Source: a virus. Taken from it: a stretch of DNA of 64,000 nt. The stretch lies in the UHGV virus genome UHGV-1351333; one strand, written 5' to 3'. The notes beneath the pieces are model-generated. The model did no database searches. It was not told the origin of the DNA and saw nothing but the letters and a program-made list of their open reading frames with translations. Of this stretch, positions 1 to 64,000 are shown piece by piece (the stretch's first letter is position 1; every line of letters begins with the position of its first letter). The position numbers and the translations under genes are program-made.

Positions 1-55
1 TTCATCAAAGGGAAGGAAAAACCTTCCCGCACAGCTAAAAAACCTGAAAGTTAAA
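1..55 (+). repeat. 55-bp leader repeat copy A (contains hairpin gggaagg-aaaaa-ccttccc)
   Basis: Identical to 58375..58429. Lies directly upstream of gene 61..315. Confidence 0.8.
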
Positions 56-60
56 ATATT

Positions 61-315
61 ATGAAGACTGCACCCGCCATTTACCGCTGGACCGCCAAGG
101 GTTCTTCCAAATGTCTTGGCCGCTATCATTCCGCCCGCACCCTGCTTGAAGCCGTCCAGGCCGGAAGAGAGCTTGTGAAGCGCGAATTCGACAATCAGGG
201 TTCCGTGCTCATTGAAACCTCCCTGGATGAAGGAAAGACCTGGTACATTGTCCGGGAAGATACGCGTGACCGTCACACGTTCATGCGCTGGACAGCGGAA
301 TCTTTCAACCGGTAA
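61..315 (+). CDS. hypothetical early protein
   Basis: Intact 84-aa ORF directly downstream of the 55-bp leader repeat (1..55). No recognisable motif. Confidence 0.4.
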   Translation: MKTAPAIYRWTAKGSSKCLGRYHSARTLLEAVQAGRELVKREFDNQGSVLIETSLDEGKTWYIVREDTRDRHTFMRWTAESFNR

Positions 316-397
316 ACATTCTTCCCCCGGCCGGGAAACCATGCTTGGCCGGGGATAAACCTGACCTCAATTTTCATTTATTAGAACAATAAAAACC

Positions 398-670
398 ATG
401 AACAAAAACGTAATCATCCGTGTTGCTCCCCTTATGGGGATTTTATGCATCGAAGCCGCTATCTGCGTACTGTCCCTTTACGGCGTTACTATCATACTTG
501 GATATGGCACGCCATCCTTTTATTCGATACTGGTCGCGGGCTTGAAAGCTATTGCTCTGATTGCATTGATTGGCACCAGCGTATTCAGCCTGTTGTTTGC
601 CGGGCACACGTTGTTTCAGCTGTTTTCCCCGGAGCGCCCTATGGCGGAAGACAATGACGGGGAGCGTTAA
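398..670 (+). CDS. small membrane protein (two predicted TM helices)
   Basis: 90-aa ORF dominated by two long hydrophobic stretches (IIRVAPLMGILCIEAAICVLSLYGVTIILGY; LKAIALIALIGTSVFSLLFAG). Confidence 0.4.
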   Translation: MNKNVIIRVAPLMGILCIEAAICVLSLYGVTIILGYGTPSFYSILVAGLKAIALIALIGTSVFSLLFAGHTLFQLFSPERPMAEDNDGER

Positions 671-697
671 AACTGGCAAAATCCTAAGTAGAAAAAA

Positions 698-1039
698 ATG
701 AAAATGACAGCAAGAGACAAAGCTGTTTTCGCTTATGGGGAGGCCTGCGGAAAACTCAAAAACCAGATTGGCCGCGCTAAGAGAGAGGCGCTCAGGCAAT
801 TCAAAAAACCATACGGCAATCTTAGCCGGGAAGAAAAAAAATATATCCGAAGTATAACTTATCTTACATCATACATCAAAGACTACCGTCAAGCGCAGGC
901 TGAATGCAGAACGTTCACAGACCGCCATTGCGGGAACTGCCTGTATCAGTATGACCATTACATGTACATGTGCGAGTTTTGCTCATTGAGCGACTACATC
1001 GGATGTAATTGGGAGCCGAAGAAAAACCGCAACCGATAA
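698..1039 (+). CDS. hypothetical protein with C-terminal Cys-rich (zinc-finger-like) region
   Basis: 113-aa ORF. C-terminus reads HCGNCLYQYDHYMYMCEFC, with paired CxxC-like spacing. Confidence 0.4.
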   Translation: MKMTARDKAVFAYGEACGKLKNQIGRAKREALRQFKKPYGNLSREEKKYIRSITYLTSYIKDYRQAQAECRTFTDRHCGNCLYQYDHYMYMCEFCSLSDYIGCNWEPKKNRNR

Positions 1040-1053
1040 AAAAGAGAAGAGCC

Positions 1054-1296
1054 ATGAAAAGAAACCCTCACATCATCGTTCAGCAGGTTTGCCCCATGAA
1101 GAAAACCGACGACGGGAAATACGAAGTTCAGGCCGCGATTGTTCACCACAAAGGGATTATCGCCCGCTATCGAATGGAGTACCCCACGAAACGGCATGCC
1201 CGGTGGGCGCAGCACCTTATTTGCACGGTGAAAAATGCTTCACGCCTCCGTTGTTCTGATGAACTTAAAGCCCTGATTGAGAAAGGAACCCGATGA
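1054..1296 (+). CDS. hypothetical protein
   Basis: ORF-track frame 1009..1296. The ATG at 1054 lies just after the stop of the upstream gene, so it is preferred as the start. Confidence 0.35.
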   Translation: MKRNPHIIVQQVCPMKKTDDGKYEVQAAIVHHKGIIARYRMEYPTKRHARWAQHLICTVKNASRLRCSDELKALIEKGTR

Positions 1297-1667
1297 AAAA
1301 GCTTCAATGCCCGCTGTGCGGGGGTGATATTGCCATAGAAAAGCGCGTGCTCTACAGCGACAGGCCTCTTCTGTTTCACGCGGGGTGCGAACAGTGCCGT
1401 TGGGAAACGAACAGAGGCTACGCCGCGGAGAAAGACGCCTGGAAGGAGGCCGAAAAATATATTTCCGGATTCCCTCCCATCATGAGGGTCTGGCCGGGGG
1501 ACAAGGTGAAACTCTTCGGAGACCGGCGGGTTAGGAAGGTCATCGGAAAAAACGCGAACCGGGGGATTCTTTACCTGGAAACGGCTTCCGGGCCTCCTGA
1601 ACCCGTGCGGCATGACGATGTGATTCTGTGGCCCTGGGAGATTGAGCAGAAAGGAGGCCAGCAATGA
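1293..1667 (+). CDS. zinc-ribbon protein
   Basis: CPLCGG ... HAGCEQC four-Cys arrangement at the N-terminus. Its start overlaps the upstream stop (ATGA). Confidence 0.4.
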   Translation: MKKLQCPLCGGDIAIEKRVLYSDRPLLFHAGCEQCRWETNRGYAAEKDAWKEAEKYISGFPPIMRVWPGDKVKLFGDRRVRKVIGKNANRGILYLETASGPPEPVRHDDVILWPWEIEQKGGQQ

Positions 1668-2080
1668 TTAACATCCTCCTATCCGTCAGGCGGCCTTTCT
1701 CCGAGAAAATTTTGTCCGGGGAAAAGAAATGGGAACTGCGTAAAAATGCGCCACGCCTCAACAAAGGCGACTCCGTCACACTGTGGCTCTATGAATCCGG
1801 CCAGTACGGGACACGGGGCATCATCGGCAAGTGCCGTTTAGTTGTCACTGCTGGACTTCGACCATATCCCCCAAAGGGAATTTTAGAATGGACCATGAAG
1901 CAAGCTTGCGTGACGGAAGAGCACCTGCGGAATTACCTGCCTTGCTATGTCTGGGGCGTCCAGGACCCCGTGAGGATTTCCACAGTGCCGCTCTCTGACA
2001 TCGGCCTAACCCGCCCGCCGCAGTCGTGGCGATACCTTACTGATGAACAGGCGGCGATTTTGCGCCGCAAAAATCCATAA
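1664..2080 (+). CDS. ASCH (PUA-like) domain protein
   Basis: N-terminus INILLSVRRPFSEKILSGEKKWELRKNAPRLNKGDSVTLW resembles the ASCH-domain beta-barrel signature. Call is from memory only. Confidence 0.45.
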   Translation: MINILLSVRRPFSEKILSGEKKWELRKNAPRLNKGDSVTLWLYESGQYGTRGIIGKCRLVVTAGLRPYPPKGILEWTMKQACVTEEHLRNYLPCYVWGVQDPVRISTVPLSDIGLTRPPQSWRYLTDEQAAILRRKNP

Positions 2081-2097
2081 ATTAAACTGCGCAATAC

Positions 2098-2382
2098 ATG
2101 ATTACCGATTTACAATCCGATACCGCCCCCGAAGAAAATGCCGGAAGGCAAACTTACAGGAACCTCCGTCAGGCGTGGAGGTATTACCACCGTAACCACA
2201 AAGTGGATTTGGCTATCCTTTACCAGCTGACCGATTTGCTCGAACGGTCGAATCCGGACAGGGATGCGGAGCAGTATGCCCACGCGGTGGAAGCGGTCAA
2301 GGCCATTAAAGACGTTTTGGCCCAGAACCGGATTATTCAGCAGCGCATTTCCGCTTTGATGAGCGACTGTTTGAAGCCGTAA
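2098..2382 (+). CDS. hypothetical protein
   Basis: 94-aa ORF in the early block. No motif recognised. Confidence 0.4.
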   Translation: MITDLQSDTAPEENAGRQTYRNLRQAWRYYHRNHKVDLAILYQLTDLLERSNPDRDAEQYAHAVEAVKAIKDVLAQNRIIQQRISALMSDCLKP

Positions 2383-2389
2383 AATTAAC

Positions 2390-3118
2390 ATGTGCAGGAA
2401 AATTGAGGTCGAAGGCGTCTGTTATCCGTCTATTATTTCCGCCTGTCAGGCATACGGCCTTACTAATAGTAAGGCAGTGCGTGATCGCCTCGCTAGAGGC
2501 GAATCCGTATGCGCGGAACTTTTCAGGCCGATTGAAAAACGCGGTGGGAAAAGAGAAGTGATTGTTGCCGGCATAAAATATCCAAGCATAAAAGCCGCCG
2601 CTCATGCTTACGGGATAGAGGCTCAAACAGTAAGATGCCGGATTTATCGCAATGGAGGGAAAATAACCGACGCTTGTTTCAAATCCAGGCAGCCGGAATC
2701 ATTTTGGAAAATGGTCTGGCCGGAAGCTGATACGCCCCCGGAGGGTTATATCCTTTTGACGAAATTCGCGAGAAAATATCCGGCATTAAAAAAGAAGCAC
2801 AGCGCCACGATACTCTCCGCTATTTTTCACCGTCGGGAATTAGCGCATTTTGTAAAGGTGCGAGGTCGTGTATGGATAGATGAAGCTTTCTGGAAAGAGC
2901 GGCAATCGTGGTTTACTCTTCGCATGATTAAACAGAGCATGAGCATGACGGACGAGGAAGCGCAGGAGTTTTGCGAAAAAAACAATCTGGGCAAAAAGTC
3001 GCTCCGGATGTTCGGCTTTGTAAAGCCCATATACTATCTTCCCCATCTCATTACCCGGAAGCACTGGACCCTTGAACAAGCTTCGCCTCAAGAAAAATTT
3101 GCAACGATTGCAAATTGA
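2390..3118 (+). CDS. DNA-binding protein with two NUMOD-like helix-turn-helix repeats
   Basis: Internal repeat: CYPSIISACQAYGLTNSKAVRDRLARGES and IKYPSIKAAAHAYGIEAQTVRCRIYRNGG. The pattern resembles the NUMOD1-type HTH found in homing-endonuclease-associated DNA binders. Confidence 0.4.
   Translation: MCRKIEVEGVCYPSIISACQAYGLTNSKAVRDRLARGESVCAELFRPIEKRGGKREVIVAGIKYPSIKAAAHAYGIEAQTVRCRIYRNGGKITDACFKSRQPESFWKMVWPEADTPPEGYILLTKFARKYPALKKKHSATILSAIFHRRELAHFVKVRGRVWIDEAFWKERQSWFTLRMIKQSMSMTDEEAQEFCEKNNLGKKSLRMFGFVKPIYYLPHLITRKHWTLEQASPQEKFATIAN
3095..3116. repeat. palindromic motif AAATTTGCAA(C/T)(G/C)ATTGCAAATT, copy 1
   Basis: aaatttgcaacgattgcaaatt overlapping the last codons of 2390..3118. 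Confidence 0.85.
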
Positions 3119-3205
3119 GGAAAAGCGGGCGGAATGCTATATGTGCCGGGTTTCGCGCGCTTTGCGGTTTGACAGTCTGCGGGCTTTGAAACAAAGTACG
3201 CCTAT

Positions 3206-5608
3206 ATGATTCAAGCCGCCCATTTCGACATCAAGACCGTTACCGGACTTCGGCAGGCGCTGGTATTGTCCGCGGAGTATGAAAATGAGCCTTTTCCTTT
3301 ACAGGATTATACGCTTCACGGCAGCATCGGGACGTATCCGAGGCAGGACTTGAAATGCTCCGTGGACGAAAACGGTCGCGCCCGGATTGAGTGGGATTCC
3401 GTGCCTCCGGGAAACTGGAAATATGATGTGTTCCTTGTCAGTTCCGGCAACGATGAAACGCCCCTCATGGAGGGCACGTTCACGGCGCTTCCCAGAATTA
3501 CCCCCGTTCTGGATGACGAGGCCGTCAATGATGCGGTCGGCGGGGTTCTGCACCTGCCTTCCGGCAATGAAGGCGTCATTACGCTGGAAGTTGACGGCGG
3601 ATTCGTATCAAAAAACTATGCGGCCATCGCCAAGGATGCCGCGGACAGGGCGGAACAGGCGTTGAAAGACATCAAGCAGGCGTTGCAGGGGGTAGTCACG
3701 TCCCTTGGCGGGGAATCCGGGGATATCCTTCTGGATTCCGGGCTGAAAATCACCAGAAACGCGAAAGAAAACAGCGTCTCCCTGTCTCTGGACGACAAAA
3801 CGGTCGTATTGACCGCGGGCAGCCAGACGATTGACGGCGTGAAAACCTTTTCAGCCGCCCCCGTCATTGCGGCCGCTCCCGTCGCGGATAATGAAGCGGC
3901 GAATAAAAAATACGTCGATGACGTGGCGGGGAATGCTACGGACACCACCATTAACGGCGTTTCCGGGGCCATCACCCTGAATCTCCCCCTGAATATGGAC
4001 GCCGACAGTAAAGTGTTGTCTGTTGACCTCAGCAATTACGCGTCTTTGCAGACGGATAACACATTTACTGGCAGCAATACGTTCTTCGCTGGAATCAATG
4101 GCTATGTTGATAGCGTAAATAGTACTGGTATCTTGTACACGACTAACGCCCCCAGCGACAGCAGCACCGGATTTCCGGTATTGTCTATTGCGCATGTTGG
4201 TTCCAGCAACGTGCAGGTTTCAGCCGGAGGACACCTGATGCTGAAAAGCCGCGGCGGCAACATTTACGCGCAATCCATTTTTATCGCAGATAACAATATT
4301 CAAGTTCGTGGCTCCGCCCTGTTCAATTCCGGAGTTACCCTCAGCCAGTCGCTTACCGTGGGCGGCCCCGCGCAGTTCAACGATATTGTGCGGGTTGAAA
4401 CCGGGAAGATTGACCCCGGCAAGTTCGGCAGCACCTGGACATTCGGTTCCCTGATTGAAACGCCGACGACTGCCGACAACAACAACCACCGGTTAGCCTG
4501 CAAAACGACCAATGATAATGCGGGATATATTCTTTATCATGAACGGGTGATTAACGGAGTGTGGAAGAAAGACAAGATTATCCTCGCCTGCCAGTTTGAT
4601 TTTACCTGGCACAATGACGCGTCCATTCTTGTCAAAACCCCCACCGAAGCGAAACAGGCCGCCAATAAGGATTATGTAGATTCGCAATTTAACTACCTGC
4701 CGCTGTCTTACGTGACGCTGGACACCGACCAGACAATCAACGGCCAGAAGAATTTTACCGGAAACATTACCGTTAATTCCAGCGGCAACAACGGCACGCT
4801 GACCTTATACACATCCGGCGGGACAGGGTATTTGAGCATGGACACGGGCGAGATGGTCATTCCAACTGACCTTCTTACCATTACCGGCCAGACTAACATT
4901 CAGACGCTGAATGTAGCGGAATCGGCCCTGTTTACCGGCGGCGTGACCATAAGCCAGCACTTGAGCGCGAACACAATCAGGTCCTCAACGCTTGAAACGG
5001 TCGGAATAGATTTGAGGGGCAGCGATGACCTGGACTGCATCAGCCTGACCGCATTTTACGATTCCCCGGATGAAGTGGAACTCATTATTCGCCCCAATCA
5101 CCTGTCCACTGATACAAATGACTATGACGTCCGGCTTTATCTGACCTGCAGTTCACGCGGCAGCTATGTGGACTGGCTGGTCGGGGCGCTTATACAGGCG
5201 ATGAGGTTTCATCCGGCGGTCGAGTTTTACAATTCAGTGAAAGTGACTGGCGCGGCGCTGTTTCTCGGCTCCACTACTATTAACGCCCTGCTGAAAGCCT
5301 CCCAGATTGAGACAGACAGCTTGGAAATAAAAGACGAGGCGTACCCGGAAGGCTTTTTATGCTATTGCGACACCGGGGGCCTGTCCATGACCCGCCCCAG
5401 TATCAGCGAATCGCTATGGGACGCCGATAACCCTAAAGCGATTTTGAACCGGTCTGATAACGACCAGCGTTATTTGCAGGTTAAATCCCTTACGGCGGCG
5501 GAATATGAGGCCCTCGGCTCCTATGACCCGGCGACGATGTACCGGATTACCGACCTTGAACCCGCCGTGGTTTATCTCGGAACCCTGAAACTATCCCTGG
5601 CCACCTGA
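3206..5608 (+). CDS. tail fibre protein
   Basis: 800 aa and Ser/Thr/Gly/Asn-rich. Two copies of the phage tail-fibre motif A-x-N-K-x-Y-V-D (AANKKYVDDV, AANKDYVDSQ), and long beta-rich repeats. Confidence 0.7.
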   Translation: MIQAAHFDIKTVTGLRQALVLSAEYENEPFPLQDYTLHGSIGTYPRQDLKCSVDENGRARIEWDSVPPGNWKYDVFLVSSGNDETPLMEGTFTALPRITPVLDDEAVNDAVGGVLHLPSGNEGVITLEVDGGFVSKNYAAIAKDAADRAEQALKDIKQALQGVVTSLGGESGDILLDSGLKITRNAKENSVSLSLDDKTVVLTAGSQTIDGVKTFSAAPVIAAAPVADNEAANKKYVDDVAGNATDTTINGVSGAITLNLPLNMDADSKVLSVDLSNYASLQTDNTFTGSNTFFAGINGYVDSVNSTGILYTTNAPSDSSTGFPVLSIAHVGSSNVQVSAGGHLMLKSRGGNIYAQSIFIADNNIQVRGSALFNSGVTLSQSLTVGGPAQFNDIVRVETGKIDPGKFGSTWTFGSLIETPTTADNNNHRLACKTTNDNAGYILYHERVINGVWKKDKIILACQFDFTWHNDASILVKTPTEAKQAANKDYVDSQFNYLPLSYVTLDTDQTINGQKNFTGNITVNSSGNNGTLTLYTSGGTGYLSMDTGEMVIPTDLLTITGQTNIQTLNVAESALFTGGVTISQHLSANTIRSSTLETVGIDLRGSDDLDCISLTAFYDSPDEVELIIRPNHLSTDTNDYDVRLYLTCSSRGSYVDWLVGALIQAMRFHPAVEFYNSVKVTGAALFLGSTTINALLKASQIETDSLEIKDEAYPEGFLCYCDTGGLSMTRPSISESLWDADNPKAILNRSDNDQRYLQVKSLTAAEYEALGSYDPATMYRITDLEPAVVYLGTLKLSLAT

Positions 5609-5659
5609 TTCGCCGGTTGTTCTTTACAGGCATTTCCGCGCGTTTATAATTTTAGGCCT

Positions 5660-6208
5660 ATGAAAGACAACATCCTAGTACTATGCCACAGCAACATGCA
5701 TCGCAGCCCGTTCGTCGCGGAATACATCAGAAATTCGGCCTACGGAGACGCTTATGAAGTCCGTGACGCGGGGCTGCATGTCGATAAAGGGCAGCGCGTC
5801 CCCAAGGCCCTTCAACGGGCCTTTCAGACCGTGTCCCACGGAAGCCTGAAAGACCACAAGTCGCGCCAGGTAAGCATCAACGATATTTTGTGGGCTGATA
5901 AAATCATCATCATGGAGCCGGAGAACAAAAGCGACCTGTTGGAAATGCTCGGCAGCATGCACCTGTCGGACAAGCCCCGGTATGACCGGATTGTCGGCAA
6001 GATAACCTCGCTGGCGCAGCTCGGAGGGAAACAGGCCGTGGACGACCCGCACCACTACTCCCCCGGCACGCTGGAATACGGCAAGGTAGTGCTGAATCTT
6101 GCCTATCTGGCGAACTCCCTGGTTGAGCTGTGGGAAACGCAGCGTTCATGGCCTGAAACCGGCAAGGAAGTCGACGCGGAAGCCGCCGCAGGCCCGTTTG
6201 GGTCTTGA
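5660..6208 (+). CDS. low-molecular-weight protein tyrosine phosphatase (Wzb/LMW-PTP family)
   Basis: N-terminal P-loop VLCHSNMHRSPFVAEY matches the C-X5-R(S/T) catalytic signature of LMW-PTP/ArsC-type phosphatases. A DP motif sits near the C-terminus (VDDPHHY). Confidence 0.7.
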   Translation: MKDNILVLCHSNMHRSPFVAEYIRNSAYGDAYEVRDAGLHVDKGQRVPKALQRAFQTVSHGSLKDHKSRQVSINDILWADKIIIMEPENKSDLLEMLGSMHLSDKPRYDRIVGKITSLAQLGGKQAVDDPHHYSPGTLEYGKVVLNLAYLANSLVELWETQRSWPETGKEVDAEAAAGPFGS

Positions 6209-6444
6209 CCTGCCACCCCCCCCCGCATGCTATGGTGCTCTCGGCGCAGGATAACGAGAGCCTCCGATGGAGGTTGATTCAGATGAACGTGATTGTCGTC
6301 TGGTTCTACCTCCTTCGGTTGCGGGATTCCGGAATCTGGAATGACCGCCTGCAACAAAAGCTGGATGACACAGAACTCATTTTTTTAATCATTAAATGGT
6401 ACATGTGGTACATGCCGGTTTTATTCCCTGCCCGATAAAAACCG

Positions 6445-7200
6445 ATGGACGCTTATCTGCTTTACACGCCGGGGGAAATGCTGGAAGGGGAAGACGAGCT
6501 GACCGCCCTGGGCTACCGTGTCCATGCCGTCCTGGGCGATAACGATACGTCCGGCCTGCGCAACACAGTTAAGCGTATTCCCAGCCTGGGCTATTCCCCC
6601 CTGTACCTGTCCGACGGGCTGGGCTATAACTGGTGCGGCCACGTCCATGCGCTCCGCGCCAACTTCGCCTCCATGCTGGAAACCTACATGGACGCGGACG
6701 ACCTTACGCTGTACGGCGAATCGGACTGCGTTCCGGCGCCTTATCCACCGATTTCCGCTGAGGATATTTCCTGCATTTGCCGGGAGGCCGTTTCCCGGCA
6801 TCCGGAAATCGGCATTATCCGGCTGTACCGGCGGGCTACCGTATTCGACGAGCCGCCCTGGTGGAACCACGCCCCGCTGACCCTTCTCCCGCTGAAAAAG
6901 GCGGAGAGAATATCCAATATTCCCTTTACCAAGTATTACTGCCAGACGCACGCCCTGATTATCCGCAGGCATGTCCGGAAAACCGTCATTGACGCTATGC
7001 GGGATTATTACCTGCCCATTGATGTGCTCATATCCTATTTAAGCCAGATTGGGACCGTGCCGGTATGGCATACCAGCATCAATCTGATGCTGCAACGCCC
7101 CCACAGCACCGGACGGCGGCTGACTGAATGGCAGCGCAAACACTCTATTCCGGCGGCGGATTACTGGCGCAGCAAACCCGGATTGACCGGAATGCGGTAA
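6445..7200 (+). CDS. hypothetical protein
   Basis: 251-aa ORF. A glycosyltransferase-like nature cannot be excluded, but no clear motif was seen. Confidence 0.45.
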   Translation: MDAYLLYTPGEMLEGEDELTALGYRVHAVLGDNDTSGLRNTVKRIPSLGYSPLYLSDGLGYNWCGHVHALRANFASMLETYMDADDLTLYGESDCVPAPYPPISAEDISCICREAVSRHPEIGIIRLYRRATVFDEPPWWNHAPLTLLPLKKAERISNIPFTKYYCQTHALIIRRHVRKTVIDAMRDYYLPIDVLISYLSQIGTVPVWHTSINLMLQRPHSTGRRLTEWQRKHSIPAADYWRSKPGLTGMR

Positions 7201-7204
7201 CGCT

Positions 7205-7408
7205 TTACTGTTCCCATCCATTTCGGCTGCTAGCGGCGTCCAGCGTGGCGTTCCGCATTTGCTGGGTTTTCAGAAACTCTTTCCAGTAGTGCTCATACGG
7301 CCTGTCCGGCTGCGACCGGATGAGCTCTTTTGAAATACGCGCGTTTTCCAGCAGGCTTCTCATGCCGGAAATAATACTGTCGTCCTGGGTTTTTGCGGTG
7401 TCATTCAT
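7205..7408 (-). CDS. hypothetical small protein
   Basis: 67-aa minus-strand ORF convergent with 6445..7200. Sits beside an AT-rich region. Confidence 0.3.
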   Translation of the reverse strand: MNDTAKTQDDSIISGMRSLLENARISKELIRSQPDRPYEHYWKEFLKTQQMRNATLDAASSRNGWEQ

Positions 7409-7503
7409 CGTTTCTTGAGTAGGGAGGCCACCTCCATTCTTTTCTCCTGGGGCATAATTACTGAAAAATATTTCATTTGACGAAAATTTTTTTCACTTTT
7501 TGC

Positions 7504-7532
7504 TTGCATTACTATTCATTGAATAGTATATT
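7504..7532 (+). promoter_or_regulatory. sigma70-like promoter (TTGCAT-N17-TATATT)
   Basis: cTTGCATtactattcattgaatagTATATTg, in the AT-rich gap upstream of 7605. Confidence 0.5.
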
Positions 7533-7604
7533 GACCTTGTTGACGGGAGGTAAGGGACCAACCGAAAACACAACCTGAAAAACCAAACCAGAAAGACCAA
7601 AACA

Positions 7605-7862
7605 ATGAACGCTGATAAAACCTACAAAGTACGTGAAATATTCACCTTCCATCGCTATGAAATCGCTATTGCCGGAGAAGCGGTGAAAAACTACGACGAG
7701 GAAGGAAGAACCTATAATTTTTATTGCCCGGTGCGGGAAGTCCACGGCGTAAGGCACGGATTTGTCAGCGGCAATGTTCCGGAAGAAGTAAAAGACTTTG
7801 TCGATGTGAGAGACATCCTCGAAAAAGCGGAAGAATACGATTTAGTTGTAGATTGGGACTAA
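7605..7862 (+). CDS. hypothetical protein
   Basis: 85-aa ORF downstream of promoter 7504..7532. Confidence 0.4.
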   Translation: MNADKTYKVREIFTFHRYEIAIAGEAVKNYDEEGRTYNFYCPVREVHGVRHGFVSGNVPEEVKDFVDVRDILEKAEEYDLVVDWD

Positions 7863-7900
7863 AACAACAGGCATAAAACCAACTTAGAAAGAGAAAGACA

Positions 7901-8302
7901 ATGGACAAAAAAGAATTAAACGAAATCCTCAAGCTTCACAAAATGTGGATGAACGGGGAAGAAGGCGGCGTGAAAGCCAACCTGTGGCTTAATGACCTGG
8001 GGGGCATGGATTTGAGCGGCATGGATTTGAGGGAGGTTAACCTCTCCCAGGCCAATCTGAGCCATGCCAATCTGAGCGGCGCCAACCTGAGCGGGGTTAA
8101 TTTGTGCGACGCCAGCCTGTACGGGGCTGACTTGAGGGGTGCCAATCTGGAAGGGGCCTGCTTGTACAGGGCCGACCTGACTAAGGCCGACCTTAGCAAC
8201 GCCAACTTGAAAGACGCCAATCTGACTGATGCTGACTTGACCGATGCCGTCACAGACGGCGCGGATTTCACCGGCGCCTCACTTTTCGGGGCGATTCGCT
8301 AA
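7901..8302 (+). CDS. pentapeptide-repeat protein
   Basis: More than 15 tandem A(D/N)L(S/T/R)x pentapeptides: ANLSHANLSGANLSGVNLCDASLYGADLRGANLEGACLYRADLTKADLSNANLKDANLTDADLTD. Confidence 0.8.
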   Translation: MDKKELNEILKLHKMWMNGEEGGVKANLWLNDLGGMDLSGMDLREVNLSQANLSHANLSGANLSGVNLCDASLYGADLRGANLEGACLYRADLTKADLSNANLKDANLTDADLTDAVTDGADFTGASLFGAIR

Positions 8303-8337
8303 ACGCAGCCAGAATCCAAATCAGAAAGATAAAGACA

Positions 8338-8913
8338 ATGAACAGCCGCATCCCTGCCGAAACCCTCGCCGCCATCGGCGATTCCGTCCTTAGAGCCGTC
8401 CGCCCCTCCACCAGGTGGACTTATAAAGGCATCGACCAGTACTATGCTGACGGCATCTCATTTCTCCCGTGCGATTCCGCCGCGGAAGACGCCGACTCTT
8501 CCATCTACGCAGACACGCTCGATGTTTACTTTGATGTATCAGGCGTGGATGAAAGCACGGTTGACCGGATTTACGGCGCCATTGTTGACGAGTTTGCCCG
8601 CCGCGGCATCCGTCTGACCCGTTCCGGGGATATTGACGGCGGTAGCAGCGGTCTGGTTTACAGTATCGGGGTAATCAGGCCGGAACCCGAATCGCCGAAA
8701 GATTTTATCGATTGGGTGCGGGGCCGTTACGGCCTCCGCAATAAAACCGCTTCCGTGAAAAAGGCGGCGGAACTTCTGAAAGTCGAGGAAATAACCGTCT
8801 GGCAATGGCTGAAAGGTGTACGGCGACCATCCCCTTCCATGCTTCTGCTCATGAAGCTCGTTTTCAGTCATTCCCAAAACGGGAAGAGCTGTCCGATAAA
8901 ATCGGACAACTGA
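8338..8913 (+). CDS. hypothetical protein (possible C-terminal HTH)
   Basis: 191-aa ORF. C-terminus EEITVWQWLKGVRRPSPSMLLLMKLV looks like an XRE-type helix-turn-helix. Confidence 0.4.
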   Translation: MNSRIPAETLAAIGDSVLRAVRPSTRWTYKGIDQYYADGISFLPCDSAAEDADSSIYADTLDVYFDVSGVDESTVDRIYGAIVDEFARRGIRLTRSGDIDGGSSGLVYSIGVIRPEPESPKDFIDWVRGRYGLRNKTASVKKAAELLKVEEITVWQWLKGVRRPSPSMLLLMKLVFSHSQNGKSCPIKSDN

Positions 8914-8942
8914 GTAAACTCTTTTTCTGTTAAATACATTAA

Positions 8943-8977
8943 GGCTATTACGGAAAATCCCGTAATAGCCTTTTTTT
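8943..8977 (+). terminator. rho-independent terminator
   Basis: ggctattacgg-aaaat-ccgtaatagcc is an 11-bp perfect stem followed by TTTTTTT. Confidence 0.7.
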
Positions 8978-8994
8978 ATTGCAAAGAGTTAAAC

Positions 8995-9186
8995 TTATTT
9001 AACCCCCGCCGCCGCGCCTATGCCCACCAGGACAAGGCCGATAAAGTAAAGGAGGATAATGCCGATATTGATGATAAACATAGCCATTATCATGTTGGAT
9101 ATTTTGCTGCACACCTGTATCAGCCGGTCGAGCTTGCTGACGAGAAGATACGTGTCCTGCGGTTGTAGTCTGATATTTGGTTCCAT
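8995..9186 (-). CDS. small single-pass membrane protein
   Basis: 63-aa minus-strand ORF with a C-terminal hydrophobic helix MIMAMFIINIGIILLYFIGLVLVGIGAAAG. Confidence 0.35.
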   Translation of the reverse strand: MEPNIRLQPQDTYLLVSKLDRLIQVCSKISNMIMAMFIINIGIILLYFIGLVLVGIGAAAGVK

Positions 9187-9248
9187 TTTATGGGGTGGTT
9201 AAACTATATGCTATTTACGCGGCAAACATCTTGCCGGGATGATTCTAT

Positions 9249-9758
9249 GTGTTGGCCGCAACCGTTATTTGTCAACCATATTTCACGCGTCTTTTCTTTT
9301 GCCGCCGCATTTTTACTTTCTTTTTCGCCCGGAAGCTCTATGTTGGCGGCATGATTAGTCTGCTCGGCATTTTTGACGCTCCGCCGGATTGGAGTAAAGG
9401 CACTATTTACTGTATAGGGCAAAAATCCGATAAATGGAGCAAGCCTGATTCTTACCGTCTTTCCGACATTCCGGAAGAGCACCAGGCGACGCTTGCGGCT
9501 ATCGTTAAAGGATTTACCATGCTGAGCGACGAATGGCACTGCACGCAGTTCTGGGCCGCGCTCTTCTACCGTCTGGAAACGACTGAAACGGAAACCGGGG
9601 AACAGGAATCAAAACGTATTCCAGGCATTGCAATCCGGATGGAATGCCGGCACAAGGATACAGGCGCCCTGAGACTGCTTACGCCCAAAGACAATCCTTC
9701 CCTGTGGCTTGCCGACAGCGGTTCACTGGCGTTGTATTCGGCGCTGTGCGACGATTAA
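9249..9758 (+). CDS. hypothetical protein (alternative start at ATG 9351)
   Basis: ORF-track frame. No motif recognised. Confidence 0.4.
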   Translation: MLAATVICQPYFTRLFFCRRIFTFFFARKLYVGGMISLLGIFDAPPDWSKGTIYCIGQKSDKWSKPDSYRLSDIPEEHQATLAAIVKGFTMLSDEWHCTQFWAALFYRLETTETETGEQESKRIPGIAIRMECRHKDTGALRLLTPKDNPSLWLADSGSLALYSALCDD

Positions 9759-9788
9759 CCCCGTTTAATTGGGCCGCTTCCTTCCTCG

Positions 9789-9812
9789 AAATTTGCAATG
9801 ATTGCAAATTTT
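9789..9812. repeat. palindromic motif copy 2
   Basis: aaatttgcaatgattgcaaatttt between 9758 and 9802. Confidence 0.85.
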
Positions 9813-10515
9813 CCTGGGGCGGCCGCAACCATCCATGAGCGTTTTTACTTATCCGGTCGAGGGGCTTCGCCGCGTATTGATTCCGCAGAAATGCGGCTGG
9901 ACGCTTGCCTGGGATTCCATGCACCGCTGGAACGGTCGGGTGTCGATTGACTCCAACGATTACCCGGCGAAAAATCTGGACGCCATGTTCGTCCGGGAAC
10001 CGGTGGCGCGGTTCATGTCCGCTTTCCGGAATAAGATACAATTCGGCTGGAAATCATACCCAAAAGACGCTGACGGGCAGTTCAACAGATATTCCGGAAT
10101 ACAATGGATAGGCCGCGTCTGCGGCATCCACCCGGACCGGGTGCAGGAGTATGTTACCGTGTCCCTGATGCTGGACGTGCTGGAAGACATCATCAAAAAA
10201 AAACCGAAAGCGCCTTTCAGCCATGATATTCTTGACCCGCACTGGTCTCCGCAATCCTGGCATGCCGCGCCGGGCCATATTCCAGGACTGCTTATCGACC
10301 CAAGAAACGATTTTTCCGTCCTGGACAGATTAAAAATTGACTATTCTACGCACAACCATAATAATACAAGCCGTTATGGAGGCTATCAGCCTACGCCGGA
10401 AGAGGTTGCCCGCATCAAGGCCTTGTACGCCTGCGATGTAGAACTTTACGCCCAATACCAGCATGATTACGCCCTTCGCCAGTTATCCGCCCAGCGACGT
10501 TCCGGAGTTCATTAA
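9802..10515 (+). CDS. sulfotransferase-like protein
   Basis: IPQKCGWTLAW resembles the 5'-phosphosulfate-binding PKxGTT loop. VREPVARFMSAF about 50 aa downstream resembles the 3'-phosphate-binding R(D/N)PxxRxxS motif of PAPS-dependent sulfotransferases. Confidence 0.5.
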   Translation: MQIFLGRPQPSMSVFTYPVEGLRRVLIPQKCGWTLAWDSMHRWNGRVSIDSNDYPAKNLDAMFVREPVARFMSAFRNKIQFGWKSYPKDADGQFNRYSGIQWIGRVCGIHPDRVQEYVTVSLMLDVLEDIIKKKPKAPFSHDILDPHWSPQSWHAAPGHIPGLLIDPRNDFSVLDRLKIDYSTHNHNNTSRYGGYQPTPEEVARIKALYACDVELYAQYQHDYALRQLSAQRRSGVH

Positions 10516-11314
10516 ATATTCCCACCACCTGATTGACCTCGCCCTGAGAAAGGCCCGGCGCCCCGCCATTCTTTGTTCCTACGGCAAGGATTCCGGCGTT
10601 GTCCTGCATTTGCTTTCCCAGCACGTCGATTTATCCCATATTGACGTTATTTACATTGATTCCACTTTTGAGTTTCCCGCGTTTTACAAGCACATCGCCG
10701 GGATGAAAGCGTTTTTCGGCATCCGGCACGGCGGCCCCCATGATGTGCGCTGCCAGAACAACCAGGCAATCCGTTCCGGCATGTCTTACGACAACACGCC
10801 GGTATTCAAACTGACCCAGACCCTGAAAACTGACGTCCTCGTCCAGACGCTGAAAGAACGGAACATCGACTTTCTGTTCACTGGCATCCGCCGCGACGAA
10901 GAAGGTTCCAGGGCCAAGGAACGTTATTTTTCCTACAGGGAGGCCGACGGCACATTTGACCCGGTAAGCAACAGGCCCGGATTCTACCCGTTGGATGGGC
11001 TGGATGTCCAGTCCCCCGATTCCGGCCATTACCGCGTTAATATCCTTCTGGGCTGGTCGGAACGGGATGTGTGGGAGTACACGAAAAAATACCTGCTGCC
11101 CGTCTGCCCGCTATACCTTGCCAGGGACGGAAAACGCTACCGCTCCTTAGGGGACGAGCCGGTAACGACCCCGGTCGATTCCGATGCCGACAGCATTGAT
11201 AAAATCATCAGGGAGCTGTATCATACCAGCGTGCCGGAACGGTCGTGCCGGGCGTCACAGGACAATTCCGCGCCGTACGCGATGGAAATGCTGCGGCGCA
11301 AAGGTTTTTGCTAG
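10463..11314 (+). CDS. cysD: sulfate adenylyltransferase subunit 2 (CysD, PAPS-reductase fold)
   Basis: SYGKDSGVVLHLL is the PP-loop. GIRRDEEGSRAKERYFSYRE...DPVSNRPGFY aligns closely with E. coli CysD ARRDEEKSRAKERIYSFRD...DPKNQRPELW. C-terminal AMEMLRRKGF matches CysD GSMELKKRQGYF. Confidence 0.85.
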   Translation: MITPFASYPPSDVPEFIKYSHHLIDLALRKARRPAILCSYGKDSGVVLHLLSQHVDLSHIDVIYIDSTFEFPAFYKHIAGMKAFFGIRHGGPHDVRCQNNQAIRSGMSYDNTPVFKLTQTLKTDVLVQTLKERNIDFLFTGIRRDEEGSRAKERYFSYREADGTFDPVSNRPGFYPLDGLDVQSPDSGHYRVNILLGWSERDVWEYTKKYLLPVCPLYLARDGKRYRSLGDEPVTTPVDSDADSIDKIIRELYHTSVPERSCRASQDNSAPYAMEMLRRKGFC

Positions 11315-11341
11315 CCATTTCATTTTTCTTCCTTTTTTCTC

Positions 11342-12067
11342 ATGTCGCAGGATGACCCGTTTGCCCAGCCGCCGGAAGAGGAACCCTGTAGGCCGGGAGG
11401 CGTCACGCAAATCTGGATAGGCGGGGAACATACCATACCGCGGGAAATGCGGGAATGGATGGCCGGGGTACGGGCCTACTGTAGCCGGTTCGACCTTCCG
11501 TACCGCTGTTTGAACGGGAGGCAATGCAAGGCTTTGCTGGCCGAGTTCGGCATTCCGTTTAATGAGACCGGGGGCATCATGTCCCTGACCGACATGGCGC
11601 GGGTCTGCGCCCTGAAAAAATGGGGCGGCTGGTACCTGGACACGGATGTGAAAATCCAATGCCCGGCGGCCTTTCACGACTGGTCGGCTTCCGTTTGCGA
11701 ACGGGAGCCTTCAACCGTGTTTTATAACGCCATCACTTTCGGCTGGATGTACAATCACGGGGTGCTTTACGCCTCCGGGGACGATTCCTGCCTGTTCCTT
11801 ACCGCAATGTTGGACGCGTGCAGAAAAACCTACGGGACAGTGCATGCCTCCGATTCCGGGTGGGGGCTGGAAAGCACCGTCCAGAATATGGTGCATTATG
11901 ACCGTCAATGGGTAGGCTGGCATCAGGGCCTGCCAAAGCGCGTTTGCGATTCCGGCAATCCGACAAGCATGATTAACCATGTGCTTTACGGCACCTGGTA
12001 CGACAGCTCGCACATGGTTCCCGGCATCAAGGACGCGGAGACGTATTCACGGGTTTCCGATTTGTAG
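11342..12067 (+). CDS. glycosyltransferase, GT32-like (DxD sugar-binding region)
   Basis: KKWGGWYLDTDV matches the GT32/Och1-type GG(I/W)Y(L/I)D(T/L)D motif. Confidence 0.55.
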   Translation: MSQDDPFAQPPEEEPCRPGGVTQIWIGGEHTIPREMREWMAGVRAYCSRFDLPYRCLNGRQCKALLAEFGIPFNETGGIMSLTDMARVCALKKWGGWYLDTDVKIQCPAAFHDWSASVCEREPSTVFYNAITFGWMYNHGVLYASGDDSCLFLTAMLDACRKTYGTVHASDSGWGLESTVQNMVHYDRQWVGWHQGLPKRVCDSGNPTSMINHVLYGTWYDSSHMVPGIKDAETYSRVSDL

Positions 12068-12116
12068 CCCAAAATAATTTTTTACAAAAATAAAAAACGG
12101 CGATAGCATAGGCGCC

Positions 12117-12968
12117 ATGCCACGCGAAAAAATCATCATTGCCGTGTGCGGCATTCCTGATACCGGAAAAAGCACCTTTATCGTCAATGCGGCGAAACAC
12201 TTAAATGGCATGGAAGTCCAGCCGGACGCCCTGTGCGTCGAGCAGCAGACCGGGAAAACCATTGCAACCTCGTTCATCACCACCTGGGGCGAACAATGGG
12301 AGCGGGACGGGAAAACCTGCGATCTGGTTTTTGTGGACTGTCCCGGCCACATGCAGTTCCTTCCGGAAATCGTCGCCGGGTTGGCCGCGGCCCATGCCTA
12401 TATTGTCATTCATGACGCTTCCCGCATTGAGGCGAGCAAGGCCTATGCCCGGATGCTGAATGGCATTGCGGGCATGCTTGGCGTGCCGGAACTCGCGGAG
12501 CTTTACAGCCATTGCGACGATACCGGCGAATGCTGCTACAATGTGGGGATTGACAACCGGCTTCCGGGAATCGCCGAAAGAATCATCAAGCGTGCCCTGG
12601 CGGGAGGCAGGGATAAGCTGGTCCATCCCACGGCGTCCTGGCTTGGCTACATCCGGCAGGAACCGTCCGACACGCCGGATGTACGGCATAAAGTGTCCGT
12701 TGTCTGGCTTCCCTCCGCTTCCCGGCTCACTCCGGTTTCCAGGCTTCAGGCGAGGCTTCCTGACAGAACGGTCGAACTTGGGGCGGCGGAATCCGTAATC
12801 GGTTCCATTCCCGGCGAAAAAGACTTTCAGGGCGCCCCGGTGCAGCAAATCAATCTGAACTTTCCCGTCCGGTATCTGGACCCCGTGCGCTGCCTGATTT
12901 ACAGTCCGGAGCTTGGAACGGTCGGAGTCGGAACAGTAAACACATGGAAAACTCAGGCGCTATGGTAA
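12117..12968 (+). CDS. EF-Tu/CysN-like GTPase domain (candidate sulfate adenylyltransferase subunit 1 partner)
   Basis: G1 AVCGIPDTGKST and G3 VDCPGH, as in EF-Tu and CysN (DTPGH). Only the G-domain is present (283 aa) and the G4 NKxD looks degenerate. Location between cysD and cysC supports the assignment. Confidence 0.55.
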   Translation: MPREKIIIAVCGIPDTGKSTFIVNAAKHLNGMEVQPDALCVEQQTGKTIATSFITTWGEQWERDGKTCDLVFVDCPGHMQFLPEIVAGLAAAHAYIVIHDASRIEASKAYARMLNGIAGMLGVPELAELYSHCDDTGECCYNVGIDNRLPGIAERIIKRALAGGRDKLVHPTASWLGYIRQEPSDTPDVRHKVSVVWLPSASRLTPVSRLQARLPDRTVELGAAESVIGSIPGEKDFQGAPVQQINLNFPVRYLDPVRCLIYSPELGTVGVGTVNTWKTQALW

Positions 12969-13174
12969 ATATGCCTATCTCCCGCGACTGTCCTTTTTGC
13001 GGAAAAAATCTGTGCTACAGCACCGGAAAGGACGGCTGCTATTATTCCTGCCCGTCGTGCAGGTATTCCGTCCAGTCCGGGGCGACTGAAAAACAGGCGC
13101 TCGACCACCTTTCCGCATTTATGGCGGCTGTCCGTGAAAAACAGGACGCTCAACACGATAACATCATCCAATGA
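12965..13174 (+). CDS. zinc-ribbon protein
   Basis: CPFCGKNLCYSTGKDGCYYSCPSCRY has two CxxC pairs. ATG at 12965 is in the ORF-track frame 12944..13174. Confidence 0.35.
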   Translation, partial: VNMPISRDCPFCGKNLCYSTGKDGCYYSCPSCRYSVQSGATEKQALDHLSAFMAAVREKQDAQHDNIIQ

Positions 13175-13674
13175 TTATTCTTCTCACCGGTGAAAGCGGC
13201 GTCGGAAAAACGTCTGTGGCGAAAACCCTGATGAATCGGCATCCGGGCATCCTTCTTGACGGAGACGACATGCGGGACGGGTTAAACAGCGACCTTGGAT
13301 TTTCCGACAGGGACATCATGGAGAACATGCGCCGGACGGCGCATATAGCCATGCTGCTGCATGACCAGCTGCCGGATGACCGGCGCGTGGTCTATATCAC
13401 CTGCATCGCCCCGCTGCTGGCCGGGCGCAATCTGGTGCACGAATTATGCGGCCTCCGGCTGTGGGAAATCCGCCTCCAATACGATTACCGGGCTTCCGAC
13501 GACGTAAAGGGGCTGTACAAGGCGGGAACGCCCATGCGGGCTTATGAGGACTATCCCAGCGAGGCGTTGTTGCTCTCCCGCCGGATAAATCGTGTTTACC
13601 GGTATTATAACGATACCGTATGGGCGCTGGCGGCCAGGATAGAAGAGCTGTGGCCCGCGGACAAAACCGCTTGA
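13171..13674 (+). CDS. cysC: adenylylsulfate (APS) kinase
   Basis: P-loop TGESGVGKTS. LDGDDMRDGLNSDLGFSDRDIMENMRR is near-identical in pattern to E. coli CysC [34 protein letters not shown] matches CysC KGLYKKA. Confidence 0.85.
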   Translation: MIILLTGESGVGKTSVAKTLMNRHPGILLDGDDMRDGLNSDLGFSDRDIMENMRRTAHIAMLLHDQLPDDRRVVYITCIAPLLAGRNLVHELCGLRLWEIRLQYDYRASDDVKGLYKAGTPMRAYEDYPSEALLLSRRINRVYRYYNDTVWALAARIEELWPADKTA

Positions 13675-13741
13675 CAAAAACGCGTCCAACCCTGTATATT
13701 GCCCCTGTTTTGGAGCATTTCTAACAGGATGTTTCTGGTTT

Positions 13742-13781
13742 CTCCCTCCCCTTGGCGCTCTAGGGGGAGGGAGTTTTTTTT
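13742..13781 (+). terminator. rho-independent terminator closing the sulfation operon
   Basis: ctccctcccc-ttggcgctcta-gggggaggga, followed by TTTTTTTT. Confidence 0.7.
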
Positions 13782-13802
13782 GCGCTATCATATAAATATA
13801 TC

Positions 13803-13830
13803 TTGCAATTTCTGAAAATAAAGATATAGT
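13803..13830 (+). promoter_or_regulatory. sigma70-like promoter (TTGCAA-N16-TATAGT)
   Basis: atcTTGCAAtttctgaaaataaagaTATAGTg. Confidence 0.5.
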
Positions 13831-13900
13831 GAAAGCACTTGAGGGAAGAGAAACAAACCTCTGCCTTTCAGGACAAAAATTGAAACATACCTGTACTATA

Positions 13901-14071
13901 ATGAACGAAAGCAATACTAATTATATGGTGAAGCCAATCGGAGAAACTTATGCTGTTCTGGATACGGCGGCGAATGTGCTGGTCGTGTTCAACAGCGCGG
14001 TTCTGGGAAAGGACAAAGCCAAGGCGCTGGCGAAATCATACTGCGACATGCTGAACACTCTCCTGGATTAG
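13901..14071 (+). CDS. hypothetical small protein
   Basis: ATG at 13901 downstream of promoter 13803..13830. The ORF-track start at 13829 falls inside the -10 element, so it was rejected. Confidence 0.3.
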   Translation: MNESNTNYMVKPIGETYAVLDTAANVLVVFNSAVLGKDKAKALAKSYCDMLNTLLD

Positions 14072-14137
14072 TAACGTGATTGCCTGCGGAGGCGCAGTAA
14101 TAGGCGCCTCCGCTCTTCTCCACTCCCCCCCTAAAAA

Positions 14138-14779
14138 ATGAAACGTAAGCTTGGTCCGGTAGCGTTCATACTGGAAACGACACGCGCCTATCAACGGGTG
14201 AGAAACACCATTTCCAGCCTATGTCTTGAGGGTACGCCCGTTTACCATAAGCGCAGTAAAAAAGGCTATTGCGTCCTTGCGGGTATTCCGCAGATAGGAG
14301 GAACATTCGACTTGCACCTGTACCGGTATGACACCGAGAAAAAAGGGGAAGAAGTTAAAAGTCTCTACAATATAACCCCGGAGCAATTTGACCTCTACGG
14401 CTACCAGTACGTGGAATTGACCTCTGCAAAATCTCCAACAATAAGTTTTTCCAAGCTGCCTGTCCCCGGAAGGGAAGTGGACCCGGAAGGAAGGAGTAGA
14501 TTTGCCTGCACCCGACTTAAAGAATGGTCCAACCCGTGGTCAGAGTTCAAATGCTACCCCCAGGAAATCTGCTGGATGTATCTGGACGAGAGCAAAGACC
14601 CGGACGATGATACGGAGGTAAGTGTAGGCTATCCGTGGAACGCTACTTCCAGGCATCCCCGTTACCCGTTCCAGAGGATGAAATGGTCCACTTTTGTCAT
14701 ACAGTACCGTATATTTTATGAATTTCACGGCCTCATAGACGGCCCGCGTCCAACCTGTGAATACCCTGTAAACGAATGA
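14138..14779 (+). CDS. hypothetical protein
   Basis: 213-aa ORF. No motif recognised. Confidence 0.45.
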   Translation: MKRKLGPVAFILETTRAYQRVRNTISSLCLEGTPVYHKRSKKGYCVLAGIPQIGGTFDLHLYRYDTEKKGEEVKSLYNITPEQFDLYGYQYVELTSAKSPTISFSKLPVPGREVDPEGRSRFACTRLKEWSNPWSEFKCYPQEICWMYLDESKDPDDDTEVSVGYPWNATSRHPRYPFQRMKWSTFVIQYRIFYEFHGLIDGPRPTCEYPVNE

Positions 14780-15921
14780 AGACAACCACTGCAACGAAAG
14801 ACTGCCTGACAATGGCAGCCAATAAACTGACGCAATCCACCACTCCGACACTATCAGCTAAAGAGGCGAAAGCGCTAGCTAAGGCGGGAGTCGTCCCGGA
14901 ATTAAAATGGGGCGGCGATTCGTTCATGTATTTCCCCGGCATCGATATTGACCCGGTAAATCTCCTGATGCCGCTGACCGCCGTGAACCCGGTGACGGCT
15001 CCCGGAGTGGAACCCCGGTACTGGCTGATGGGCGTGACAGTACACGGAGGCTACGCTATGGCCACCGACGCTTCCTCTGCTGCCGCCATTTTCACCGGGA
15101 CCGACATTGCGGAGGGGATATACTACAATTCCGAACGGTCGCGCTACCTTGACGCCTGCCCTCTGAGCGTTCATTCCACTGGCGAAAGCGGCGTTCAAAT
15201 CCATGCCATGCTGAAAACACACCTGGATAACTCCGCAAGAGCTAAAAAAATCGTACACCGGCTTTCCATGCGCCATCTGGCCCAAATGAAACAGCTGGCA
15301 ACTTACAGCTACCGGGAGGAATCGGAACCGGAAAAAGTGAAGTTCCCCCTTGTGAGCATCCTCGACAGATATTACGATTCCCGGAGGCTGGCCGCCATAG
15401 CCGACATTATCGCGTACAGCATTCCCGCCCACTGCCTTAATTCCGGAAAATACCGCATTTTCATGACCGCCGCCGATTCCACGGCCAATATTCCGCTGAC
15501 GTTCAAGGTATGGGATGACACCCCGGAAGAAAAGCCCAGGCTTCTGTGTGTAGCGGCCGTCATGCCATTGCTGGAATCCGGCAGGAAAAAAGGGGCGGCA
15601 GACCACATCGCATGGACGTTCCGGGAAAACCCGGAAGAAGCGGCAAATGCCGTGGACCTGCCGGAACGGGGCATGGGAACGCCTGTTGCGTACCCGGTCC
15701 CAAACGGAAACGGCGCAATCTGCGTACAGATTCCGGAAGGGGCCTTCCTGCATGCGGCTCCGGGCCAGTCCTGCACAATGGTGTATATGACCAGACCGCA
15801 GGCGCAGCTTGCCCTGGCTGCCCTGTCTGCCGCCTTGCAGGATAAGCCCGCCATTGTCAACGGGAAGGAAAACGGGGACAATCCGGTTCCGCCAGCCCGT
15901 ACAAGGGTATCTCGCCGATAA
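14776..15921 (+). CDS. hypothetical protein, possible DNA polymerase III beta sliding-clamp homologue
   Basis: 381 aa, similar to DnaN length. PRYWLMGVTVHGGYAMATDASSAAAIF resembles DnaN VRYYLNGMLFE...LRTVATDGHRLAV. This is a weak recollection-based match only. Confidence 0.3.
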   Translation: MKTTTATKDCLTMAANKLTQSTTPTLSAKEAKALAKAGVVPELKWGGDSFMYFPGIDIDPVNLLMPLTAVNPVTAPGVEPRYWLMGVTVHGGYAMATDASSAAAIFTGTDIAEGIYYNSERSRYLDACPLSVHSTGESGVQIHAMLKTHLDNSARAKKIVHRLSMRHLAQMKQLATYSYREESEPEKVKFPLVSILDRYYDSRRLAAIADIIAYSIPAHCLNSGKYRIFMTAADSTANIPLTFKVWDDTPEEKPRLLCVAAVMPLLESGRKKGAADHIAWTFRENPEEAANAVDLPERGMGTPVAYPVPNGNGAICVQIPEGAFLHAAPGQSCTMVYMTRPQAQLALAALSAALQDKPAIVNGKENGDNPVPPARTRVSRR

Positions 15922-15951
15922 TTGACCGTACTCGGATAAAAAACCTTTTTG

Positions 15952-15974
15952 AAATTTGCAATCATTGCAAATTT
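15952..15974. repeat. palindromic motif copy 3
   Basis: aaatttgcaatcattgcaaattt between 15921 and 16014. Confidence 0.85.
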
Positions 15975-16013
15975 CGGAACCAACAACACCAACCATAGCA
16001 ACTCAATATTAAC

Positions 16014-16409
16014 ATGATTACAAAAGACACCTGCCGAACGCTGGAAAGCCTGCTGGAAGCATTGCCTTCCTCCAAGGACCGCCGCCGGGCCAATGTGTGG
16101 TATCAATCCGCCCTGTCCGCCGCAGCCACCATCCACCGGGAATGCCCTTATCTGGCTGTGCAGATAGCCATCGAGGATAAAAGGCCCGTGTGCCATATCA
16201 ACGTGCTTAACCTGAAACCCATGAACGAGGGATTGACCAGAGACACCAAAACCGTAACGGAAACGGTCGGCTATTTGCAGATTGACCTGACTTGCCGCTT
16301 CCAGGTGACGGACCGCGAACTGGACGATGACGAGGACCCGGAAGACCAGTACAACCAGGCCGAAGAACTGCTTGATTTCACTACAGACATCATCAATACC
16401 TATGCCTGA
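16014..16409 (+). CDS. hypothetical acidic protein
   Basis: 131-aa ORF with an acidic C-terminus (DRELDDDEDPEDQYNQAEELLD). Confidence 0.45.
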   Translation: MITKDTCRTLESLLEALPSSKDRRRANVWYQSALSAAATIHRECPYLAVQIAIEDKRPVCHINVLNLKPMNEGLTRDTKTVTETVGYLQIDLTCRFQVTDRELDDDEDPEDQYNQAEELLDFTTDIINTYA

Positions 16410-16719
16410 CGCTGATTTAACTCCGGAACGCCCCGCGCGGTATCTGCGCCCTGTCGGGGACAAAGTGCTTGTTTGCCTGCGGGAACGGGAATCCCGCATA
16501 GGCTCTATCGTCATCCCGGAATCCGCCCAGAAGGAAAACTGCTGGGGGGAGGTCGTGGCTCTGGGAACCGGCGTCGATTCGGATGCCTGCCGCCTGAATC
16601 TGCACGACATCGTCTTTATCAGCCCCGCCCAGGGAACTTACCTTGTTTCCGGCCAAAAGGACTTGATTCTTATCGAGGCCGGGCGCATTATGGCCAAGCT
16701 GCTTCCTGACGAGGATTAA
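16402..16719 (+). CDS. groES: co-chaperonin GroES (Hsp10) homologue
   Basis: LRPVGDKVLVCLRERESRIGSIVIPESAQKENCWGEVVALGTG...DIVFISP...LILIEAGRIMAKL follows the GroES pattern (RPLhDRVlV...t.sGIvlp.sa.ek...GeVvAVG.G). Its ATG overlaps the upstream stop (ATGCCTGA). Confidence 0.7.
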   Translation: MPDADLTPERPARYLRPVGDKVLVCLRERESRIGSIVIPESAQKENCWGEVVALGTGVDSDACRLNLHDIVFISPAQGTYLVSGQKDLILIEAGRIMAKLLPDED

Positions 16720-16745
16720 CAGGGTCGCAAAAAAGAAAACAATAA

Positions 16746-16790
16746 GCCGTCCGTGGTTAAGTCTGTTTGACTAGGCACGGGCGGTTTTTT
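16746..16790 (+). terminator. rho-independent terminator after groES
   Basis: gccgtccgtg...cacgggcgg imperfect stem followed by TTTTTT. Confidence 0.5.
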
Positions 16791-16820
16791 ATATTAAAAG
16801 GCAGCGTAAGCTTTCGCGAT

Positions 16821-17837
16821 ATGACCAATACTTCAAACGCCCCAAAGATTGCCGCCCTGATGTCGTCCTACAAGCGGCCAGCCGACCTCGTAAAACAGAT
16901 TCTGACATTGCTCCACCAGACCTACGACTGCCATATTTTCGTTGCGGTGAAGGGTTTGTCCGAACGGGACGTAAATACCTGCATCCGGCCGCTTTTCGCG
17001 GAAGAAATCAATGCAGGGAAGCTTCATTTATCGTATTACCCGAACAAAAGCCAGTTCAACAACATTCTCGACTGCTACCGGGGTTTTGACATCGGACAAT
17101 ATGATTTGTACTGCAAAATTGACGATGACGACATTTACTTTCCGACCTATCTTGAGGATGTCGCGAAATCCGCCGTCAGCACCAGAAAGACGGACGGGAC
17201 ATATTGCGGTTCCTGGCTCTCCGGCGGCGATTGCCTGATTGCGCAGAAATCAAACCAGAACGGCGTATTCTTTGACCGCGTTCCGGCAAACAACTTCCAC
17301 ATGTTCGGAAACACCCTCTGCATGTCGCGGGAAGACTTGCGGCAGCTTTACGCCATTGAGGCTAACCCGTCCCTGCTCACCCCGGAACGCTACCCGTTCA
17401 TGAACTCGTGGCACGTCGTGCTGGCCGGATTCGTCGAAGACGCGCTGATTCACCGGCTTATCCAGGCTAACGGGGGCGTTAACCGCTACGACGTACTGGC
17501 GGCGGGCAATCCGGATTCCTCCGTGCGCCCGCAGCTCATCACCGTCAACTACGGGGCGAGCGTCGTCAGGGGCGGCCTGTACCAAAATGAGTTCTACCAG
17601 AAAAACGCCCGCCTTGGGCAGATGGAACAGGAGTGGACCGTATGCCTGTATCACCCGGATTGGGGAAGCAGGAAATACAGGACATTCCGCCTGTTTAACG
17701 GCAGGGCCACCGATTTGCACAATATCGACCATGCCGGTTACAGGGAGTTTGACGGCGACACGCTGGTGCTCAAGTGGGACAAATGGGGCACGGAAACATT
17801 TGTCCGGAATGCCGAAGGCGTGTACTGCCTGAAATAG
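16821..17837 (+). CDS. glycosyltransferase, GT2-like
   Basis: N-terminus IAALMSSYKRPADLVKQILTLLHQTY resembles the GT2 signature VsVIiPtyNr...l.SllnQty. DxD-like CKIDDDDIYFP. ATG at 16821 in ORF-track frame 16767..17837. Confidence 0.5.
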   Translation: MTNTSNAPKIAALMSSYKRPADLVKQILTLLHQTYDCHIFVAVKGLSERDVNTCIRPLFAEEINAGKLHLSYYPNKSQFNNILDCYRGFDIGQYDLYCKIDDDDIYFPTYLEDVAKSAVSTRKTDGTYCGSWLSGGDCLIAQKSNQNGVFFDRVPANNFHMFGNTLCMSREDLRQLYAIEANPSLLTPERYPFMNSWHVVLAGFVEDALIHRLIQANGGVNRYDVLAAGNPDSSVRPQLITVNYGASVVRGGLYQNEFYQKNARLGQMEQEWTVCLYHPDWGSRKYRTFRLFNGRATDLHNIDHAGYREFDGDTLVLKWDKWGTETFVRNAEGVYCLK

Positions 17838-17918
17838 AGTGGAGGCGCAAATCATTGTTTTTCTTGTCCGGCCTCCTTCCGGCGGTATAGTCAAACGTAA
17901 GAACAGATTTATTTTTTC

Positions 17919-19307
17919 ATGAGATTTCTTCCCTCTCTTTTTAAGCGGAAAAGCCACGAGCGGCGGTTGTCCGTAGCCTGGAACAGTCTGGATTCCCGCC
18001 AACGGTCGGTTCTTATGGAGCTCGCGTCCTATCTCGGCAACGGCATTGACGGCGACCGGACAAACCTCCGGTACATCGACCTGGTGAACCACGTCCGGGT
18101 TGACCCTCTGGACAGCTACGAAAAATACATTAAGACAGGCTCCGGCCAGGTATGGGCGACATTCGTCGCCTGCAATCTGGTAGCCAACGTACTGGTTTCA
18201 ACTACGTTTCAGGTCGTCAAATCCGGCTCCGATACGCCCCTTGACGGCACAAAGCACCCTCTGGCGAAGCTAATCGCGCAGCCGAACGAGTGGGATTCCT
18301 GGGAAGATTTGATTTACCAGTGGGTATTCCACATCAAATTGACCGGCAATGCCTATTGGCTGAAAAACCAGGTTAATGGCTACGGGCAGCCCCTTGAGCT
18401 GATTCCCCTGTTGCCGCAGTACGTCAAAATTATTCCGGACCAGACTTCCAGAATCAAGGAATACCAGTACCAGGTCAATGGCCTGTGCATTACGTACTCT
18501 CCGGAGGAAATCATCCATTTCCGGAGACCTCACCCCAATTCCTTTATTCTCGGCATCGGGGATATTGAGCCGTCCAGGTCGCTGTACGAATCCTTCATTA
18601 CCGGGAATGAGCTTCAAAAACAGGTGTATTCCAACGGGGCCGTTATCAGCGGGGTATTGAGCAATGATTCTGAAATGCTCTCCCAGGAAGAGTTCGACCA
18701 TGCCGTAGAAAGTTTCCGCTCCAAGTATGAAGGGAAGAAAAACGCGGGAAAAACGGCGTTTCTCACCGGCAAGTGGTCTTACACCAGGCTTGGAATGACC
18801 AACAGCGAACTTCAAAGCCTGGAACGGGACAAAACCAGCGTCGAGCAGATATTCATCAATCATGGCGTGCCGCTCTCCGTGGCGGGCATCAAGGACGCGG
18901 CCAATTACGCTACGTCAAAACAGGACGCCATTGCATTCCGGAAACAGGCGTGCCTGCCGTTGGCGGATATTCTTGTAGGCAAGCTGAACTCGGAAAAAGG
19001 GCTGACTCCCGCTTACCGGGATAAAACCCTGAAAATCGACTACAACATGTCCGGCCTCGTGGACATCGAACAGATGGTGAAAGAGAATCAGCCGCTGTTG
19101 GAATCCGGAGCGCTCACCCCGAACGAACTCCGGGAAAAGTGCGGGCTGGCCCGGATTGACGACCCGTATCTTGACCAGTATTTTATTAAATCAAACCTGA
19201 TTCCGATGGAACTGTCCGGTATGGGCATGGGCGAATCGCTGGAAGAAAGCGCCCGAACAGTCGTAACCGGACTTGCCAAATCTAATTGCGGCGGCCATCC
19301 GCATTAA
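17919..19307 (+). CDS. portal protein (putative)
   Basis: 462 aa, immediately upstream of the MuF-type head-morphogenesis gene, as in the Mu/SPP1-like order. No sequence motif was independently recognised. Confidence 0.5.
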   Translation: MRFLPSLFKRKSHERRLSVAWNSLDSRQRSVLMELASYLGNGIDGDRTNLRYIDLVNHVRVDPLDSYEKYIKTGSGQVWATFVACNLVANVLVSTTFQVVKSGSDTPLDGTKHPLAKLIAQPNEWDSWEDLIYQWVFHIKLTGNAYWLKNQVNGYGQPLELIPLLPQYVKIIPDQTSRIKEYQYQVNGLCITYSPEEIIHFRRPHPNSFILGIGDIEPSRSLYESFITGNELQKQVYSNGAVISGVLSNDSEMLSQEEFDHAVESFRSKYEGKKNAGKTAFLTGKWSYTRLGMTNSELQSLERDKTSVEQIFINHGVPLSVAGIKDAANYATSKQDAIAFRKQACLPLADILVGKLNSEKGLTPAYRDKTLKIDYNMSGLVDIEQMVKENQPLLESGALTPNELREKCGLARIDDPYLDQYFIKSNLIPMELSGMGMGESLEESARTVVTGLAKSNCGGHPH

Positions 19308-19326
19308 ACCCGCGCGTCAGGAACCT

Positions 19327-19971
19327 ATGGATTGGGAAACGACGATAAAAATACTGCGGATGACCGTGGACTGCATTGGGCCGACTCTTACTGCCCTTGG
19401 GGCGATTGCTCTTTTTTTTAAGCGGGTGCGGAATTATCTTTATCTGGTCTTTGTCCGCAAACCGGAAGCGGAGAAGAAACTTTACGCTAAAGTAGAAGAA
19501 ATCCTGACCCGGATAGGGCGGATTGAATCCGAACTCCGCCTTAATGACGATTCTACCGTCAAGGATGCCGTAGCCCGGCTGGAAGCCTACCGGCGCTATT
19601 CCGCAACCAACTCCATGTCCCTGATTTTTGAACTCGATAAAACAGGGAACGTCGTGCTGGTTACAGACGCCTTGTGCCAACTGGTGGAAACCGTCAGGGC
19701 CGAAGACCTGAAAGGGCAAAATTGGCGGCAATTCGTCTACATCGAAGACGAACCCAGGGTGACGGCCAATTTGTGCACCGCCGTGAAAACAGGCTCGTCC
19801 ACAAGGACGAAAGTCCGCATCATCAACAGCAACAACATATCCAGAGGCGACTGGTATGTCCGGCTCAATGCCGTTACCCGGCCTGACAATTCGGTTATCA
19901 TGTATATAGGACTGCTCTACCCAGCTGATGAACTGGCTACCGGCATTTATACGGAAAACAACTGGAAATAA
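19327..19971 (+). CDS. membrane-anchored PAS-like domain protein
   Basis: N-terminal TM helix (CIGPTLTALGAIALFF). The central region MSLIFELDKTGNVVLVTDALCQLVETVRAEDLKGQNWRQFVYIEDEPRV resembles a PAS fold. ATG at 19327 follows the portal stop. Confidence 0.35.
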   Translation: MDWETTIKILRMTVDCIGPTLTALGAIALFFKRVRNYLYLVFVRKPEAEKKLYAKVEEILTRIGRIESELRLNDDSTVKDAVARLEAYRRYSATNSMSLIFELDKTGNVVLVTDALCQLVETVRAEDLKGQNWRQFVYIEDEPRVTANLCTAVKTGSSTRTKVRIINSNNISRGDWYVRLNAVTRPDNSVIMYIGLLYPADELATGIYTENNWK

Positions 19972-19991
19972 CGTTTTTCCCGTGATATTGA

Positions 19992-20013
19992 AAATTTGCA
20001 ATCATTGCAAAAA
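19992..20013. repeat. palindromic motif copy 4
   Basis: aaatttgcaatcattgcaaaaa between 19971 and 20022. Confidence 0.85.
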
Positions 20014-20021
20014 TACCCGCC

Positions 20022-22262
20022 ATGCCGCCCATACGCACCGCAACATTCAGGAAAGCTTCCCCGGCTCTGCTTTTCAAATCGTACAGACAGTCCAAAGTTC
20101 CGGAAGGCGGTTGGACGCAGGAAAACTTTTATACGGAAAACGGTGTCCGGCTGGTGCAGGACTGGGTAAAAATGAATCGTTCCGCGACAACAAAAAACGC
20201 CAGAATGCTTGCCCGGACGTTAAAAGCCCTGATTGAAAGAATACTCTACGAAATCGCCGACCGCATGGAGGACATCGCGGAGTTGTCCGAAAAAAAGCAG
20301 GTATACGCGTACCAGCGGAAGAATACCGTGTTGTCCGGGGTTTGGGGCAATGTCATCAGCGAAGTTTTGCGCGACTTCTCCGGGGACGTGCAGGAGGCCG
20401 TGCAGCCTTACATGCAAAGCACGGCGGACGACGTTGTGGACAAGGGGCGGCAGTTGCTGGGGTCGTCCGTAACCAGGACGGACACCACGACCATTACCAA
20501 TTCGGTGCGCCAGGCCGCCAGAGAGATAACCAGCGTGCCGGCCACAATCCGGGACAAAATCAACCGCATCATCCAGCGGGAATATGATAAAGGGTCCTCG
20601 GTGTTCGATACGATTGCCGCCGTGCGCCGTCAGACCCCGTCACTGGCCGCCGGCCGCATAGCCACGATTGTCCGCACCGAACTTGGGCGGGCCGCGGATA
20701 TTGCCAATATCCAGGCGGCCATGGAAGGGACCTGCACGCACATGTCGGTTATCGGGTGCGAAACCATTGAACGCACCTACACCTACCGGGGTTTGCCGAC
20801 GTGCAACATCCAAAATGTGCCAATCAACGAATGCATGAACGTCCGGTTCCATCCGAACCATACCGGCTGCTGGGTTCCGTCGGCGTTCAGGCAGTCGGAC
20901 GGCTCGGTTCCGGAGCTGGACCCCCGCAGCAATTCCGGCCACGGCACTTTTGAAACGCAGCAGGAAAACCCGGAAGGAAACAGCGCCCCGTTCCTGAATC
21001 CAAGACCGGCTCCCGGCCCGGAAATGGAAAACCCGGTAACGCTCGCTCCTACGCCGGAACCGCCTCCGGCTCCTATAGATATTCTTCCCCAGGGTTCATC
21101 ATCGCCGGTACTGCCGACCACCCCGGAAAACTGCGGGGCGCCGGTCGTAGGAAGGCCGCTTCCGTCAGGAAGGCCGCCGAAAAATGTAATTGATTTTGAC
21201 GCGCTTCCGGCATCCTACCAGGACACGGAAGAAGTGCGCCATGCCGTTGAGGTGATTCGCAGCCGCGCCAGTTCGGTAACAAGATTCGTTGCGGACGATA
21301 AGGACATTTATGACTTTTTCCGGACGGTCGGAGTTCTTCCGGACGCTATGGAATCCCTTTTGCTCCAGGACATCCCCCTTAATCTGGCGGATTCGATGGA
21401 ACTGGTTATTCGCGCCGGACGCACTTTTGACTGCATCGGCAGCGTAGGCGGAAAACAGTCATTTTTGTATCGGCGCACGATATGCGTAGATGAACAAGGC
21501 CGTCTGTACATCCACCACAACGATTTTGAAATATGGGCGGAGTACCAGGGGAACGGGTACGCGAGAAAACTGCTGCAAAACCAGATTAACTTTTACGATG
21601 CTATCGAGGCCAATTACATCACGATGGCGGCCAACATTGACGTAGGCGCTTACGCCTGGGCCAGATACGGATTTTATCTGACTGACGACGGCGCGGAGGC
21701 ATTGACAAGGCAGCTGCGGCGGGGCTGGAACCGGATAATCACTAAAGATTTGGCTCCGGCCAATCCGACGGACAAGGAAGCGTTTGACGCGTCAATAGCC
21801 CGCTTGGAGCGGATTGTTGAAAAAAACCCGATGGAACCCAAAGACCTTTGGGCTATCGCGTCCGAACACATCAAAGTACGCACCCCGGGGGGCCAGGAAC
21901 GGAAGCTGGGGTATCATGTGCTGTCCGGAACCTACTACAACGCCCGGCTGGACTTGAACGACCCGGAACAGTACGCGCGGCTGGTATCGTACATCAACCA
22001 CAATCCCACAATTAACAAAGGGCGGGAATTGTATTCCGTCGTTGACGGACGCCGCCGGGACGCGCTGCTGCACGCGGAGTTTCTTTCCAGCGTATGGGGA
22101 AACTTCCGGGCAGACTTCGCCGGGGTGGAACAGGCCATACGTTCCGGCTGCCCGGAAGACGAGGCGCTGTGGCTTTACGCGTCTCCGGAATCCGTGGCGC
22201 TTATGGCCCCGCAGTTGCCGCAAGAACTGTACACCCGTTATTTGTCATTGCTTAACCGATGA
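20022..22262 (+). CDS. MuF-like head morphogenesis protein with a ~430-aa C-terminal extension (GNAT-like motif)
   Basis: The N-terminal half (e.g. SVPATIRDKINRIIQREYDKGSSVFD...GRIATIVRTELGRAADIANIQAA) resembles Phage_Mu_F. A Pro-rich linker (PAPGPEMENPVTLAPTPEPPPAP) follows. The C-terminal domain carries WAEYQGNGYARKLL, consistent with a GNAT Q/RxxGxG/A acetyl-CoA motif. Confidence 0.65.
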   Translation: MPPIRTATFRKASPALLFKSYRQSKVPEGGWTQENFYTENGVRLVQDWVKMNRSATTKNARMLARTLKALIERILYEIADRMEDIAELSEKKQVYAYQRKNTVLSGVWGNVISEVLRDFSGDVQEAVQPYMQSTADDVVDKGRQLLGSSVTRTDTTTITNSVRQAAREITSVPATIRDKINRIIQREYDKGSSVFDTIAAVRRQTPSLAAGRIATIVRTELGRAADIANIQAAMEGTCTHMSVIGCETIERTYTYRGLPTCNIQNVPINECMNVRFHPNHTGCWVPSAFRQSDGSVPELDPRSNSGHGTFETQQENPEGNSAPFLNPRPAPGPEMENPVTLAPTPEPPPAPIDILPQGSSSPVLPTTPENCGAPVVGRPLPSGRPPKNVIDFDALPASYQDTEEVRHAVEVIRSRASSVTRFVADDKDIYDFFRTVGVLPDAMESLLLQDIPLNLADSMELVIRAGRTFDCIGSVGGKQSFLYRRTICVDEQGRLYIHHNDFEIWAEYQGNGYARKLLQNQINFYDAIEANYITMAANIDVGAYAWARYGFYLTDDGAEALTRQLRRGWNRIITKDLAPANPTDKEAFDASIARLERIVEKNPMEPKDLWAIASEHIKVRTPGGQERKLGYHVLSGTYYNARLDLNDPEQYARLVSYINHNPTINKGRELYSVVDGRRRDALLHAEFLSSVWGNFRADFAGVEQAIRSGCPEDEALWLYASPESVALMAPQLPQELYTRYLSLLNR

Positions 22263-22975
22263 ACTTTGTCTGGCTTAACAACCAATTCGGCAACCAGCTA
22301 TGGCAGATTGCCGTCGCGACGTTTTTTTTTGGCCGGGGAAACTTCGCCGCAATAACTTCCTATGCCGTGCCGCTGAAAGGAATCGGTTTCCATGCGTTCC
22401 TGCATGTGCCCTGCTTCCCGTTCAACCGGGAGACGAGCGCCTTAGCGCCGCAAACGGTTTACGTCAAAAGAGGAACGCCCCTGCCTCCCGGCACGAACTC
22501 TATCATTGACGGGCAGTTGCAGGACGTAGCCTGGCTGCGCGGATTGAATATCCAGCAACTATTGACGTTTGACGGCATCGATAACGATTTTCGCATTGTC
22601 CATGTCCGGGGCGGCGATTACTTTACCAGCAAATCGCACAAGCCCTACGTCAAAAACCGAGACTGGTATCTTAAAGCCATTGCCGCTGTTCCTGATATGC
22701 GGAAGCATCAGGACAAAATAATCCTGTGCACGAATGATGGAAAATATGCGAAAAAAATCCTTCCTGAATTTCCTATACTGGACGTGCCGCCCTTGACTGC
22801 GTTCCGCCTGATGATGGGTTGCCGCTCCCTGGTAATATCCGCGTCGTCCTTTAGCTGGTGGGCCGGGTATCTAAATCCGTCAGCGCAGATTGCCGCCCCT
22901 TCCCGGTGGTGCGGCGCCGGAGAGGATTCGGCGAAATATTACGGACATAGCCGCTTGATGTTCATACCTGATTAA
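22259..22975 (+). CDS. glycosyltransferase, GT11-like (alpha-1,2-fucosyltransferase family)
   Basis: N-terminal FGNQLWQIA (GT11 motif GNQmFqyA) and IVHVRGGDY (GT11 motif H(V/I)RRGDY). Confidence 0.55.
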   Translation: MNFVWLNNQFGNQLWQIAVATFFFGRGNFAAITSYAVPLKGIGFHAFLHVPCFPFNRETSALAPQTVYVKRGTPLPPGTNSIIDGQLQDVAWLRGLNIQQLLTFDGIDNDFRIVHVRGGDYFTSKSHKPYVKNRDWYLKAIAAVPDMRKHQDKIILCTNDGKYAKKILPEFPILDVPPLTAFRLMMGCRSLVISASSFSWWAGYLNPSAQIAAPSRWCGAGEDSAKYYGHSRLMFIPD

Positions 22976-22989
22976 CCCGGCAGACCGGC

Positions 22990-23011
22990 AAATTTGCAAT
23001 CATTGCAAATT
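22990..23011. repeat. palindromic motif copy 5
   Basis: aaatttgcaatcattgcaaatt after 22975. Confidence 0.85.
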
Positions 23012-23188
23012 CGTTTGTATAGACCGAAAATGATTATATAGACCTTTTCCTTATTTTCGTTTTTCGTCATTTGCCCTATGGTCGGATAGTTCCCTCCCGC
23101 GAGGGCCGGGAACCCTGAAAACTTCCTGTGGTTTTCAGGAGCATCACAATTAAGCAGGACAAAAACCAAATAGAAAGACAGCACAAAA

Positions 23189-24106
23189 ATGTACGGCACC
23201 AGCCCTATGTTTACCATGCCCGTGTCCTCCGTGGATTCCGGGCGCAGCAATGATAACTACGGAAATTGGAACAATCCGTTTGTGTACCTCGTCTGGATGT
23301 GGGCGTTCTCCATGTTCGGCGGCAATGGCCTGTGGGGCAACAGGAACGGAGCGGGAACCGTAGAAACCCAAGCGATTACCGCGTCTCAGGTCGATGACAT
23401 CAGGGCGCAGGTAGCCGCTATCCGTCAAGGGATTGAATGCGGCGACGCAAATATCATGCGGGCCGTTGACCAGCTCGCCGATACCGCACGCGCCAACCAG
23501 ATTAAAATTGACGGAGGCTTTACGTCCGTCAACCAGAACCTGTGCTCCGGCTTCGGCTCCGTCAACTCCAACATCTGCGACGCTAAGACGGCCGTTCTTG
23601 GCGCCCTCTGCAACATCGAGCACAATCTCGCCATGCAGGGATGCCAGTTCGCCAACCAGATGCAGCAGTGCTGCTGCGAACTCAAGACCGCTATCGGCGA
23701 TGTCGGATGCGGCGTAGAAAAAGGCCTCCTGAATCAGACGATTCAGCTCAACCAGGGACTGTGCGGCGTCAACCAGAACATTCAGCAGACCGGCGCGCAA
23801 ATTGCCAATGGCATTTCCAACCTCGGATTTACCATTCAGCAGCAGTTCTGCAACACGAACAGCCTGATTGAGGCGAACACGAGAGCCGTGCAGGCGGAAG
23901 GCGCCATGACCCGCCAGCTGCTGGTTGACCAGGTGAAGGACGCCGAAATCTCCCGGCTTCGCGGCATCGTCGCTGAAAACAGCCAGCAAAGGCAGACTAC
24001 GGAACTGTTTGCCGCCCAGCAGGCCCAGACGGCTACTCTGCTGCCCCTGTTGCAGCAGATTATCAACAACACGACGAAAACCACCAGCCCCGCGACAGCT
24101 GCCTAA
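23189..24106 (+). CDS. hypothetical Gln/Asn/Cys-rich protein (likely virion-associated)
   Basis: 305 aa with an N-terminal hydrophobic segment. Repeated N/Q-rich units each contain Cys (e.g. VNQNLCSGFGSVNSNICD, NQGLCGVNQNIQQTG). Confidence 0.45.
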   Translation: MYGTSPMFTMPVSSVDSGRSNDNYGNWNNPFVYLVWMWAFSMFGGNGLWGNRNGAGTVETQAITASQVDDIRAQVAAIRQGIECGDANIMRAVDQLADTARANQIKIDGGFTSVNQNLCSGFGSVNSNICDAKTAVLGALCNIEHNLAMQGCQFANQMQQCCCELKTAIGDVGCGVEKGLLNQTIQLNQGLCGVNQNIQQTGAQIANGISNLGFTIQQQFCNTNSLIEANTRAVQAEGAMTRQLLVDQVKDAEISRLRGIVAENSQQRQTTELFAAQQAQTATLLPLLQQIINNTTKTTSPATAA

Positions 24107-24198
24107 TCGTCAATTCAGGCTTCCCGCCTTTTACCGGGCGGGGGCCTTTTTGAATCCTGGGGCGGCAACGCCCCGAAACACCAATCCAGAAAGGAGAA

Positions 24199-24849
24199 TT
24201 GACGATAATGTTCGGAAATATGATGCCCGGAATGCCGGGCGCAAATCCCGCCGCAGGAGGCATGGGCATGCCTCCCATGTTTCCAGGCATGCCGGGTATG
24301 GGTTCCGCCATGCCGACCCAAGCGGAGGTGCAGGCTCAAATTGAGCAGCATATCCAGGAGGCGATGGTCCGAATGCTCGAAGAACCGACCGCGGAAGTAG
24401 AAGCCGCCATATTGAAGGCGTGCAAAAAGCTGCTCCGCAAACACGGCTTCCTGGAATCGGACGCGATACGCAATAAGCACCGACGCGAGGAATCGGACAA
24501 GGAGGAACATGCCCATGACCCGTTTTCCGCGAACAGCGAAGAGACGGAAGACGAGGACCGCTGCCATGCCTGGGGCGAAAACCCCATGGGGCGGTTGTTC
24601 CTGCTCGTCGATGAATTGCAGGAACTGGCCTACAAGGGCCACGGGCCGCAGGTCATCGAAAAACGCTTCCGGGAAGCATGCTCGGACGAAGTATGCGATG
24701 AAGAACTTAAAGTCATGGGCCGTCTGGTCCTGGCTGACGGGTTCCGAAAGCATGCGTCGGCCCTCGGAATGACCAAAGAAGCCTTCAAAAAGCATCTTGC
24801 GTCCATTGCCGACAAAATCAAACGCAACGACACGGACGACGAAGACTGA
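24199..24849 (+). CDS. hypothetical protein with Met/Pro/Gly-rich N-terminus
   Basis: MFGNMMPGMPGANPAAGGMGMPPMFPGMPGMGSAMP followed by an acidic helical region. Confidence 0.45.
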   Translation: MTIMFGNMMPGMPGANPAAGGMGMPPMFPGMPGMGSAMPTQAEVQAQIEQHIQEAMVRMLEEPTAEVEAAILKACKKLLRKHGFLESDAIRNKHRREESDKEEHAHDPFSANSEETEDEDRCHAWGENPMGRLFLLVDELQELAYKGHGPQVIEKRFREACSDEVCDEELKVMGRLVLADGFRKHASALGMTKEAFKKHLASIADKIKRNDTDDED

Positions 24850-24876
24850 CGGCTTTTTATATTGGTTATTGCGAGG

Positions 24877-24919
24877 TTGCGGGCTTGATTGGCTGAACGC
24901 CGTCAGGCCCGCAATTTTA
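24877..24919 (+). terminator. candidate terminator (long-loop hairpin + T-run)
   Basis: ttgcgggc ... gcccgcaa stem with a structured 22-nt loop, then TTTTATT. Confidence 0.35.
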
Positions 24920-24935
24920 TTGACTTGACCCCACT

Positions 24936-25406
24936 TTGTGCTATCCCGGAATTATGACTGGTATCACTATTTGCAATACAACCGCCATTGCCGCACTATG
25001 CGGCTCTCTGGCTATGTGCGTTTCGTCCTGCTCTCAAGTATGGGACGCTACGGCCCAGCGGCAGGCGAAAGAAGCCGCCATTTCCATTACCGTATCATCC
25101 AGGGTGCGCAATGACCCGAACCCCCCGCAGCGTGAAATCGCATATAAAACCGTAGCGGCGGTATTGAGCGAATACATTGATTCCGGGAATACCGATTCCG
25201 CTACGCTGAAATCCGGCATTTATTCTGCGCTGGATAAAGTGTTTTCCGCTAAACTGGCCGATAAAATCACCGGAGAAATCATGGATATGATTACCGACCT
25301 GGCCGGTTCCGCTACAGACCAGGACAAACTGCTCGCCGCGGAAAAGCTGGTGCTGGACAGCATCAAAGCGGGGCTTGACATGTCTGAAACGGTCGTAGTA
25401 CAGTAA
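24936..25406 (+). CDS. putative lipoprotein
   Basis: Hydrophobic N-terminus ending in a lipobox-like AMCVSSCSQ. Confidence 0.4.
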   Translation: MCYPGIMTGITICNTTAIAALCGSLAMCVSSCSQVWDATAQRQAKEAAISITVSSRVRNDPNPPQREIAYKTVAAVLSEYIDSGNTDSATLKSGIYSALDKVFSAKLADKITGEIMDMITDLAGSATDQDKLLAAEKLVLDSIKAGLDMSETVVVQ

Positions 25407-25464
25407 AGGCCGTCCTGATAACCACACAGGATTAAAAGCCCAGTTGGATCATGAGAGAGATGGC

Positions 25465-25514
25465 AGCCTGTCAGGGGAGTGGCGTGTAAAATCTCCTGAC
25501 AGGTTGCTTTTTTC
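25465..25514 (+). terminator. rho-independent terminator
   Basis: cctgtcagg ... cctgacagg 9-bp stem followed by ttgcTTTTTTctt. Confidence 0.55.
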
Positions 25515-25552
25515 TTGTTGACCTTCCTGTTTCCGCCTCGCAATATGCCGCT

Positions 25553-26368
25553 ATGCCGTTTGTTCGTGTTGTAAAAAAAGTTCCGGCTCATTTGGCGCCC
25601 ATGATGGCGAAAGCGAATAATCCGCTAACCGGGAAAGTCGTTTTCTGGAAAACCCCGGAAGGTAAAACGCTGGCGGGAAAAGTAGCCTCTGTTCACGGCA
25701 ATACGGCTTCCGTGCAGTTGGCCGCCCCTTACGGGAGAAAAGAACTCATGCTCTCGGATTCCACAGTTTCCGTTCCTGCGGATTTGCTGGGAACTGTTGA
25801 CTTGCCCGTGCGTTCCGGAACCGCCAAGGCATGGGAGCAATCCTCATTTTTCAAAAAGTTTATCGCCGTCGTAGAAAAGGACGAGGGCAGCGACCGTGTC
25901 AAAGACTACCTGGACGTTGCCATTGAGGGCTACGGCTCCACGTTTGAAAACTTTACCAAAGCCGACCGCGCCGGAGACTCCATTCTTCCTTCCGCCTTTG
26001 ACCAGACCCTGGACGATTTTCGGCGCAATCCGGTCATGCTCCGGGACCACTGGATGGACACCGACCACACGATAGGCAAATGGACTGTCGTAGAGACTGA
26101 CGCCAAGGGCCTGCACATGGTGGGAGTGCTCTCCAACGCCGACGACGTGCGGGACATCAGATTCAAAATCGCCGAAGGCATTTTGACCACCTTGTCCATT
26201 GGCGGCCTCTTCCTTTATCAGGACGATAATTCCACCATTGAAAAGATTTACCTGTACGAAACGTCTGTGGTAGTCGTGCCGTGCAACCCGGACGCGACAT
26301 TCACCGTGCGCTCGCTGGATATTGACACTGTTACCAAGGCATTCGATTTCAGGCGGTTTTTTTCGTAA
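25553..26368 (+). CDS. prohead protease (putative, HK97 family)
   Basis: 271 aa, positioned between portal/MuF and scaffold/capsid. Assignment is mainly by gene order. Confidence 0.45.
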   Translation: MPFVRVVKKVPAHLAPMMAKANNPLTGKVVFWKTPEGKTLAGKVASVHGNTASVQLAAPYGRKELMLSDSTVSVPADLLGTVDLPVRSGTAKAWEQSSFFKKFIAVVEKDEGSDRVKDYLDVAIEGYGSTFENFTKADRAGDSILPSAFDQTLDDFRRNPVMLRDHWMDTDHTIGKWTVVETDAKGLHMVGVLSNADDVRDIRFKIAEGILTTLSIGGLFLYQDDNSTIEKIYLYETSVVVVPCNPDATFTVRSLDIDTVTKAFDFRRFFS

Positions 26369-26585
26369 ACAGTTTTCTTGCTCCGGATAGTCTGCCGGAA
26401 TGTGAGGATAAACAAGGGAAACGCAGAGGGCCGGAACGCCGGGAGGCGCCCCGCAACCCTTCACATGCGCTTGCCTCGTAATAACAGGAATATTGACGGG
26501 ATGTACCCGCCCCCTGTTCCGTTTCGCCGGTTCGGGGGCGGGTTTTCCTTTACTGGATTTGCCCGCGCCGATATTATGGCGCGGT

Positions 26586-27035
26586 ATGATTGATAAAACC
26601 CAAACCAGAAAAGACCCGCAGGCATTCACACGCGCTATCGATTCCATGCACGATGCGCTGGAAACAGCCACCAGAAGTTTACGCCGGGGAGCGCAGGCAT
26701 TCCGGTTTTCCGACCCCAAAGGGAACTACCCCCGCATTGATGACCTTTCTGACGCCGAACGGTCGGAGTTTCAGGAGAAGCTTGCGGCCGTATCAGACGC
26801 CTTGCAGGATTTATACGCCTTTTTCGGCTTTCCGGAAGACGTGCCTCCGGTAAAAAACGTCCTGCACCATATTTTGGTTAAAACGCCTGTTACTGTCACT
26901 ATACCGAAAGTGATGGAACCCGTGCCCTGCGCCAAGCCGCCGACTCAGGCTCAGGCGTCGTGCCCGCTGGCAATCGCCACCCAGGACGAACAGGATAAAC
27001 AACACATGGAGATTATTAAAATAAAGGTGGACTAA
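26586..27035 (+). CDS. hypothetical head protein (scaffold or decoration candidate)
   Basis: ATG 26586 in ORF-track frame 26493..27035. Lies between the protease and the capsid gene. Confidence 0.35.
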   Translation: MIDKTQTRKDPQAFTRAIDSMHDALETATRSLRRGAQAFRFSDPKGNYPRIDDLSDAERSEFQEKLAAVSDALQDLYAFFGFPEDVPPVKNVLHHILVKTPVTVTIPKVMEPVPCAKPPTQAQASCPLAIATQDEQDKQHMEIIKIKVD

Positions 27036-27058
27036 AAATTTGCAATCATTGCAAATTT
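27035..27058. repeat. palindromic motif copy 6
   Basis: aaatttgcaatcattgcaaatttt directly after the stop at 27035. Confidence 0.85.
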
Positions 27059-27211
27059 TATTGACACCATATCGTCCCCTTGTTAATCGGACGTTAAGCA
27101 CATGCGTATTTTTTACAAGCAGCGCGTTCCGAAATCCGCGAAAGTACGGCGGCTGACTGTGAGAATAATTGCAGCATTTTCGCTTAACAGTCTAACCGCT
27201 ACAAAAAAACA

Positions 27212-28870
27212 ATGTTGACCGAAGAACAGAAAAAGCGCCTTGCCGCCCTTCATGCTAAGGATGCCGCAACCCTCACCGACCAGGAAAAGAAAGAACTTGC
27301 CGCACTGACCGGCATGGCCGAAGTAGCCGGGCTGGCTCTCGATGACGCCTTCATGGCGCAGTATGGCCCGACCGAAGACCGGCCCCTGACCGGCGATGAG
27401 CTGAAAAAGCATATTTCCGACGCCGTAACCGAGGGCCTGAAACACTACTCCGGAACTATGGACGTTTCCAAGCTGGCGGAAGAAATCACGAAAAGCCTGA
27501 ACATTCCCGATACCCGGCAGGGCATTACGCCCGAAGACCTGAAAACCGCAGTGGCGTCCGCCCTCAGCGCGGAAACTATCATTGAGGGTCTGCAAAGCAA
27601 ACTGCCCGCCGTTCCGGGCGAAGACCAAATCAAGAAACTGGTGGAAGAAGTCGTGAATACGAACCTGCGCACCCAATCCAAGGAGTTCTACCCCGTCGAT
27701 GAAAACATCGAAGTGCCGCTCTCCGGCCACAAGGGGAACCTGTCCGTGGCGGAGTACCAGCTGCTGAACATCTGCAAGATGACCGGCAAGTTCATTGACG
27801 TGAAAACCGCTCCCGCGGACATAAACGACGGCATTCCGGAATCCACCCGGAAGGCTGCCGAACAGGCCGGGGCCAAGTTCATCCGGTCGTTGAGGATGGG
27901 CCGAAAGGACGTATTCACTACCACCGACGGGCACATCTTCCCGTCTGACCTGTCCAGTACGTTGCTTTACCGGCTGTATCTTGAGTCCCAGTTGGCCGCC
28001 GCGCTGATTTCCCAGGAAGTGCCGATGCCGACCGACCCCTATACGCTGCCTATCGCTACCACCCGCATTCGTTACCGTAAGGGTTCCGAAGCCCCGGCTT
28101 CAACCACCGCGGACAAAATCGGCCTGTCTGACGTTACGCTGAAAACTGCGAAACTTATCGGCATTACCGATTTTTCCTACGAAGCGGCCGAAGATTCCAT
28201 CATTCCGGTGCTTCCCATGCTCATGGACGACCTGGCTAAGGGCGCTGTAGAATCCCTGGAAAGCGCCATTATCAACGGCGACACGGCGGAAACCCACCAG
28301 GACGCGGACGTTACGGCGACTGACGACGCCGCCAAGCTGTTTGACGGTCTCCGCAAGTTCGCCCTGGCGCAGAATTCCTGTAAAGTCGATATGGCGACCG
28401 GCGGCATTTCCGCGGCTTCCATTCTCAGGATGAAAGCTTCCATGGGCAAGTACGGCCTGCGGCCCTCCGACCTGCTTCTGGTCGTTTCCGCCTCCGGCTA
28501 CAACACAATGCTTGGGCTGGACGAAACGCTGACCGTGGACAAGGCAGGACCGGGAGCCGCGAGAATCCTTACCGGCATCGTGCCGTCTATCTACAACATT
28601 CCGATTATCGTGTCAGAGGCTATCAAGGCCACAAACACTTCCGGCGTCGTAGACGGCACGAGCAGCAATAACGTCAAGGATTCCCTGCTGCTGCTTTACA
28701 AGCCGTCGCTGATTCTCGGCTCCCGCCGGGGCTTCACGGTGGAATCCGAAGTGGACAAGAAACGCCAGGTTAACAGCCTGATTGCTTCTTTCCGCCGGGA
28801 CTTCAAACTTAAGGAGCCGCTTGCCAGCGCGCCTACGGTCATTCTCGGCTATGGTGCGCCTGTCCTGTAA
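27212..28870 (+). CDS. major capsid protein (HK97 fold with N-terminal delta/scaffold domain)
   Basis: 552 aa. Coiled-coil N-terminus (EEQKKRLAALHAKDAATLTDQEKKELAALTG), then a long beta-rich domain. A strong terminator follows directly. Confidence 0.7.
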   Translation: MLTEEQKKRLAALHAKDAATLTDQEKKELAALTGMAEVAGLALDDAFMAQYGPTEDRPLTGDELKKHISDAVTEGLKHYSGTMDVSKLAEEITKSLNIPDTRQGITPEDLKTAVASALSAETIIEGLQSKLPAVPGEDQIKKLVEEVVNTNLRTQSKEFYPVDENIEVPLSGHKGNLSVAEYQLLNICKMTGKFIDVKTAPADINDGIPESTRKAAEQAGAKFIRSLRMGRKDVFTTTDGHIFPSDLSSTLLYRLYLESQLAAALISQEVPMPTDPYTLPIATTRIRYRKGSEAPASTTADKIGLSDVTLKTAKLIGITDFSYEAAEDSIIPVLPMLMDDLAKGAVESLESAIINGDTAETHQDADVTATDDAAKLFDGLRKFALAQNSCKVDMATGGISAASILRMKASMGKYGLRPSDLLLVVSASGYNTMLGLDETLTVDKAGPGAARILTGIVPSIYNIPIIVSEAIKATNTSGVVDGTSSNNVKDSLLLLYKPSLILGSRRGFTVESEVDKKRQVNSLIASFRRDFKLKEPLASAPTVILGYGAPVL

Positions 28871-28909
28871 ATCTATGTAACGCCATAGATTGCTTGTAAA
28901 CTGTATTTT

Positions 28910-28950
28910 AGCCGGGAGGCATACGATGTATGCTTTCCGGCTTTTTCTTT
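28910..28950 (+). terminator. rho-independent terminator after major capsid gene
   Basis: agccggg-aggcatacgatgtatgcttt-ccggct nested stem, then TTTTTCTTT. Confidence 0.7.
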
Positions 28951-28980
28951 GATTTACGATTTTTTCATACCAACCACTGC

Positions 28981-29316
28981 ATGAATTCACAGCAAATCAA
29001 GTTTTGGGCGCAACAACAGTCAGCGCTGGTCTGCGCCAACTTTATCGCCGACGCTTACGGCCTTGACGCGGCAGAAATCAATCTGCTGACGGAAAAACTC
29101 GACCGGAAAAGCCAGCTGGGAAAGCCAAAAAAAGTGTTAATCAGAACTTTGCAGCTTCTGAAATATCCGTCGATGGAAGTAGCCCAAGCATTCGACACTA
29201 CGCCTAAATATATCACGCTAATCTGGGGGAAAGTCCGCAAAGACCCGGAACTGGAATTGGTGGCGAACCGCATTTATCAGAAAACGATGCAAACTATTAA
29301 CCGTGCGAGACTGTAA
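28981..29316 (+). CDS. hypothetical protein
   Basis: ATG 28981 downstream of the terminator, in ORF-track frame 28930..29316. Confidence 0.4.
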   Translation: MNSQQIKFWAQQQSALVCANFIADAYGLDAAEINLLTEKLDRKSQLGKPKKVLIRTLQLLKYPSMEVAQAFDTTPKYITLIWGKVRKDPELELVANRIYQKTMQTINRARL

Positions 29317-29371
29317 TTACCGGAAAAAGGTTTGCCTTGTATTTTAGCTATTTTTTTTTACCGTTACAGCC

Positions 29372-29947
29372 ATGAGAAACGCTACTTATTTAGGCCCCGC
29401 AAAAAATATCGGCCGGTTTGGATTGTTAAGAAAAAAAGATGTCGTAGCTCTGTATGAGTATGAAATCGAATCCATTGACGGAACCAGGATGTTTCAGGTA
29501 GCCGAGTTCGATTTTGGCGATTCCGTGCCAAAAGGCGTTCAGCCGCTGGGAACTCCCGTTTACGACCTCCGCACCATTCCCTGGAACCACCCCCATTTGT
29601 TCAAATGGCTGAAACGCCGCGGGCCTCAAACGCTGAAAAATATCGCCTGCGCCGTGGAAAGCCTGGGCATCCGTTTAACCTTGGACAGCCAAAAATCCGC
29701 CTTGTCCATAGCCGATGCCGTTTATGCGGCCGCCAAGTATTTCAACTGGACGTCATTGACTGTTTCCGACGCTAAAAACCTGCCGTCCACCGTTGACCCG
29801 CCGGCAGCCGAAATCCCGCAAACGGTCGGACCGGAGCCGGAACCCGAATCGCAGAAGGAAAAGGAAGCCGAAGAAACCAATGAAACGAAAGAATCATCCG
29901 CGATGTTTGGGAATCCGGACGCGCAAGAAAGACATAGAAGCCGATAA
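29372..29947 (+). CDS. hypothetical protein with acidic C-terminus
   Basis: 191-aa ORF. Confidence 0.45.
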   Translation: MRNATYLGPAKNIGRFGLLRKKDVVALYEYEIESIDGTRMFQVAEFDFGDSVPKGVQPLGTPVYDLRTIPWNHPHLFKWLKRRGPQTLKNIACAVESLGIRLTLDSQKSALSIADAVYAAAKYFNWTSLTVSDAKNLPSTVDPPAAEIPQTVGPEPEPESQKEKEAEETNETKESSAMFGNPDAQERHRSR

Positions 29948-29950
29948 ACG

Positions 29951-30142
29951 ATGACAATGAGCAACCATGATTTGAATATCGCCAGTTTCCGCAGGCTCGC
30001 CCTTGACAGCGGCCATTCCGGTGCGGCTCTGGATATGATGGTAAAGTCTTACGCCAAAGCATCCACTACCGCTAAACGCTGTATGGTTCAGGCGCTGATT
30101 CGCATTCAGGCGCAGAAAAGCAAGGCTCCGCAAACTAAATAA
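29951..30142 (+). CDS. hypothetical small protein
   Basis: 63-aa ORF. Confidence 0.35.
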   Translation: MTMSNHDLNIASFRRLALDSGHSGAALDMMVKSYAKASTTAKRCMVQALIRIQAQKSKAPQTK

Positions 30143-30154
30143 TCTGTTCCGGTC

Positions 30155-30736
30155 ATGGTCACTCCACTGCCTTATTGCACGCTTAGCGAAGTGCAGGCGG
30201 AAATCCGCAATTACGACGCCAATATCAACGATAAGCTGATTTCGGCCATTGAACGGGCGACGGCGTACATTGACGAATACTGCCGGAAAACCTATCAGCC
30301 TGTCGACCGGGTGTCTGTCCCTTTCCGCGTTCCGTCTCCATGCGTTGCCGGAAAATCCGTGCTGCTGCCGTTTCCCGTCCGGGAATTACTGAGCATTGAA
30401 GACGGAGACCAGTATGGAGAGGCCCTGACCCCGCAGACGGTCGAATGGTACTCCGGTTCAACCCGCATTATCGCCCCAAGAACCCTCGTCAACCCGGTCA
30501 ACATTTACGGCACGTTCGGCGGGGAATCGTCCAACAACGCACAGGAACCGCCATTAGATTTGCCTGCCGGCATACGACGCGCCGCCGTGCTAATTGCCGC
30601 CGCCTTTTCCGGCGAATACAACCGCGAGCGCATTGACATTAATGGCGAGCGGCAGAATGTCCTTGAGACGTGGATTCCGAAAGAGGCCAAGGAATTGCTG
30701 AACCGGTACGCCAGAACACCGGCATCCTACATTTAA
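30155..30736 (+). CDS. head-tail connector/adaptor protein (putative)
   Basis: Assignment by position in the neck region only. Confidence 0.35.
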   Translation: MVTPLPYCTLSEVQAEIRNYDANINDKLISAIERATAYIDEYCRKTYQPVDRVSVPFRVPSPCVAGKSVLLPFPVRELLSIEDGDQYGEALTPQTVEWYSGSTRIIAPRTLVNPVNIYGTFGGESSNNAQEPPLDLPAGIRRAAVLIAAAFSGEYNRERIDINGERQNVLETWIPKEAKELLNRYARTPASYI

Positions 30737-30741
30737 CGCTC

Positions 30742-31368
30742 ATGGGCTGGATGCGCTGCAAATATGCTTCCGGCAGTTTCAGTCGGGCGCTTTCCCGCAT
30801 GGAAAAAGCCCTGTCGCCCCAGCGGCTGGACAGGGAGGTCGCTAAAAAGTGCGCGGATATTGTGAAGGCAAGGCTGGTGCGGCGCACCCCAAAACGCTGG
30901 ACAGGCCAGCTTCGCCGCAACTGGCGCACAGTGCAATGGACAACCGGCATATGGGTGGTGGAAAACCCGTCTCCGGTCATGTCGTACCTGGAACACGGGA
31001 CCAAGTCGCATGGCGCGCACGGAGTTCGGCGCACCAGCAGGGGGAAAGTTGTTAAAAGACGGCTGTTTATTCCCCTGAACCGTCAAACCGCTATGGCTTA
31101 TGCTTCTCAGGGAGGCACGCTGGAATCAAAACGAAACCTGTTCCGGAACGGTCGGCTTGTAACGTCAATAAGAAAAAATCGCCACGGAATCAAATATCCG
31201 CGGACGACCCGAAAGAAACTTGTGTACGGAAAAGACTACATCCTGGCGAAACGGGTGAAAGGCATCCGGGCAAGGCACATTGTGGAGAGCATGCGGCCGT
31301 TCGCCCGGAAACTGCTTCAAATTGAAATGCGCCGGTACTTGCGCAAAGCGGTTCTTGGCCGTATGTGA
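30742..31368 (+). CDS. head-tail joining protein (putative)
   Basis: ATG 30742 right after the upstream stop. ORF-track frame 30670..31368 begins with GTG. Confidence 0.35.
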   Translation: MGWMRCKYASGSFSRALSRMEKALSPQRLDREVAKKCADIVKARLVRRTPKRWTGQLRRNWRTVQWTTGIWVVENPSPVMSYLEHGTKSHGAHGVRRTSRGKVVKRRLFIPLNRQTAMAYASQGGTLESKRNLFRNGRLVTSIRKNRHGIKYPRTTRKKLVYGKDYILAKRVKGIRARHIVESMRPFARKLLQIEMRRYLRKAVLGRM

Positions 31369-31418
31369 TTCCATCTTTTTTATTTTGCCGCGAACTGTCA
31401 CAGGTTAATGTTAACGCT

Positions 31419-32018
31419 ATGAGCACTCAACCCCTCGACACCTCAAAACTGCCTATGGCCCTGGCGCCGCTCCACGTCCTGCTGAACCGGTTAACCGGGC
31501 ACACGGATAAAGGACGCATGCTTTATGGCCTGCGCCTGGAACTCTCCCCGGCAATGGCCAGGGTTCAGGGAAAAAAAGATTATCCGGTGCTCCGGCTGCT
31601 GGTTCCGGCCCTCGGATGCAGGCCTTCTGATGCGGGTTCCGGAAAACGGGCGGCGCAAAACAGGGTCACGGAAGAATCCGCCTATCTCACCCCGGCGGAC
31701 AATCTGATGACTGTAACCTTTCAGCTGGAAACTTCCGCCGAGTCCGGCTGGTTCGGTCCGGCAGTCCCCAGGGGCCGCGACCGGTGCGCGCTTGGTCATC
31801 TTGACTGGCAATGTCTGGTTATGGACGCAATGGAAACGGACTGGACCCGCGGAGATGATTTTATTGACATGAGACTTTGCAAGACGTTGCAATCGCCGTT
31901 TTCCATTGAGCTGACCGACGACCCTAACGTCAATGAATCCAGCATCGCGTCATTGATTGTCGTTAACATGACCCAATCATTTCTTCCGCGGGGTTCCCGG
32001 TACAGCACGATTGTATAG
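31419..32018 (+). CDS. hypothetical structural protein
   Basis: ATG 31419. ORF-track frame 31365..32018 begins with GTG. Confidence 0.35.
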   Translation: MSTQPLDTSKLPMALAPLHVLLNRLTGHTDKGRMLYGLRLELSPAMARVQGKKDYPVLRLLVPALGCRPSDAGSGKRAAQNRVTEESAYLTPADNLMTVTFQLETSAESGWFGPAVPRGRDRCALGHLDWQCLVMDAMETDWTRGDDFIDMRLCKTLQSPFSIELTDDPNVNESSIASLIVVNMTQSFLPRGSRYSTIV

Positions 32019-32092
32019 CTTTATTTTTATTGACCTAGTATATAGCGGCTAGCAAACTCTCACACAAACGGAGGAACATTTTTTCTACTGCC

Positions 32093-32464
32093 ATGCCTGA
32101 AAGCAAATACAAACAATTTGGCGACGAGCTTATTTGGGGCGTACCTAAAGATGAAATGAGCTTGGTAACACAGACTGTTACGTTTACTCAAAAATCCGAC
32201 AAAAAGGAAGTGCGCGACCATGAAGGGGAAATACGTACCGTTACGTATTACAACCAATCCGCGGACGTTACCATTGAAGGTTTCGGCGACGCTTCCGCAA
32301 GCGTTGCTACCCGCATGACGATGCAAAACACGTTCCAGTCCGCCATGTCCGGGGCCTTGCTTATTGACCAGTGCCAGGTGTCCCTGTCAAATGAGGACCA
32401 CATCAAGTCATCCATCACGGCAGTGCTCTATCCGAACATTGCCGCATCGGGTTCAGAACCGTAA
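32093..32464 (+). CDS. hypothetical structural protein (major tail candidate)
   Basis: 123-aa ORF, assigned by position only. Confidence 0.35.
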   Translation: MPESKYKQFGDELIWGVPKDEMSLVTQTVTFTQKSDKKEVRDHEGEIRTVTYYNQSADVTIEGFGDASASVATRMTMQNTFQSAMSGALLIDQCQVSLSNEDHIKSSITAVLYPNIAASGSEP

Positions 32465-32532
32465 GCGAATTTTCACGCTTTGAAAATTGACGCGCCCTTG
32501 CTGTTTTTTTACAGTAAGGGCGCATTGCCGTT

Positions 32533-33039
32533 ATGACCGATACCCCGAACTCGTCCCCTCCCGCCGCGTTTGCTTTTGAGCAGGCGCAATTAGATGCCAT
32601 GCGCCTTAATGGCCAGCACTTCGTCTACACAAAAGATACGGAAATCGCCGCCATGCTGGCGATATGCGGATATCGGCTGAAAAGCCCGAAAAACGATTAT
32701 GTCATGGAGACCAAGGCGGGTAAAAAAGTGTATGCCTGGACATTTTATGATGACGTTATCGACATCAATCTTCCCCCCCCGTATAAAACGGCGTCGCTGA
32801 AAGCCGTTATGCAGCTTATTGCCAAGCACGGGGAATCGGGGTTTGCTTCCGAATTTCCCGACTGCATGCTTTCCCCGCTGCTCCTGCTGCGGACCACCCG
32901 GAACAAGTTCCAGCAGAAGCTTGATTCCTGCGACCACACATACGTTGTTTTTCTCGCCGGAGCCTCTGACAGATACTGCTATCCTAAAAATTCTCCCAGA
33001 GCGAAACTTTTTCAGGAAAAGGGCATTCCGCAATTATAG
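32533..33039 (+). CDS. hypothetical structural protein
   Basis: 168-aa ORF. Confidence 0.4.
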   Translation: MTDTPNSSPPAAFAFEQAQLDAMRLNGQHFVYTKDTEIAAMLAICGYRLKSPKNDYVMETKAGKKVYAWTFYDDVIDINLPPPYKTASLKAVMQLIAKHGESGFASEFPDCMLSPLLLLRTTRNKFQQKLDSCDHTYVVFLAGASDRYCYPKNSPRAKLFQEKGIPQL

Positions 33040-33056
33040 ATTTGATTTTCCCTGCG

Positions 33057-33077
33057 AATTTGCAACGATTGCAAATT
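33057..33077. repeat. palindromic motif copy 7
   Basis: aatttgcaacgattgcaaatt between 33039 and 33102. Confidence 0.85.
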
Positions 33078-33101
33078 ATCCGTCCAATCGCATAACTTAC
33101 T

Positions 33102-33677
33102 ATGGCTACACAATCATCCTCTGATATTGCCTCTCTTGCCGCACAACTGGCGGCGGCGCCGCTTCCGGGAAACGAGGGGAAAACTTCCGCCATTTCCGAA
33201 TCGTCCCGCATGCTTCCTCAGGAAAAATATGACCGGGATTTATCTGAACTGTTCCTCACGGAGGGCACGACGGAAATTGCCGGATATAAAGTCGCCTCGC
33301 CCACGCTGGCCTCGTTTATGCTGCTTGAATTGCTGGGCAACAGTTTCGTCATGGTTGAAAACCTTGGCCAGATTCCGGCAAACCTGTTCACGTTCACCAC
33401 CGTCCAGGCGCTGGCCGTCCTGCGTTTCAAGGACACCTACAAACTGGTGAAAATGATTGCCGAAGACCGGGACGCTTTTGACCGTCTGGTGCTGCGCATG
33501 GCCGAAGAGCTTCCGGCATCAACCCCCGTACTGGACATAGCCGTTGCCATCGTCGAATTGATGAATAACGGAAAACGGTCGAGTGCCAAGGAATCCCCCA
33601 ACCCGAAAAAGCGTCAGGCCCCGGCAAAAGGAAAAAAAGCGTCAAGCCGCCGTGGTGGTTTATCACAGCCAGCATAG
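33102..33677 (+). CDS. tail assembly chaperone (putative)
   Basis: Sits immediately upstream of the tape measure. Lys-rich C-terminus. Confidence 0.35.
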   Translation: MATQSSSDIASLAAQLAAAPLPGNEGKTSAISESSRMLPQEKYDRDLSELFLTEGTTEIAGYKVASPTLASFMLLELLGNSFVMVENLGQIPANLFTFTTVQALAVLRFKDTYKLVKMIAEDRDAFDRLVLRMAEELPASTPVLDIAVAIVELMNNGKRSSAKESPNPKKRQAPAKGKKASSRRGGLSQPA

Positions 33678-33870
33678 CGGCGAAACAGAGCGGAACAACG
33701 TTCCATCATTGCCTTTACCGGATGCCCGCTATGGAGGCGTTTGCCCATGAGCATGTATGGATGCTGATGCAGGGCATTGAGTGCTATCTCCCGTTTTACG
33801 AGTCTTCATAAATCCATACACACACATTCTGGGTTGATTTACATCAACCCTTTTTTATTCTTTATCGTAT

Positions 33871-36800
33871 ATGGCCCAGGCGAATCAACAGGCGGAACGT
33901 ATTATTTTTGACGCGGAGATTTCTTCCGCGCAGTCAAACCTGGCGAAGCTGCGCACGGAATTAAATCTGATAATAGCGGCGGCGACGCGAACCAATGCCG
34001 CCCTTTCGCGGATTAACCTGTCCGGCATGCTTGGCGGGGCCGGGGCAGCGGGAAAAGGGTTATCCGGATTGACTGGCGGCGGAACAGCGTCAAAGGCATT
34101 CGCCGCGGCGCAGAATGCCGCTACCGCGGCAACGAACAGGCTGACTACAGCTATGCGGGCGGGCGTAGGCACGGCGGGAGCCTACAGCAGGGCGCTGGCC
34201 GGGGCCGCCGCGTCAGCCAGATTGCTGTCCGGAACCCGAATCGGCCAGACAATCAACACAACAAGAACGCCGTTGCGCGGGGCCAAAGCGGAATCCGACG
34301 GGCTACGTTCCAGCTTTTCCGGCATGGGGCTTGCGGCTACAGGGGCCGCCGTGGCGGTATTGGGCTTCGCCACCAAGCTTACCGGAGTTATCCGGGAATC
34401 TTCGGAAGCGGCAGCCAGCATGCAGCGTCTGAACACTGTTTTTGGTGTATTGCTGCAAAGCCAGGCCAAAGGCTCTGCGCTGCTGGGAGAAGTCACGCAG
34501 TTCGCCAACGCCACGCCCATGAACGTCCCGGAACTGGCTAACGCTACAAGAGTGCTGCTGGCCTACGGCGAAAGCTCCACAACCGTCATGGACACCCTAC
34601 GGAGGCTCGGCAACATTGCGGCCGGCACGGGACAGCGCATTGATGAAATCGCCACGCTCATCGGTAAAGCCAGGCAGGCAGGACGCCTGTACGGGGATGA
34701 CCTGAACCGCCTGAATGACCGGGGTATCCCCCTTACCGCTACATTGGCGAAAAACTTCGGCATCACCAGCATGGAAGTGCGGAAGCTTGTAGAGCAGGGC
34801 CAAGTAGGGTTTTCCGCTCTGGACGACGCCATTAAAACAGTAACCAATGAAGGAGGGCTATTTTACGGCATGCTGGAAAAAACGTCCAAAGACTACGGCG
34901 GCGTCATGTCCAACCTGGAAGATAACATTCTTACGGCGAAAAAGGCATTCGGCGCTCCTATCAATAATGCCCTGGTGCCCGTCATGCTCGACACGATTGA
35001 AATGCTTCAGCAAATGAAGCCTCAGTTTGCCGAATTGGGCGAGGCAATGGCCCCGGTAGTCGCCAGCCTGGCTACGGCATTCAAAGACATGCTCGCCTGG
35101 ATTGCGGAAAACGGGAAACAGGTTTTAGCCCTGGTTCAAACCTATGGCCCTCTGGTAGCCAAGGCTTTGGCGTTGGCGACGGCGGTTAAAGCCGCTCAAA
35201 TGGTGTTTGGCGCTCTCAGCGCCATTGTCCGGGGGATTACCGGGACCATAAGCGGATTTACGTCAATAGTCACCGCAGCCGCCACAGCGGTGACGAATCT
35301 CGGTTCCACTCTTGACCGTCTTGCCGCCAAATACGCGACTGCCGGGACGGCGGCCAGAGCCGCAGGGTCGCAGATAGCCGCATCTTCCGCGGCAATGGGA
35401 GCCGCTGCCGGAGGTACTGCCGGGGCCGCTGCCGGAGCGGCAGGCGCCGCAGGCGCGGGAGCTGCCGCCGGGGCGGCGGGGGCGGCAATAGGGGCGCTTT
35501 CCACCGGCTCAAAAGTGTGGTCGGTCGTAAAGGGTGTGGGAGGCAAGGCGTTGAGCATAGTCGGTACCCTTGCCGCGCTGGATGCTTTAAGCAAAACCGT
35601 CAGCGGATTTGTTTCCGGGGATGCCCCCTTGTCCTGGGGAACCAAAATCAGCTATAGTTTAGCCGGTATTGCCGGCCTGGTAGGCCTTATCCCCGGAGTC
35701 GGAAGGCTTTTCGGCGTCGCGGCTGAAGGGCTTGCATGGCTGGGCGATACGCTTAAAGAGTCCGATACGCAAGAATATATGCGCGGCCAGTATTCACAAG
35801 CGCTTAAAGCCGCCCCGGGCCGCGGCATTAAACGCGTTTACCGGAAAAACCTGACGGAGTTGTTTCAGTCGGAAGAAGCGGGAACGCGGGGCAGCAGGAC
35901 GGTTTCTTCTGTACAGGAGGAACTTCGGGCCGAAATATCAAGGCAGACTGCAGTTCTTGATAAGCAACTCCGTGAAAACACGGCTATTTCCGATGCGCAG
36001 AAAGCCCTGCTCCAACGCAGGCTGGATTATCTCCGGAGCATTGACGATGCCACCATATCCCGATGGACGGAGCAGCTTCTCGACGAAACGAGGAACGTAG
36101 CCGGACGGGCCAAGTATGACGCGGCCATTGCCGCTGAACAGGAAGCCGCCAGACGGTCGAACGAGGAACGGAGGGCGGCTGAACGTTATGGTCAGGTTAA
36201 GGACAACCGCATTAAATTGCAGGAGGCGGAAATCAGGTATGCGTCCGGGATGGAACAGCGAATGTTCTGGTGGCGCAGGCGCCGTACCGCATTGCAGGAA
36301 GCGCAGCCTTATGTTCAGGATTTGCTGACCGGGCCGGACACCGGAGCCTACATGACGGAAAAGCTTGGAGCCGACTTCCGCATCCGGGGGACTGAAGACA
36401 TTAAAAAGGTGCTGGACGCGGCGGGGGAATCGAAAGATACCGTGATTTTCGCCAGCGAAAACGTGTTGAACCTCCAGAAAGCCTACGAAAAAATCCTCGA
36501 TTACGAAAAGGAAGAGCAAAAGCTTCGGGAAGCCAAGCAGGAATACGACAGGCAGGAAGAAGAGCGGGCACGGAATCTTGGCGTCCTTAAGCAGAAAATC
36601 TATCTCGACCAGGCTTACGCCGCCGGGCTTATCAATGCGGAACAGAGGACGCAGTACGAAGAGCAGCTTAAAGCCCTCGACACGGCAAAGTCGCTTATGG
36701 AAGCGGGCATGGGCCGGGAGGAAGCCATGCAGATGGGCCTGGCCTCGGTGGAAGCCGAACGGCGGGCCGCCGGGCAGGCCGCTATCGACAATGCGGCGGA

Positions 36801-37041
36801 AACCTATAAATCCGCGGCTACAGGGACCCTGGTGCGGCAAGGATGGATGGATGTCATCTCGCTTGGCTGGCGGAAGGATTCTGCCGGGGCGTATCTGGAC
36901 CCGAACCGATATGACGAACAGACCACAGGCCCGTACCAGAATGAGGACACGGATTTACTGAAAAAAATCAACGATACGCTTGAAGCTATCCAGGCGAACA
37001 CCAACCCTGACCTGAAAAAATCCTCGGTTGTCTGGGGATGA
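33871..37041 (+). CDS. tail tape measure protein
   Basis: 1056 aa, Ala/Gly-rich with long helical segments. Internal hydrophobic and Ala-Gly repeat block AAGAAGAAGAGAAAGAAGAAIGA. Typical position before the distal tail genes. Confidence 0.8.
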   Translation: MAQANQQAERIIFDAEISSAQSNLAKLRTELNLIIAAATRTNAALSRINLSGMLGGAGAAGKGLSGLTGGGTASKAFAAAQNAATAATNRLTTAMRAGVGTAGAYSRALAGAAASARLLSGTRIGQTINTTRTPLRGAKAESDGLRSSFSGMGLAATGAAVAVLGFATKLTGVIRESSEAAASMQRLNTVFGVLLQSQAKGSALLGEVTQFANATPMNVPELANATRVLLAYGESSTTVMDTLRRLGNIAAGTGQRIDEIATLIGKARQAGRLYGDDLNRLNDRGIPLTATLAKNFGITSMEVRKLVEQGQVGFSALDDAIKTVTNEGGLFYGMLEKTSKDYGGVMSNLEDNILTAKKAFGAPINNALVPVMLDTIEMLQQMKPQFAELGEAMAPVVASLATAFKDMLAWIAENGKQVLALVQTYGPLVAKALALATAVKAAQMVFGALSAIVRGITGTISGFTSIVTAAATAVTNLGSTLDRLAAKYATAGTAARAAGSQIAASSAAMGAAAGGTAGAAAGAAGAAGAGAAAGAAGAAIGALSTGSKVWSVVKGVGGKALSIVGTLAALDALSKTVSGFVSGDAPLSWGTKISYSLAGIAGLVGLIPGVGRLFGVAAEGLAWLGDTLKESDTQEYMRGQYSQALKAAPGRGIKRVYRKNLTELFQSEEAGTRGSRTVSSVQEELRAEISRQTAVLDKQLRENTAISDAQKALLQRRLDYLRSIDDATISRWTEQLLDETRNVAGRAKYDAAIAAEQEAARRSNEERRAAERYGQVKDNRIKLQEAEIRYASGMEQRMFWWRRRRTALQEAQPYVQDLLTGPDTGAYMTEKLGADFRIRGTEDIKKVLDAAGESKDTVIFASENVLNLQKAYEKILDYEKEEQKLREAKQEYDRQEEERARNLGVLKQKIYLDQAYAAGLINAEQRTQYEEQLKALDTAKSLMEAGMGREEAMQMGLASVEAERRAAGQAAIDNAAETYKSAATGTLVRQGWMDVISLGWRKDSAGAYLDPNRYDEQTTGPYQNEDTDLLKKINDTLEAIQANTNPDLKKSSVVWG

Positions 37042-37052
37042 TGTGGTATTAG

Positions 37053-37073
37053 AAATTTGCAATCATTGCAAAT
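37053..37073. repeat. palindromic motif copy 8
   Basis: aaatttgcaatcattgcaaat between the tape measure stop (37041) and ATG 37082. Confidence 0.85.
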
Positions 37074-37081
37074 CGGGAATT

Positions 37082-37879
37082 ATGGCTATTTCACACAACG
37101 GACTTCGGGAACCCATTGAGCAGCCCGGAACGATGACCGTCGAACGGGTATCGGAAGACGGCGTCGTCCGGTATGAAAAATCGGCAACCAGAGTGTTTGA
37201 GGTTCCGAAAGACATGGCGGCGGCCTTCATGCTGACCCCTCCGGCCACTCCAATGCCGGGGACGATATTCCTTGAATCAAGGTGCGAAGAGGAAAATGCG
37301 GAGTGGTCTAAAGTGACGTTCACTTACGGTGAAGACCCTGACGATTCTTCCGGAAGCGGTGGTGACGATTCGGTGCGCCGAACGGTCAACGTCACTACGT
37401 CCCTGGTGGATATCCCGATTCAGTGCTCCCCGAAGTACATTGATATGTCCGGAGATTCCCCAAAGTCAAAAATCCCTGACGAAGATTTGAAGCTTTTGGC
37501 CTACGCCATGTCCGGCCAGTTCAAAGACCCGCGAAACAATACCTATATCAAGGACAGCCTCACATCGGACCTGGCTCGTGAAATTTTCGACTATTTAACG
37601 CTCGGAATCACGCATTTCGCCTATCCGCAGACGGTGATACGCATTTCTTACCCAAAATCCAAAGTAGGTTCCGGCCAGCAGTTCGGCGTTCCCACCAAGA
37701 CGCCGGGGAAGAAGGGCGACGCTATCCCGGTAAAGCTCCCGGAAGACAGCAAGATTGATTTCCAGCTGATTTCCCGGTCCATTAACTACGACGGAAAATA
37801 CCACACAACGGATGAAGAATACCAGTCGTCATCCCCGCTGGGCTGGGCGAATGACCGGAAATTCTGGGGGGAAGAATAA
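37082..37879 (+). CDS. distal tail protein (putative)
   Basis: ATG 37082 downstream of the palindromic motif. In ORF-track frame 37028..37879. Confidence 0.4.
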   Translation: MAISHNGLREPIEQPGTMTVERVSEDGVVRYEKSATRVFEVPKDMAAAFMLTPPATPMPGTIFLESRCEEENAEWSKVTFTYGEDPDDSSGSGGDDSVRRTVNVTTSLVDIPIQCSPKYIDMSGDSPKSKIPDEDLKLLAYAMSGQFKDPRNNTYIKDSLTSDLAREIFDYLTLGITHFAYPQTVIRISYPKSKVGSGQQFGVPTKTPGKKGDAIPVKLPEDSKIDFQLISRSINYDGKYHTTDEEYQSSSPLGWANDRKFWGEE

Positions 37880-37899
37880 TTCATTGATAAAATAACATT

Positions 37900-40350
37900 A
37901 TGGCATTACGGCGCGTACAGAGAGGCGAACCTCTGCGTATCGGTCAGATTAACCAATACGCCGAACTTCTTGGCCAAATGACCGGCGGGGGAAAACTCTT
38001 CCGGGCCAACAGGACCGGCTACCAGATGGACCGGGACCTGAACCCCCTGTTCCCGTTCGAGCTGATGGCCCTGGACGCGCAGTCGAGTACCGGAGGAAGC
38101 GCAAAAGGCGTGCCGTTGGCGGAATCTAAAGACCTGGTCGCTTTTCTTCACCCCGGTTCCGTCACGTTTATCGGTCTGGACGGCATGGCCTCACAGGTGT
38201 TTCCCGTCATTAAAAACCCGAAATACGCTCCTACGGATTCTCCCGGCGGAGGCAATGAAGATGGGGCCGCGGTCAACACCTGGCCCCGCCCCGGCATCCA
38301 GATTGAGCTTGATACGGTGTACGGCGTTCACCTGTTCGCCAAGCTGGAACGGGTGACGATGCAGATAGGCCGTGACCGGATAATTCAAGTGTCGGTCAAG
38401 AAATGGTGCCGTGACCGGACTCCATTCATCGGCACGGAAGACGAAATGGACAGTTCCGCTTCGGATGACGAAGATATTATCCGGACGTTCATTCCGTTGT
38501 TCCGCCCCACGGAAGACAGCGCAATCGAAGGAAACGTTTATGTGGAAAATCTGCATGAAAGCGATTTGATTCTGCCGGATATTCCGCTTGAAGGCGGATC
38601 GTCTTCATCTTCGGCGTCCTCTTCCTCGTCTTCCAGCAGTTCAAGTTCAAGCGGTGGAGTATCGTTCAGCAGCTCTTCATCAAAATCGGAAAGCTCGGAA
38701 TCCGCGTCTTTTTCTTCCTCGTCTTCATCGTCAAGAGGCCCGTATATTGACCCGACGCTGATTTCCGTACCGGCGCGGGAAACCGATTCCGGATTCGGCG
38801 GCATCTACCGCACGCTGAAAGGCTTTAACTTCCCGCCCAGCGATGATAAGCCGGGCATGGCGTATATCATCATTTACAGTCCGGTCGAGGCCTGTGATTG
38901 GGTAAACTTTTCCACCGCCGGATTGGCGGAAACGAAAACGGACCAGCAATGGGAAGGCTATGTCGCCATTGACGATAACGGAAATTGGGATTGCAATGTC
39001 ATCATCGACGAATTCACAGACCCTGAAAATACGGGCGCTCACCGATTCAAGGATTTCAAAGTAGGCTACCGGGCAAAAAAACAAAATACGGCTGTCGATA
39101 TTCTCATTGTTGACCAGTCGCCCCCGGAAATGTCCTCTTCCTCGTCCTCGTCGGCAGAAAGTTCGTCGTCGGAAGAAAAATATTATTTCCGCTTTGTTCC
39201 GAATAACATCACTGTAGACAGCCGGTGGCAGAAAGTTCAGGGCTATATCCGCACCGATTCCCCCTATGGGTGGAAAATCCCGGAAGATTTTGCAGCGCAG
39301 TTTCCTTCCGGAAAATGGGTATCTATCTCCCCGCTGACCGGGAAGGACCACGACAATTTTGAAGTCACGTTCCAGACGAACGAAGAAGGCGCCTCCCGCG
39401 ATAATCTGGTGACAGGCTACGCGCTGACGTCGCGCGGCACGTTGATGCTGACGGCGACCGACACATTAAATGTCACCCAAACCTCGGAAGCTTCTTCTTC
39501 CTCATCGAGCAGTTCAAGCAGCTCGTCAAGTTCAAGTTCTTCTTCGTCTTCCGGTTCGTCGAGTTCATCCCAGGCGGATTGGTTTGAGGTGTTTCCCACG
39601 TCGATGGCTTTCGGCGCAGACGGCAAACCGAAAGATTCCAACAAGGTAAGGTTGCGCGGAACGGTCGAATGGTCAGCTGACACGCAAAGCGCCTGGTGTT
39701 CCATGTCTCCCACGTCAGGACCGGCGCCGGGGGATGCCGGGACGGAAGCCATAATCACCTGCCAGCCTAATGAGGGAGTAAATGGCCGGAGCACGCTCGT
39801 CGAGTTTACCGTTAGTTTGAACGGATCGCCGCAATATTACTATGTCAACGTTATCCAGGAGGGCAACCCTCCCGTGCCTTCATCGGGAAGCGAGTCCTCT
39901 TCCTCGGAAGCTTCTTCCGGGGCCAGCTCGGCCTCGTCAAGCAAGACCGCTATTTTGCCGGTCCGGGGAAAGTTCCTGGGCGTGATGTGCATGGAGTCCC
40001 CGGAAACATGGTTTGTGGACTTCGCCACCGTTCATTTTCCGCTTGGATTGGCGTTAATCGACCGGACGTTCATCGACGTCACCGAACCCGGTTCCATAGC
40101 GGTTGTTTCCGCTGTAGATGATAGGGGCCGCCCCGCGCGGGCATGGCTCCGGCAGGAAGGAAAGTACCTTACCCTGTACGCGAAGCCGCAGGGGTTAAGC
40201 CGCGTATTCCGGCCGCAGTCTGTTATTGTCCAGCTCATCGGCAAGCGTCTGGGCCACCGCGCGCGGTTTCCGGAATTTACGAAAGACCAGTTTATCGCCA
40301 ATGAAGCGTTTTACGCTAAAGCCCACCAGCCGGAACCTCCGGAAAAGTAG
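37900..40350 (+). CDS. tail/receptor-binding protein with three poly-serine linkers
   Basis: 816 aa. Linker 1: [44 protein letters not shown]. Linker 2: [28 protein letters not shown]. Linker 3: [21 protein letters not shown]. The linkers separate beta-rich domains. Confidence 0.6.
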   Translation: [816 protein letters not shown]

Positions 40351-40359
40351 AAAAGTAAA

Positions 40360-40728
40360 TCAGGCCCATATTACGTTTCCGGATTCATCAATATCTACGG
40401 CTTTTTTGTGCGCCAGCCGAGCTTCATTTAATTTCCGGGAGTCCCGGATAACGTCGCCGGTTTCCGGGTATTCCTTGAATACGTTAATATAATTCAATAA
40501 ACGTTCCTTGTCGGAATATACCACGGCCGCATTTACAACATAGAACTTCCCTTTATCATCGTACCGACGGATAACGCTCGTATCCGTGGCGCAACGCCAT
40601 GTGTCAAAGTCGCGGGTAATATAAACGCGCTCATGCGCTCTAAGCCATATCATTGTTTCCCTGGCGATAAACTCCGGAACAAGAGTAAAGAGCTGCTCTT
40701 TTGTTAAAGTAGTATTGCTTATAATCAT
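40360..40728 (-). CDS. hypothetical protein (minus-strand cassette)
   Basis: 122-aa ORF driven by promoter 40783..40811 (-). Confidence 0.45.
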   Translation of the reverse strand: MIISNTTLTKEQLFTLVPEFIARETMIWLRAHERVYITRDFDTWRCATDTSVIRRYDDKGKFYVVNAAVVYSDKERLLNYINVFKEYPETGDVIRDSRKLNEARLAHKKAVDIDESGNVIWA

Positions 40729-40762
40729 ATTGACCCGTGGGGTTTCTTAATGAGAAGGTTTT

Positions 40763-40821
40763 TCCCTCCCTTTGATGAGAACAATTTAACACTATATTTT
40801 AAAAATTGCAAGAGAAAAAAG
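40763..40821. repeat. 59-bp promoter-containing direct repeat, copy 1
   Basis: tccctccctttgatgagaacaatttaacactatattttaaaaattgcaagagaaaaaag, about 85% identical to 41997..42055. Confidence 0.75.
40783..40811 (-). promoter_or_regulatory. sigma70-like promoter on minus strand (TTGCAA-N17-TAAATT)
   Basis: Minus-strand read: ctcTTGCAAtttttaaaatatagtgtTAAATTg. Lies inside the 59-bp repeat 40763..40821. Confidence 0.5.
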
Positions 40822-41033
40822 CATAAAAATGATTTTTTATTACATCAAATCAATCGGCAGCAAATAATACGCGCATTTAATCAGCACGATGCCCGCCAGC
40901 CAGTTAAGAACCGCCATAACCGGCATTCGGTGCTTGATGCAGGAAAAAGTGCAAAGCATCATTTGAGCGCCAAGAATCGTTATGGCCCCGGAAATTAAAA
41001 ATTGCAAAAACATCGATTGGCGGTCAGCGCGTG

Positions 41034-41366
41034 CTAACGTCTTGAAACTTTTATCGCGGAAGGCTCGTATCGGTACACTATTTCCTCGAAACGCTTTTCA
41101 GCATCCGCCAGGGTAGTAAGCGTCCAGCCATAAGTTCCCCAGGAATTGGGGCCCGGAAGATACTCGTCGCCAATCTGGTGGAACTTCGTAGGGGACGTGA
41201 CCGTTTGAACCCGCATAACTTCATAGCTGATTTGTCCGTGTTTTTCCTGCTCATATATAACCACATTTCCCTGCCTTCGGATTAAACGATAATTAAACCC
41301 GTATTTCCGGAACTCGGATTTAATTTTTCTTGATGGCGAAGTTATCGGCTTATCTTCCATGCTCAT
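41034..41366 (-). CDS. hypothetical protein
   Basis: 110-aa ORF. Confidence 0.45.
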   Translation of the reverse strand: MSMEDKPITSPSRKIKSEFRKYGFNYRLIRRQGNVVIYEQEKHGQISYEVMRVQTVTSPTKFHQIGDEYLPGPNSWGTYGWTLTTLADAEKRFEEIVYRYEPSAIKVSRR

Positions 41367-41394
41367 ATTATTTTTTTATTAAAAAAATTGTAGT

Positions 41395-41616
41395 TTAACT
41401 CCTAAACTTGCGCCTCACCCGGCGCATTTTCAGCTCCGAAGAAACAGAAGGAGTATTTGACGCTTTTCGCAGTTCCAGCAACTGGTCCACAGTGCGCTGT
41501 AGAGCAATTATGCCTTTCTCCAATTCCACTTTATTTATCCGGTAATTATCCGCAATCCAGTCTATATTTCTGGACAGGTTGTGCCGGTGTGCGTCTATGT
41601 CCTGCCGCGGCTCCAT
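41395..41616 (-). CDS. hypothetical protein
   Basis: 73-aa ORF. Confidence 0.4.
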   Translation of the reverse strand: MEPRQDIDAHRHNLSRNIDWIADNYRINKVELEKGIIALQRTVDQLLELRKASNTPSVSSELKMRRVRRKFRS

Positions 41617-41642
41617 ACATTTATTATTAACTTTTATCCTCA

Positions 41643-41663
41643 GGGGGGGTAATTCCCCCCCCC
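41643..41663. other. G7-TAATT-C9 homopolymer hairpin between minus-strand genes
   Basis: cagggggggtaattccccccccc. A G-run/C-run inverted repeat is unusual in this genome. Confidence 0.5.
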
Positions 41664-41679
41664 TCCCTGGAAGCAGGAA

Positions 41680-41955
41680 TTAACGCAGATTAAAGATGAA
41701 CTCGTAGCCGCTGGAATACCGGTCAATATCTACGGATTCCACATCCATGCAGGTCATATCCCGCACAAGCTGTTTCAAATGGCGCAGGGCTTTTCCGCAG
41801 CGGGAATCGTCTTCAATATCCTTGGGGTCCAGTTTTACCATTATTGAAGTTTGAGAGATAAGAGAAGCGCTGCGTACTTCGCTGCTGCAAAAATACTTTT
41901 GAAAGTATTTATTGATTTCTGAAACTCCGTTTTGCAGTGTGGTTTTAGTATTCAT
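41680..41955 (-). CDS. hypothetical protein
   Basis: 91-aa ORF, first gene after promoter 42017..42045 (-). Confidence 0.4.
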   Translation of the reverse strand: MNTKTTLQNGVSEINKYFQKYFCSSEVRSASLISQTSIMVKLDPKDIEDDSRCGKALRHLKQLVRDMTCMDVESVDIDRYSSGYEFIFNLR

Positions 41956-41996
41956 TTTTTTCTAACAGGTTTTTTGTTTTTTTTCTCTCAGGAGCT

Positions 41997-42055
41997 TTCC
42001 TCCCTTTGATGAATGTAATTTAACACTATATCTTAAGAATTGCAAGAGAAAAAAG
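41997..42055. repeat. 59-bp promoter-containing direct repeat, copy 2
   Basis: ttcctccctttgatgaatgtaatttaacactatatcttaagaattgcaagagaaaaaag. Confidence 0.75.
42017..42045 (-). promoter_or_regulatory. sigma70-like promoter on minus strand (TTGCAA-N17-TAAATT)
   Basis: Inside the 59-bp repeat 41997..42055, near-identical to the promoter at 40783..40811. Confidence 0.5.
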
Positions 42056-42070
42056 AGTTTTTCACGAAAA

Positions 42071-42092
42071 AAATTTGCAATCGTTGCAAATT
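42071..42092. repeat. palindromic motif copy 9
   Basis: aaatttgcaatcgttgcaaatt between the minus-strand cassette and GT25 gene 1. Confidence 0.85.
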
Positions 42093-42143
42093 CCGAAAAT
42101 CAATATTGCTCCTAAAAAATCAAGCAATTATATTGGCAAAGAC

Positions 42144-43196
42144 ATGATAACCTTAAACCATCTTGGAATATCCCACGCGGTCATCATTGCCTTGCCGGAA
42201 CGCGCTGAACACGTCGCCCGCCTGAAAAACTCCATGGCCTCCGGGGGCATTGACCCGGAAAACAGCGTTACCCTGCTTCCCGCCTGGAACGGTCGAGAGC
42301 TGTTTCCTCCGAAAAGCTGGAAAGGGACCCGCGGCGCCTGGGGCTGTGTGCAGTCCCATATCCGGGCCTTGCGGCTTGCGGTTAAAAATAATTGGGAGTC
42401 AGTGCTCATCCTAGAGGATGACGCCCTGTTTTGCCGCAACGCCGCCGCCAGATTGCAGACGCTTTTTTCCGCGCTGCCGAAAGACTGGCGCCTGCTCTAT
42501 CTCGGAGGGCATCACCAAAACTGGCCGAAGGAGGTCCACGCGGATTATATCCTGGCCTCCGGCATGACGGCCACTCATGCTTATATCGTCAAACGGGAAT
42601 CTATCCCGTGGCTTATTAAGCACATCGCCTATTATCCCGACTACGAACAGCAGCAATGGGGAGTTGACCAGCAAATCCGGAACGCCGTTTACCGGGGCGA
42701 CATCCTCCAATACGCCCCGCGCTGGAATATCGTAGGACAGCAGCGGCAGGAATACAGCACCATTGCCCATTCCAGGGCCGGGAACCGGGAGCGCTGGTGG
42801 GAGCATTCTCAAAATGACCAGTTCCGCCTGCTTCCGCTTCTGCTGCTGCGGGAGCCGCTAACCGTGGAGGACGTTGACGGGCTTGAGGAACTGGTGGACG
42901 TCGCCCCCGAAAAAAGCGTCGAATGCCTTTTGGAGAAAACAGAAGATATGGCCGGCGCCATCATTGAGGCGCTTTCCTGCAGCGCGCGGGGGGCATTCAG
43001 CCATCGGCGCGTCCCTGCCCTGTACTATACTGACCGTAAAGCCGCGGACAGGTGCGCCCGCCTATGGTCCGCGGAATGCCTGTTTGCTGATGTTGACGAT
43101 TCCGAACAAACCAGGAAATCGCTTATTGCCGCCCTGCGCCGCATTGTCGACTATGCGGAAAATCCGGACATGAACCCGGACGTGAACAATGATTAA
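42144..43196 (+). CDS. glycosyltransferase, GT25-like (LPS/LOS glycosyltransferase family)
   Basis: GAWGCVQSHIRAL and VLILEDDALF match the GT25 signatures G(E/A)xGC(F/L)LSH and (I/L)LEDD. ATG 42144 preferred, because the ORF-track start (TTG 42075) lies inside the palindromic motif. Confidence 0.6.
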   Translation: MITLNHLGISHAVIIALPERAEHVARLKNSMASGGIDPENSVTLLPAWNGRELFPPKSWKGTRGAWGCVQSHIRALRLAVKNNWESVLILEDDALFCRNAAARLQTLFSALPKDWRLLYLGGHHQNWPKEVHADYILASGMTATHAYIVKRESIPWLIKHIAYYPDYEQQQWGVDQQIRNAVYRGDILQYAPRWNIVGQQRQEYSTIAHSRAGNRERWWEHSQNDQFRLLPLLLLREPLTVEDVDGLEELVDVAPEKSVECLLEKTEDMAGAIIEALSCSARGAFSHRRVPALYYTDRKAADRCARLWSAECLFADVDDSEQTRKSLIAALRRIVDYAENPDMNPDVNND

Positions 43197-44256
43197 CTTT
43201 CTTCGCTACACTGCTATGGATTATTTATTTCCGCATTATTTCGACCGGATTGTCGTCATCAACCTTACTAAAAACCCCGAACGGTTTGCCCGCATTGCCG
43301 ATGAATTGAAGTATAAATGCCTGGCGGGGCCTGATGATATTGTCAGGCATGAAGCCGTGCACGGGGATTCCATGCCGCATCCGGCGTGGTACAGGGCCGG
43401 AAACGGGGCGTGGGGGTGCTTGTCCAGCCATATCGAGGCGCTGGAAGACGCCTGGAACACCGGAAGCGAGCACACGCTGATTATCGAGGACGATGCCGTA
43501 TTCGCCAATGACCTTTTGACGCGGTTCCCGGAAACCATGAAGGAAGTTCCGAAAGAATACGGGCAGTTGTACCTTGGGGGACAGCACCAGCAGGCCCCGG
43601 AGGCCCTCAGCGATACTTTGTGGCGCGGCACGTCTGTCAATCGGACGCATTGCTACGCCGTTACCCGGAAGTTCATTCCGGAGATTCTCGCCCATATCAT
43701 GGATTGGGATACCCATATCAAGGCTGCCGGAAACCCGCTCCACATCGACCACACGCTGGAAATCGGGCATCAGCGCAGATACTGGCCCGTATTTTGCCCC
43801 CGGTTCTGGTTTGCCGGTCAGGGGGAAAACCAATCTGACATCAACGGCAGGCCCCAGCGGGAAATGTGGTGGGAGTACTCCGTGAAACAACAGCATTTAG
43901 AGCTTCCTTTGCTTGTGTTACGGACCGCCGACATGCCGGAACACGTTAAAGACCTGGCGTTTGTCGGCTGGCCGTCGGATTTGGACGCCCGCGGCGTCAA
44001 CAGGAAAATCGAAGAGGCTAAAAAAGACAAGGCTACCCTGTTGCGGGAAATCAGCTGGCTGGCGTATGTAGGATTCCAGCACCACAGCCTTCCGGCGGTT
44101 TATCTTCCGGAGCCGGAACCGGTTTCCGCATTGCAGCGCCTGTGGTCCGGTGAGGTTATCGACACGGCGCATGCGGATGATGCGGATATCCACCGGATGC
44201 GCCGCATCCTGGAATTCGCCGATAATCCGGAAATGCTGAAATATAGATTCCGGTAG
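43189..44256 (+). CDS. glycosyltransferase, GT25-like (paralogue of 42144..43196)
   Basis: GAWGCLSSHIEAL and TLIIEDDAVF. Aligns along its length with the upstream paralogue. Confidence 0.6.
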   Translation: MINFLRYTAMDYLFPHYFDRIVVINLTKNPERFARIADELKYKCLAGPDDIVRHEAVHGDSMPHPAWYRAGNGAWGCLSSHIEALEDAWNTGSEHTLIIEDDAVFANDLLTRFPETMKEVPKEYGQLYLGGQHQQAPEALSDTLWRGTSVNRTHCYAVTRKFIPEILAHIMDWDTHIKAAGNPLHIDHTLEIGHQRRYWPVFCPRFWFAGQGENQSDINGRPQREMWWEYSVKQQHLELPLLVLRTADMPEHVKDLAFVGWPSDLDARGVNRKIEEAKKDKATLLREISWLAYVGFQHHSLPAVYLPEPEPVSALQRLWSGEVIDTAHADDADIHRMRRILEFADNPEMLKYRFR

Positions 44257-44257
44257 A

Positions 44258-44902
44258 TTGACGGTTTTTTCCGGCGCAAGTATCATGGCAGGCATGAAAC
44301 GATTACGTTTGATGCCTGTTTTTTTTATTATTGCCGGATGCGCCCAGCAGAATCAGGCGCCGTCCATTACAACGCCGGTTCCGGAGCCGGTCGTAGAAAA
44401 AACAGTCGTCCGGCCTGTGGCGGCGTCAACGGTCGAATGCGCGGCTACCGTTAAGGATGCGGCCAATGCCGTGCAGAACAGCATTACGGCCATCGTCTCC
44501 ACGATACGGCAGGCGGAAACCGCCGCGCAAGAACAGCAAATCCCCGGCTGGGCAACATGGCTGTCCGAACTGGCGAATCAGGCCGGAAACGCGGATAAGC
44601 AGGCTGCCGTGCTGATGGACCGCTCTGACAATATGACCAAAAAAGCAGCCGCCTTGTCCGAAACGTGCGAGCAGCTGGCGGAAGAACGGGACACGGCAGT
44701 TAAAGCCGCGCAGGAATCCAGGGACGCGGCAGCGGCAATCAAGGCGGAAGCCGCGGAAGTCAAAGCCGATGCCCAGGCCCGCCTGTCCTCCATGACGGAT
44801 GAGCGTTCCTGGTGGCGGAAATGCGCTTTATGCACCTGGGCCGGCATAGCTGTTTTTTGTCTGGCGTGGCTCGGAATCCGACTGGCGAGGGCTGCCGGAT
44901 AA
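44258..44902 (+). CDS. lipoprotein with C-terminal TM helix (unimolecular spanin candidate)
   Basis: Lipobox at MKRLRLMPVFFIIAGC (ATG 44294), Ala/Gln-rich coiled-coil middle, and C-terminal TM CALCTWAGIAVFCLAWLGI. Sits in the lysis region. Confidence 0.4.
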   Translation: MTVFSGASIMAGMKRLRLMPVFFIIAGCAQQNQAPSITTPVPEPVVEKTVVRPVAASTVECAATVKDAANAVQNSITAIVSTIRQAETAAQEQQIPGWATWLSELANQAGNADKQAAVLMDRSDNMTKKAAALSETCEQLAEERDTAVKAAQESRDAAAAIKAEAAEVKADAQARLSSMTDERSWWRKCALCTWAGIAVFCLAWLGIRLARAAG

Positions 44903-44916
44903 CAAAAATTTTCCTC

Positions 44917-44936
44917 AATTTGCAATCATTGCAAAC
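44917..44936. repeat. palindromic motif copy 10
   Basis: caatttgcaatcattgcaaa after 44902. Preceded by ttcctc, as in copy 15. Confidence 0.85.
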
Positions 44937-44955
44937 CGGAAAAACCGGAGATTCA

Positions 44956-44983
44956 GGACCGTAATCCTACGGTCTTTTTTATT
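44956..44983 (+). terminator. rho-independent terminator
   Basis: ggaccgta-atcc-tacggtc followed by TTTTTTATTT. Confidence 0.65.
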
Positions 44984-44989
44984 TGTCAA

Positions 44990-45430
44990 TACTGTTTTTT
45001 ACGCTTTTATAACTTATTAAACCTCATACAGTTATAAATAATATGCACTGAGAAATCGCTAGTTTATTCATTTGTTATTCACTATTAACGAGTTATAAAT
45101 AATTTGCACTTTTGAAAGTTCAGGGCATTCATAAGTATTTGCGTATCAGGCAGTTATAAACGCGATAAACCTGGAAAAACACGCTAAATTCTCATTTTAC
45201 GTAAATATAACCGGCTAAGCTTCATGCAGTTATAGATATTATGCCCTTTCACCGAAGTGCATTTATTTTGTAAATTACTGAAAGTGAAAGGGTTATAACT
45301 GCGGCCAAAGCGCGGAAACCTCAATTTTTGCCTTTATAAGTGGCTGAACTGCATTTAGTTATAAATAATTTGCACTCTGAGAGTGCATTAATATAAATAT
45401 ATAATAATATTCGTTCCTCATATTATTATA
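44990..45430. repeat. AT-rich non-coding region with iterons AGTTATAAATAAT(A/T)TGCACT
   Basis: Full copies near 45029, 45090 and 45357. Partial copies near 45151, 45227 and 45291. Palindrome TGCACTCTGAGAGTGCA at about 45371..45388. Composition contrasts sharply with the GC-rich genome. Confidence 0.6.
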
Positions 45431-45575
45431 CATTTACATTTCCCGTCCTGACCTAAAGGTCAGTACGTCGCCTGGGCTGTTCCGCCCAGGCACTCTGGGA
45501 CAGGGACAGAGAGAGGGTTCCAGCCTGTGAAATTTCCGCTACTGTTCCGGCGGATTTCATGTTACGGTTCCGGAG

Positions 45576-45926
45576 ATGAAAAACCTTCCGCAAATCATCA
45601 AGGACAGTTGGCGCGATATTATCGCTTTTTTGTTCATCGGAATTTTCCTTTCCGTCGGGGTGGAATATCTGATTCGGCTTTCGGTCATCATGGATGTTAC
45701 CGGGGCAGCTTCCTTCATCGCCTTGTTGCAGGGCTTCACCAAGTTTGCCGGGGCCAATCTCTGCGCATGGCTGCTGGGAGCCAATGTGGCCTTCCCGTAT
45801 ATTTCCCGTTGGGCCAGATTCGACTTCAATGCGACCTGGCGCACGATGGAGGGGTTCCGGAAAGTCCAATGCTTCCTCGCGGTTGCCATCGGGGAATTGC
45901 TCATGGCCGCCATCTGCTTTGCCTGA
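45576..45926 (+). CDS. holin-like membrane protein
   Basis: 116 aa with two to three hydrophobic helices. Immediately upstream of the endolysin. Confidence 0.4.
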   Translation: MKNLPQIIKDSWRDIIAFLFIGIFLSVGVEYLIRLSVIMDVTGAASFIALLQGFTKFAGANLCAWLLGANVAFPYISRWARFDFNATWRTMEGFRKVQCFLAVAIGELLMAAICFA

Positions 45927-45935
45927 TACCGCCCC

Positions 45936-46628
45936 ATGAACGGTCAGAGTTTAATTGGTTTGGCCCTTGCGACCCTGTCCGCGTTTTTCGCCTGCGGGGA
46001 TATGCCGGCTTCCGGTCTGGTCCTAAGTGACCGGGCCGTAGATATGATTATCCGGTACGAGACCGGAGGGAAGGCGTACTACGTGAAAAAGCTCGTTCGG
46101 CCTACATGGCCCGGAGGGGATAGCGGAGTGACCATCGGCATTGGTTACGACTTGGGATATTACTCGTCGGCGCAAATCCGTTCCGACTGGTCCTCCCTGC
46201 CGGAAAAAGACCTCCGGCTGCTCTGCACCGTAGCCGGATTGAAGCGTCAGGCCGCCCGTGCGTCTGTTAGCCGGGTGCGGTCTGTCACGGTTCCGTGGGA
46301 GTTGGCGTTGGACGTGTACCGAAAAAAGACGATTCCCGCCTATGCGTCCACGACTAAAACTGCGTTTCAGGGGCTGACCTTAACTCATCCCCATGTGCAG
46401 GGGGCTATGGTGTCTTTGGTGTATAATCGGGGCGCTTCCATGTCAGGGGCCAGCCGGAAAGAGATGCGGGACTGCCGGGATGACATTAAAGCCGGGCAGG
46501 TGAAGCGGGTTCCCGCCCATATCCGAAGCATGAAACGGCTTTGGATTGGGAAGGGCCTGAATGGGCTGTTAATCCGCCGGGAAGAAGAAGCCTGCCTGGT
46601 TGAACTGGGGCTGAAAGAAAAAAATTGA
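45936..46628 (+). CDS. endolysin, lysozyme-like, with N-terminal signal/SAR segment
   Basis: Hydrophobic N-terminus LIGLALATLSAFFACG. IRYETGG...VTIGIGYDLG is reminiscent of the T4-lysozyme-type catalytic E...D...T region. Confidence 0.45.
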   Translation: MNGQSLIGLALATLSAFFACGDMPASGLVLSDRAVDMIIRYETGGKAYYVKKLVRPTWPGGDSGVTIGIGYDLGYYSSAQIRSDWSSLPEKDLRLLCTVAGLKRQAARASVSRVRSVTVPWELALDVYRKKTIPAYASTTKTAFQGLTLTHPHVQGAMVSLVYNRGASMSGASRKEMRDCRDDIKAGQVKRVPAHIRSMKRLWIGKGLNGLLIRREEEACLVELGLKEKN

Positions 46629-46637
46629 TAAAATGTC

Positions 46638-46666
46638 TTGCAATTTTTTTGTGTTGTGGGTATAGT
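46638..46666 (+). promoter_or_regulatory. sigma70-like promoter (TTGCAA-N17-TATAGT)
   Basis: gtcTTGCAAtttttttgtgttgtgggTATAGTt. Confidence 0.5.
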
Positions 46667-46672
46667 TTTCTC

Positions 46673-46882
46673 ATGCCTTACGATAAACACACGTTAGAAC
46701 TTACTCTGGAAGAGCTTACGATGTTTGCCTCGAAGAATCCGAACTCTGATGCCGGATTTGTCGAAGCGTTGAATGTGGTTCGTGATTTTCAGCGTCAAGG
46801 GAAGCCTGTGGTTATTCTCTGGCCCAGCCGGAAGCCGGTGGAGGTCCATGAGAGGGTCGAAAGGCGCCAAGAAGCGGAATAA
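46673..46882 (+). CDS. hypothetical small protein
   Basis: ATG 46673 about 7 nt after the -10 element. In ORF-track frame 46625..46882. Confidence 0.3.
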   Translation: MPYDKHTLELTLEELTMFASKNPNSDAGFVEALNVVRDFQRQGKPVVILWPSRKPVEVHERVERRQEAE

Positions 46883-46886
46883 TCGA

Positions 46887-46910
46887 AAATTTGCAATCAT
46901 TGCAAATTTT
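46887..46910. repeat. palindromic motif copy 11
   Basis: aaaatttgcaatcattgcaaatttt upstream of the AAA ATPase gene. Confidence 0.85.
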
Positions 46911-46939
46911 CATAATCCATAGCTATCGAGGGATACATC

Positions 46940-48613
46940 ATGACATCACAAGAAAAATACATTCAAAAATTGGACGACATGTTCGCCAGCGCGGTGAGTG
47001 TCGTATTTACGCCAAGCCGTGAACCGCGCAGAACTGTAGAGGCTGTCAAGGCAATGGGGGCGCGGGACAATGTGCCGGTGTTCGTCTGGAACGATGTGTA
47101 CGGCTGGAAAGTTTTTACCGGACAGGACCGTACCGTAGGAGTTCCGGTTGACGCGGATTCCCCGGTAGGCAATTTTTATCAGGCGTTGCGCCGCATCCTG
47201 GGATTTAAAATCGGGGAAAACACCAGTAACGCGTCTTCTCGGTTTGATTATGAAAAAGGCGCGGCATATATCGTCATGGAGGGCACTAGCCCGCATCTTG
47301 GTTTGCTTCCAATGACGACAACGCTTCTCAAGGATTACGCCTATTCCTTCCCGGAAACGCTCATGAGCCTTGTGTTGATTACGTCGGAATCCTACACCAT
47401 TCCGGAAGAGCTGGCCCACGACATTCTGGTTGTGGATTTTGACCTGCCGACAAAAACCGACTTGCGCCACGCATGGGAAAGCACCGTAGTCAATCAGTAC
47501 GAGTCCAAGAACCTTCCGATTCCCGAAACCTATATTCCGGGGGACAGCGTGGATGCGCTGGTCAATGCAGCATCCGGCATGACGATTCTGGAAGCGGAAA
47601 CTGCGTATTCAAGGGCTTTTACCCTCAATGACCGCCTGTTCCCGGATATTCCCGTTGAAAACCTTCTCGCGCAGGTCCACCGCTCGAAGGAAGACATTGT
47701 GAAAAAGTCACAGACACTGGAAATGGTTAACCCCATTCCGGTTGATTCCATCGGCGGCCTGGAATTGCTGAAAGACTGGTTTATCACGCGGTCGGTATGT
47801 TTCAGCGAAGAGGCCCGCAAGGCGAAAGTTGATGCGCCTAAAGGCGTAGCCCTTATCGGGCCGCCTGGAACGGGTAAGTCGGTATGCTCCAAGGCGGTGG
47901 CATCCATTCTCAATCTTCCCCTCGTGCGGGTGGATTTGGGGCGGCTGTTCGGGTCTCTTATCGGTCAGACGGAAGCCCGCACCCGGACCATGTTGAAGGA
48001 ATTGGAAGCTATGGCCCCCTGCATTGTCTGGGTGGACGAAGTTGACAAGGCGGGCTTGTCTTCCGGGGCTAATGGAGATTCCGGCGTATCTTCCCGCCTG
48101 CTGGGTTCTCTGCTGACCCACATGTCGGAAAATGAGTCTGGCTTGTTCTGGATTTTCACCGCCAACCGGACGGAGAATCTGCCGTCGGAATTCTTGCGGA
48201 AGGGGCGGCTGGATGAAGTCTTTTCCGTTCTGCCTCCGACTTGGGCCGAACGCCGCCAGATTTTTGACATCCACTTGAGCAAGCGCGGAATCAATATTGA
48301 TGATATTGCCGACTTTGACCAGGTGCTGACGGAAAGCCGGGGATTCGTATCTGCGGAAATTGAAGCCGCGTGCAAGGAAGCGAAAGTGCTTTCTTTTTAT
48401 CGGAACGTTCCGGTTACGAGCAGCCTTTTGCGGTCCACCCTTAAAGGCATCATTCCAATTTCGGAAGCGTACAAAGACCAGTTTGACGCTATGACCGAGT
48501 GGGCGCAGAATAACGCGAGGCCGTCTTCCGAGCAAGAGGTTGACGTTGATGCTTCCAGCCCGCTTCCGTCCAGCATTCCGGAATCGTTGCGTGCCCGCCG
48601 CCGCAGGCATTGA
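46940..48613 (+). CDS. AAA+ ATPase (classical AAA clade) with unknown N-terminal domain
   Basis: Walker A GPPGTGKS, Walker B IVWVDEVDK, second region of homology FTANRTENLPSEFLRKGRLDEV. About 300 aa N-terminal to the ATPase are unassigned. Confidence 0.8.
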   Translation: MTSQEKYIQKLDDMFASAVSVVFTPSREPRRTVEAVKAMGARDNVPVFVWNDVYGWKVFTGQDRTVGVPVDADSPVGNFYQALRRILGFKIGENTSNASSRFDYEKGAAYIVMEGTSPHLGLLPMTTTLLKDYAYSFPETLMSLVLITSESYTIPEELAHDILVVDFDLPTKTDLRHAWESTVVNQYESKNLPIPETYIPGDSVDALVNAASGMTILEAETAYSRAFTLNDRLFPDIPVENLLAQVHRSKEDIVKKSQTLEMVNPIPVDSIGGLELLKDWFITRSVCFSEEARKAKVDAPKGVALIGPPGTGKSVCSKAVASILNLPLVRVDLGRLFGSLIGQTEARTRTMLKELEAMAPCIVWVDEVDKAGLSSGANGDSGVSSRLLGSLLTHMSENESGLFWIFTANRTENLPSEFLRKGRLDEVFSVLPPTWAERRQIFDIHLSKRGINIDDIADFDQVLTESRGFVSAEIEAACKEAKVLSFYRNVPVTSSLLRSTLKGIIPISEAYKDQFDAMTEWAQNNARPSSEQEVDVDASSPLPSSIPESLRARRRRH

Positions 48614-48656
48614 TTAGCGTGGTGATTTTTTATCCTGCATTTTTTCAATATTTGTC

Positions 48657-48685
48657 TTGCAATTCTTAAATTAAAAGGGTATATT
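48657..48685 (+). promoter_or_regulatory. sigma70-like promoter (TTGCAA-N17-TATATT), possibly leaderless
   Basis: gtcTTGCAAttcttaaattaaaagggTATATTactgacATG. The ATG at 48692 lies only about 7 nt past the -10 element. Confidence 0.5.
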
Positions 48686-48691
48686 ACTGAC

Positions 48692-49333
48692 ATGAGCAAT
48701 GATTTAAGCACTCTTGATACCGTCACCGGGGAAATGCAGACGCTGGTGAATGGGTATGTTAAAGTGATTTTATTCAAGGTTCAGCTTCCGGGGCCGGGAA
48801 CGCTGTACAAGGAAGATGGCATTTTCCGCAACAACGTTCCGGGCGTGAACCGCATCGGGTTCCCTGGGTCTATCGCCTCCCTGCAAAATGGGAGGCCGGA
48901 AGTGTGCGGAACGGTTTTTTCCGGGAAGTACAGCCTGACCCCAGGTTCTTTCCTTAAAATTTTTGTCAAGGCGCATCGGCGCAGGTCATTTCCGGAATCG
49001 GCCAGCCTGTTCATCAGGATGCGCCCTTCGGCCGCCTTGCGGCGTATCACTGTTTCCTGCCCGGAAGACCCTAAAGCCACCATTTCCGAGTTCAGCATTA
49101 CCGGACGCTTCGACCTGGTAAAACCCATTGAGGCCATTGCCGCCGGGTGTAGAATCCCTGAGCAGTTCAAGCTTGGGTACGCTCCCACAGTGGTAAACCG
49201 TTTGATGCGGTTTAGCGTTCTGTCTCCGGAAACAGCCACCCGGACCGTAGTCCGCACGGCTTCCGGGGAAGAAAAAGAAGTCATTGTCGCCAAGAGGCGG
49301 CGGCGTTTGGGCGGGGTACGTTCCCACTCCTGA
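48692..49333 (+). CDS. hypothetical protein
   Basis: 213-aa ORF with a basic C-terminus. Confidence 0.45.
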   Translation: MSNDLSTLDTVTGEMQTLVNGYVKVILFKVQLPGPGTLYKEDGIFRNNVPGVNRIGFPGSIASLQNGRPEVCGTVFSGKYSLTPGSFLKIFVKAHRRRSFPESASLFIRMRPSAALRRITVSCPEDPKATISEFSITGRFDLVKPIEAIAAGCRIPEQFKLGYAPTVVNRLMRFSVLSPETATRTVVRTASGEEKEVIVAKRRRRLGGVRSHS

Positions 49334-49371
49334 AAAAAATCTCTCTCATTATCACCAACAAAAAATAAACC

Positions 49372-49857
49372 ATGAGCCATACAACCAAAGTCAAATCCGT
49401 AGTTATCCGGGACGTCCGGGCCATTCGCGCCGCTGTGCAGGAACTCCAACGCGAGGGGCGGAAAATCGCCCTGAAAGAAAACGCCGTTCCGCGGATGTAT
49501 TACAAGGACCAGTTCCAGTCGAGCACCAAACGCCAGCAGGCGGAATTCGTCATCGAATGTCAGGGAATGTCCGTCAGTACTGGAAAACCGTGTGACGTGG
49601 GCCTGGTCAAGCAGGACGACGGGACGTTCATTCCGTATCTCGATACGTGGGGCGGGTACGTCAAAGAGCATTGCGGGAATCCGAAACTGACTGCCGGAAA
49701 CGGCCTTACGGATTCGGATATTGCCATTGCCGCTTTTTCCCAGGCGTATTCCAAACATGCGGCTATTTTCGCGGCAACCGACCAGGGCTATACTGTCCAG
49801 GACTGTTATCTTGACTCCGCGGGCAACGTGCAGTTGACCGTAGCCACCGGATTTTAA
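49372..49857 (+). CDS. hypothetical protein (possibly DUF1257-like)
   Basis: 161 aa. The family assignment is a weak recollection of AAA-ATPase/DUF1257/DUF2997 gene neighbourhoods. Confidence 0.4.
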   Translation: MSHTTKVKSVVIRDVRAIRAAVQELQREGRKIALKENAVPRMYYKDQFQSSTKRQQAEFVIECQGMSVSTGKPCDVGLVKQDDGTFIPYLDTWGGYVKEHCGNPKLTAGNGLTDSDIAIAAFSQAYSKHAAIFAATDQGYTVQDCYLDSAGNVQLTVATGF

Positions 49858-49862
49858 TTCTG

Positions 49863-49885
49863 AAATTTGCAACGATTACAAAAAT
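49863..49885. repeat. palindromic motif copy 12 (degenerate right arm)
   Basis: aaatttgcaacgattacaaaaat between 49857 and 49893. Confidence 0.7.
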
Positions 49886-49892
49886 CAAAAAC

Positions 49893-50096
49893 ATGGAGAC
49901 AATTCACATTACGATTGACCCGGCAGGCCGTCCGACCCTGAAAGGGGAAGGGTTCACCGGCACAAAATGCAACGACCGCATGAAGGCTATCGAGGACAAG
50001 CTCGGCGCCGGAAAGGGAGCTACGCGAACCGACCATCCGGAAATGTACGCGCCGGAAGAGACGACCAGCACGGAGCAGCCGATTCACATGTGGTAA
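49893..50096 (+). CDS. hypothetical small protein (possibly DUF2997-like)
   Basis: 67 aa: METIHITIDPAGRPTLKGEGFTGTKCNDRMKAIEDKLG. Confidence 0.35.
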   Translation: METIHITIDPAGRPTLKGEGFTGTKCNDRMKAIEDKLGAGKGATRTDHPEMYAPEETTSTEQPIHMW

Positions 50097-50116
50097 AAAA
50101 TCAAACTGTCATTGTT

Positions 50117-50437
50117 ATGAGCCAGCAAATCACCATTTATCCGGACGGCGGCATGGAATCGCTCAGGGTAGCTTCCGGGAACGGGCTGGACCTGCGGATG
50201 TTCGGAACCGTAGAAGCCCGGCGCGTGTCTGATATAGTTTTCGACGATGCGGCGCAGAAGTGGAAAATTGACATACTTGGGCAGGGCCTGCTGACCTTTT
50301 CCGAGTGGGCCAATGTGGCGAAAAAGCCTTTGCCGCACTTTGCGCGGCTGGCGGCGGACGGCGTGATTTTGCTGGCGGAATACGAACAGGCAGTTGACGT
50401 TGAAGTGCAGTATTTTAACGCCCGGAGGATTAAATGA
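50117..50437 (+). CDS. hypothetical protein
   Basis: ATG 50117 in ORF-track frame 49967..50437. Confidence 0.4.
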   Translation: MSQQITIYPDGGMESLRVASGNGLDLRMFGTVEARRVSDIVFDDAAQKWKIDILGQGLLTFSEWANVAKKPLPHFARLAADGVILLAEYEQAVDVEVQYFNARRIK

Positions 50438-50446
50438 GCAAAAAAA

Positions 50447-50480
50447 GACCCTCGACCAGCCGGAATCACTGGTCGAGGGC
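50447..50480. terminator. hairpin with A7 upstream (+ strand) / T7 downstream (- strand): minus-oriented or bidirectional terminator
   Basis: ccctcgaccag-ccggaatca-ctggtcgaggg is an 11-bp GC-rich stem. aaaaaaa precedes it on the + strand, so the intrinsic-terminator geometry is on the minus strand. Confidence 0.4.
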
Positions 50481-50526
50481 CTGATACAAGTTACGCTGAA
50501 AACACTTTAATCGTGCGCCGTGAATT

Positions 50527-51435
50527 GTGCCAAAATCTCATGTACAGTCAAGCGGAATTCAGGATTTTCACAAAATCTGGTGCTGGCTGTACCGAACGGT
50601 CCGCCCCGCGCTGGAAGCGGAATCCGTTACATTGTTTCCCGTGCTGGAATTTGTGTTCGACCGGACATTGGCCCGCGGAAAGCCCTGGGAAGTTATCAGG
50701 CTTTTTCAGTTTTCGCAAAATCTGGCGTTGCACCGGAACACTATTTCCCGGAATATCAAGCGGCTGGTTGCGCTGGGGCTTGTTCTTGCCCGGAGTCCGA
50801 AACATGGCCGGGCGGTTTATTCCATCAATTTAACCTGGACTGACACCGATATGATGAAAACACCGAAACGGGGCCGGACGGAAGCCCCTGTAATTCCCCT
50901 TTCCGAGATAGGCCGCATGGCGGCGGAAAAAGCGGCGGAAGCCAAAAAGAGAAAGCAGCGTAAATTGTCGTTTGACGCGGTTTCCGGTTTTTGGGCTTCT
51001 ACCGTCATAGATTTGCTGGGAAAAGACGCTTTTATTGCGCCGACGAAAACGAATTACATGACGTTATTCGCCTACGCGAAACGGTTTACGTCCGGGGACA
51101 AAACTTTTTCTGATTTTAAGGATTTTTTAACCTGGGCAATCGGCCGCTGGCAGCTTGTCATGCGAGATTCTTTCCGGTGGACAAAAAACACCGCCCCGAA
51201 AGTGCCGTCTATCGGCTGGCTGGTGAAATTTTCCGCTCAATTCGAGGAAGCTTATTTGCTTTATCTCAATCCGGTCGCGGGAAAAAACCTGTCTGCCGAC
51301 CCAGCGGCCAAACCGGAGAGCAGCCGCCCCCGAACGGTCAGACCGAAAACGGCAAAGCCTAAACCACAGCCGCCGAAACTCCTGAGGCCGTCAGGCGCCG
51401 AGGCCGGAATTGACGAGCTTCCGGAGTGGCGATAA
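50527..51435 (+). CDS. winged-HTH protein, candidate replication initiator
   Basis: WEVIRLFQFSQNLALHRNTISRNIKRLVALGLV is an HTH. Located at the head of the replication module. Confidence 0.4.
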   Translation: MPKSHVQSSGIQDFHKIWCWLYRTVRPALEAESVTLFPVLEFVFDRTLARGKPWEVIRLFQFSQNLALHRNTISRNIKRLVALGLVLARSPKHGRAVYSINLTWTDTDMMKTPKRGRTEAPVIPLSEIGRMAAEKAAEAKKRKQRKLSFDAVSGFWASTVIDLLGKDAFIAPTKTNYMTLFAYAKRFTSGDKTFSDFKDFLTWAIGRWQLVMRDSFRWTKNTAPKVPSIGWLVKFSAQFEEAYLLYLNPVAGKNLSADPAAKPESSRPRTVRPKTAKPKPQPPKLLRPSGAEAGIDELPEWR

Positions 51436-52022
51436 TCCTCTACTGCTTTTTCAAAAAAATGAATAACGCGATTTCCTGTGACGAAGTGGCCGCCGTGTTA
51501 CGGCGCAACGGCGTTCCGAGAATGTTTACCCGCCCTGGATATTCCGGGCTTTCGGACATTAAAAGCCGTCAGGCCAGCAATACGCGCGTATTGCTCCTTG
51601 ACCGCGTAGCCGGATGTTCGGCCGCCGCCCCATTGGTGCTGGAATTGTCCGGAGACGGAAAAACGCCGACGGAAATATTTTACGGGGCGATACGGGTGCT
51701 GGTCCTCCGGTACAGATTTTCGGTGTTGGCGTCGAACCCGGCAGACCTGCTTTCCCGCATTGAGTCGTATTTCGATTTTTTGAAGACGGACAAGTACCAT
51801 GTGCTGGCCTTATCTCCGCTGGTAGAGGACGACCGGACGGCGGGGTATCTTTCCCGGCCTGAGCTGTACCGGTTCGAGCGGTGCATTCAGAATTGGCTGT
51901 TGAGCGGAAGGCATCTTATCTTCAATGGGGCCAGACCGTTGAAAGATTCGGAAATGTTCAGCCGGGGCTTTATAAACTTTTTGACCAGTCAGGATAATTA
52001 CATTTTCGTTCCGGAGGATTGA
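51426..52022 (+). CDS. hypothetical protein (helicase-loader position)
   Basis: 198-aa ORF immediately upstream of the DnaB-like helicase. Confidence 0.35.
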   Translation: MAIILYCFFKKMNNAISCDEVAAVLRRNGVPRMFTRPGYSGLSDIKSRQASNTRVLLLDRVAGCSAAAPLVLELSGDGKTPTEIFYGAIRVLVLRYRFSVLASNPADLLSRIESYFDFLKTDKYHVLALSPLVEDDRTAGYLSRPELYRFERCIQNWLLSGRHLIFNGARPLKDSEMFSRGFINFLTSQDNYIFVPED

Positions 52023-52025
52023 CTT

Positions 52026-53297
52026 ATGGCCGTAGGCATTGATTTTTTGCGCGCCGTCTGCGCCGAACAGAACGTGTCCCTGCTCCACCAGGTGGACGCC
52101 ACTTATTTTCTCGATGACGAGCAGCCTTTTTACCGGTTTGTCCGCAACCATTACGACAATTATCATTCATTGCCGGACGCGAGGGCGCAGGCCATTGGGC
52201 GGTTTTCCTTTAATACGCCGCTGGTCAACAACGGGCAATACTGGTTTGCCACGCTCGTCAACCGGACGCGGTACAATGCCGTGCGGAGATATTACTCTCA
52301 ATTCCAGACGGCGATAAAGACCTACGATTGGGAGCAGCTGCTTGGCATTACGTCGGCAATACAGTCATCAGTGCTCGCTGTCGGCGCCAGTCAGGGCTAT
52401 ACCAATATGCACCAGCAGGCCCAAGCGGTGTGGGAAGATTACCAGATTGCCAGACGGTCGTCTGACATGCGGGGCATCCCTACTCCGTGGGAGACGCTGA
52501 ATCAGGCGACCGGGGGCTGGGCCGGGGGCGATTTGGTAGTGATTGCCGGACGTCCCGGCATGGGCAAATCGTGGTCGCTGCTCAAATGTATGGAGGCGGC
52601 CTTTACGGCGGGAAAAAAATGCGGATTCGTTTCTATGGAAATGTCGCCGATTCAAATCGCCCGCCGTTGGATAGGGCTTCGGGCCGGCATCAACCCGAAC
52701 CTGATTAGGCAGGGGACTATGACGACGTACTCGGAGCGCCGGATGCGGGATTTGATTGCCCGGATGGCGGACGAAGAAGCCCTCCATATCCTTTCCGGCG
52801 ATATGTCGAAAACGACCGACAAAGTAGTGGGGATGATCGACCAGCTTCATCCGGACATCATGTTTGTTGATGCGGTTTATCTGCTTTCGCCGTCCGGGAT
52901 GCGGCTTGGGTACGTGAAACGGTGGGAAGCGCTGACGGAAGTTATCCGGGAGCTAAAACAGTGCGCCATTAAAAATGGGATTCCGATTGTGATTACCGTG
53001 CAACTTAACCGGAACGTGAAAACGAACTCAAGGCGGGAACTGGATTCCGGGGATATTTCCGGCTCGGATTCCATTCCGCAGGACGCGTCTATTTTGCTCG
53101 GTCAAAGACACGGGCCGGGTCCTTTCGGCTATCGCTACCGGTATTACGACTTTATGAAAAACCGGGACGGCGAAACTCCCGATTTCATGACCAATTTTGT
53201 TTTCGACCCCCCTAATTTTGATGAGGTTCCCATACCGGACGATGAGGCTTCCGGGGAACCTGTGGAGCCTGATTCGGCTACCGGTTACACTTACTAA
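52026..53297 (+). CDS. DnaB-like replicative helicase (C-terminal RecA-like domain)
   Basis: GGWAGGDLVVIAGRPGMGKSWSLLK, a DnaB-type Walker A in its usual context. VDAVYLL as Walker B region. Confidence 0.7.
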   Translation: MAVGIDFLRAVCAEQNVSLLHQVDATYFLDDEQPFYRFVRNHYDNYHSLPDARAQAIGRFSFNTPLVNNGQYWFATLVNRTRYNAVRRYYSQFQTAIKTYDWEQLLGITSAIQSSVLAVGASQGYTNMHQQAQAVWEDYQIARRSSDMRGIPTPWETLNQATGGWAGGDLVVIAGRPGMGKSWSLLKCMEAAFTAGKKCGFVSMEMSPIQIARRWIGLRAGINPNLIRQGTMTTYSERRMRDLIARMADEEALHILSGDMSKTTDKVVGMIDQLHPDIMFVDAVYLLSPSGMRLGYVKRWEALTEVIRELKQCAIKNGIPIVITVQLNRNVKTNSRRELDSGDISGSDSIPQDASILLGQRHGPGPFGYRYRYYDFMKNRDGETPDFMTNFVFDPPNFDEVPIPDDEASGEPVEPDSATGYTY

Positions 53298-53314
53298 CCA
53301 TTCCCGCCCTAAAA

Positions 53315-56146
53315 ATGATGAGAAAAACCAATACCGCCAACTTAAACCTGTTGCTTCAAAGTGACCGTAAAACGGTCAAGCCCCCGATTCTGGTCGTGTG
53401 CGAACCGCCCGGAGAACAGACCTTTTCCCAGGGCGGCGTCATGTCCCAATTCCACATGAGCCGGTTTAACCGGATGTGCAATGACTGCGGCATCCCGCTT
53501 TCAATGCTGGAATTCATTACGCCGTGCCCCCCGGTTCCGGAGGCCATTACCAAACGGGAAAAAAAGGTGCTTGAGTATTTGAGCCAGTACCGGGACGAGT
53601 TTATAACCGCCCTGAACAGGCTGCTTCCCGGAAAGCGCCTTGTTATCTTTTTAGGCAAAAACGCATTGAGACAGTTCGCCGGAAAGAATGTCTCGATTAA
53701 AGAATTGCGTGGGTCGTTCGAGCGTATTGACCCGAAGCTGATGGCCGTACCGGCATCCTTGCGTACCGTAGCTATCTACGGGCCGGGGCATTTCACCCGG
53801 TCGCCGGAAGTGCTTCCGGTCGTGGAGGCTGATATGCGCCAGATTGGCAACCTGATTAAAAATAATTGGGATTACTCCTGCTTCCGCTCGTCTATCGAGA
53901 GCGGCGAGTATGTCTGGTGCCGGGATTTATCGCCGCTGCTGGCAAACCCGCCGAAGTTTATCGGGCTTGACACGGAAACGCGGGGCCTGGATTACGCGAT
54001 GGGACGGAAAGCCGTCCTGACTGTGCAGATGACCGTCAAGGATGGGAAAAGCCTGATTATTCCGTTAGACCCGGAGTTTTACAACAACAAAGTTTTACGC
54101 GATGAAACAGTCGATTACGGGGAAGACCTGACCCCGGATGAGGTGCGGAAAATCATTGGCCAATTGAAACAGCTTTTCGCCAATCCGGCCATTAAAGTTT
54201 TCGGCCATAATCTCAAGTTCGACCTGCACCACCTGAAAAATTACGGAATCGAGGTGGCGAACTGGTTTGCGGACACGATGCAGCTTTCTTATGTTGTCGA
54301 TGACAACATGCAGGAGCGGAATCTTGACGAGTGCACCCGCCGCTGGGTTAAGCCGATGGCCGGGTATGCCGACGAGTTTAACAAAAAAGTGGATAAAAGC
54401 CACATGGAGACGGTGCACCACCGCGAGTTTCTGCGCTATGCCGGAGGCGACACGGACGCCGTGTTTCGGCTTTACCGTGAGCTTGTCATTCTGGCCAAGC
54501 AGGACAGACGGAACTGGAATTGTTTTTTACGGGTGCAAATGCCCGCCCTGCGGGCGTTTTTGAAGATGGAGCATGTCGGCATGAATGTGGACCAGCAGTC
54601 CCTGCGTTCCTTGGGTGATGAGCTGGATGTGATGAACGCCGACCTGGAACGGGAACTTTCCGAAACGGTCAAACGTGATGTGCCCCAGGCGGTGAAAGAG
54701 TTGTTCGCTGACGGAAAGCCGCTTGATTTTAACTCGCCCAAATGCGTATCGCACTTGCTGTTCAGCCGCTCCGGGTACGGACTCGCCCCGAAAGTGTTTA
54801 CTCAAGGCAGCACCAAAGATTCGCTGGTGCCGTCCGTGTCCATAAAAACGCATCTTCCTTTTTTTTCCGATTCCTGCCCGTTTGTTGCCCGATATATTGA
54901 GTATAAACAGCTTCAAATGCTTCGGAATACCTACGTCGGAAAGCCGCGCCAGAGCAAGGAGACGCCTATTGCCCGCCTGAAAAACGGCAATTATCCCGCG
55001 GTGTACAAAAAGGCGCTTGAAGAGATAGACGCTCAAATCATGGCTAAAGTCCCCGCGTTTACCCGGACGAGGGCCGCGGGCGGGGAATCTTCCCCGGACG
55101 GTCGGACCGTGTTGGCGCGGGCCGCAGTCCCAAAGGGCACTGTGGCGCTATATCGGGGCGGTCAGGCCACCATCACCACCGAGCAGCCTCCGTCCGGATT
55201 CTGGCAGAACATTTGCGCCGACGGGTCCATACACGCTACATTCCGGTTGGATAAAACCGTCACCGGGCGGTCGTCCTGCCAGAATCCGAATTTGCAGAAT
55301 ATTCCCAAGCGGGGGCGGCTGGCAAAAATGTTCCGCAGGGTGTTCACCGCCAGGCCGGGAAAAGTCATCATCGAATGCGACCTTTCTCAAGCCGAGCTGC
55401 GTATCGCAGCCTGGATGGCAAATGAGCGGCACATGATTGAGCTGTACCGGAATGGCGTGGATATTCACGCCGCTACGGCGGCCAAGGCGGCGCAGATGAC
55501 TTTGGAGCAGTTTCAGGCGCTTCCGCATGACCAATACAAAAAACTTCGTCAAAACGGGAAGCCCGTCAACTTCGGTTTTTTGTACGGCATGGGATGGGAC
55601 AAATTTATGCGGTTCGCCAGAACCGATTATGGCGTGACGTTTACTCCGGAAGAGGCTCAAAATATGCGCAAGCATTTTTTCGAGGCGTATCCGGCGCTTC
55701 AAATATGGCACAAAAATATGCGGGCTTTTGTCCGCAAACATGGGTACGTGCGCGCCCTCCACGGCAGCCTGCGGCGGCTTCCCGGCATCTATTCTACAGA
55801 TGAGGCGGTCGTAGCTGAATGCGAGCGTCAGGCCATTAACTCGCCTGTTCAAAAATTCGCGTCGGATATAGGGCTTATGGCCCTTGCGGAATTTTCCAAG
55901 CATGACACTCCGGATTATTACGGCATTTCGTTTATTCACGACGCGAACTACATCGAGGTCAACGCCGAGGCGGCGTATGAAGTTACCGGGTGGCTGAAAT
56001 GGCAAATGCAGAATATCCCGTTTTATGACTGGTTCGGCTTGGAGCCTCCGCTTCCCATCATAGCGGACGCGGCTGTAGGCCCCAGTCTGGACAAAACGGA
56101 GGAGCAGGAAAATCAGGAGGTTATTGTTCCGCCGTGGGCAAAATAG
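53315..56146 (+). CDS. DNA polymerase I (family A) with 3'-5' exonuclease domain
   Basis: Exo I motif GLDTETRGLD. Pol motif A DLSQAELRIAAW. Motif B KKLRQNGKPVNFGFLYGMG. Motif C region FIHDANYIE. Confidence 0.9.
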   Translation: MMRKTNTANLNLLLQSDRKTVKPPILVVCEPPGEQTFSQGGVMSQFHMSRFNRMCNDCGIPLSMLEFITPCPPVPEAITKREKKVLEYLSQYRDEFITALNRLLPGKRLVIFLGKNALRQFAGKNVSIKELRGSFERIDPKLMAVPASLRTVAIYGPGHFTRSPEVLPVVEADMRQIGNLIKNNWDYSCFRSSIESGEYVWCRDLSPLLANPPKFIGLDTETRGLDYAMGRKAVLTVQMTVKDGKSLIIPLDPEFYNNKVLRDETVDYGEDLTPDEVRKIIGQLKQLFANPAIKVFGHNLKFDLHHLKNYGIEVANWFADTMQLSYVVDDNMQERNLDECTRRWVKPMAGYADEFNKKVDKSHMETVHHREFLRYAGGDTDAVFRLYRELVILAKQDRRNWNCFLRVQMPALRAFLKMEHVGMNVDQQSLRSLGDELDVMNADLERELSETVKRDVPQAVKELFADGKPLDFNSPKCVSHLLFSRSGYGLAPKVFTQGSTKDSLVPSVSIKTHLPFFSDSCPFVARYIEYKQLQMLRNTYVGKPRQSKETPIARLKNGNYPAVYKKALEEIDAQIMAKVPAFTRTRAAGGESSPDGRTVLARAAVPKGTVALYRGGQATITTEQPPSGFWQNICADGSIHATFRLDKTVTGRSSCQNPNLQNIPKRGRLAKMFRRVFTARPGKVIIECDLSQAELRIAAWMANERHMIELYRNGVDIHAATAAKAAQMTLEQFQALPHDQYKKLRQNGKPVNFGFLYGMGWDKFMRFARTDYGVTFTPEEAQNMRKHFFEAYPALQIWHKNMRAFVRKHGYVRALHGSLRRLPGIYSTDEAVVAECERQAINSPVQKFASDIGLMALAEFSKHDTPDYYGISFIHDANYIEVNAEAAYEVTGWLKWQMQNIPFYDWFGLEPPLPIIADAAVGPSLDKTEEQENQEVIVPPWAK

Positions 56147-56163
56147 TTCTGTTCTCTTCCTCG

Positions 56164-56190
56164 AAATTTGCAATGATTGCAAATTTTTTT
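56164..56190. repeat. palindromic motif copy 13 (+T7, followed by cgtgaa and promoter)
   Basis: aaatttgcaatgattgcaaattttttt after the polA stop. The extended context matches copy 14. Confidence 0.85.
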
Positions 56191-56210
56191 CGTGAACAGG
56201 ATTTTTTATC

Positions 56211-56239
56211 TTGCAATTTCCATTTTTTAGTGATATAAA
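56211..56239 (+). promoter_or_regulatory. sigma70-like promoter (TTGCAA-N17-TATAAA)
   Basis: atcTTGCAAtttccattttttagtgaTATAAAa. Confidence 0.5.
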
Positions 56240-56287
56240 AAAGCCATCACAGAGCGAAAGCCCTGAATCAATAAAAACACCACTATT

Positions 56288-57568
56288 ATGAGCAAGACCG
56301 AAATTGATATTACCAAGCCGCTTAATTTGGCTGACCGACAAGAACTCCGTTTTATCGGATACGCCACGCAAAACGCTGACCCGAAGCTGTCTCCGGGAGA
56401 CGTCATTTATTTTTTGAAGCAGGCGCGGGATGATAAAAATATCCCTGTGTACGATGTCGCCACCACCAAAAAAGGCAAGGTGGCCGTTGAAAGCCTTTAC
56501 GCCGACGAGTTTGAGGTTGTAGATGCGGATTCCGCAGCGGAAGCCGCCCCTGTTGCGGCGCCGGTTAAAAAGAAAAAAGCCGAACTTAAAAAAGTGGAAG
56601 AACCCGACGAGGAACAGCCTGCCGCCAAGCCCAAGAAGGTCAAGGCCGCCAAAGCGGAAGTTGTTGCCCCTAAAAAAGGAAAGAAGGAAAAAACGAAGGC
56701 GGCGGAACCCGTGGAAGAGCCTGTGGAAGTTCAGGAGCCGCAGGAAGTTCAGGAAGCCGCAACTGAGATTGAACCTGCGGCTGTCGTCCAGCCCGAACCG
56801 GTTAAAGAGGCTGCGGACATCAAGCCCGCTTCTACTCCGGAGCTGGGAATGGACGCCGTAACCCTTAATCTGATTCAGGAGCACGGCGGAAACGCCTGCG
56901 CCGCGGCTCTCGCCATCGCCAAAGATTCCGAGGCTAAACGATTCCTGCTTGGCGGCATCCTGCTTTATATCCAAAAAACGAAAGTTTACGAGGAGGAAAA
57001 AGATTCTGCCGGCGCCCCGCGTTTTACCGGGCAAAAGGGCTTTGCCCTGTTCTGCGAGCAGTATATCGGCCTTTCCTATTCTTCTGCAAAATTGTACCAG
57101 CGCATCTACGCCAGTTTCACCAGCATGGGCCTTGGCGTTGAGGACTTCCGGCGGGTTGGCACGGCCAAAGCCCGTGAAATCGTGCAAATGATTGAGCTGG
57201 ATTTTTCCAAGGCGGAAGTTGAAGAGGCTATCCAAATCGGCGAAACGAAAACGCATGACGAACTGCATTCCCACGTGAGTTCGAAAATGCAGGATGCGGA
57301 AATTGAGGGTCATGGGCTGCGGGATAAAGTCAAGTGCACGCTTTACCGTTTTGAGGTGTTTGCCGACCAGGAGGACATCATCAACGCGGCTATCCGGCTG
57401 GCAATGGACAATGGCGACATCAAGGAGACCGACCAGAACGCCCTTGGACGCGCATTCGTCTCTATCTGCTCCGATTATTTGCAGGCGTACAGCAAAGTGG
57501 CGCAGCCCGTGGTGGACGAAAACGAAGAGTTCCAGGAATCCGTAGCCCAGGAATCAGTCAATGCCTGA
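56288..57568 (+). CDS. Lys/Ala/Pro-rich (histone H1-like linker) protein, probable DNA-binding
   Basis: Central AAPVAAPVKKKKAELKKVEEPDEEQPAAKPKKVKAAKAEVVAPKKGKKEKTKAAEP low-complexity block, flanked by globular N- and C-terminal domains. Confidence 0.45.
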   Translation: MSKTEIDITKPLNLADRQELRFIGYATQNADPKLSPGDVIYFLKQARDDKNIPVYDVATTKKGKVAVESLYADEFEVVDADSAAEAAPVAAPVKKKKAELKKVEEPDEEQPAAKPKKVKAAKAEVVAPKKGKKEKTKAAEPVEEPVEVQEPQEVQEAATEIEPAAVVQPEPVKEAADIKPASTPELGMDAVTLNLIQEHGGNACAAALAIAKDSEAKRFLLGGILLYIQKTKVYEEEKDSAGAPRFTGQKGFALFCEQYIGLSYSSAKLYQRIYASFTSMGLGVEDFRRVGTAKAREIVQMIELDFSKAEVEEAIQIGETKTHDELHSHVSSKMQDAEIEGHGLRDKVKCTLYRFEVFADQEDIINAAIRLAMDNGDIKETDQNALGRAFVSICSDYLQAYSKVAQPVVDENEEFQESVAQESVNA

Positions 57569-58280
57569 CATTTCCAGATTTCGGTCTGAACTGGCCCGTT
57601 TCTTTTCGGAGAGCGGGCCAGGCTCGCGGCCTGTATTTCCCGACGTCAATGAGGGCGACTTGTGTTTGTGGACGGACGGGTCGGCCCTCGGAGACGCGAG
57701 GCAGTTAGGCACGGGCGGAGGGGCCGCGTTCGTCGTGACGCTGATGGCCGGAGGTGTGGAGCATTATGTAATTTCCTATGCTGAGCGGCTGGACCATCAA
57801 TCGGATTTTTTTGATTATGGGGTGACGGTAAATTGCGCGGAAATCAAGGCAATCAACAACGGGCTTTCCTACCTCCAAAAACTGGACTGCGCGGAAGATG
57901 CGACGGTGCATGTGTTTTCCGATTCCGCTTACGCTGTTTCCGTCCTGTCCAAATGGGTACATGTTTGGGAACGGTCGGAGCGTAAACAGGAATCATGCGC
58001 GAAATCCGGCTGGCTGTGTTCTGACGGGTGGCCGGTGGCTAACGCCCGATTGATAAAAGATACGCATCGCCTACAGCAAATTTTTCTCCGGGTCGTATAT
58101 CATAAAGTCGCCGGGCATGCCGGGTACTTTTTCAATGAGCACGCCGATAATCTGGCGTCAATCGCCCGGAACGGTCAGCTTTCCGACCCGCTGGCGGCAG
58201 ATTTTAGCTGGTCAGGCCAAAAGGCGAAATCGGTCCGTTTTGATTATGCCTCCGGAAAAGTCGCGTTGGAGGAATATTAG
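57561..58280 (+). CDS. ribonuclease H
   Basis: CLWTDGSALGD...GTGGGAAFVV and YHKVAGHAGYFFNEHADNLA match RNase H1 motifs (DGS...G.GG.G and HsG...NE.AD.LA). Confidence 0.7.
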   Translation: MPDISRFRSELARFFSESGPGSRPVFPDVNEGDLCLWTDGSALGDARQLGTGGGAAFVVTLMAGGVEHYVISYAERLDHQSDFFDYGVTVNCAEIKAINNGLSYLQKLDCAEDATVHVFSDSAYAVSVLSKWVHVWERSERKQESCAKSGWLCSDGWPVANARLIKDTHRLQQIFLRVVYHKVAGHAGYFFNEHADNLASIARNGQLSDPLAADFSWSGQKAKSVRFDYASGKVALEEY

Positions 58281-58295
58281 CTTCTTCATTTTTTC

Positions 58296-58321
58296 AATTT
58301 GCAACGATTGCAAATTTTTTT
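58296..58321. repeat. palindromic motif copy 14 (+T7, followed by cgtgaa and promoter)
   Basis: aatttgcaacgattgcaaattttttt after the RNase H stop. Confidence 0.85.
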
Positions 58322-58342
58322 CGTGAAAAACTCTTTTTTATC

Positions 58343-58371
58343 TTGCAATTTATAAAAAACAATGCTAAATT
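58343..58371 (+). promoter_or_regulatory. sigma70-like promoter (TTGCAA-N17-TAAATT) feeding the 55-bp leader
   Basis: atcTTGCAAtttataaaaaacaatgcTAAATTac. The predicted TSS (~58378) coincides with the start of the leader repeat at 58375. Confidence 0.5.
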
Positions 58372-58374
58372 ACA

Positions 58375-58429
58375 TTCATCAAAGGGAAGGAAAAACCTTC
58401 CCGCACAGCTAAAAAACCTGAAAGTTAAA
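58375..58429 (+). repeat. 55-bp leader repeat copy B
   Basis: Identical to 1..55. Lies between promoter 58343..58371 and gene 58452..58784. Confidence 0.8.
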
Positions 58430-58451
58430 TTAAAAAAAGGAACTAAAAAAA

Positions 58452-58784
58452 ATGATTATTAGCATGAATCCTTGCAGCTCCTGGATGATTGAAGTCAGCG
58501 AATTTTCTCATCTTAATTTGGGCATTGAAAATTCCGAATCAATCCAGCTCGAAGATGAAACGGAAGTAACGTGGTTCCGGGAAAAGCTGGAATCCAGAAT
58601 GGAAGAAATAGAAGACCAGATTGATACGCATCCTGAAGATAAAATTTTGGAAGACAAATACAACGAACTGAACGAAGCGCTGGAAGACCTTGCCGCGGCT
58701 CGTGAAGAACAGGAAGAATACGAAGTCAGGGAAGCGGAAGCTTTTTTGCAGGAACGCTATGAAGAAAAGCTCTGCTGCTATTGA
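58452..58784 (+). CDS. hypothetical highly acidic protein
   Basis: 110 aa, Glu/Asp-rich helical protein (EDQIDTHPEDKILEDKYNELNEALEDLAAAREEQEEYEVREAEAF). Confidence 0.45.
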   Translation: MIISMNPCSSWMIEVSEFSHLNLGIENSESIQLEDETEVTWFREKLESRMEEIEDQIDTHPEDKILEDKYNELNEALEDLAAAREEQEEYEVREAEAFLQERYEEKLCCY

Positions 58785-59266
58785 TTAAAAAAATCTTAAA
58801 AAACCTATTAAACAAAATGAAAAAGAACACATACGTTAGAAATCGCCGTCAGGAACCGCTGAATTCCGAAGTGAAGCAGCCGACTTCCAAGGAGCTGGAG
58901 GACATCGCTACGTTGGCCTGCCAGTTTTATCAGCAAAACAAGATTAAAAATGCCGCCGCGGCCAAAGAACGCTCCATACGTTCCCGGCTGCTTTCCCTGT
59001 GCGTGGAAGCCGGCGTGAAGTCCCAGGAAGTGACCTGCGTTTCCGAAGACGGTTCCAAGCTGGTTCTTTCCGTTACCGTGGCTCCGGGGCAGAAGAGCGT
59101 CATTGACCTGGATACGCTGAAAAGGCTCATCCCCGCGGAACAGTATGAAAAATGCCTGTCCGCGACCCAGACGAGGGTTGAAGAAGTGGCTGGAAAAACT
59201 ATCGCGCTGGCCGCAAGGCGCGTAGTGTCCACGGAAATGAACGTGTCCGTTTCCACGAAAAAATAA
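58781..59266 (+). CDS. hypothetical protein
   Basis: 161-aa ORF. Confidence 0.45.
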   Translation: MIKKILKNLLNKMKKNTYVRNRRQEPLNSEVKQPTSKELEDIATLACQFYQQNKIKNAAAAKERSIRSRLLSLCVEAGVKSQEVTCVSEDGSKLVLSVTVAPGQKSVIDLDTLKRLIPAEQYEKCLSATQTRVEEVAGKTIALAARRVVSTEMNVSVSTKK

Positions 59267-59289
59267 TTAACCGAAGCCGGGGCGAGGGT

Positions 59290-60309
59290 ATGAGAGAATC
59301 CAGCATTCGGGAAATTTTAGCCGAATTGGGGATAGATGCGGCCCATCTGTCCCCCACCGGCTGGCTAATCTGCTCCTGCCCGTTCGCCCCGGCGACACAC
59401 CAGTATGGGACTGACCGCAGGCCGTCTTTCGGTGTCAAGGTAGATTTGGAATCCCCGTCGGCGTACAAATGTTTCACGTGCCATGAACACGGATTGTTCA
59501 CCGGGCTTCCCATCCGGCTGGGCGCCTTGCTGGGCGACCCCGGCATGTACAAGCAAGTCCGCAACCGGGCCGTTTTTTTGGAATCCGCCACCCTTCCGGA
59601 TTTTGACGAAGGCGTGAACGCGCAAACGGTCGAATCTCTGAGGGTGCTTGACGTGTCGATGCTGGACATATACCCGTCGCCGATGGATGCGGAAGCCCCG
59701 CGGAAGTATTTGTTTGAGCGCGGAGTTTCAGAACATGCCGCGCTTGTCATGGACCTGCGGTTTGACCCGCAGGAAAGCCGGATTCTTTTTCCGCTGTTTT
59801 CCAGGGACCGGGAGTTGCTTGGATTTTCCGGGCGGTCTATCCTGTCCCCGCTTCCGGAGGGCGCTCCAAAGATAAAAAACTATGCGGGAGTGAAAACCGA
59901 TCGATGCTTGCTGGGCGCCCATTTGATTCCGCATCAGCCGGACGGCAAACCGGTATTTGTCGTCGAGGGCCTGTTTGCTTATGCTCACTTAATCTCGATT
60001 GGCGCCCGCAGATTCTGCCACCCGGTAGCCACTCTTGGCAGCCATTTGTCTTTCCCGCAGCGGGATTTATTGGCGATGCTGGGGCGGCCTGTGTTTCTTT
60101 GCTACGACGGCGACGCCGCCGGGACAATAGGCCTGTTCGGTCAATGGAACCGGCAGGCGAAGAAGTTTATGGGCGACGGGGCGGTGGACAGATTAAAAGA
60201 CCATGTGCCGACATTCGTCTGCAAGTACCCGGCGGGGCGTTCCGACCCTGATGCCTTGAGGCTGTCGGACGTAACCCAGATGCTCGATAAATGGAACATC
60301 AGCTATTAA
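59290..60309 (+). CDS. DnaG-like primase (CHC2 zinc finger + Toprim)
   Basis: CSCPFAPATHQYGTDRRPSFGV...YKCFTCHEHG is a CHC2 zinc finger. VFVVEGLFAYAH and CYDGDAAG are Toprim E and DxD elements. Confidence 0.6.
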   Translation: MRESSIREILAELGIDAAHLSPTGWLICSCPFAPATHQYGTDRRPSFGVKVDLESPSAYKCFTCHEHGLFTGLPIRLGALLGDPGMYKQVRNRAVFLESATLPDFDEGVNAQTVESLRVLDVSMLDIYPSPMDAEAPRKYLFERGVSEHAALVMDLRFDPQESRILFPLFSRDRELLGFSGRSILSPLPEGAPKIKNYAGVKTDRCLLGAHLIPHQPDGKPVFVVEGLFAYAHLISIGARRFCHPVATLGSHLSFPQRDLLAMLGRPVFLCYDGDAAGTIGLFGQWNRQAKKFMGDGAVDRLKDHVPTFVCKYPAGRSDPDALRLSDVTQMLDKWNISY

Positions 60310-60328
60310 AATTTTTTTCATTTTTTTC

Positions 60329-60357
60329 TTGCAATAAAATAATGTCATGCTTTACTT
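60329..60357 (+). promoter_or_regulatory. weak sigma70-like promoter (TTGCAA-N17-TTACTT)
   Basis: ttcTTGCAAtaaaataatgtcatgctTTACTTt. The -10 element is poor. Confidence 0.3.
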
Positions 60358-60422
60358 TCAATGTTCCCATCATGGAACATCAATAAAAACAACACTCCCA
60401 TTGGAGCTATTAAAAAAATAAA

Positions 60423-61454
60423 ATGAACTCAAATCAATCATCACAAAGCGCACGGCGCGGCAAATCCGTATTGGAGCAGGCCGCGAAAAGTCAGCAGCAG
60501 CAATTCAGCCGGCAGCGTATGCCGTTCAGGTTCTTCCTCGCCAAAGGCGGCGAGGCTAAAATCGTCATCCTTGATTACGCTTTCGCCACCGACGACGGAA
60601 ACGGGAATGGGCTGGTTATCAAAGAGCACAATTTGAAAAAGCCCGATGGAACGTTTGGAAACTTCCAGCCCTGCACCTCGGAACGCGGCCATTGCGATAT
60701 TTGCGAGACCTACAAAAAAGAGTTCGCACCGTACTACGCCGTCGTCATGTCCATTATCGACTGGCGGCCTTACACCAACAAAAACGGGGAAACTGTCCAA
60801 GGCTCTAAAAAACTGCTCGTCATTAAAATGTGGCAGCGGGACAAGTGGTACGAGCTTCAGGAAGTCGCGTTCGCCCAGAACGGCAAGCGCGGCATGCGCG
60901 GCATGGTGTTGCGGATGAAGCGAAGCGAGGACGCGAAGAGCAGCAGCATCGGCGAGCCGGTAGCGTTTACTTCCCCGGCGTCGCTGGCCGGGCGCATGTG
61001 CGGATTCCTGTCGGAGGAAGCCATGTTGAAAAAGTTTGGCGGGCAAGACATCGTTGGTCGTGACGGCAAGGTTTATCAAAAGGCCGGGGACGGCATCAAG
61101 CCGTTTAATTATGAGGAACTATTTCCGGAACCGGAACCGATTAACGAGTTTTCCAACTCCAATTCCCGGTCTTCCGGGGATGCGGATTTCGGCGATGACG
61201 ACGATTTTGGTCAGGATTTACAAGGCGGCGACAACGCCTCGGAGGACTTTGACCCGGATGATTTTCGCCCCGCGGCAGGTCAGGACGGCGACGGAGAGGA
61301 TTGCCTCAACGCCGATGTGGATTTTGCGGGGGATGAAGATTTCAGCCAGGAGCCTCCGGCCCGCACCAGAGGGCGCCGTGTGCCTGACCCGGAAGAGCCG
61401 GGCAACCAGCCCCAGACCGGAGATGATTTCGATGATGACGACATCCCTATGTGA
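60423..61454 (+). CDS. single-stranded DNA-binding protein (putative)
   Basis: Acidic C-terminal tail ending DDFDDDDIPM, compared with the E. coli SSB tail DFDDDIPF. Cys/His cluster CTSERGHCDICE. Location in the replication module. Confidence 0.45.
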   Translation: MNSNQSSQSARRGKSVLEQAAKSQQQQFSRQRMPFRFFLAKGGEAKIVILDYAFATDDGNGNGLVIKEHNLKKPDGTFGNFQPCTSERGHCDICETYKKEFAPYYAVVMSIIDWRPYTNKNGETVQGSKKLLVIKMWQRDKWYELQEVAFAQNGKRGMRGMVLRMKRSEDAKSSSIGEPVAFTSPASLAGRMCGFLSEEAMLKKFGGQDIVGRDGKVYQKAGDGIKPFNYEELFPEPEPINEFSNSNSRSSGDADFGDDDDFGQDLQGGDNASEDFDPDDFRPAAGQDGDGEDCLNADVDFAGDEDFSQEPPARTRGRRVPDPEEPGNQPQTGDDFDDDDIPM

Positions 61455-61474
61455 TTTTCGTTTTTAACTGTTAA

Positions 61475-62920
61475 TTGTTAATTTATTTGCCGGAAATGGA
61501 CGCGGTTTTGTCTCAACTTTGCTGGATTCCGAAAATGCGGCTGACTCCGACCCAGGAAGCGGAATTGATTTCCGACCTGACTATTTACCCTCGGATTTCC
61601 GGGTTTTCGGACAACGCGCCGTTGAAGAAGATTCAAACGTTCATTTCCGGCAAAACGTATCTTGGCGTGCCGTGTTTCTACGGGCGGCAATGGTGTGATA
61701 AGCACCGCATTGCAGTCAAAGACGACACGTCTTCCGGCTTTAATATTTCCAAATACATCCGGGCGTTGCCTGACCCGCATCATCCGTCCGCTTCCCAGGG
61801 GCAGGAAGAATTCTTTTCTTCCATGCTGGAAGCGGTCAAGGCCAACAACACCGTACTGGCCGAAGCTCCTACCGGGAGCGGAAAAACCGTAACGGCGTTA
61901 AATGCCATTGGCCGTCTAGGCCGCTCGGCGCTGATAATCGTCCCGAATGGTCCGCTGATGGAACAGTGGAAAAAAGAGGCTATCCGGCATTTGGGCCTGA
62001 AAGACGGGGAAGTCGGCGTGATTGGTGGCGGCAAATCCTCCTGGCGGGATAAGCCGGTGGTAGTGGCTATCATCCACAATATCTGCATGGCGTCCATGCC
62101 GGATGCGTTTTACAGGTCGTTCGGAATCACGGTATGGGATGAGGCCCATGTCGTGGGGGCGGAGTGGTTCAGTTTGTCGACGCAGCATTTGCGTTCAAAA
62201 TACCGGATTGCCATTACCGCCACCCCAAACCGTTCGGACGGGTGCATGCGGATTGTCACCGACGCTTTCGGCCCCGTTGCCGTGAAGCATAGCGGGAACG
62301 CGGTACCTGTGATTTACGCTCCGTTGAGCTATAGTCTCCCGGCTAAACTGCGGGCCTGGGCCGACCGCGCCCAGGGCAAAGAAATGTCCAGAGTGCTAAA
62401 GGCGCTGACTGCCGACGCGGCGCGGAATATTAAAATCGGAAGGCTGGCGCTTGCCGGGTACAAAAAAAACCGTAACATCCTGCTGATTTCCGACCGCATT
62501 TCCCATTTGGAGGCGATGCACGACATTTTGACCCATCTGGGCGTTCCGCCTGAACACATAGGCATGTTTTCCGGGGCGGTGAAAGGCGATAAAGCCGCGG
62601 ACGGAAAGAAAAAGCTGACCAAAAAACAGAAACTGGATGATGTGGTCAAAAATCCGAAGTACCGGGTGATTTTAGCTACCTACGCGATGATGAAACTCGG
62701 AATTGATATTCCGCGGCTCGACATGGGAATCGACATCAGCCCGAAAAGTGAAGCCGTGCAGACGGTGGGGCGTATCAGGAGGCCGTTTCTGAATAAGCCG
62801 ACCCCGGTCTGGTTCACAGTTGTCGATTCGGGCCGGAGATTCCAGGCGTTGTATCGTAGCCGGGAAATGGAGCTGCTGTCAAAAGGCAGCGTGGAAATAA
62901 AACCGATTAAAACTTTATGA
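61475..62920 (+). CDS. SF2 DEAD/DEAH-box helicase
   Basis: Walker A AEAPTGSGKT. Walker B / motif II VWDEAH. Motif III ATPNR. Confidence 0.75.
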   Translation: MLIYLPEMDAVLSQLCWIPKMRLTPTQEAELISDLTIYPRISGFSDNAPLKKIQTFISGKTYLGVPCFYGRQWCDKHRIAVKDDTSSGFNISKYIRALPDPHHPSASQGQEEFFSSMLEAVKANNTVLAEAPTGSGKTVTALNAIGRLGRSALIIVPNGPLMEQWKKEAIRHLGLKDGEVGVIGGGKSSWRDKPVVVAIIHNICMASMPDAFYRSFGITVWDEAHVVGAEWFSLSTQHLRSKYRIAITATPNRSDGCMRIVTDAFGPVAVKHSGNAVPVIYAPLSYSLPAKLRAWADRAQGKEMSRVLKALTADAARNIKIGRLALAGYKKNRNILLISDRISHLEAMHDILTHLGVPPEHIGMFSGAVKGDKAADGKKKLTKKQKLDDVVKNPKYRVILATYAMMKLGIDIPRLDMGIDISPKSEAVQTVGRIRRPFLNKPTPVWFTVVDSGRRFQALYRSREMELLSKGSVEIKPIKTL

Positions 62921-63462
62921 CATTGAGCGAAACTAACAAACCCGCTGTGGAGGCCGGGGCCGGGCATGATTCTGCGCGGCTTCATGGCCGCAAAAAAAAA
63001 TACGAAACAAAGCGTGAAATGCAGATAGCGAAAAACCGCTACCACAAAACGCTGACTTATAAAGTCAAAAACCGGGCGCGGTATCATGTGGATTCCGATT
63101 ACCGGGAATCGGTGCGACTGCAAAACCGGAAAGCAAATGAACGGAAGAAACGCATCATGCTGGCGCAAGCAGTCGTCCGGGGAGGGAAGTACCTGCGTGC
63201 GGTGATGAATGAACCGCCCATTGTCGTTGCCGGGGAAGAGCTGATAACAAGAAAAAGATTTTTGGAGTTAATCAGCCGGTCATATCCAACCCTGGTACGG
63301 TGGAGGGTACACAGGAAATTCACCGTGGAGGAAGTGCACATTTCCGTGGTCCGGAACGGTCGGATTGTCCCCCGTCTGGAACAGATCGCCTACCGGAAAA
63401 AAGACCTAATCCAGTTCATCGACGCCAACCGAGAATATGTCGGGTTGACGAAAACGAATTAA
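62917..63462 (+). CDS. hypothetical basic protein
   Basis: 181-aa Lys/Arg-rich ORF. Confidence 0.4.
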   Translation: MTLSETNKPAVEAGAGHDSARLHGRKKKYETKREMQIAKNRYHKTLTYKVKNRARYHVDSDYRESVRLQNRKANERKKRIMLAQAVVRGGKYLRAVMNEPPIVVAGEELITRKRFLELISRSYPTLVRWRVHRKFTVEEVHISVVRNGRIVPRLEQIAYRKKDLIQFIDANREYVGLTKTN

Positions 63463-63472
63463 ACATTTCCTC

Positions 63473-63498
63473 AATTTGCAACGATTGCAAATTTTTTT
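63473..63498. repeat. palindromic motif copy 15
   Basis: aatttgcaacgattgcaaattttttt after 63462. Confidence 0.85.
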
Positions 63499-63524
63499 AT
63501 CAAAAACCAGAAACAAAAATAACC

Positions 63525-63902
63525 ATGAGTCAAGAAACATCCAGCCGTTCCAGAGCGTTGCCGCCGCAAGGCGGTTCAGCTATCGTGGAAACCGCCGTCA
63601 CGCAGAACCGCGTCCCAGTAACCGGCGGGGCGCATTCCATGCCGCTGAATCCGTTGTACAATGATAACCGCCCGTCAAATAATCCGGCGTATGTAGCCGT
63701 TGGCGCGTCCCTGACGCTTCCGGGGCTGCAAATGTATTCATCCGTGAAAATCATGGCTACAGTCACCCTTCCGGCTTTTCCGGATGATGAATCCATTCAG
63801 GCTGCGGCGCAGGCCGCCGGAAATATGGCGGAGACGTTTTTATACGAAGAAGCCGACCGTTTTAAAGATTTTCTTCCGGAAGAAGGGAGGGGGCGTTGCT
63901 GA
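63525..63902 (+). CDS. hypothetical protein
   Basis: ATG 63525 downstream of the palindromic motif. In ORF-track frame 63300..63902. Confidence 0.35.
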   Translation: MSQETSSRSRALPPQGGSAIVETAVTQNRVPVTGGAHSMPLNPLYNDNRPSNNPAYVAVGASLTLPGLQMYSSVKIMATVTLPAFPDDESIQAAAQAAGNMAETFLYEEADRFKDFLPEEGRGRC

Positions 63903-64000
63903 TGGCCGGGGAATCGCCAAAACGGTCGAGGTCGCAAAAAGTATCTGCCCCGGCGGGGCTGGCCGAACTGCGTGCCGACCTTGTGAAAGGCGGGCGTGGG

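Follow-up and report, generated by a model that had tools for sequence, protein, structure and literature searches.

The 17-bp repeat of the Cluster O mycobacteriophages is the closest precedent for the palindrome described here. In Corndog and its relatives it reads TGTTCGG-N3-CCGAACA, with 34 copies in Corndog, and its authors proposed a dimeric DNA-binding protein while leaving the function open (PMC4351075). We analyzed a 64,000-nucleotide stretch (the window) of the virus genome UHGV-1351333, whose source is a gut phage, probably of Akkermansia, and in which a palindrome, TTTGCAA-N3-TTGCAAA, recurs as a 17 bp core of two 7-bp arms and a 3-nt center. The whole genome is ∼84 kb and contains at least 21 copies; one relative has 21 copies in 80 kb. 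As in the Cluster O repeat, invariant 7-bp inverted arms enclose three variable bp, tens of copies are present per ∼70–85 kb siphovirus genome, copies favor short gaps between genes and gene 5′ edges, few of them being near promoters, and insertions and deletions are flanked by repeats. However, neither the sequence nor the phage is related (among isolated phages, portal identity reaches 24–28% at best), about one third of the Corndog copies lie inside genes compared to none of the 15 in the window, and the family-wide lineage-specific half-sites and the subset in promoter register set the present palindrome apart from the Cluster O reports.

The stoperators of mycobacteriophage L5 and Cluster A phages (gp71; PMC9283540, PMC6550527) are also phage-specific short sites, 20 to 30-odd in number and mostly in intergenic gaps, where one protein binds both a promoter operator and promoter-less sites and blocks elongation at the latter. 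Unlike the palindrome, they are asymmetric sites of 13–14 bp that bind a monomer and follow the direction of transcription, and they belong to the immunity repressor of temperate phages, whereas neither a repressor nor an integrase was seen in 80 kb of the genome described here. The KorB operators of plasmid RK2 (OB, TTTAGCGGCTAAA; PMC11790492) are T-rich…A-rich palindromes of similar size and many copies, which serve one global regulator whether adjoining a -35, tens of bp upstream, or distant from promoters. KorB, however, belongs to a plasmid; it is a CTP-dependent clamp of the ParB family and carries a helix-turn-helix domain. In the phage family analyzed here, the ParB_N proteins consist of no more than the N-domain, an acidic linker and a CxxC motif. 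Copies 9, 13 and 14, together with nearby copies outside the window, form conserved modules of stem-loop, T-run and early-type promoter that resemble the PeSL (promoter-early stem-loop) cassettes of T4-like phages, in which the stem-loops are regarded as terminators; like PeSLs, these modules precede small-gene cassettes and are located at mosaic joints (PMC2839356, PMC4122927). Unlike PeSLs, 12 of the 15 copies in the window are not joined to a consensus promoter module, many being within core structural or replication blocks, and the conserved unit is the palindrome alone. In the P2/186 Ogr-type (dyad near -55) and Mu Mor systems a dyad at a fixed site just 5′ of the -35 is read by a small phage protein, but such late-promoter systems have about four sites, every one at a promoter, and most copies of the palindrome are promoter-less.

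Copies of the palindrome in the window

Searching with TTTGCAATNATTGCAAA and allowing up to two mismatches gave 15 matches in the window, whereas shuffled sequence gave 0.05 on average and never more than 1. The first-pass annotation had also counted 15 copies, at coordinates 2–4 nt lower (mostly 3) because it included the A-run, and its spacing of roughly 2–6 kb agrees with the 1.97–6.69 kb measured. It described a perfect inverted repeat, which is accurate for 14 copies, the exception being copy 12 (49866) with a right arm of TTACAAA. It also described A-run and T-run flanks: AA directly precedes all 15 copies and TT directly follows 11, although a run of seven Ts follows only three, and T-runs of five or more are likewise confined to three. 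The central bases are TCA (seven copies), CGA (five), TGA (two) and TCG (one). The asymmetric center is oriented 12 to 3, or 13 to 2 if copy 9 is oriented by its own cassette, which hints at a strand-dependent constraint, although the center is freely flipped in relatives. The copies (given without strand) and nearby elements are as follows; promoter-like sites are read from the sequence.

3098..3114, copy 1, TTTGCAACGATTGCAAA; on the stop codon of 2390..3118, 91 nt 5′ of a tail-fiber-like gene at 3206
9792..9808, copy 2, center TGA; 33 nt past the stop at 9758, next public gene call ∼9834
15955..15971, copy 3, center TCA; 33 nt past the stop at 15921, 42 nt before 16014
19995..20011, copy 4; 23 nt past the stop at 19971, 10 nt before ATG 20022 (conserved 746-aa gene)
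22993..23009, copy 5; 17 nt past the stop at 22975, center C to G in relatives
23014..23042, plus strand, putative promoter-like site TTTGTA-N17-TATAGA, 4 nt 3′ of copy 5
27039..27055, copy 6; 3 nt past the stop at 27035, 5′ of the major capsid gene at 27212
27061..27089, plus strand, putative promoter-like site TTGACA-N17(..TGt)-TAATCG, 5 nt 3′ of copy 6
33059..33075, copy 7, center CGA; 19 nt past the stop at 33039, 26 nt before 33102
37056..37072, copy 8; 14 nt past the tape-measure gene stop at 37041, 8 nt before ATG 37081
42017..42045, minus strand, leftward promoter TTGCAA-N17-TAAATT, driving a minus-strand cassette of small genes
42074..42090, copy 9, plus-strand center TCG (minus strand CGA); between two diverging promoters
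42106..42134, plus strand, putative rightward promoter-like site TTGCTC-N17-TATATT, 15 nt 3′ of copy 9, 9 nt before ATG 42144 (glycosyltransferase)
44919..44935, copy 10; 16 nt past the stop at 44902, no T-run
44955..44984, plus strand, canonical terminator (GC-stem and T-run), 20 nt 3′ of copy 10
46890..46906, copy 11; 7 nt past the stop at 46882, 33 nt before the AAA ATPase gene at 46940
49866..49882, copy 12, TTTGCAACGATTACAAA; uncompensated arm mismatch, unchanged in relatives
50527..51435, plus strand, winged-helix protein, weak MarR_2 match; conserved 5′ of DnaB across the phage family, replication organizer-like
56167..56183, copy 13, then T7; 20 nt past the DNA polymerase stop at 56146
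56211..56239, plus strand, promoter TTGCAA-N17-TATAAA, 27 nt 3′ of copy 13, palindrome center ∼-71
58298..58314, copy 14, then T7; 17 nt past the stop at 58280
58343..58371, plus strand, promoter TTGCAA-N17-TAAATT, 28 nt 3′ of copy 14, palindrome center ∼-72
63475..63491, copy 15, then T7; 12 nt past the stop at 63462, 36 nt before the next ATG

As had been claimed, none of the 15 copies is coding, either by our own gene calls or by public calls on contigs that are identical or nearly so; for copies 2 and 8 an overlap with an open reading frame arises only when a TTG start further upstream is used. The copies lie 0–33 nt downstream of stop codons. The earlier description of these positions as operon boundaries is not supported; the copies are at gene boundaries and several are 8–10 nt from the next start codon inside apparently continuous operons. 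Three are too near the following start codon to control initiation, and the 10 nt between copy 4 and its ATG leave no space for a promoter. The extended context noted for copies 13 and 14 is real, and is common also to copy 9 (on the minus strand) and to a copy just upstream of the window; the leftward promoter at copy 9 belongs to the same module of palindrome, T7, cgtgaaaaactc and promoter.

Lineage-specific versions in related phages

Among relatives that are ∼87% identical in DNA, substitutions are found at none of 364 arm positions, compared to 11 of 78 in the center and 145 of 962 in the downstream flank, a drift of 14–15%. A scan of related genomes, which had been proposed alongside that of the window, showed that ∼33 of 79 portal-related loci, all from uncultured phages, have their own enriched, multi-copy TTG…CAA palindrome. 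These versions are present in structural and replication modules alike, and on the same contig the same version recurs ∼40 kb away in the replication module. That each related lineage has its own palindrome suggests binding sites for a phage DNA-binding protein. The half-sites in relatives include TTGACC, TTGAAA, TTGCAC and TGCAAC, with the outer TTG kept in all lineages, while the -35 stays TTGCxx or TTGACA. The back-to-back -35 hexamers described by the first-pass annotation are thus a property of the window lineage only, and the divergence of the half-site from a constant -35 makes a sigma-related role unlikely.

The flanks are symmetric (A after 84% of copies, T before 72%), and family-wide ∼60% of copies lie outside long open frames compared to 17% of random positions, a conservative test with crude gene calls. 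Orthologous positions are retained down to 55% portal identity, as for copy 4, which has a partly degenerate orthologue in a phage at that distance (L128:6574). The motif was absent from a scan of the Akkermansia prophage Chantilly, and the palindrome is not a general feature of Akkermansia phages.

Promoter register

TTGNNN is found 5–9 nt after the palindrome in 36 cases compared to nine in a mirror-strand control, TANNNT is enriched 28–31 nt past it, and complete -35/-10 pairs show a sharp peak at 7 nt. In roughly 20–25% of cases the palindrome ends 6–8 nt before a sigma-70-type -35, with its center at ∼-51. In the early-type modules of the window the distance to the -35 is 27–29 nt, placing the palindrome ∼21 bp further upstream with its center at ∼-72. 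Conservation extends to the promoter-like sites beside copies 5 and 6; the -10 region of the former is fully conserved among relatives, and the -35 of the latter is kept as TTGACG.

Candidate binding proteins

No helix-turn-helix regulator was recognized by Pfam or PHROGs across ∼80 kb of genome. The first-pass annotation suggested two binders encoded in the window. We reject the NUMOD-like protein (2390..3118), which has almost no homologues and whose gene is missing from the closest relative with the same palindrome. The winged-helix protein (50527..51435) may be considered a weak candidate; it has orthologues in at least nine lineages with a conserved FDRTxGWGKEWE block, and its putative recognition helix is highly variable between lineages. 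The ParB_N proteins, with the limited domain content described above, are unlikely binders.

Discussion

The reading that we prefer, with about even confidence, is that the palindromes are operator-like double-stranded DNA sites of a putative phage-encoded, dimeric, sequence-specific protein, and on this best reading they are themselves neither terminators nor promoters. The first-pass annotation had argued for such a protein, and its argument is strengthened by the invariant arms, the lineage versions, the uncompensated mismatches, the weak hairpins and the promoter register of a subset. Protein binding, the phage origin of the protein and a transcriptional outcome are all three what we infer from sequence comparisons. 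Counting against the operator reading, most copies are promoter-less, and the copies with T7–8 tails could be weak intrinsic terminators.

That the element acts instead as RNA is, in our view, unlikely. The hairpin would terminate transcription, weakly or with the aid of a factor, mark a site of RNA processing or stabilize 3′ ends, punctuating polycistronic transcripts like T7 RNase III sites or PeSL stem-loops. Such a role would suit the way palindromes hug upstream stops (for 49 of 161 family-wide copies a long frame stops no more than 15 nt upstream; 3–33 nt in the window), their invariable position upstream of the promoter where one exists, the modest 12:3 orientation bias, and the folding at -8 to -10 kcal/mol of the three T7–8-tailed window copies and some just outside. 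The median predicted fold is however -4.4 kcal/mol, with 64% of copies weaker than -5, and copy 12 is conserved even though it has no predicted fold (0 kcal/mol). T-runs are as scarce as noted above, the separate canonical terminator after copy 10 indicates that the palindrome is not the terminator there, and copy 9, between diverging promoters, would be transcribed from neither; the weak bidirectional terminator proposed earlier suits only the three T7-tailed window copies. The loop varies freely between invariant stems, the arm mismatches of three relatives (L128, L130, L156) are never compensated, there are no covarying arm pairs within a genome, and some lineages have just 1–2 nt between the arms (TGCAAC-N-GTTGCA, TTGCACG-NN-CGTGCAA), leaving no room for a hairpin loop. 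In the MS2, boxB and N4 hairpins recognition of RNA is loop-specific, the opposite of this pattern; invariant arms with a free center fit a dimeric DNA binder.

Protein-bound sites with a non-transcriptional role, such as dispersed sites where the winged-helix protein and DnaB load or initiate, entry to recombination-dependent replication, or genome organization, we consider quite unlikely. The winged-helix protein beside DnaB is the only recognizable family-wide DNA-binding candidate, a UvsX-like recombinase and junction resolvases are among the phage's proteins, and most copies have no promoter. The putative recognition helix varies with the palindrome: L346 and L347 share a palindrome, one copy of which overlaps the start codon of the winged-helix gene in both, and their helices are almost the same; in L349 a triple half-site is found within that gene or just 5′ of it, depending on its true start. 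Yet helix variability is expected of any fast-evolving protein, the gene has no window copy closer than the degenerate copy 12, which lies 645 nt 5′ of it, and the fixed promoter register of the subset would be left unexplained. Origin-binding proteins such as lambda O and SPP1 G38P normally have clustered sites, unlike ∼21 sites every 4 kb. We think it highly improbable that the phage exploits a host protein, either a global regulator or sigma-70 region 4 with the palindrome as a double -35 decoy. The half-site TTGCAA is indeed the -35 hexamer of the consensus promoters in the window lineage and the outer TTG is universal, but the relatives' half-sites depart from their -35, most copies have no -10 at 16–18 nt from either hexamer, Chantilly is an Akkermansia phage without the motif, and a scan of bacterial genomes gave, among the 80 loci listed of 120, only scattered single hits and no Akkermansia record. 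We think it very unlikely that the palindromes persist mainly for PeSL-like modular exchange, as short identical homology patches, with or without a promoter attached, through which gene cassettes would be exchanged, lost or inverted among co-infecting relatives. Homology blocks do end or start a few nt from palindromes (L131 3576/L211 12280; L131 11429/L211 17972), the latter block, at the copy 1 joint, starting 6 nt before the palindrome. A cassette of palindrome, promoter and four genes differs in orientation and location between the window phage and a relative, the minus-strand cassette of copy 9 being found at L211 4206–5308 on the other strand behind a palindrome at 4069. The cassette DNA at 1–3118 is 78–96% identical to Akkermansia prophages, and like behavior is reported for Cluster O repeats (PMC4351075) and PeSLs (PMC2839356, PMC4122927). 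Against this, no joint falls at a palindrome across the 55 kb in which the structural and replication genes are collinear, although the copies there are equally invariant, orthologous positions persist over the distances given above, and a half-site could be replaced across a lineage only with a trans-acting reader or through highly efficient concerted evolution.

With the palindromes as operator-like sites, the two monomers would recognize one outer half-site each (t-TTGCAA), leaving the central 3 bp uncontacted. At sites in promoter register the bound protein would set promoter activity, by activation or repression; at the others, 0–33 nt past a stop in long co-directional blocks, it would act at most as a roadblock or attenuator, in a stoperator-like manner. 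As a side effect, identical repeats would provide homology patches for the exchange and inversion of cassettes. The protein and its ∼21 sites would co-evolve, which would give each lineage of this uncultured siphovirus family its own half-site.

A dispersed palindrome between genes

A search of the window with TTTGCAATNATTGCAAA, allowing up to two mismatches, recovered all fifteen sites reported in the first-pass annotation and no others; in dinucleotide-preserving shuffles the chance expectation was a mean of 0.05 and a maximum of 1. The element is 17 bp long, with 7-bp inverted arms on either side of a variable 3-bp centre, and read in context the conserved unit is AA(A)-TTTGCAA-N3-TTGCAAA (23-mer form, AAATTTGCAATCATTGCAAATTT).

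Copies of the palindrome in the window, with core positions
Copy 1, 3098
Copy 2, 9792
Copy 3, 15955
Copy 4, 19995
Copy 5, 22993
Copy 6, 27039
Copy 7, 33059
Copy 8, 37056
Copy 9, 42074
Copy 10, 44919
Copy 11, 46890
Copy 12, 49866
Copy 13, 56167
Copy 14, 58298
Copy 15, 63475

The arms are perfect in 14 of the 15 copies, the exception being copy 12 (49866), which has TTACAAA. The centre triplets are TCA (seven copies), CGA (five), TGA (two) and TCG (one). AA precedes every copy and TT follows 11 of 15; a T7 run follows three, and four have no T directly downstream. All 15 copies are non-coding, both in a codon-usage gene call and in public calls on identical or near-identical contigs, which bears out the earlier statement that none lies inside a gene. 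The upstream stop is 3–33 nt away (copy 1 overlaps its stop codon) and the next start is at 8–179 nt, with the next ATG just 8–10 nt from copies 4, 8 and 12. The gene caller is reliable in the window and crude in distant relatives, so that family-wide counts of copies inside genes are upper bounds.

An apparent periodicity of ~1 kb, in which 8 of 14 intervals differ from a multiple of 1000 by 50 nt or less, was rejected (p = 0.23 when all periods are scanned) and is also missing from the 21 copies of a relative. Scans of the window for tRNAs and Rfam families gave no matches. The finding is real, and its central inference, a sequence-specific dimeric DNA-binding protein, is probably right.

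The phage that carries the palindromes

The window represents most of a siphovirus genome of ~84 kb, has a G+C content of 53%, and carries nearly all of its genes on one strand. Recognised structural genes include those for a tail-fibre-like protein, portal, HK97-type capsid, tape measure and a BACON-domain tail protein; others encode glycosyltransferases, an AAA ATPase, DnaB, a family A DNA polymerase, RNase H, primase and helicase. The ~80 kb examined, which covers all but ~3.4 kb of the relative's genome, showed neither an integrase nor a repressor nor an RNA polymerase. The portal is at most 28% identical to that of any isolated phage, and the DNA-level matches among isolated phages are confined to short stretches shared with Chantilly and Chambord, prophages of Akkermansia muciniphila, at 78–96% identity; because of these matches Akkermansia is the likely host. 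Such stretches lie at 1048–2062, around a RusA-like gene, and suggest that DNA was recently exchanged with temperate phages infecting this presumed host.

Several other features deserve mention. A complete-looking set for sulfate activation and transfer (9834–13674; Sulfotransfer_2, CysD-like PAPS_reduct, CysN-like GTP_EFTU and APS kinase) is unusual in a phage and, suggestively, fits a probable host that degrades sulfated mucin. A Cpn10 (GroES-like) co-chaperonin is encoded at 16402–16719, just upstream of the portal region, and distant relatives have one too. The conserved trio at 46940–50096 comprises an AAA ATPase, a protein of 213 aa and a DUF1257-like protein (our own reading of the sequence), and with a small DUF2997-like ORF it recurs across the whole phage family; the 213-aa protein is 100% identical in two relatives whose other proteins are mostly 77–99% identical. 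DNA- and glycan-modification genes (C5 methylase, N6 methylase, TET-associated glycosyltransferase, ParB_N proteins, GT11 and two GT25 glycosyltransferases) are swappable among the phage and its relatives (window 22259–22975 and 42144–44256; 3654–5278 in related contig L131; 12484–14408 and 16587–17126 in L211, the 83.6 kb relative), a hint of hypermodified DNA that differs between close relatives. Just past the window end, after the helicase module, contig L127 encodes a UvsX/RecA-like recombinase and a Holliday-junction resolvase (20572–22176), which with the RusA-like gene (1664–2080) indicate recombination-dependent replication or repair. The long 5' leader of the gene at 23189 (23043–23188) contains two GC-rich hairpins that are near-unchanged in relatives while the adjacent non-coding DNA drifts, and may be a structured regulatory leader. 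A very strong hairpin at 50446–50482 (15-bp stem, nine G-C pairs, T7 run on the minus strand), in the gap just upstream of the winged-helix gene beside DnaB, may terminate antisense transcription or belong to a replication origin.

Conservation and distribution among relatives

A contig that extends 8.3 kb upstream of the window holds two further copies, one of them directly behind the large terminase gene, and a relative with 91–96% protein identity has 21 copies in the 80 kb examined. Orthologous sites were compared between relatives that are ~87% identical in DNA.

Substitutions at orthologous palindromes
14 arm positions: 0 of 364 (0%)
Central three bases: 11 of 78 (14%)
36 nt downstream: 145 of 962 (15%)

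These rates show strong purifying selection on the arms and an effectively neutral centre.

More distant relatives were collected through portal homologues of 38–55% identity, giving 79 IMG/VR loci and two further contigs. This protein-guided retrieval succeeded in finding relatives; an exact-pattern scan of IMG/VR with TTTGCAANNNTTGCAAA gave nothing beyond single chance matches among the matches listed. An enriched palindrome of the same design is present in 33 of the 79 portal-related loci, in lineage-specific versions.

Lineage versions of the palindrome in portal-related loci
L136, L141, L196, L137: TTGCAA-N3-TTGCAA, centre non-palindromic
L128: ATTGCAA-N4-TTGCAAT
L179, L181, L182: TTGCACG-NN-CGTGCAA
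L130: TTGCAGA-N-TCTGCAA
L151: TTGAAA-N4-TTTCAA
L176: TTGAAA-N3-TTTCAA
L156: TTTGACC-RAT-GGTCAAA
L163: TTTGACCGTCGGTCAAA
L150, L158: TGCAAC-N-GTTGCA

When normalised, these share the form t-TTG-N9/10-CAA-a with symmetric flanks. The replication modules of the same contigs, reached through DnaB homologues, carry their own lineage's palindrome at 4–12 copies per 11–21 kb locus. Many more distant relatives, mostly of low G+C, have no such element. One locus without the palindrome, L160 (IMGVR_UViG_3300030329_002967), has instead nine copies in 21 kb of the non-palindromic AACCTT-N-TGTCAA (TTGACA on the other strand), which may represent another kind of repeated promoter or operator. The palindrome was not found in Akkermansia phage Chantilly, and a scan of bacterial genomes gave scattered single matches with no Akkermansia record among the matches listed.

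DNA site or RNA hairpin

Conserved outer half-sites around a free centre, and lineage versions that leave just 1–2 nt between the arms, point towards a site in double-stranded DNA recognised by a dimer. An RNA element, or the weak terminator suggested in the first-pass annotation, would account for the tight placement just behind stop codons, for the runs of T7–8 downstream of a few copies, and for the 12 to 3 bias in centre orientation among the window copies. The predicted RNA folds are weak, however, at −4.5 to −9.7 kcal/mol for the window copies (0 for copy 12) with a family median of −4.4, which again argues for the DNA site. The stems have two G-C pairs, short of the stable GC-rich hairpin of an intrinsic terminator, and a terminator scan that needs at least three such pairs passes over the palindromes. 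Nor is a U-tract directly behind the hairpin general, since T7 follows 3 of 15 window copies and the next base is A in 84% of copies family-wide. Mismatches in the arms (window copy 12, three of five L128 copies, and copies in L130 and L156) are never compensated in the other arm, and a canonical GC-rich terminator stands apart, 20 nt behind copy 10; both observations speak for a DNA site read by a dimer. Given the GC-poor stems, the scarcity of T7 runs and the lack of compensatory changes, we do not retain the terminator reading for the element as a whole.

Relation to promoters

Consensus-like promoters of the form tatcTTGCAAttt-N17-TAnnnT occur at eight positions.

Consensus-like promoters in the window
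13803, plus strand
46638, plus strand
48657, plus strand
56211, plus strand
58343, plus strand
60329, plus strand
40806, minus strand
42040, minus strand

Three such promoters have a palindrome 27–29 nt upstream in a shared module, namely copy 13, copy 14 and, read leftward, copy 9. Copies 5 and 6 are followed at 4–5 nt by weaker promoter-like sites, the key parts of which relatives conserve. Family-wide, 32 of 169 copies have a full −35/−10 pair downstream, at distances that peak sharply at 7 nt, against 5 and no peak in the mirror-strand control. Scored alone, TTGNNN is enriched 5–9 nt behind the palindrome (36 versus 9) and TANNNT at 28–31 nt. The 7-nt register places the palindrome centre near −51; in the window modules it lies ~21 bp further upstream, near −72, on the same face of the helix. 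Most copies have no recognisable promoter.

The palindrome is not itself a promoter, as no TAnnnT lies 16–18 nt downstream of either TTGCAA hexamer and true TTGCAA-N17-TAnnnT promoters are found elsewhere; a role as a sigma decoy was rejected along with this reading.

Mosaic joints and cassettes

A small sample of joints was compared in the accessory regions of two relatives. One block of homology ends 3 nt behind a palindrome in both genomes, another starts 6 nt ahead of a palindrome in both (at window copy 1), and a third ends 30–100 nt from one. Behind copy 9 a four-gene cassette lies on the minus strand in the window and on the plus strand elsewhere in the relative, where a palindrome-promoter module once more precedes it. 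These joints imply that the repeats take part in cassette exchange. No mosaic joint was associated with a palindrome in the collinear 55 kb (9–64 kb), and cassette exchange does not explain the invariance of the repeats within core operons.

Minus-strand genes form a single block in the window, at 40360–41955, which corresponds to 4206–5308 of L211; four of its five small genes are on the plus strand elsewhere in this 83.6 kb relative, with the same palindrome-promoter module ahead, so that it behaves as a relocatable, invertible cassette.

The search for a binding protein

No regulator family was detected anywhere in the ~80 kb examined. The NUMOD-like protein (2390–3118) proposed in the first-pass annotation has two HTH-like repeats and resembles NUMOD1, but it has just three homologues and is missing from the closest relative sharing the palindrome; we have dropped it as a candidate. 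The ParB_N proteins encoded just outside the window are unlikely binders, as in alignment they consist of an N-domain, an acidic linker and a short tail with CxxC and lack an HTH, and homologues are also present in relatives without palindromes. The product of 62917–63462 looks HTH-like by eye, but is lineage-restricted with only close homologues (mean pLDDT 53 in single-sequence AlphaFold prediction). The small proteins of the minus-strand cassette and of the early region gave no family matches. The winged-helix protein encoded beside DnaB (50527–51435) is conserved family-wide with a variable putative recognition helix, and the start of its gene has a palindrome across it or ahead of it in some lineages. 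This is compatible with a role as the binder, but is no evidence for it.

Comparison with known systems

The nearest precedent is the repeat of Cluster O mycobacteriophages, which has the same 7-N3-7 design, with 34 copies of invariant arms and an association with indels; it has been reported since 2015 and its function is unexplained (PMC4351075). Tens of copies in short intergenic gaps are common to both, here 15 in 64 kb and 21 in 80 kb of the relative. The stoperators of Cluster A mycobacteriophages are also numerous, some of them promoter-less, with one reader (PMC9283540). However, stoperators are asymmetric sites of 13–14 bp with an orientation tied to transcription, whereas the palindromes here are symmetric including their flanks, the centre flips between relatives, and its bias in the window is only 12 to 3. 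Stoperators moreover belong to temperate phages with an immunity repressor, and neither an integrase nor a repressor family is present in the ~80 kb examined. KorB operators of plasmid RK2, which are multi-copy palindromes of 13–16 bp, share the palindromic design and the mixed distances from promoters, although the KorB system requires a ParB protein with an HTH, which the phage ParB_N proteins lack (PMC11790492).

A match to the PeSL cassettes of T4-like phages is seen in the window's three palindrome-T-run-promoter modules and in the behaviour at joints (PMC2839356, PMC4122927). A stem-loop, T-run and early sigma-70 promoter of this type are found at copies 9 (minus strand), 13 and 14, at 8260 in L131 and at 4069 and 7002 in L211. 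The likeness fails for the other 12 window copies, and placement at mosaic joints was seen in the accessory region but not in the collinear 9–64 kb, with few joints sampled. Mobile palindromes of the REP/RAYT type have a cognate Y1 (RAYT) transposase, whereas the Pfam results for the phage contain no transposase family.

Dispersed, phage-specific palindromes that are predicted binding sites form a poorly understood class, and the element is best placed there as a new member. Such palindromes have been reported before as a kind of element; what is new is a whole uncultured family characterised by one, with lineage-specific half-sites and a promoter-register subset. A wider hypothesis, which we hold to be unlikely, is that this large, wholly uncultured siphovirus family uses a new genome-wide 'punctuation', in which a fast-evolving phage protein without a recognisable regulator domain, conceivably the winged-helix protein by DnaB, co-evolves with ~20–25 sites per genome; the sites would tune promoters in helical register and delimit genes or cassettes, linking replication or recombination to transcription, and the same might explain the Cluster O repeats.

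The lineage-specific half-sites form a natural series in which protein residues that vary together with half-site bases could lead to the binder, and the promoter-register subset lends itself to a direct reporter assay. The motif is also a simple signature by which to recognise and sub-type the phage family in metagenomes. The family in which the element occurs is a broad one of environmental and gut phages, and one of its members is prevalent in the human gut and probably infects Akkermansia. Its sites mark the boundaries of genes and cassettes at which mosaic evolution proceeds.

Follow-up and report, generated by a model that had tools for sequence, protein, structure and literature searches.

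The window, a 64,000-nucleotide stretch of viral DNA, belongs to a tailed phage: it encodes a portal, a prohead protease, a major capsid protein, a tape-measure protein, DnaB and PolA. From 9835 to 13674 its plus strand carries a tight six-gene operon encoding, in order, a sulfotransferase (ST), a CysD homologue, a putative DXD glycosyltransferase, an EF-Tu-like GTPase (mini-G), a zinc-ribbon protein and an APS kinase (Table 1). All six open reading frames lie on the plus strand, and every motif quoted in the initial annotation was found in their translations. Neighboring genes overlap by 53, 25 or 4 nt or are separated by gaps of 27 and 49 nt, a spacing that fits a single operon, so the uninterrupted transcription unit first described at this locus stands. 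Its proposed boundaries stand in part. The terminator at the 3' end is real, but the palindrome upstream of the ST gene is not specific to the operon: the motif has 13 intergenic copies across the genome (up to 3 mismatches; shuffles expect 0), this one included, and is probably a transcription-unit signal. Eight independent contigs of the same phage (82-92 kb), labelled human gut metagenome, carry the identical six genes in identical order, and all six are under purifying selection (dN/dS 0.05-0.33 with dS of about 0.5-0.7, against the relative L001). The arrangement is therefore not a product of chance.

Table 1. Features of the operon and candidate accessory glycosyltransferase genes elsewhere in the window
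Feature	Coordinates	Strand	Length (aa)	dN/dS	Remarks
Palindrome	9789..9811	.			AAATTTGCAAT-G-ATTGCAAATTT; ends 24 nt upstream of the ST start codon
Predicted PAPS-dependent sulfotransferase, carbohydrate (HNK-1/CHST-like) family PF03567	9835..10515	+	226	0.19	Length from ATG 9835
CysD-type ATP sulfurylase catalytic subunit (PP-loop ATP pyrophosphatase)	10463..11314	+	283	0.054	
Putative DXD glycosyltransferase (GT32/Gly_transf_sug-like; weak assignment)	11342..12067	+	241	0.15	
Mini-G protein, putative functional CysN replacement	12117..12968	+	283	0.17	
Small C4 zinc-ribbon protein	12944..13174	+	76	0.33	25-nt overlap with the 3' end of the GTPase gene, in another frame
APS kinase (CysC-type)	13171..13674	+	167	0.084	Start overlaps the zinc-ribbon stop (ATGA)
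Intrinsic terminator	13742..13781	+			14-bp stem with 9 G-C pairs, 4-nt loop, then T8; closes the operon
Candidate accessory GT-A (GT2/SpsA-like) glycosyltransferase, weak assignment	16767..17837	+			DDDD motif; directly upstream of the portal gene
Candidate accessory GT11 (alpha-1,2-fucosyltransferase family) glycosyltransferase	22259..22975	+			Pfam Glyco_transf_11 1.4e-11, 44.7 bits (GA 23.9)
Two tandem candidate accessory GT25-family glycosyltransferases	42075-43196, 43189-44256 (42075..44256)	+			Between tail and lysis genes

Both steps that activate sulfate to PAPS had been assigned to this operon, an assignment made to depend on profile matches of the proteins starting at 10463 and 13171, and both proteins matched. 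The first, with the motifs SYGKDSG and GIRRDEEGSRAKERYFSYRE...NRPGFY, scores 99.2 bits against Pfam PAPS_reduct and 168 bits (2e-49) against the NCBIfam CysD model PRK05253, whose curated cutoff is 195; CysD models rank far above PAPS-reductase models, which reach 66 bits. The alignment with Pseudomonas syringae CysD (1ZUN_A, 4e-28) runs from end to end, the CysD-specific C-terminus included; identity to named CysD proteins is about 40%, and SxGKDS, GIRRDExGxRxKER and RxRSxG are invariant. The second, with LDGDDMRDGLNSDLGFSDRD and KGLYKAG, matches Pfam APS_kinase (2.5e-19, 70.3 bits; gathering score, GA, 21.1); its best solved relative is the Mycobacterium tuberculosis CysC domain 4RFV (1.5e-13), and human PAPSS kinase domains are matched as well. 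Since both score below the NCBIfam curated equivalog or subfamily cutoffs, they are divergent members of their families.

A PP-loop protein of this kind could also point to nucleic-acid modification, either a Dnd/Ssp-like insertion of sulfur or a hypermodified base, both sulfated and glycosylated, that counters restriction. PAPS-reductase-fold proteins are known in DNA phosphorothioation and BREX, the phage protein matches BrxP locally, over the PP-loop, at 23 bits, phages do glycosylate DNA bases, and a separate ParB_N and PAPS_reduct/DUF3440 pair occurs in the second of the phage lineages described below. We nevertheless regard this reading as very improbable: the protein resembles CysD over its whole length, DndC and SspD gave no match, the six proteins match defense or modification systems only at P-loop or PP-loop stretches, and no hydroxymethylase or base-modification gene was found among the window proteins scanned. 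To our knowledge, sulfated DNA has never been described.

The description of the first gene product as sulfotransferase-like is borne out by a match to Pfam Sulfotransfer_2 above the gathering score (3e-9, 37.8 bits; GA 22) and by the motifs PQKCGWT and REPVARFMS. The longer patterns P-x-K-C-G-W-T (5'-PSB-like) and R-E-P-V-A-R-F-x-S-x-F-R-N-K (3'-PB-like) are invariant in the sulfotransferases of two phage lineages. The gene had been started at TTG 9802, where its longest open reading frame begins, but homologues are called at 221-227 aa and the start is most likely ATG 9835. Sequence searches found no solved relative, and an AF2 model built from a shallow alignment reached a pLDDT of 41.

Between the CysD and CysC homologues lies the GTPase, mini-G. 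The initial annotation saw in it a bare G-domain; it consists instead of an EF-Tu-superfamily G-domain (about residues 1-165, with GIPDTGKST and DCPGH) followed by about 115 residues of lineage-specific C-terminal sequence, and AF2 modeled the two parts with pLDDT 70-90 and below 50, respectively. It matches Pfam GTP_EFTU (4e-11, 43.2 bits; GA 26.5), its fit to the CysN model TIGR02034 is no better than E=0.06, and Foldseek ranked EF-Tu 1st and CysN 34th. Being as distant from CysN as from EF-Tu or EF4, or more so, mini-G is not CysN itself. The NKxD guanine-specificity motif is absent from the family, which may therefore use a nucleotide other than GTP. The family is very rare, with 34 matches in 1.84 billion representatives, G::CysD fusions among them. 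At every locus of the CysD clade represented in the window phage, the mini-G gene adjoins CysD, and in other phages mini-G is naturally fused to the N-terminus of CysD (P0138, P0140, P0146, P0147, P0148 and P0150). Because the family is rare, always beside this CysD clade, fused to CysD and not CysN-like, the comparative evidence strongly supports the earlier suggestion of a novel minimal CysN partner.

The two remaining operon genes are less easily classified. The zinc-ribbon protein has weak zinc-ribbon and Lar-like matches (20 bits, below GA) and is kept in relatives; in contig L045 a single-A insertion joins it in frame to the GTPase. The DXD glycosyltransferase is present in 8 of 8 relatives and confined to the lineage of the window phage. 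Its match to Pfam Gly_transf_sug (4e-4, 21.3 bits; GA 23) covers only the DXD region (residues 80-106, WGGWYLDTDV), and PDB searches reached no better than E of about 1, to the DXD region of TcdA. The gene and its DXD region are thus as first described, but the GT32 label, resting on a score below GA, is weak.

The ST/CysD/mini-G/APS-kinase module is shared by four or more unrelated phage lineages, turns up in hundreds of metagenomic contigs that lack annotation, and is kept despite unrelated flanks and very different G+C contents. The window phage and its relatives (53% G+C) have the full six-gene set. In the second lineage (100-141 kb; 30-38% G+C), ST, CysD, mini-G and APS kinase are adjoined by a CTP_transf_3 cytidylyltransferase, and the cassette contains no glycosyltransferase. 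The third, a Gp23-capsid phage (L019, 36.5% G+C), has GT2, ST, a G::CysD fusion, GT11 and APS kinase, while the fourth (L041-43, 120-196 kb; 31% G+C) has a G::CysD fusion, APS kinase, an ST-like gene and one 248-aa gene, followed by a tail fiber. The module had been put forward as unusual and undescribed in phages. In 50,697 annotated GenBank phage records there was neither a CysD of the window-phage type nor a DNA match, and the phrases "phage sulfotransferase" and "viral sulfotransferase" occur in no paper of the literature searched. Comparable operons in annotated phages, which would have overturned the novelty claim, were thus not found, but with its recurrence in at least four lineages the module is not unique to the window phage.

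Viral cysD, cysN and cysC have already been catalogued, most viral cysD coming from human-associated samples, and were read as auxiliary genes of assimilatory sulfate reduction (bioRxiv 10.1101/2021.01.05.425418). What appears new, against the GenBank records and literature searched, is the phage module that joins PAPS synthesis to a sulfotransferase. On the published reading, PAPS would feed the PAPS reductase and sulfite reductase of the host and yield more cysteine and methionine during infection, and that pathway does begin with CysD and then CysC. For this operon we find it improbable. In each of the four phage lineages a sulfotransferase is co-transcribed with, or lies beside, the genes of sulfate activation, the catalogue nowhere mentions sulfotransferases, and the window and the flanks examined yielded neither CysH nor a sulfite reductase. 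The downstream reductive enzymes are also missing in some likely Akkermansia host lineages (PMC8262928), in which PAPS would have no reductive sink.

Akkermansia is probably the host of this uncultured human-gut phage. The closest non-phage CysD, at 57% identity, is WP_417003213.1 of Akkermansia sp. A mini-G search of 185,579 species genomes returned 1 locus, in an Akkermansiaceae MAG (54.8% G+C), and Akkermansiaceae chromosomes carry a related cluster of GT11, ST-like, CysD and mini-G genes. Sulfate-assimilation genes are absent from Akkermansia phylogroups AmII and AmIV (PMC8262928).

With both PAPS-forming steps and a carbohydrate-family sulfotransferase in one operon, the idea of a self-contained sulfation cassette holds at the level of predicted activity, and we consider phage-encoded PAPS synthesis followed by sulfotransfer to carbohydrate likely. 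First, the CysD homologue would adenylylate sulfate (ATP + SO4 -> APS + PPi), an uphill reaction driven and gated by nucleoside triphosphate hydrolysis on the adjacent mini-G, standing in for CysN. The CysC homologue would then phosphorylate APS to PAPS, from which the Sulfotransfer_2 enzyme would move the sulfo group to a sugar hydroxyl. The acceptor sugar would be part of a glycan that phage glycosyltransferases (the in-operon DXD enzyme and the GT11, GT2-like and two GT25 enzymes encoded elsewhere) assemble or lengthen. The phage would carry the whole pathway because its likely hosts often lack sulfate activation, and could in that case sulfate a sugar-containing molecule without host help. 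Neither a sulfate transporter nor a PAP phosphatase was identified.

A glycan acceptor is suggested by PF03567 being a carbohydrate family, by the glycosyltransferases interleaved in the cassettes of two lineages (GT2 and GT11 in L019, the DXD enzyme in the window phage) and by the recurrence of GT11 alongside the module in the window phage, L019 and the Akkermansiaceae cluster. The same features make it unlikely that the enzyme sulfonates a small molecule or lipid (a sterol, hydroxy fatty acid or signaling molecule) and so alters host-microbe signaling or membrane properties. Among the PAPS-dependent SULTs of gut bacteria, BtSULT does act on cholesterol and ErSULT on hydroxy fatty acids (PMC13449962), but the phage enzyme matches PF03567 and not the cytosolic SULT families.

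All enzymes of the carbohydrate-sulfation pathway are predicted to be soluble and cytoplasmic, and the acceptor must therefore be reachable in the infected cell's cytoplasm. If the pathway operates as proposed, a host envelope glycan (an LPS, capsule or EPS precursor) is a reasonable candidate at somewhat less than even chances, and its sulfation could mask a receptor or convert the serotype. More tentatively, and compatible with the same pathway, the sulfated glycan may be put on the phage's own virion proteins before assembly, which takes place in the same compartment; a mucin-like fucosylated, sulfated coat could then aid mucus retention, shielding from proteases and immunity, or host recognition. 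Three of five glycosyltransferase-like genes lie in the structural block (GT2-like before the portal, GT11, and the GT25 pair after the tail genes), the L019 cassette is less than 2 kb from the Gp23 capsid gene, and that of L041 is one 248-aa gene upstream of the tail fiber, although gene position in phages is weak evidence. A candidate site is the poly-Ser linker of the tail protein at 37900-40350, where about 25 serines in a row precede a BACON domain; in the other lineages, the limited flanking sequence showed no Ser-rich protein. Glycosylation of virions by mycobacteriophage-encoded glycosyltransferases is an accepted precedent (cited in a passage of PMC11256854). Against a virion acceptor, the related Akkermansiaceae chromosomal cluster cannot serve a virion, and GT25 enzymes, CTP_transf_3 enzymes and an LMW-PTP typically belong to LPS or capsule pathways. 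An acceptor of neither kind has a similarly minor share of the probability.

The accessory glycosyltransferases differ in how firmly they can be assigned. The GT11 gene lies within the head-gene block, flanked by the genes for head morphogenesis and the prohead protease; its homologues include the GT11 genes of the L019 cassette and of the Akkermansiaceae cluster. The GT25 pair scores 36.1 and 29.7 bits against Pfam Glyco_transf_25 (GA 24). The GT2-like protein aligns with SpsA (1H7L) at E=0.13, over the N-terminal region up to and including the DXD motif; it matches Galactosyl_T at 0.054, and its C-terminus matches a GT6-containing protein encoded on L002, an Akkermansia-like contig (2.5e-8).

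The window belongs to a tailed phage, whose genes were named with PHROG and Pfam profiles (see the table below). An 83,101-bp contig carries a GTPase gene identical to that of the window, and the relatives of this phage are contigs of 82-92 kb labelled human gut metagenome, so that the whole genome probably spans ~83-92 kb. No cultured relative is available for comparison, since GenBank phage DNA held no match to the cassette (blastn) or to 25 kb taken from the replication region (megablast), and the relatives of the portal protein reach 28% identity or less. Between 9.8 and 13.8 kb lie six + strand ORFs packed as a single transcription unit, and the hairpin and T-run that close it bear out the initial annotation, which had described one operon with a strong terminator. 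Comparison with their counterparts in the IMG/VR relative L001 (dS ~0.5-0.7) shows purifying selection on each of the six genes.

Features of the phage genome and of the sulfation cassette (dN/dS against L001; empty cells, nothing recorded)
Feature	Position	Strand	dN/dS	Remarks
Tail-fibre-like gene	3206-5608
Low-molecular-weight phosphotyrosine phosphatase homologue	5660-6208	+		LMWPc, 31.5 bits; just past tail-fibre-like gene
Palindrome AAATTTGCAAT-G-ATTGCAAATTT	9789-9811			Precedes unit
Sulfotransferase (ST)	9835-10515	+	0.19	Longest ORF from TTG 9802; first ORF of unit
CysD	10463-11314	+	0.054	53-nt overlap with ST
DXD glycosyltransferase (GT; probable)	11342-12067	+	0.15	27-nt gap after CysD
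GTPase	12117-12968	+	0.17	49-nt gap after GT
Zn-ribbon	12944-13174	+	0.33	25-nt overlap with GTPase
APS kinase	13171-13674	+	0.084	4-nt overlap (ATGA) with Zn-ribbon
Terminator	13742-13781	+		14-bp G+C-rich hairpin, then T8; closes unit
GT2/SpsA-like gene	16767-17837	+		Weak match
Portal	17919-19307			PHROG/Pfam profile
Head-morphogenesis protein	20022-22262			PHROG/Pfam profile
GT11-family (fucosyltransferase family) gene	22259-22975	+		44.7 bits; between head-morphogenesis and prohead-protease genes
Prohead protease	25553-26368			PHROG/Pfam profile
Major capsid protein	27212-28870			PHROG/Pfam profile
Tape measure	33871-37041			PHROG/Pfam profile
Large distal tail protein	37900-40350	+		Uninterrupted run of ~25 serines (residues ~540-570), directly followed by BACON domain (563-654)
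Two tandem GT25-family genes	42075-43196, 43189-44256	+		Between tail genes and lysozyme-like gene
Lysozyme-like gene	45936-46628
DnaB-like helicase	52026-53297			PHROG/Pfam profile
Family-A DNA polymerase	53315-56146			PHROG/Pfam profile
RNase H	57561-58280			PHROG/Pfam profile
SF2 helicase	61475-62920			PHROG/Pfam profile
Palindrome copies (each 23 nt), starts	3095, 9789, 15952, 19992, 22990, 27036, 33056, 37053, 42071, 46887, 56164, 58295, 63472

The palindrome ahead of the unit had been noted as bounding the operon. The motif, AAATTTGCAAT[G/C]ATTGCAAATTT, occurs 13 times in the window against 0 copies expected by chance, nearly always between genes, 10-30 nt past a stop codon and 8-180 nt ahead of the next + strand gene. 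With 13 copies genome-wide, an operator specific to the cassette was rejected. It has the appearance of a phage-specific signal, be it a promoter, an operator or an RNA hairpin, that delimits the structural, replication and cassette transcription units.

The PP-loop protein of the unit, first named a CysD from its motifs, was recovered by the corresponding profiles. Its match to PAPS_reduct (Pfam) is 99 bits, and it scores 168, 142 and 132 bits against CysD models compared with 66 bits or less against CysH models. The alignment with named CysD proteins shows the core motifs SYGKDS and GIRRDEEGSRAKERYFS without variation. Moreover, Pseudomonas syringae CysD (1ZUN_A) aligns over residues 20-282, the CysD-specific C-terminal segment included. 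The protein can therefore be assigned, from its sequence, as a CysD rather than a PAPS reductase. It is a divergent branch of the family, as its scores fall under the curated NCBIfam cutoffs (PRK05253, 168.4 against 195; TIGR02039, 132.4 against 396.6); its identity to source-named CysD proteins is ~40%, with all catalytic motifs invariant. Public records carry automatic names for the phage protein, "sulfate adenylyltransferase subunit 2" in JGI/IMG and "phosphoadenosine-phosphosulfate reductase" in DAI54141.1 (Caudoviricetes sp. TPA). The predicted APS kinase encoded by the last gene was recovered too, with 70.3 bits against a Pfam gathering score (GA) of 21.1 for APS_kinase, and its alignment to 4RFV shows the substrate motif LDGD..R..L..DLGFS..DR.EN.RR. 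Among solved structures, the best matches are the Mycobacterium tuberculosis CysC domain and the kinase domains of human PAPS synthases; the TIGR00455 equivalog cutoff of 138.7 is not reached, the score being 63.9.

The protein standing in the place of CysN is of another kind. The GTP_EFTU profile matches residues 6-102 of the window GTPase at 43 bits, above GA, and the motifs GIPDTGKST (G1), ..GKTI.. (switch-I) and DCPGH (G3 with its catalytic His) are invariant across the family, here called mini-G. The AF2 model places the G-domain at ~residues 1-165 (pLDDT 70-90), and G-domain matches are confined to these residues of the 283-aa protein. The last ~115 residues are lineage-specific; AF2 confidence there is below 50 and Foldseek alignments have an rmsd above 13 Å. 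With this extension the window protein is more than the bare G-domain it had been called, a description that does hold for its fused relatives. Mini-G was also weighed as a CysN/NodQ proper, and rejected on both the defining architecture and the sequence signature. It lacks the three-domain EF-1A/EF-Tu-like architecture of CysN (~430 aa or more), and against the CysN model TIGR02034 it scores 12.4 bits (E=0.06) where the cutoff is 336. In PDB searches by sequence and by profile, EF4/LepA, EF-Tu and EF-1A came at or above CysN (1ZUN_B), and with the AF2 model Foldseek ranked EF-Tu first (3.5e-8) and CysN 34th. Since architecture and signature both fail, the cassette is not a strict CysDN system. 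In all mini-G members the G4 motif NKxD is replaced by S-H-(S/C/A) at the end of strand beta5, without a conserved Asp; in the same data set, the canonical CysN that lies beside a classical viral CysD at locus L016 retains NKLD. From this motif, mini-G may not be specific for GTP.

The mini-G family is rare. A word-indexed protein search returned near-identical phage proteins only, and the wider relatives came from an exhaustive HMMER scan, which found 34 at E <= 1e-3 among 1.84 billion representative proteins. A scan of 185,579 species genomes (one genome per prokaryotic species), made with a 6-sequence GTPase alignment, yielded one locus, in an Akkermansiaceae MAG. As separate proteins the relatives are 234-259 aa long and encoded directly downstream of this CysD clade. 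In the fused form, a G-domain of ~170-190 aa is N-terminal to CysD in proteins of 392-450 aa (P0138, P0140, P0146-P0148, P0150, and the products of phage loci L019, at 5419-6771, and L041-43). Wherever this CysD clade occurs, mini-G is its neighbour, and 8 or more proteins or loci have the two fused. Because of the gene fusion and the invariable adjacency, there is strong comparative support for mini-G and CysD working as a unit, like CysN with CysD. The suggestion of a minimal CysN partner has accordingly gained ground.

The first ORF had been read as a sulfotransferase. It matches Sulfotransfer_2 (PF03567), the family of HNK-1/chondroitin/heparan-type carbohydrate sulfotransferases, at 37.8 bits against a GA of 22, which upholds that reading; its homologue in a second phage lineage scores 36.6 bits. 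Although the two are only ~28% identical, PxKCGWT and R(E/H)PVxRxxSxxxNK are invariant between them. By eye, and from knowledge of the family, we take PxKCGWT and the second motif, in its cross-lineage form REPVARFMSAFRNK, to be the 5'-phosphosulfate and 3'-phosphate (PAPS) sites. A word-indexed search with ST returned near-identical phage proteins only, and a sequence search for a solved relative found none. AF2, given a shallow alignment of 7 near-identical sequences, produced a model with a mean pLDDT of 40.9. At the Pfam level, then, the cassette is assigned a CysD, an APS kinase and a Sulfotransfer_2 family member.

The other two proteins are less clear. The glycosyltransferase had been called GT32-type. 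Its match to Gly_transf_sug (GT32) is confined to the DXD region (residues 80-106) and stays below GA (21.3 against 23 bits), and its PDB matches have E values of 0.2 or worse. What stands is a probable GT-A DXD enzyme, and the family name does not. The Zn-ribbon protein gave weak zinc-ribbon and Lar-like matches. In L045, an 83.6-kb relative, one extra A at ~7828 (window ~12943) joins the GTPase and Zn-ribbon ORFs in frame into 352 aa. This is either a natural fusion, which would hint at joint action of the two proteins, or an assembly error in a homopolymer.

The module is found in at least four unrelated phage lineages. In the first, that of the window phage (82-92 kb, 53% G+C), the full six-gene order is kept in 8/8 independent contigs. 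The second (100-141 kb, 30-38% G+C) has ST, CysD, mini-G and APS kinase, adjoined by a cytidylyltransferase of the CTP_transf_3 (CMP-Kdo/CMP-nonulosonate synthetase) family; these phages also encode an intein-containing terminase, a BACON protein, an SSB and a dUTPase. The third (L019; T4-like Gp23 capsid, 36.5% G+C) combines GT2, Sulfotransfer_2, the G::CysD fusion, GT11 and APS kinase, and the fourth (L041-43; 120-196 kb, 31% G+C) the G::CysD fusion, APS kinase, a Sulfotransfer_2-like gene, a 248-aa gene and a tail fibre. Outside the module, no similarity to the window phage was detectable in the flanks at hand except for the GT11 homologue. Throughout, the activation genes are always accompanied by a sulfotransferase and often by glycosyltransferases, and no reductive enzyme (CysH or sulfite reductase) turned up in the window and flanks examined. 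This association argues for sulfate-ester synthesis on carbohydrate and not for sulfur assimilation, and we regard a role of the cassette as an assimilatory AMG as very unlikely. Annotated GenBank phages hold none with this CysD, in keeping with the novelty that had been claimed. The module had also been thought very unusual in a phage and undescribed; it appears undescribed indeed, and being widespread in gut phages it is not unique.

In the second lineage, the large terminase gene is broken by a LAGLIDADG intein. These phages also carry a separate ParB_N and PAPS_reduct/DUF3440 pair. The positions recorded for these two features are 16292-17919 in L009-L011 and 1551-4796 in L005 and L008, all on the - strand.

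How does the module compare with known systems? As in the CysD/CysN + CysC systems of E. coli, P. syringae (1ZUN) and M. tuberculosis (CysDNC), a translation-factor-superfamily G protein lies beside CysD and a CysC-type kinase follows; the phage CysD is alignable full-length to 1ZUN_A and retains the PP-loop, RRDE..RAKER and C-terminal motifs. The phage G protein is, however, 234-283 aa long (~170-190 aa when fused) rather than the ~430-475 aa of CysN, is without recognisable EF-Tu domains II and III or NKxD, and resembles CysN no more than it does EF-Tu/EF4. Furthermore, the phage-type fusion has mini-G N-terminal to CysD whereas the known fusion is CysN::CysC, and the phage module is tied to a sulfotransferase and not to CysH/IJ. 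Dedicated sulfation clusters are found in bacteria, among them the rhizobial NodP/NodQ/NodH genes (Nod-factor), Xanthomonas RaxP/RaxQ/RaxST and mycobacterial CysDNC with Stf. With these clusters the phage module shares its logic, a private PAPS supply and a sulfotransferase consuming it, so that a product is sulfated independently of sulfur assimilation. These systems and the gut SULTs have full-length CysN/NodQ, are chromosomal or plasmid-borne in bacteria, and employ other sulfotransferase families on lipo-chitooligosaccharide, peptide tyrosine, trehalose or sterols. A part for ST in small-molecule sulfonation is unlikely given its carbohydrate sulfotransferase family. We know of no dedicated sulfation cluster of this kind from a phage. 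The gut SULTs in question are BtSULT and ErSULT (PMC13449962).

Viral cysD, cysN and cysC genes have been catalogued from metagenomes, with cysD mostly in human-associated viromes, and were read singly, as assimilatory sulfate reduction (Kieft et al., bioRxiv 10.1101/2021.01.05.425418). The word "sulfotransferase" has 0 occurrences in that survey, and the linked glycosyltransferases and mini-G go unmentioned (Kieft et al., bioRxiv 10.1101/2021.01.05.425418). The conserved sulfotransferase linkage in the module lineages points to sulfate-ester synthesis, against the reading of such AMG surveys; if true, viral cysD and cysC genes scored as sulfur assimilation need re-reading as sulfation genes. 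In a literature search that covered a minority of subscription journals, no paper with any form of "phage or viral sulfotransferase" was found. Judged by its genes, the cassette would thus be new as a sulfation module that is self-contained, carried by phages, widespread among those of the gut and equipped with a minimal G protein for CysN.

The closest relatives outside phages point to a host. The nearest non-phage CysD proteins, at 57% identity, include WP_417003213.1 (Akkermansia sp.). In eleven Akkermansiaceae loci (L002, L007, L036, L052-L059), of which L036 is the MAG JAJQCV010000098, a GT11-domain protein, an ST-like protein of ~300 aa, CysD and mini-G form a cluster, on bacterial contigs of 130-375 kb from the human gut with mostly ~51-57% G+C (L007, 62.5%). 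The likeness to the phage extends to CysD (55-59% identical), mini-G (~40%), the CysD-to-mini-G order, the linked GT11 and, for most loci, a base composition around the 53% of the phage. Unlike the phage module, the cluster is without APS kinase, DXD glycosyltransferase and Zn-ribbon, and its ST-like protein resembles the phage enzyme only marginally: hhalign gave E=0.0018 and a probability of 15%, with EPVxRF and C-terminal motifs in common, which is suggestive of a relationship. We infer from these comparisons that the window phage probably infects Akkermansia(ceae) and that the module has been exchanged with that clade. The bacterial cluster is apparently undescribed as well; going by its genes, some Akkermansia may themselves make a product that is fucosylated and sulfated. 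Phylogroups AmII and AmIV of Akkermansia are without sulfate-assimilation genes, the activation steps included (PMC8262928). This lack would explain the need of the phage to bring the PAPS pathway in full, with the APS kinase that is absent from the bacterial cluster.

Taking the gene content together, we consider it probable that CysD, mini-G and CysC supply PAPS with which ST sulfates a sugar of a glycan assembled by phage glycosyltransferases. First, CysD with mini-G would convert sulfate to APS. APS would then be phosphorylated to PAPS by CysC, and ST would finally sulfate a sugar hydroxyl of a glycan put together in the cytoplasm. An alternative purpose, DNA modification, seems extremely improbable, as PADLOC returned no Dnd/Ssp-type match. 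A Dnd/Ssp/BREX-type role was likewise rejected, its defence profiles giving local P-loop and PP-loop matches only.

If PAPS synthesis and sulfotransfer to carbohydrate are granted, the acceptor may be sought in the host envelope or in the virion. Sulfation of a host envelope glycan precursor, for receptor masking or serotype conversion, is a reasonable possibility that falls somewhat short of an even chance. It is favoured by the homologous cluster in a bacterial chromosome, by the GT25 and cytidylyltransferase genes, typical LPS/capsule families, by the Wzb-like phosphatase and by the tail-fibre genes that adjoin the cassette. GT25 itself is the LPS/collagen galactosyltransferase family, and the LMWPc family (Wzb) controls capsule and EPS polymerisation in bacteria; from that family role, the phosphatase homologue may interfere with host polysaccharide export. 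Temperate phages are known for seroconversion cassettes, such as gtrABC and O-acetyltransferases. Like these and mycobacteriophage virion glycosylation, the phage enzymes would decorate a host-surface or virion glycan, and genes of phage glycan-modifying modules are commonly near tail-fibre or structural genes. The enzymes of those systems, however, add sugars or acetyl from host-supplied donors, and none is known to bring its own donor biosynthesis or to add sulfate.

A virion glycoprotein as acceptor is a more tentative proposal. In its favour, glycosyltransferases are set within the structural block, the L019 cassette adjoins the capsid gene, and the distal tail protein joins a serine run to a BACON domain, a glycan/mucin-binding domain, which makes it a candidate for O-glycosylation and sulfation. 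The window GT11 is homologous to those of the L019 cassette and of the Akkermansiaceae cluster. No Ser/Thr-rich acceptor proteins were found in the 12-20 kb flanks of the other lineages. Mycobacteriophage virion glycosylation offers a precedent, among the work cited in PMC11256854.

The fullest reading we would offer, and one we hold with considerable doubt, is that tailed phages of the human gut run a complete sulfation pathway of their own, the first known from a bacterial virus. In it, a minimal NTPase class (G-domain only, without NKxD, perhaps not GTP-specific and sometimes CysD-fused) would replace CysN, and a mucin-like sulfated glycan, made with phage fucosyl- and other glycosyltransferases, would be displayed on the virion (e.g., on the poly-Ser/BACON tail protein) or on the surface of infected Akkermansia. 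Mucin structure, the access of bacteria to mucus and recognition between host and microbe all depend strongly on sulfation. With its own PAPS supply and sulfotransferase, a phage would add a new modification to the cell-surface and virion changes directed by phages, and the apparent host of these phages, Akkermansia, is of medical interest. If true, phages write the very sulfated-glycan code governing life in the mucus layer. In addition, the mini-G/CysD pair and its single-chain fusions would be a small system for the coupling of NTP hydrolysis to ATP sulfurylase, and could give a compact PAPS-regeneration module for biotechnology; all six cassette proteins are small and soluble.

Two features upstream of the cassette deserve mention. 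A perfect 13-14 bp hairpin at 8941-8972, bordered by runs of A and of T on both strands, resembles a bidirectional terminator. It parts the genes upstream of it from the block leading to the cassette and from a small ORF on the minus strand (8995-9186). Further upstream, 7901-8302 (+) encodes a 133-aa protein made up nearly entirely of pentapeptide repeats A(N/D)LSx, as seen by eye in the translation only; the pentapeptide-repeat fold is often a DNA mimic (Qnr/MfpA-like).

Follow-up and report, generated by a model that had tools for sequence, protein, structure and literature searches.

Chlorovirus PBCV-1 and giant viruses encode their own glycosylation machinery; their hosts are eukaryotic, their acceptor is known (capsid protein), and they often synthesize nucleotide sugars themselves. 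In bacteria, LgtB and Lic2A of Neisseria and Haemophilus belong to family GT25, and the GT4/GT2/GT11/GT6 set of E. coli O86 forms a blood-group-B cluster. These LOS/O-antigen host-mimicry sets are chromosomal and have known products. The CAZy families GT25, GT11, GT2 and GT32 comprise chiefly LOS/LPS/capsule enzymes; membership of a CAZy family gives no readout of donor or acceptor specificity. Extension of the LOS core requires soluble cytoplasmic transferases only. PAPS-dependent glycan sulfation is carried out in Sinorhizobium by NodPQ/NodH and LpsS, and in gut Bacteroides cysDNC–sulfotransferase clusters act on sterols. Among phages, those parts of PMC12619734 that draw on Freeman et al. 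2023 describe O-glycosylation of the virions of mycobacteriophages Che8 and Myrna. In 'Gratiaviridae', a kinase-ATPase-GT insert lies between the portal and capsid genes, and capsule modification has been proposed (Benler et al. 2021, PMC8008677).

Here we analyzed a 64-kb stretch (the window) of the genome of a very prevalent, uncultured gut phage. The whole genome is ∼84–85 kb, not 60 kb as had been assumed in an earlier, sequence-only reading of this DNA. The phage is siphovirus-like and has a capsid protein of T5-like type. The host, a diderm, reads as SD-less and probably belongs to the Bacteroidota. In this the phage resembles 'Gratiaviridae', as it does in having a glycosyltransferase (GT) inside the head module, yet the 'Gratiaviridae' insert has a single GT, lacks sulfation and comes from an unrelated phage lineage. 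We find that the phage very probably makes a sulfated glycan. As acceptor we tentatively favor the host envelope (LOS/LPS core or capsule precursor) over O-glycosylation of the virion, with a probability of roughly 0.4. Membership of 'Flandersviridae' was considered and rejected, because there is no sheath gene between the head genes and TMP.

Glycosyltransferases encoded by the phage

All ORFs named in the sequence-only reading exist where it placed them, on the + strand. Of its five GT genes, one GT11, two GT25 and one GT2-like GT-A are confirmed, whereas the GT32-like gene is only probable. The set, with a tentative sixth member, is as follows:

6445..7200, + strand: tentative sixth glycosyltransferase with a GT-A domain that is GT25-like but divergent (BLASTP and hhalign)
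11342..12067, + strand: probable GT32-like DXD glycosyltransferase, inside the sulfation operon (PF04488, 21.3 bits, under the cut-off of 23)
16821..17837, + strand: GT-A enzyme (GT2-like) carrying a C-terminal beta domain; its gene lies between those for GroES and portal (homologue motifs and predicted fold)
22259..22975, + strand: GT11-family (alpha-1,2-fucosyltransferase family) enzyme (PF01531, 44.7 bits versus a cut-off of 23.9, 1.4e-11)
42144..43196, + strand: GT25 a, with a C-terminal extension (PF01755, 36.1 bits versus a cut-off of 24, 8.1e-9)
43189..44256, + strand: GT25 b, overlapping GT25 a by 8 nt (PF01755, 29.7 bits versus a cut-off of 24, 7.1e-7)

Thus GT11 and both GT25 proteins pass the Pfam thresholds, while the GT32-like protein stays below and the GT2-like protein has no match. 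GT11 also matches PHROG 2644 ('glycosyltransferase', 2.7e-15) and contains the motifs HVRGGDY and SSFSWWAGYL. GT25 a matches PHROG 854 and 2835. Both GT25 proteins have an EDD motif, and they are true paralogues, with 29% identity over 338 aa, common C-terminal extension included.

For the GT2-like ORF, profile searches of Pfam, PHROG and NCBIfam returned zero matches. Its homologue family (A1) has SxYKRP and KIDDDD motifs, with PF00535 in two members. An AF2 model (pLDDT 75.7), compared by Foldseek, matched exclusively GT-A glycosyltransferases in PDB and BFVD (E 1e-5 to 1e-4); the top PDB folds include that of TarP, and giant-virus GTs are among the nearest structural neighbors in BFVD. Homologue motifs and predicted fold both identify it as a GT-A glycosyltransferase. 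The GT32-like ORF contains the motifs IWIGG and GGWYLDTDV, and its sole remote homologue among 1.8 billion proteins (P0023, E 3.8e-5) is a clear member of PF04488 (36 bits), consistent with a probable GT32-like enzyme. The ORF at 6445..7200 gave no match in a Pfam scan. It aligns by BLASTP (7.6e-17) with the N-terminal domain of a two-domain GT (P0017) and by hhalign with a set of GT25 sequences (probability 50%, E 1.6e-4), where GESD/EDD and THAL/THAY line up, and we tentatively regard it as a sixth, GT25-like glycosyltransferase.

Neither the GTs nor the sulfotransferase have transmembrane segments, and the phage lacks genes for a flippase, a polymerase, a priming transferase and a nucleotide-sugar synthase. 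Like PBCV-1 and giant viruses, then, the phage has several soluble GT-A enzymes spread over its genome, but unlike many of them it encodes no nucleotide-sugar synthesis. It shares CAZy families with the host-mimicry sets (LgtB/Lic2A, E. coli O86); in contrast to these, its set is phage-borne and has an added sulfotransferase.

A sulfation operon and a phosphatase

The sulfation operon and Wzb-like phosphatase of the sequence-only reading are real, with profile matches:

5660..6208, + strand: low-molecular-weight protein tyrosine phosphatase (LMW-PTP), Wzb-like (Pfam LMWPc, 2.4e-7)
9802..10515, + strand: carbohydrate-type sulfotransferase (Sulfotransfer_2; PF03567, 37.8 bits versus a cut-off of 22, 3e-9)
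10463..11314, + strand: CysD-like ATP sulfurylase small subunit (PF01507, 3.4e-28)
12117..12968, + strand: translation-factor-type (EF-Tu-type) GTPase in the CysN position, short at 283 aa (PF00009, 4.2e-11)
13171..13674, + strand: APS kinase, CysC-like (PF01583, 2.5e-19)

In the operon, the sulfotransferase gene is followed by those for CysD, GT32, GTPase and APS kinase. The sulfotransferase has PAPS-binding-like motifs (IPQKCGWT and REPVARFMSAF). The CysD-like protein, with the PP-loop SYGKDS, has CysD as its top NCBIfam match (168 bits, under the cut-off of 195), and the APS kinase, with the P-loop GESGVGKT, matches NCBIfam apsK at 63.9 bits, also under the cut-off. In the GTPase, G1 (GIPDTGKS) and G3 (DCPGH) are present, while the NKxD G4 motif and a match to a CysN-specific model are absent; we infer its CysN role from context. 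The LMW-PTP gene adjoins the tail-fiber gene, and its product has an intact active site, with CX5RS (C9..R15-S) and DDP motifs (NCBIfam Wzb, 1.3e-5, far under the cut-off).

The combination of CysD/CysN/CysC-type PAPS supply with a dedicated cytoplasmic carbohydrate sulfotransferase is reminiscent of Sinorhizobium NodPQ/NodH and LpsS, with the difference that the genes are phage-encoded and the CysN-like protein is short and without G4. Because no sulfotransferase homologue was found in 50,697 GenBank phage records, glycan sulfation by a phage-encoded enzyme looks new.

Selection, placement and spread of the toolkit

Every toolkit gene is intact and evolves under purifying selection. Each has a dN/dS of 0.04–0.22, at dS of 0.2–0.9, and portal, capsid and TMP lie in the same range. 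Values were 0.22, 0.05 and 0.08 for the sulfotransferase, CysD-like protein and APS kinase, and 0.15, 0.08, 0.04, 0.075 and 0.044 for GT32-like, GT2-like, GT11, GT25 a and GT25 b, respectively.

They share a strand with the late genes for head, tail and lysis and in part overlap them: the head-morphogenesis ORF upstream of GT11 (20022–22262) ends 4 nt past the GT11 ATG, in a stop/start overlap. The toolkit occupies classic moron positions, beside the fiber gene and just ahead of the spanin and lysozyme cassette (lysozyme at 45936–46628):

3206..5608, + strand: 800-aa tail fiber/receptor-binding protein, whose gene opens the accessory island (Pfam BppL_N, 1.1e-8; Phage_tail_C, 7e-5)
44258..44902, + strand: unimolecular-spanin-like lysis protein (N-terminal lipobox-like FFIIAGC, C-terminal TM segment with KD 2.04, coiled-coil match)

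The spanin-like protein marks the host as diderm, and the lysis cassette starts with its gene. GTs near receptor-binding genes, with an altered host surface expected, recall gtrABC-type O-antigen modification and TarP of an S. aureus prophage. Those phages are temperate, however, and gtr needs a membrane GT and a flippase, whereas here the GTs are soluble and the ∼82 kb examined showed neither an integrase nor a lysogeny module.

In relatives with 45–51% portal identity, all toolkit genes are missing near the portal; the TerL–portal distance is ∼2 kb in L017 versus ∼24 kb in this phage. The toolkit is lineage-specific cargo, absent from distant relatives. In other viral or mobile contigs, homologues of the GT2-like protein co-occur with GT4, GT6, GT10, GT11 and GT31 domains and a CMP-sugar synthetase, and these sets have the look of toolkits for surface antigens of blood-group or Lewis type. 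In three loci (L031–L033), fiber-like homologues adjoin the GT2-like genes.

A modular protein with poly-Ser tracts

One further protein bears on the choice of acceptor:

37900..40350, + strand: 816-aa modular protein in tail-tip position, five modules and four Ser-rich linkers (BACON at residues 563–654)

It had been labeled a distal tail protein with three poly-Ser linkers. The label is tentative and the count needs correcting: the gene follows TMP (33871–37041) and that of a 283-aa protein, a post-TMP/Tal position; the sole domain match is BACON (Pfam BACON and BACON_2, ∼25.7 bits versus a cut-off of 25, just at threshold); and we count four Ser-rich tracts (residues ∼232–278, 411–425, 526–559 and 684–707). 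One run here is 20 consecutive Ser; across strains, pure Ser runs of up to 20–24 residues, in mixed codons, are kept. A 683-aa variant is without exactly one module, and flanking of swappable domains by the tracts points to linker behavior. Howard et al. are said to have described, in 2004, polyserine linkers of modular carbohydrate-active proteins; here too, mixed-codon pure Ser runs join independent modules, one of which can be cleanly lost. In carrying a BACON module (score just at threshold) on one of its virion proteins, this prevalent phage also recalls the gut-phage adhesins of PMC13370021, for which that paper describes no poly-Ser linkers (0 occurrences of 'serine').

That the tracts are O-glycosylation sites, as proposed earlier, draws weak support from an unrelated element (L022), in which a homologous GT cluster immediately precedes the gene of a 1998-aa protein that has poly-Ser tracts. 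Against it stand the deletable flanked module, the lack of a poly-Ser ORF within 10 kb at any of 18 other viral loci with a GT2-like homologue, and the absence of Ser/Thr-rich tails from the capsid and tail-tube proteins. Among the window's proteins, poly-Ser tracts occur in the 816-aa protein only.

Discussion

The earlier idea of a sulfated, fucosylated glycan is supported by intact, selected, soluble GTs, including a fucosyltransferase-family enzyme, together with a sulfotransferase and PAPS supply. Since a GT11-family enzyme, a carbohydrate-type sulfotransferase and PAPS supply are all encoded, such a product is a sound inference.

What the glycan is attached to is less certain. Glycosylation of modified phage-DNA bases as a defense against restriction, the strategy of T-even phages and their relatives, is very unlikely. 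Several GTs in a lytic-looking phage do fit the pattern of DNA-glycosylating phages given in the parts of PMC12619734 that cite Pyle et al. 2024, and the genome also encodes DNA methylases. But Pfam scans of the window and precomputed Pfam matches for the remaining ∼18 kb show no thymidylate-synthase-like base hydroxymethylase or other such gene, and GT11, GT25 and GT32 are glycan-extending enzymes. The carbohydrate sulfotransferase would have no role, since to our knowledge no known DNA modification involves one. Somewhat less remote, though still improbable, is a small molecule, lipid or secreted oligosaccharide, such as a sulfated glycolipid or metabolite, made by auxiliary metabolic genes unrelated to virion or receptors. 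The PAPS genes and sulfotransferase form a self-contained operon, the enzymes are soluble, and gut Bacteroides have the sterol-acting clusters noted above. Yet the sulfotransferase is of the carbohydrate type and has a GT in its operon, a complement of five or six GTs implies an oligosaccharide product, and homologous sets elsewhere resemble surface-antigen toolkits.

A stronger rival, albeit a doubtful one, is that the GTs act in the cytoplasm, ahead of assembly or while it proceeds, and O-glycosylate the poly-Ser stalks of the BACON protein and perhaps further virion proteins, with sulfation following. The virion would then gain a mucin-like, host-mimicking, protease-resistant coat, aiding mucus retention or immune evasion. 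GT genes set among the late genes for head and tail, with GT11 overlapping one of them, soluble enzymes without lipid-carrier machinery, long strain-conserved Ser runs on an exposed modular protein, and the L022 arrangement all agree with this, and chlorovirus capsid glycosylation is a precedent. So is the mycobacteriophage system as covered in PMC12619734: there too the GTs come from phage genes, and exposed virion proteins could conceivably be modified in the cytoplasm. Modular BACON/Ig-like adhesins of gut phages, moreover, mediate epithelial adherence (PMC13370021). The mycobacteriophage glycans, however, sit on C-terminal tails of capsid and tail-tube subunits, which this phage lacks, and that system, as described there, has an actinobacterial host and no sulfation. 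Poly-Ser is confined here to one protein, where a plain linker role suffices around a cleanly deletable module, and the 0/18 count also speaks against this reading. No Ser-initiating protein O-GT family (GT4 GtfA-type, GT41 or GT27) was identified, and a full PAPS pathway looks excessive for the few tail-protein copies per virion.

For the host envelope, several observations count on the negative side: the absence of a lysogeny module from the ∼82 kb examined, surface conversion being a less obvious benefit among late genes; the lack of an encoded membrane component or flippase; the L022 cluster, which favors protein glycosylation; and the sub-threshold or contextual nature of the GT32-like and CysN-like assignments. 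Soluble GTs from families of mainly LOS/LPS/capsule enzymes, the operon structure, purifying selection, moron positions, fiber-like genes beside GT homologues in L031–L033, a Wzb-like LMW-PTP, the lineage-specific nature of the cargo, a diderm, SD-less host, linker-like poly-Ser and the 0/18 loci count in its favor. If host-envelope modification is correct, the enzymes would take GDP-fucose and UDP-sugars from the host, in the infected-cell cytoplasm, and use them together with PAPS made by the phage. An existing acceptor, a lipid-linked envelope glycan at the inner membrane face, would be lengthened step by step to give a short, host-like oligosaccharide bearing fucose, galactose and sulfate, and displayed by the host's own export machinery. 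The phosphatase may meanwhile disturb the control that tyrosine kinases exert over capsule synthesis, and the poly-Ser tracts would be flexible linkers of a modular BACON adhesin rather than the acceptor. The altered cell surface could mask receptors, exclude other phages or keep progeny off debris.

A predicted sulfated-glycan toolkit in a gut phage

Phage-encoded glycosyltransferases (GTs) usually occur singly and act on DNA or O-antigen. The phage studied here, present in hundreds of metagenome assemblies, is unusual in combining an entire set of genes for glycan extension with a PAPS supply of its own and a predicted carbohydrate sulfotransferase. Synthesis by the phage of an oligosaccharide that is sulfated and contains fucose is, in our view, highly probable (about 85%). 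The sequence-only reading had drawn attention to these genes, and the observation is borne out, with the corrections given below. It had also proposed, as one speculative reading, that a sulfated, fucosylated glycan is placed on the virion or the host envelope. This interpretation is upheld in part: synthesis of such a glycan is well supported, and of the two acceptors the host envelope is tentatively the likelier. The + strand carries nearly all long ORFs of the window, and their order was taken from Pfam and PHROG scans.

Gene order in the window (single numbers are gene starts)
3206-5608, tail fibre
5660-6208, LMW-PTP (Wzb-like), with CX5R(S) loop and DP motif intact
7901-8302, pentapeptide-repeat protein (match 3.5e-45), within the accessory island
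9802, 10463, 11342, 12117 and 13171, sulfation operon: sulfotransferase, CysD-like, GT32-like, EF-Tu-type GTPase and APS kinase
16327-16719, GroES (Cpn10), followed by GT2-like (16821) and portal (17919)
20022, SPP1-gp7-like head-morphogenesis protein, followed by GT11 (22259)
25553, prohead protease
27212, capsid protein, T5-like by tblastn
33871, tape measure protein (TMP), preceded by connector proteins
37900 (+), 816-aa Ser-rich protein, preceded by a 283-aa protein
42144 and 43189, GT25 pair
44258, unimolecular-spanin-like protein
45936, lysozyme, followed by AAA ATPase, DnaB, PolA, RNase H and a helicase

The phage genome and its host

The exact portal protein occurs in 317 indexed blocks of the assembly collection, chiefly on contigs of 20-200 kb. 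Several that are near-complete measure 83.6-85.5 kb, and the genome is therefore ~85 kb, not the 60 kb first supposed. Longer contigs place TerL, a ParB_N protein and a C5-methylase 4-8 kb before window position 1, and RecA, RuvC and an N6-methylase downstream of the window. The ParB/methylase pair is absent from one variant (L048). Independent short-read contigs (L006-L008) begin ~25 nt inside the window start (window 1-60). Megablast with 22 kb of the window found no DNA-level relative among GenBank phages. Sample labels such as FENG15-1 suggest a human gut origin. From the head-completion genes to TMP, the ORFs encode proteins of 217, 123, 168 and 191 aa, none matching a sheath. Hence the phage appears siphovirus-like and lies outside the 'Flandersviridae' (Benler 2021); it resembles that group in genome size, BACON domain and PolA/DnaB layout, but membership was ruled out because the contractile sheath gene is missing from the structural module.

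Shine-Dalgarno (SD) cores precede 9 of 69 gene starts, versus a background of 10%, and leaders are A-rich. SD use is essentially nil, which together with the A-rich leaders resembles Bacteroidota and their phages. Immediately after the second GT25 gene, 44258-44902 encodes a 214-aa protein with a lipobox-like N-terminus (FFIIAGC), a coiled-coil match and a C-terminal TM segment. By these features it looks like a unimolecular spanin, which would imply a diderm host. Taken together, the scarcity of SD cores with A-rich leaders, the BACON domain and the spanin-like protein indicate that the host is diderm and probably belongs to the Bacteroidota. A scan of genome contigs with CysD gave no match. 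The portal alignment scan returned only prophage-like portals of 25-27% identity (Elusimicrobiales, Gemmataceae and Saccharibacteria MAGs), too distant for a host assignment.

Three further features of the genome were observed. The GroES homologue upstream of the portal, which probably assists the folding of the T5-like capsid protein, is kept even in relatives at 45-51% portal identity. The pentapeptide-repeat protein differs in size by strain (133 aa here, 239 aa in L048 and 107 aa in L049, another variant) and could be a DNA mimic or an anti-defence protein. Finally, 40351-42032 is low in GC (42.6% versus ~53%), holds four small minus-strand ORFs without a family match, and does not resemble the ~430 bp that variants L021 and L019 have at this point. 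An 84.6-kb scaffold and many short-read contigs terminate just upstream of the first GT25 gene, so the spot is variable and breaks assemblies.

Predicted glycosyltransferases

The sequence-only reading had named GTs of four families, and profile scans supported three of the genes outright. The GT11 ORF (22259-22975) scored 44.7 bits against PF01531 (gathering score 23.9). The protein has just 238 aa and aligns only with positions 163-269 of the 298 in the model, yet it contains HVRGGDY and SSFSWWAGYL, fitting HxRxGDY and S-x-FSWW, the conserved motifs of the family. It is thus a predicted member of CAZy GT11, the alpha-1,2-fucosyltransferase family. The GT25 ORFs (42144-43196 and 43189-44256) scored 36.1 and 29.7 bits against PF01755 (cut-off 24). 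Each has a DXD-type (EDD) motif, in LILEDDALF and LIIEDDAVF, respectively, and the two are paralogous over their whole length, including a C-terminal extension of ~130 aa. Reading frames overlap in two places: the stop of the head-morphogenesis gene with the GT11 ATG, and the first GT25 gene with the second.

The other two assignments stand in part. The GT2-like ORF (16821-17837) was not matched by PF00535, nor by anything else in Pfam, PHROG or NCBIfam. Its homologues (n = 17) are mostly 500-560 aa with an additional N-terminal domain; SxYKRP and KIDDDD are invariant, and just two (P0006 and P0010) carry PF00535. An AF2 model built on the homologue alignment had a pLDDT of 75.7. When it was compared by Foldseek with PDB and BFVD, nearly all annotated proteins among the top listed matches were GT-A glycosyltransferases, the PDB matches including TarP, K4CP, RmlT and ppGalNAc-T1. 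These matches had a probability of 1.0 and E-values of 1e-5 to 1e-4, but low TM-scores of 0.3-0.4. The homologue motifs and fold matches thus support a predicted GT-A, GT2-like enzyme with a DXD motif, but not strict PF00535 membership. For the GT32-like ORF (11342-12067), a probable assignment, PF04488 (Gly_transf_sug) scored 21.3 bits, below the cut-off of 23 (E = 4.4e-4), whereas IWIGG and GGWYLDTDV agree with the family, in which DXD lies in a GGxYxDxD context. The single remote homologue found among 1.8 billion representative proteins (P0023, E = 3.8e-5) is itself a clear Gly_transf_sug member (PF04488, 36 bits). The AF2 model, made on a three-sequence alignment, was unusable (pLDDT 34).

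An unannotated 251-aa ORF (6445-7200) adjoins the phosphatase gene. The N-terminal domain of two-domain GTs is a homologue of its product (7.6e-17), and hhalign gave a weak, in-register alignment with GT25 (probability 50%); by these similarities it may be a sixth glycosyltransferase. No TM segment was found in any GT or in the sulfotransferase. Phmmer searches of PDB with the GT32-like, GT11, sulfotransferase and 816-aa proteins returned nothing significant.

The sulfation module

The standout element of the finding is a sulfation module borne by a phage. The ORF at 9802-10515 scored 37.8 bits against PF03567 (Sulfotransfer_2; cut-off 22) and contains IPQKCGWT and REPVARFMSAF, corresponding to 5'-PSB and 3'-PB, the PAPS-binding motifs of sulfotransferases. 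It is a predicted carbohydrate sulfotransferase of the Sulfotransfer_2 family. The CysD-like protein passed the PF01507 cut-off (99 bits) and has the PP-loop SYGKDS; its best NCBIfam match was CysD, at 168 bits, under the cut-off of 195. Identity as DndC or PAPS reductase was rejected, since CysD models score far higher and the gene is flanked by those for APS kinase and sulfotransferase. The APS kinase (CysC) scored 70.3 bits against PF01583 (cut-off 21.1) and did not reach the NCBIfam equivalog cut-off. The GTPase (12117-12968) matched GTP_EFTU (4e-11) and has G1 and G3 motifs, but is only 283 aa long; it lacks the G4 NKxD motif and matched no CysN-specific model. A CysN role is inferred from gene position, and the protein may be a regulatory subunit that has degenerated or been re-purposed.

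Tblastn found no sulfotransferase homologue in 50,697 GenBank phage records. Matches to CysD and APS kinase in GenBank 'phages' were misfiled bacterial contigs, faecal fragments of 4-5 kb and one 462-kb uncultured phage, and no homologue of the other toolkit genes lay beside them. In the literature we found no description of a phage sulfotransferase with a PAPS module, nor of poly-Ser phage adhesins.

Selection on the toolkit and its origin

Between the window and an 83.6-kb variant (L014/L021), every toolkit gene had a dN/dS of 0.04-0.22 at dS 0.2-0.9, a range equal to that of the portal, capsid and TMP genes. Relatives at 45-51% portal identity retain GroES, portal, head-morphogenesis protein, protease and capsid, with no toolkit gene near the portal. 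Moreover, TerL and portal are ~2 kb apart in a distant relative (L017), versus ~24 kb in the window lineage. Acquired cargo thus accounts for the ~24 kb TerL-portal region and for the inserts with GT11 and GT25.

The Ser-rich protein and the candidate acceptors

The 816-aa protein (37900..40350), read earlier as a distal tail protein, is the only real ORF product of the window with poly-Ser runs. It has four Ser tracts in which all six Ser codons are mixed, so they are not repeats made by slippage, and it is the amino acid that is under selection. In a natural 683-aa variant, precisely the module between two tracts is missing, and other variants extend one run to 24 Ser. To judge from these sequences, the tracts behave as linkers between independent modules, and mixed-codon Ser runs separating modules are likewise the feature of known polyserine-linker modular proteins. 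The proposal that they are O-glycosylation tracts is favoured by their being conserved, exposed stalks and weakened by the linker-like loss of a module. The only domain match was BACON, just at threshold, and a protein homology search returned no homologue of the N-terminal domain. Modular BACON/Ig-like proteins of prevalent gut phages mediate epithelial adherence (PMC13370021).

Where would the glycan be attached? Tentatively, and at rather less than even odds, we favour the host envelope, where a LOS core or a capsule precursor would be extended. The CAZy families fit such an acceptor, as do the Wzb-like phosphatase, the dispensability of the island in relatives, and the placing of the genes at moron positions, next to the lysis cassette and to the fibre gene. 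A full PAPS pathway also suggests high flux. LOS extension requires just soluble cytoplasmic transferases and host export. The arrangement differs from temperate gtrABC-type conversion, with its lysogeny module, membrane GT, flippase and bactoprenol GT: Pfam scans of the window and the flanking 18 kb found no integrase or repressor family, and the GTs are all without TM segments.

The virion is an acceptor we regard as somewhat unlikely. Speaking for it are the location of the toolkit in the midst of late genes, the failure of the scans to find a lysogeny module, and the exposed and conserved poly-Ser stalks. An unrelated element, L022 (NCBI MAG GCA_965300375.1), also favours a protein acceptor: at 5209-15731 of this mobile or prophage-like element, a cluster of GT4, GT32/31-like and GT25/GT2-like genes lies directly upstream of a gene for a 1998-aa RHS-repeat protein with two poly-Ser runs. 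Yet no poly-Ser ORF lay within 10 kb of the GT2-like homologue at any of 18 other viral loci, so the association is anecdotal. In mycobacteriophage-type virion glycosylation, capsid and tail-tube proteins bear Ser/Thr-rich C-terminal extensions. Here, such tails are missing from the proteins encoded from portal to TMP (maximum 7-9 S+T per 20-residue window), those at capsid, decoration and tube positions included. A fully specified version, in which the poly-Ser stalks of a BACON adhesin bear a fucosylated, galactosylated and sulfated mucin or blood-group mimic made entirely by phage genes, so that the virion is a sulfated glycoprotein, seems distinctly unlikely. DNA is a highly improbable acceptor because Pfam scans over ~82 of the ~85 kb found no base hydroxymethylase (thymidylate-synthase family); T-even type glycosylation was rejected, as no such enzyme accompanies the GTs. 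There is only a small chance that the acceptor is something else again.

Display of the product, on host cells or on virions, would mean that abundant gut phages write sulfated, host-like glycan epitopes there. This would matter for the biology of phage receptors, for adherence to mucus, for how the immune system recognises phages and for serotype dynamics in bacteria. Were the virion itself to carry a sulfated glycan, no earlier example would be known from any phage, nor any virion glycosylation beyond the actinobacteriophages. A coat of this kind could keep the phage in mucus, conceal it from antibodies, or even serve as bait for the glycan-capturing outer-membrane systems of a Bacteroidota host. 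The toolkit is small enough for a direct expression test.

Related glycosyltransferase loci

In other viral and mobile contigs, GT2-like homologues co-occur with GT4, GT6, GT10, GT11, GT31 and CMP-sugar synthetase, and some of these domains are fused into proteins of 750-1076 aa. Families such as GT6, GT10, GT11 and GT31 build blood-group and Lewis-type structures. This connection is a lead rather than a test. Giant fusion GTs were seen on two contigs (L029 43-9792 and L030 8930-17109), combining GT31, methyltransferase and GT11; GT25/GT2-like and GT6; and GT10 and CMP-sugar synthetase. They look like virus-borne toolkits for blood-group or Lewis-type glycans.

On three unrelated viral contigs (L031-L033), GT genes adjoin a fibre-like gene and homologues of the window ORFs at 23189, 24199, 24936 and 9249, which have no assigned function. 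In the window these ORFs (within 23189-25406 and 9249-9758) encode proteins of 305, 216, 156 and 169 aa, several with hydrophobic N-terminal stretches, and the four may share a functional cassette with the GTs.
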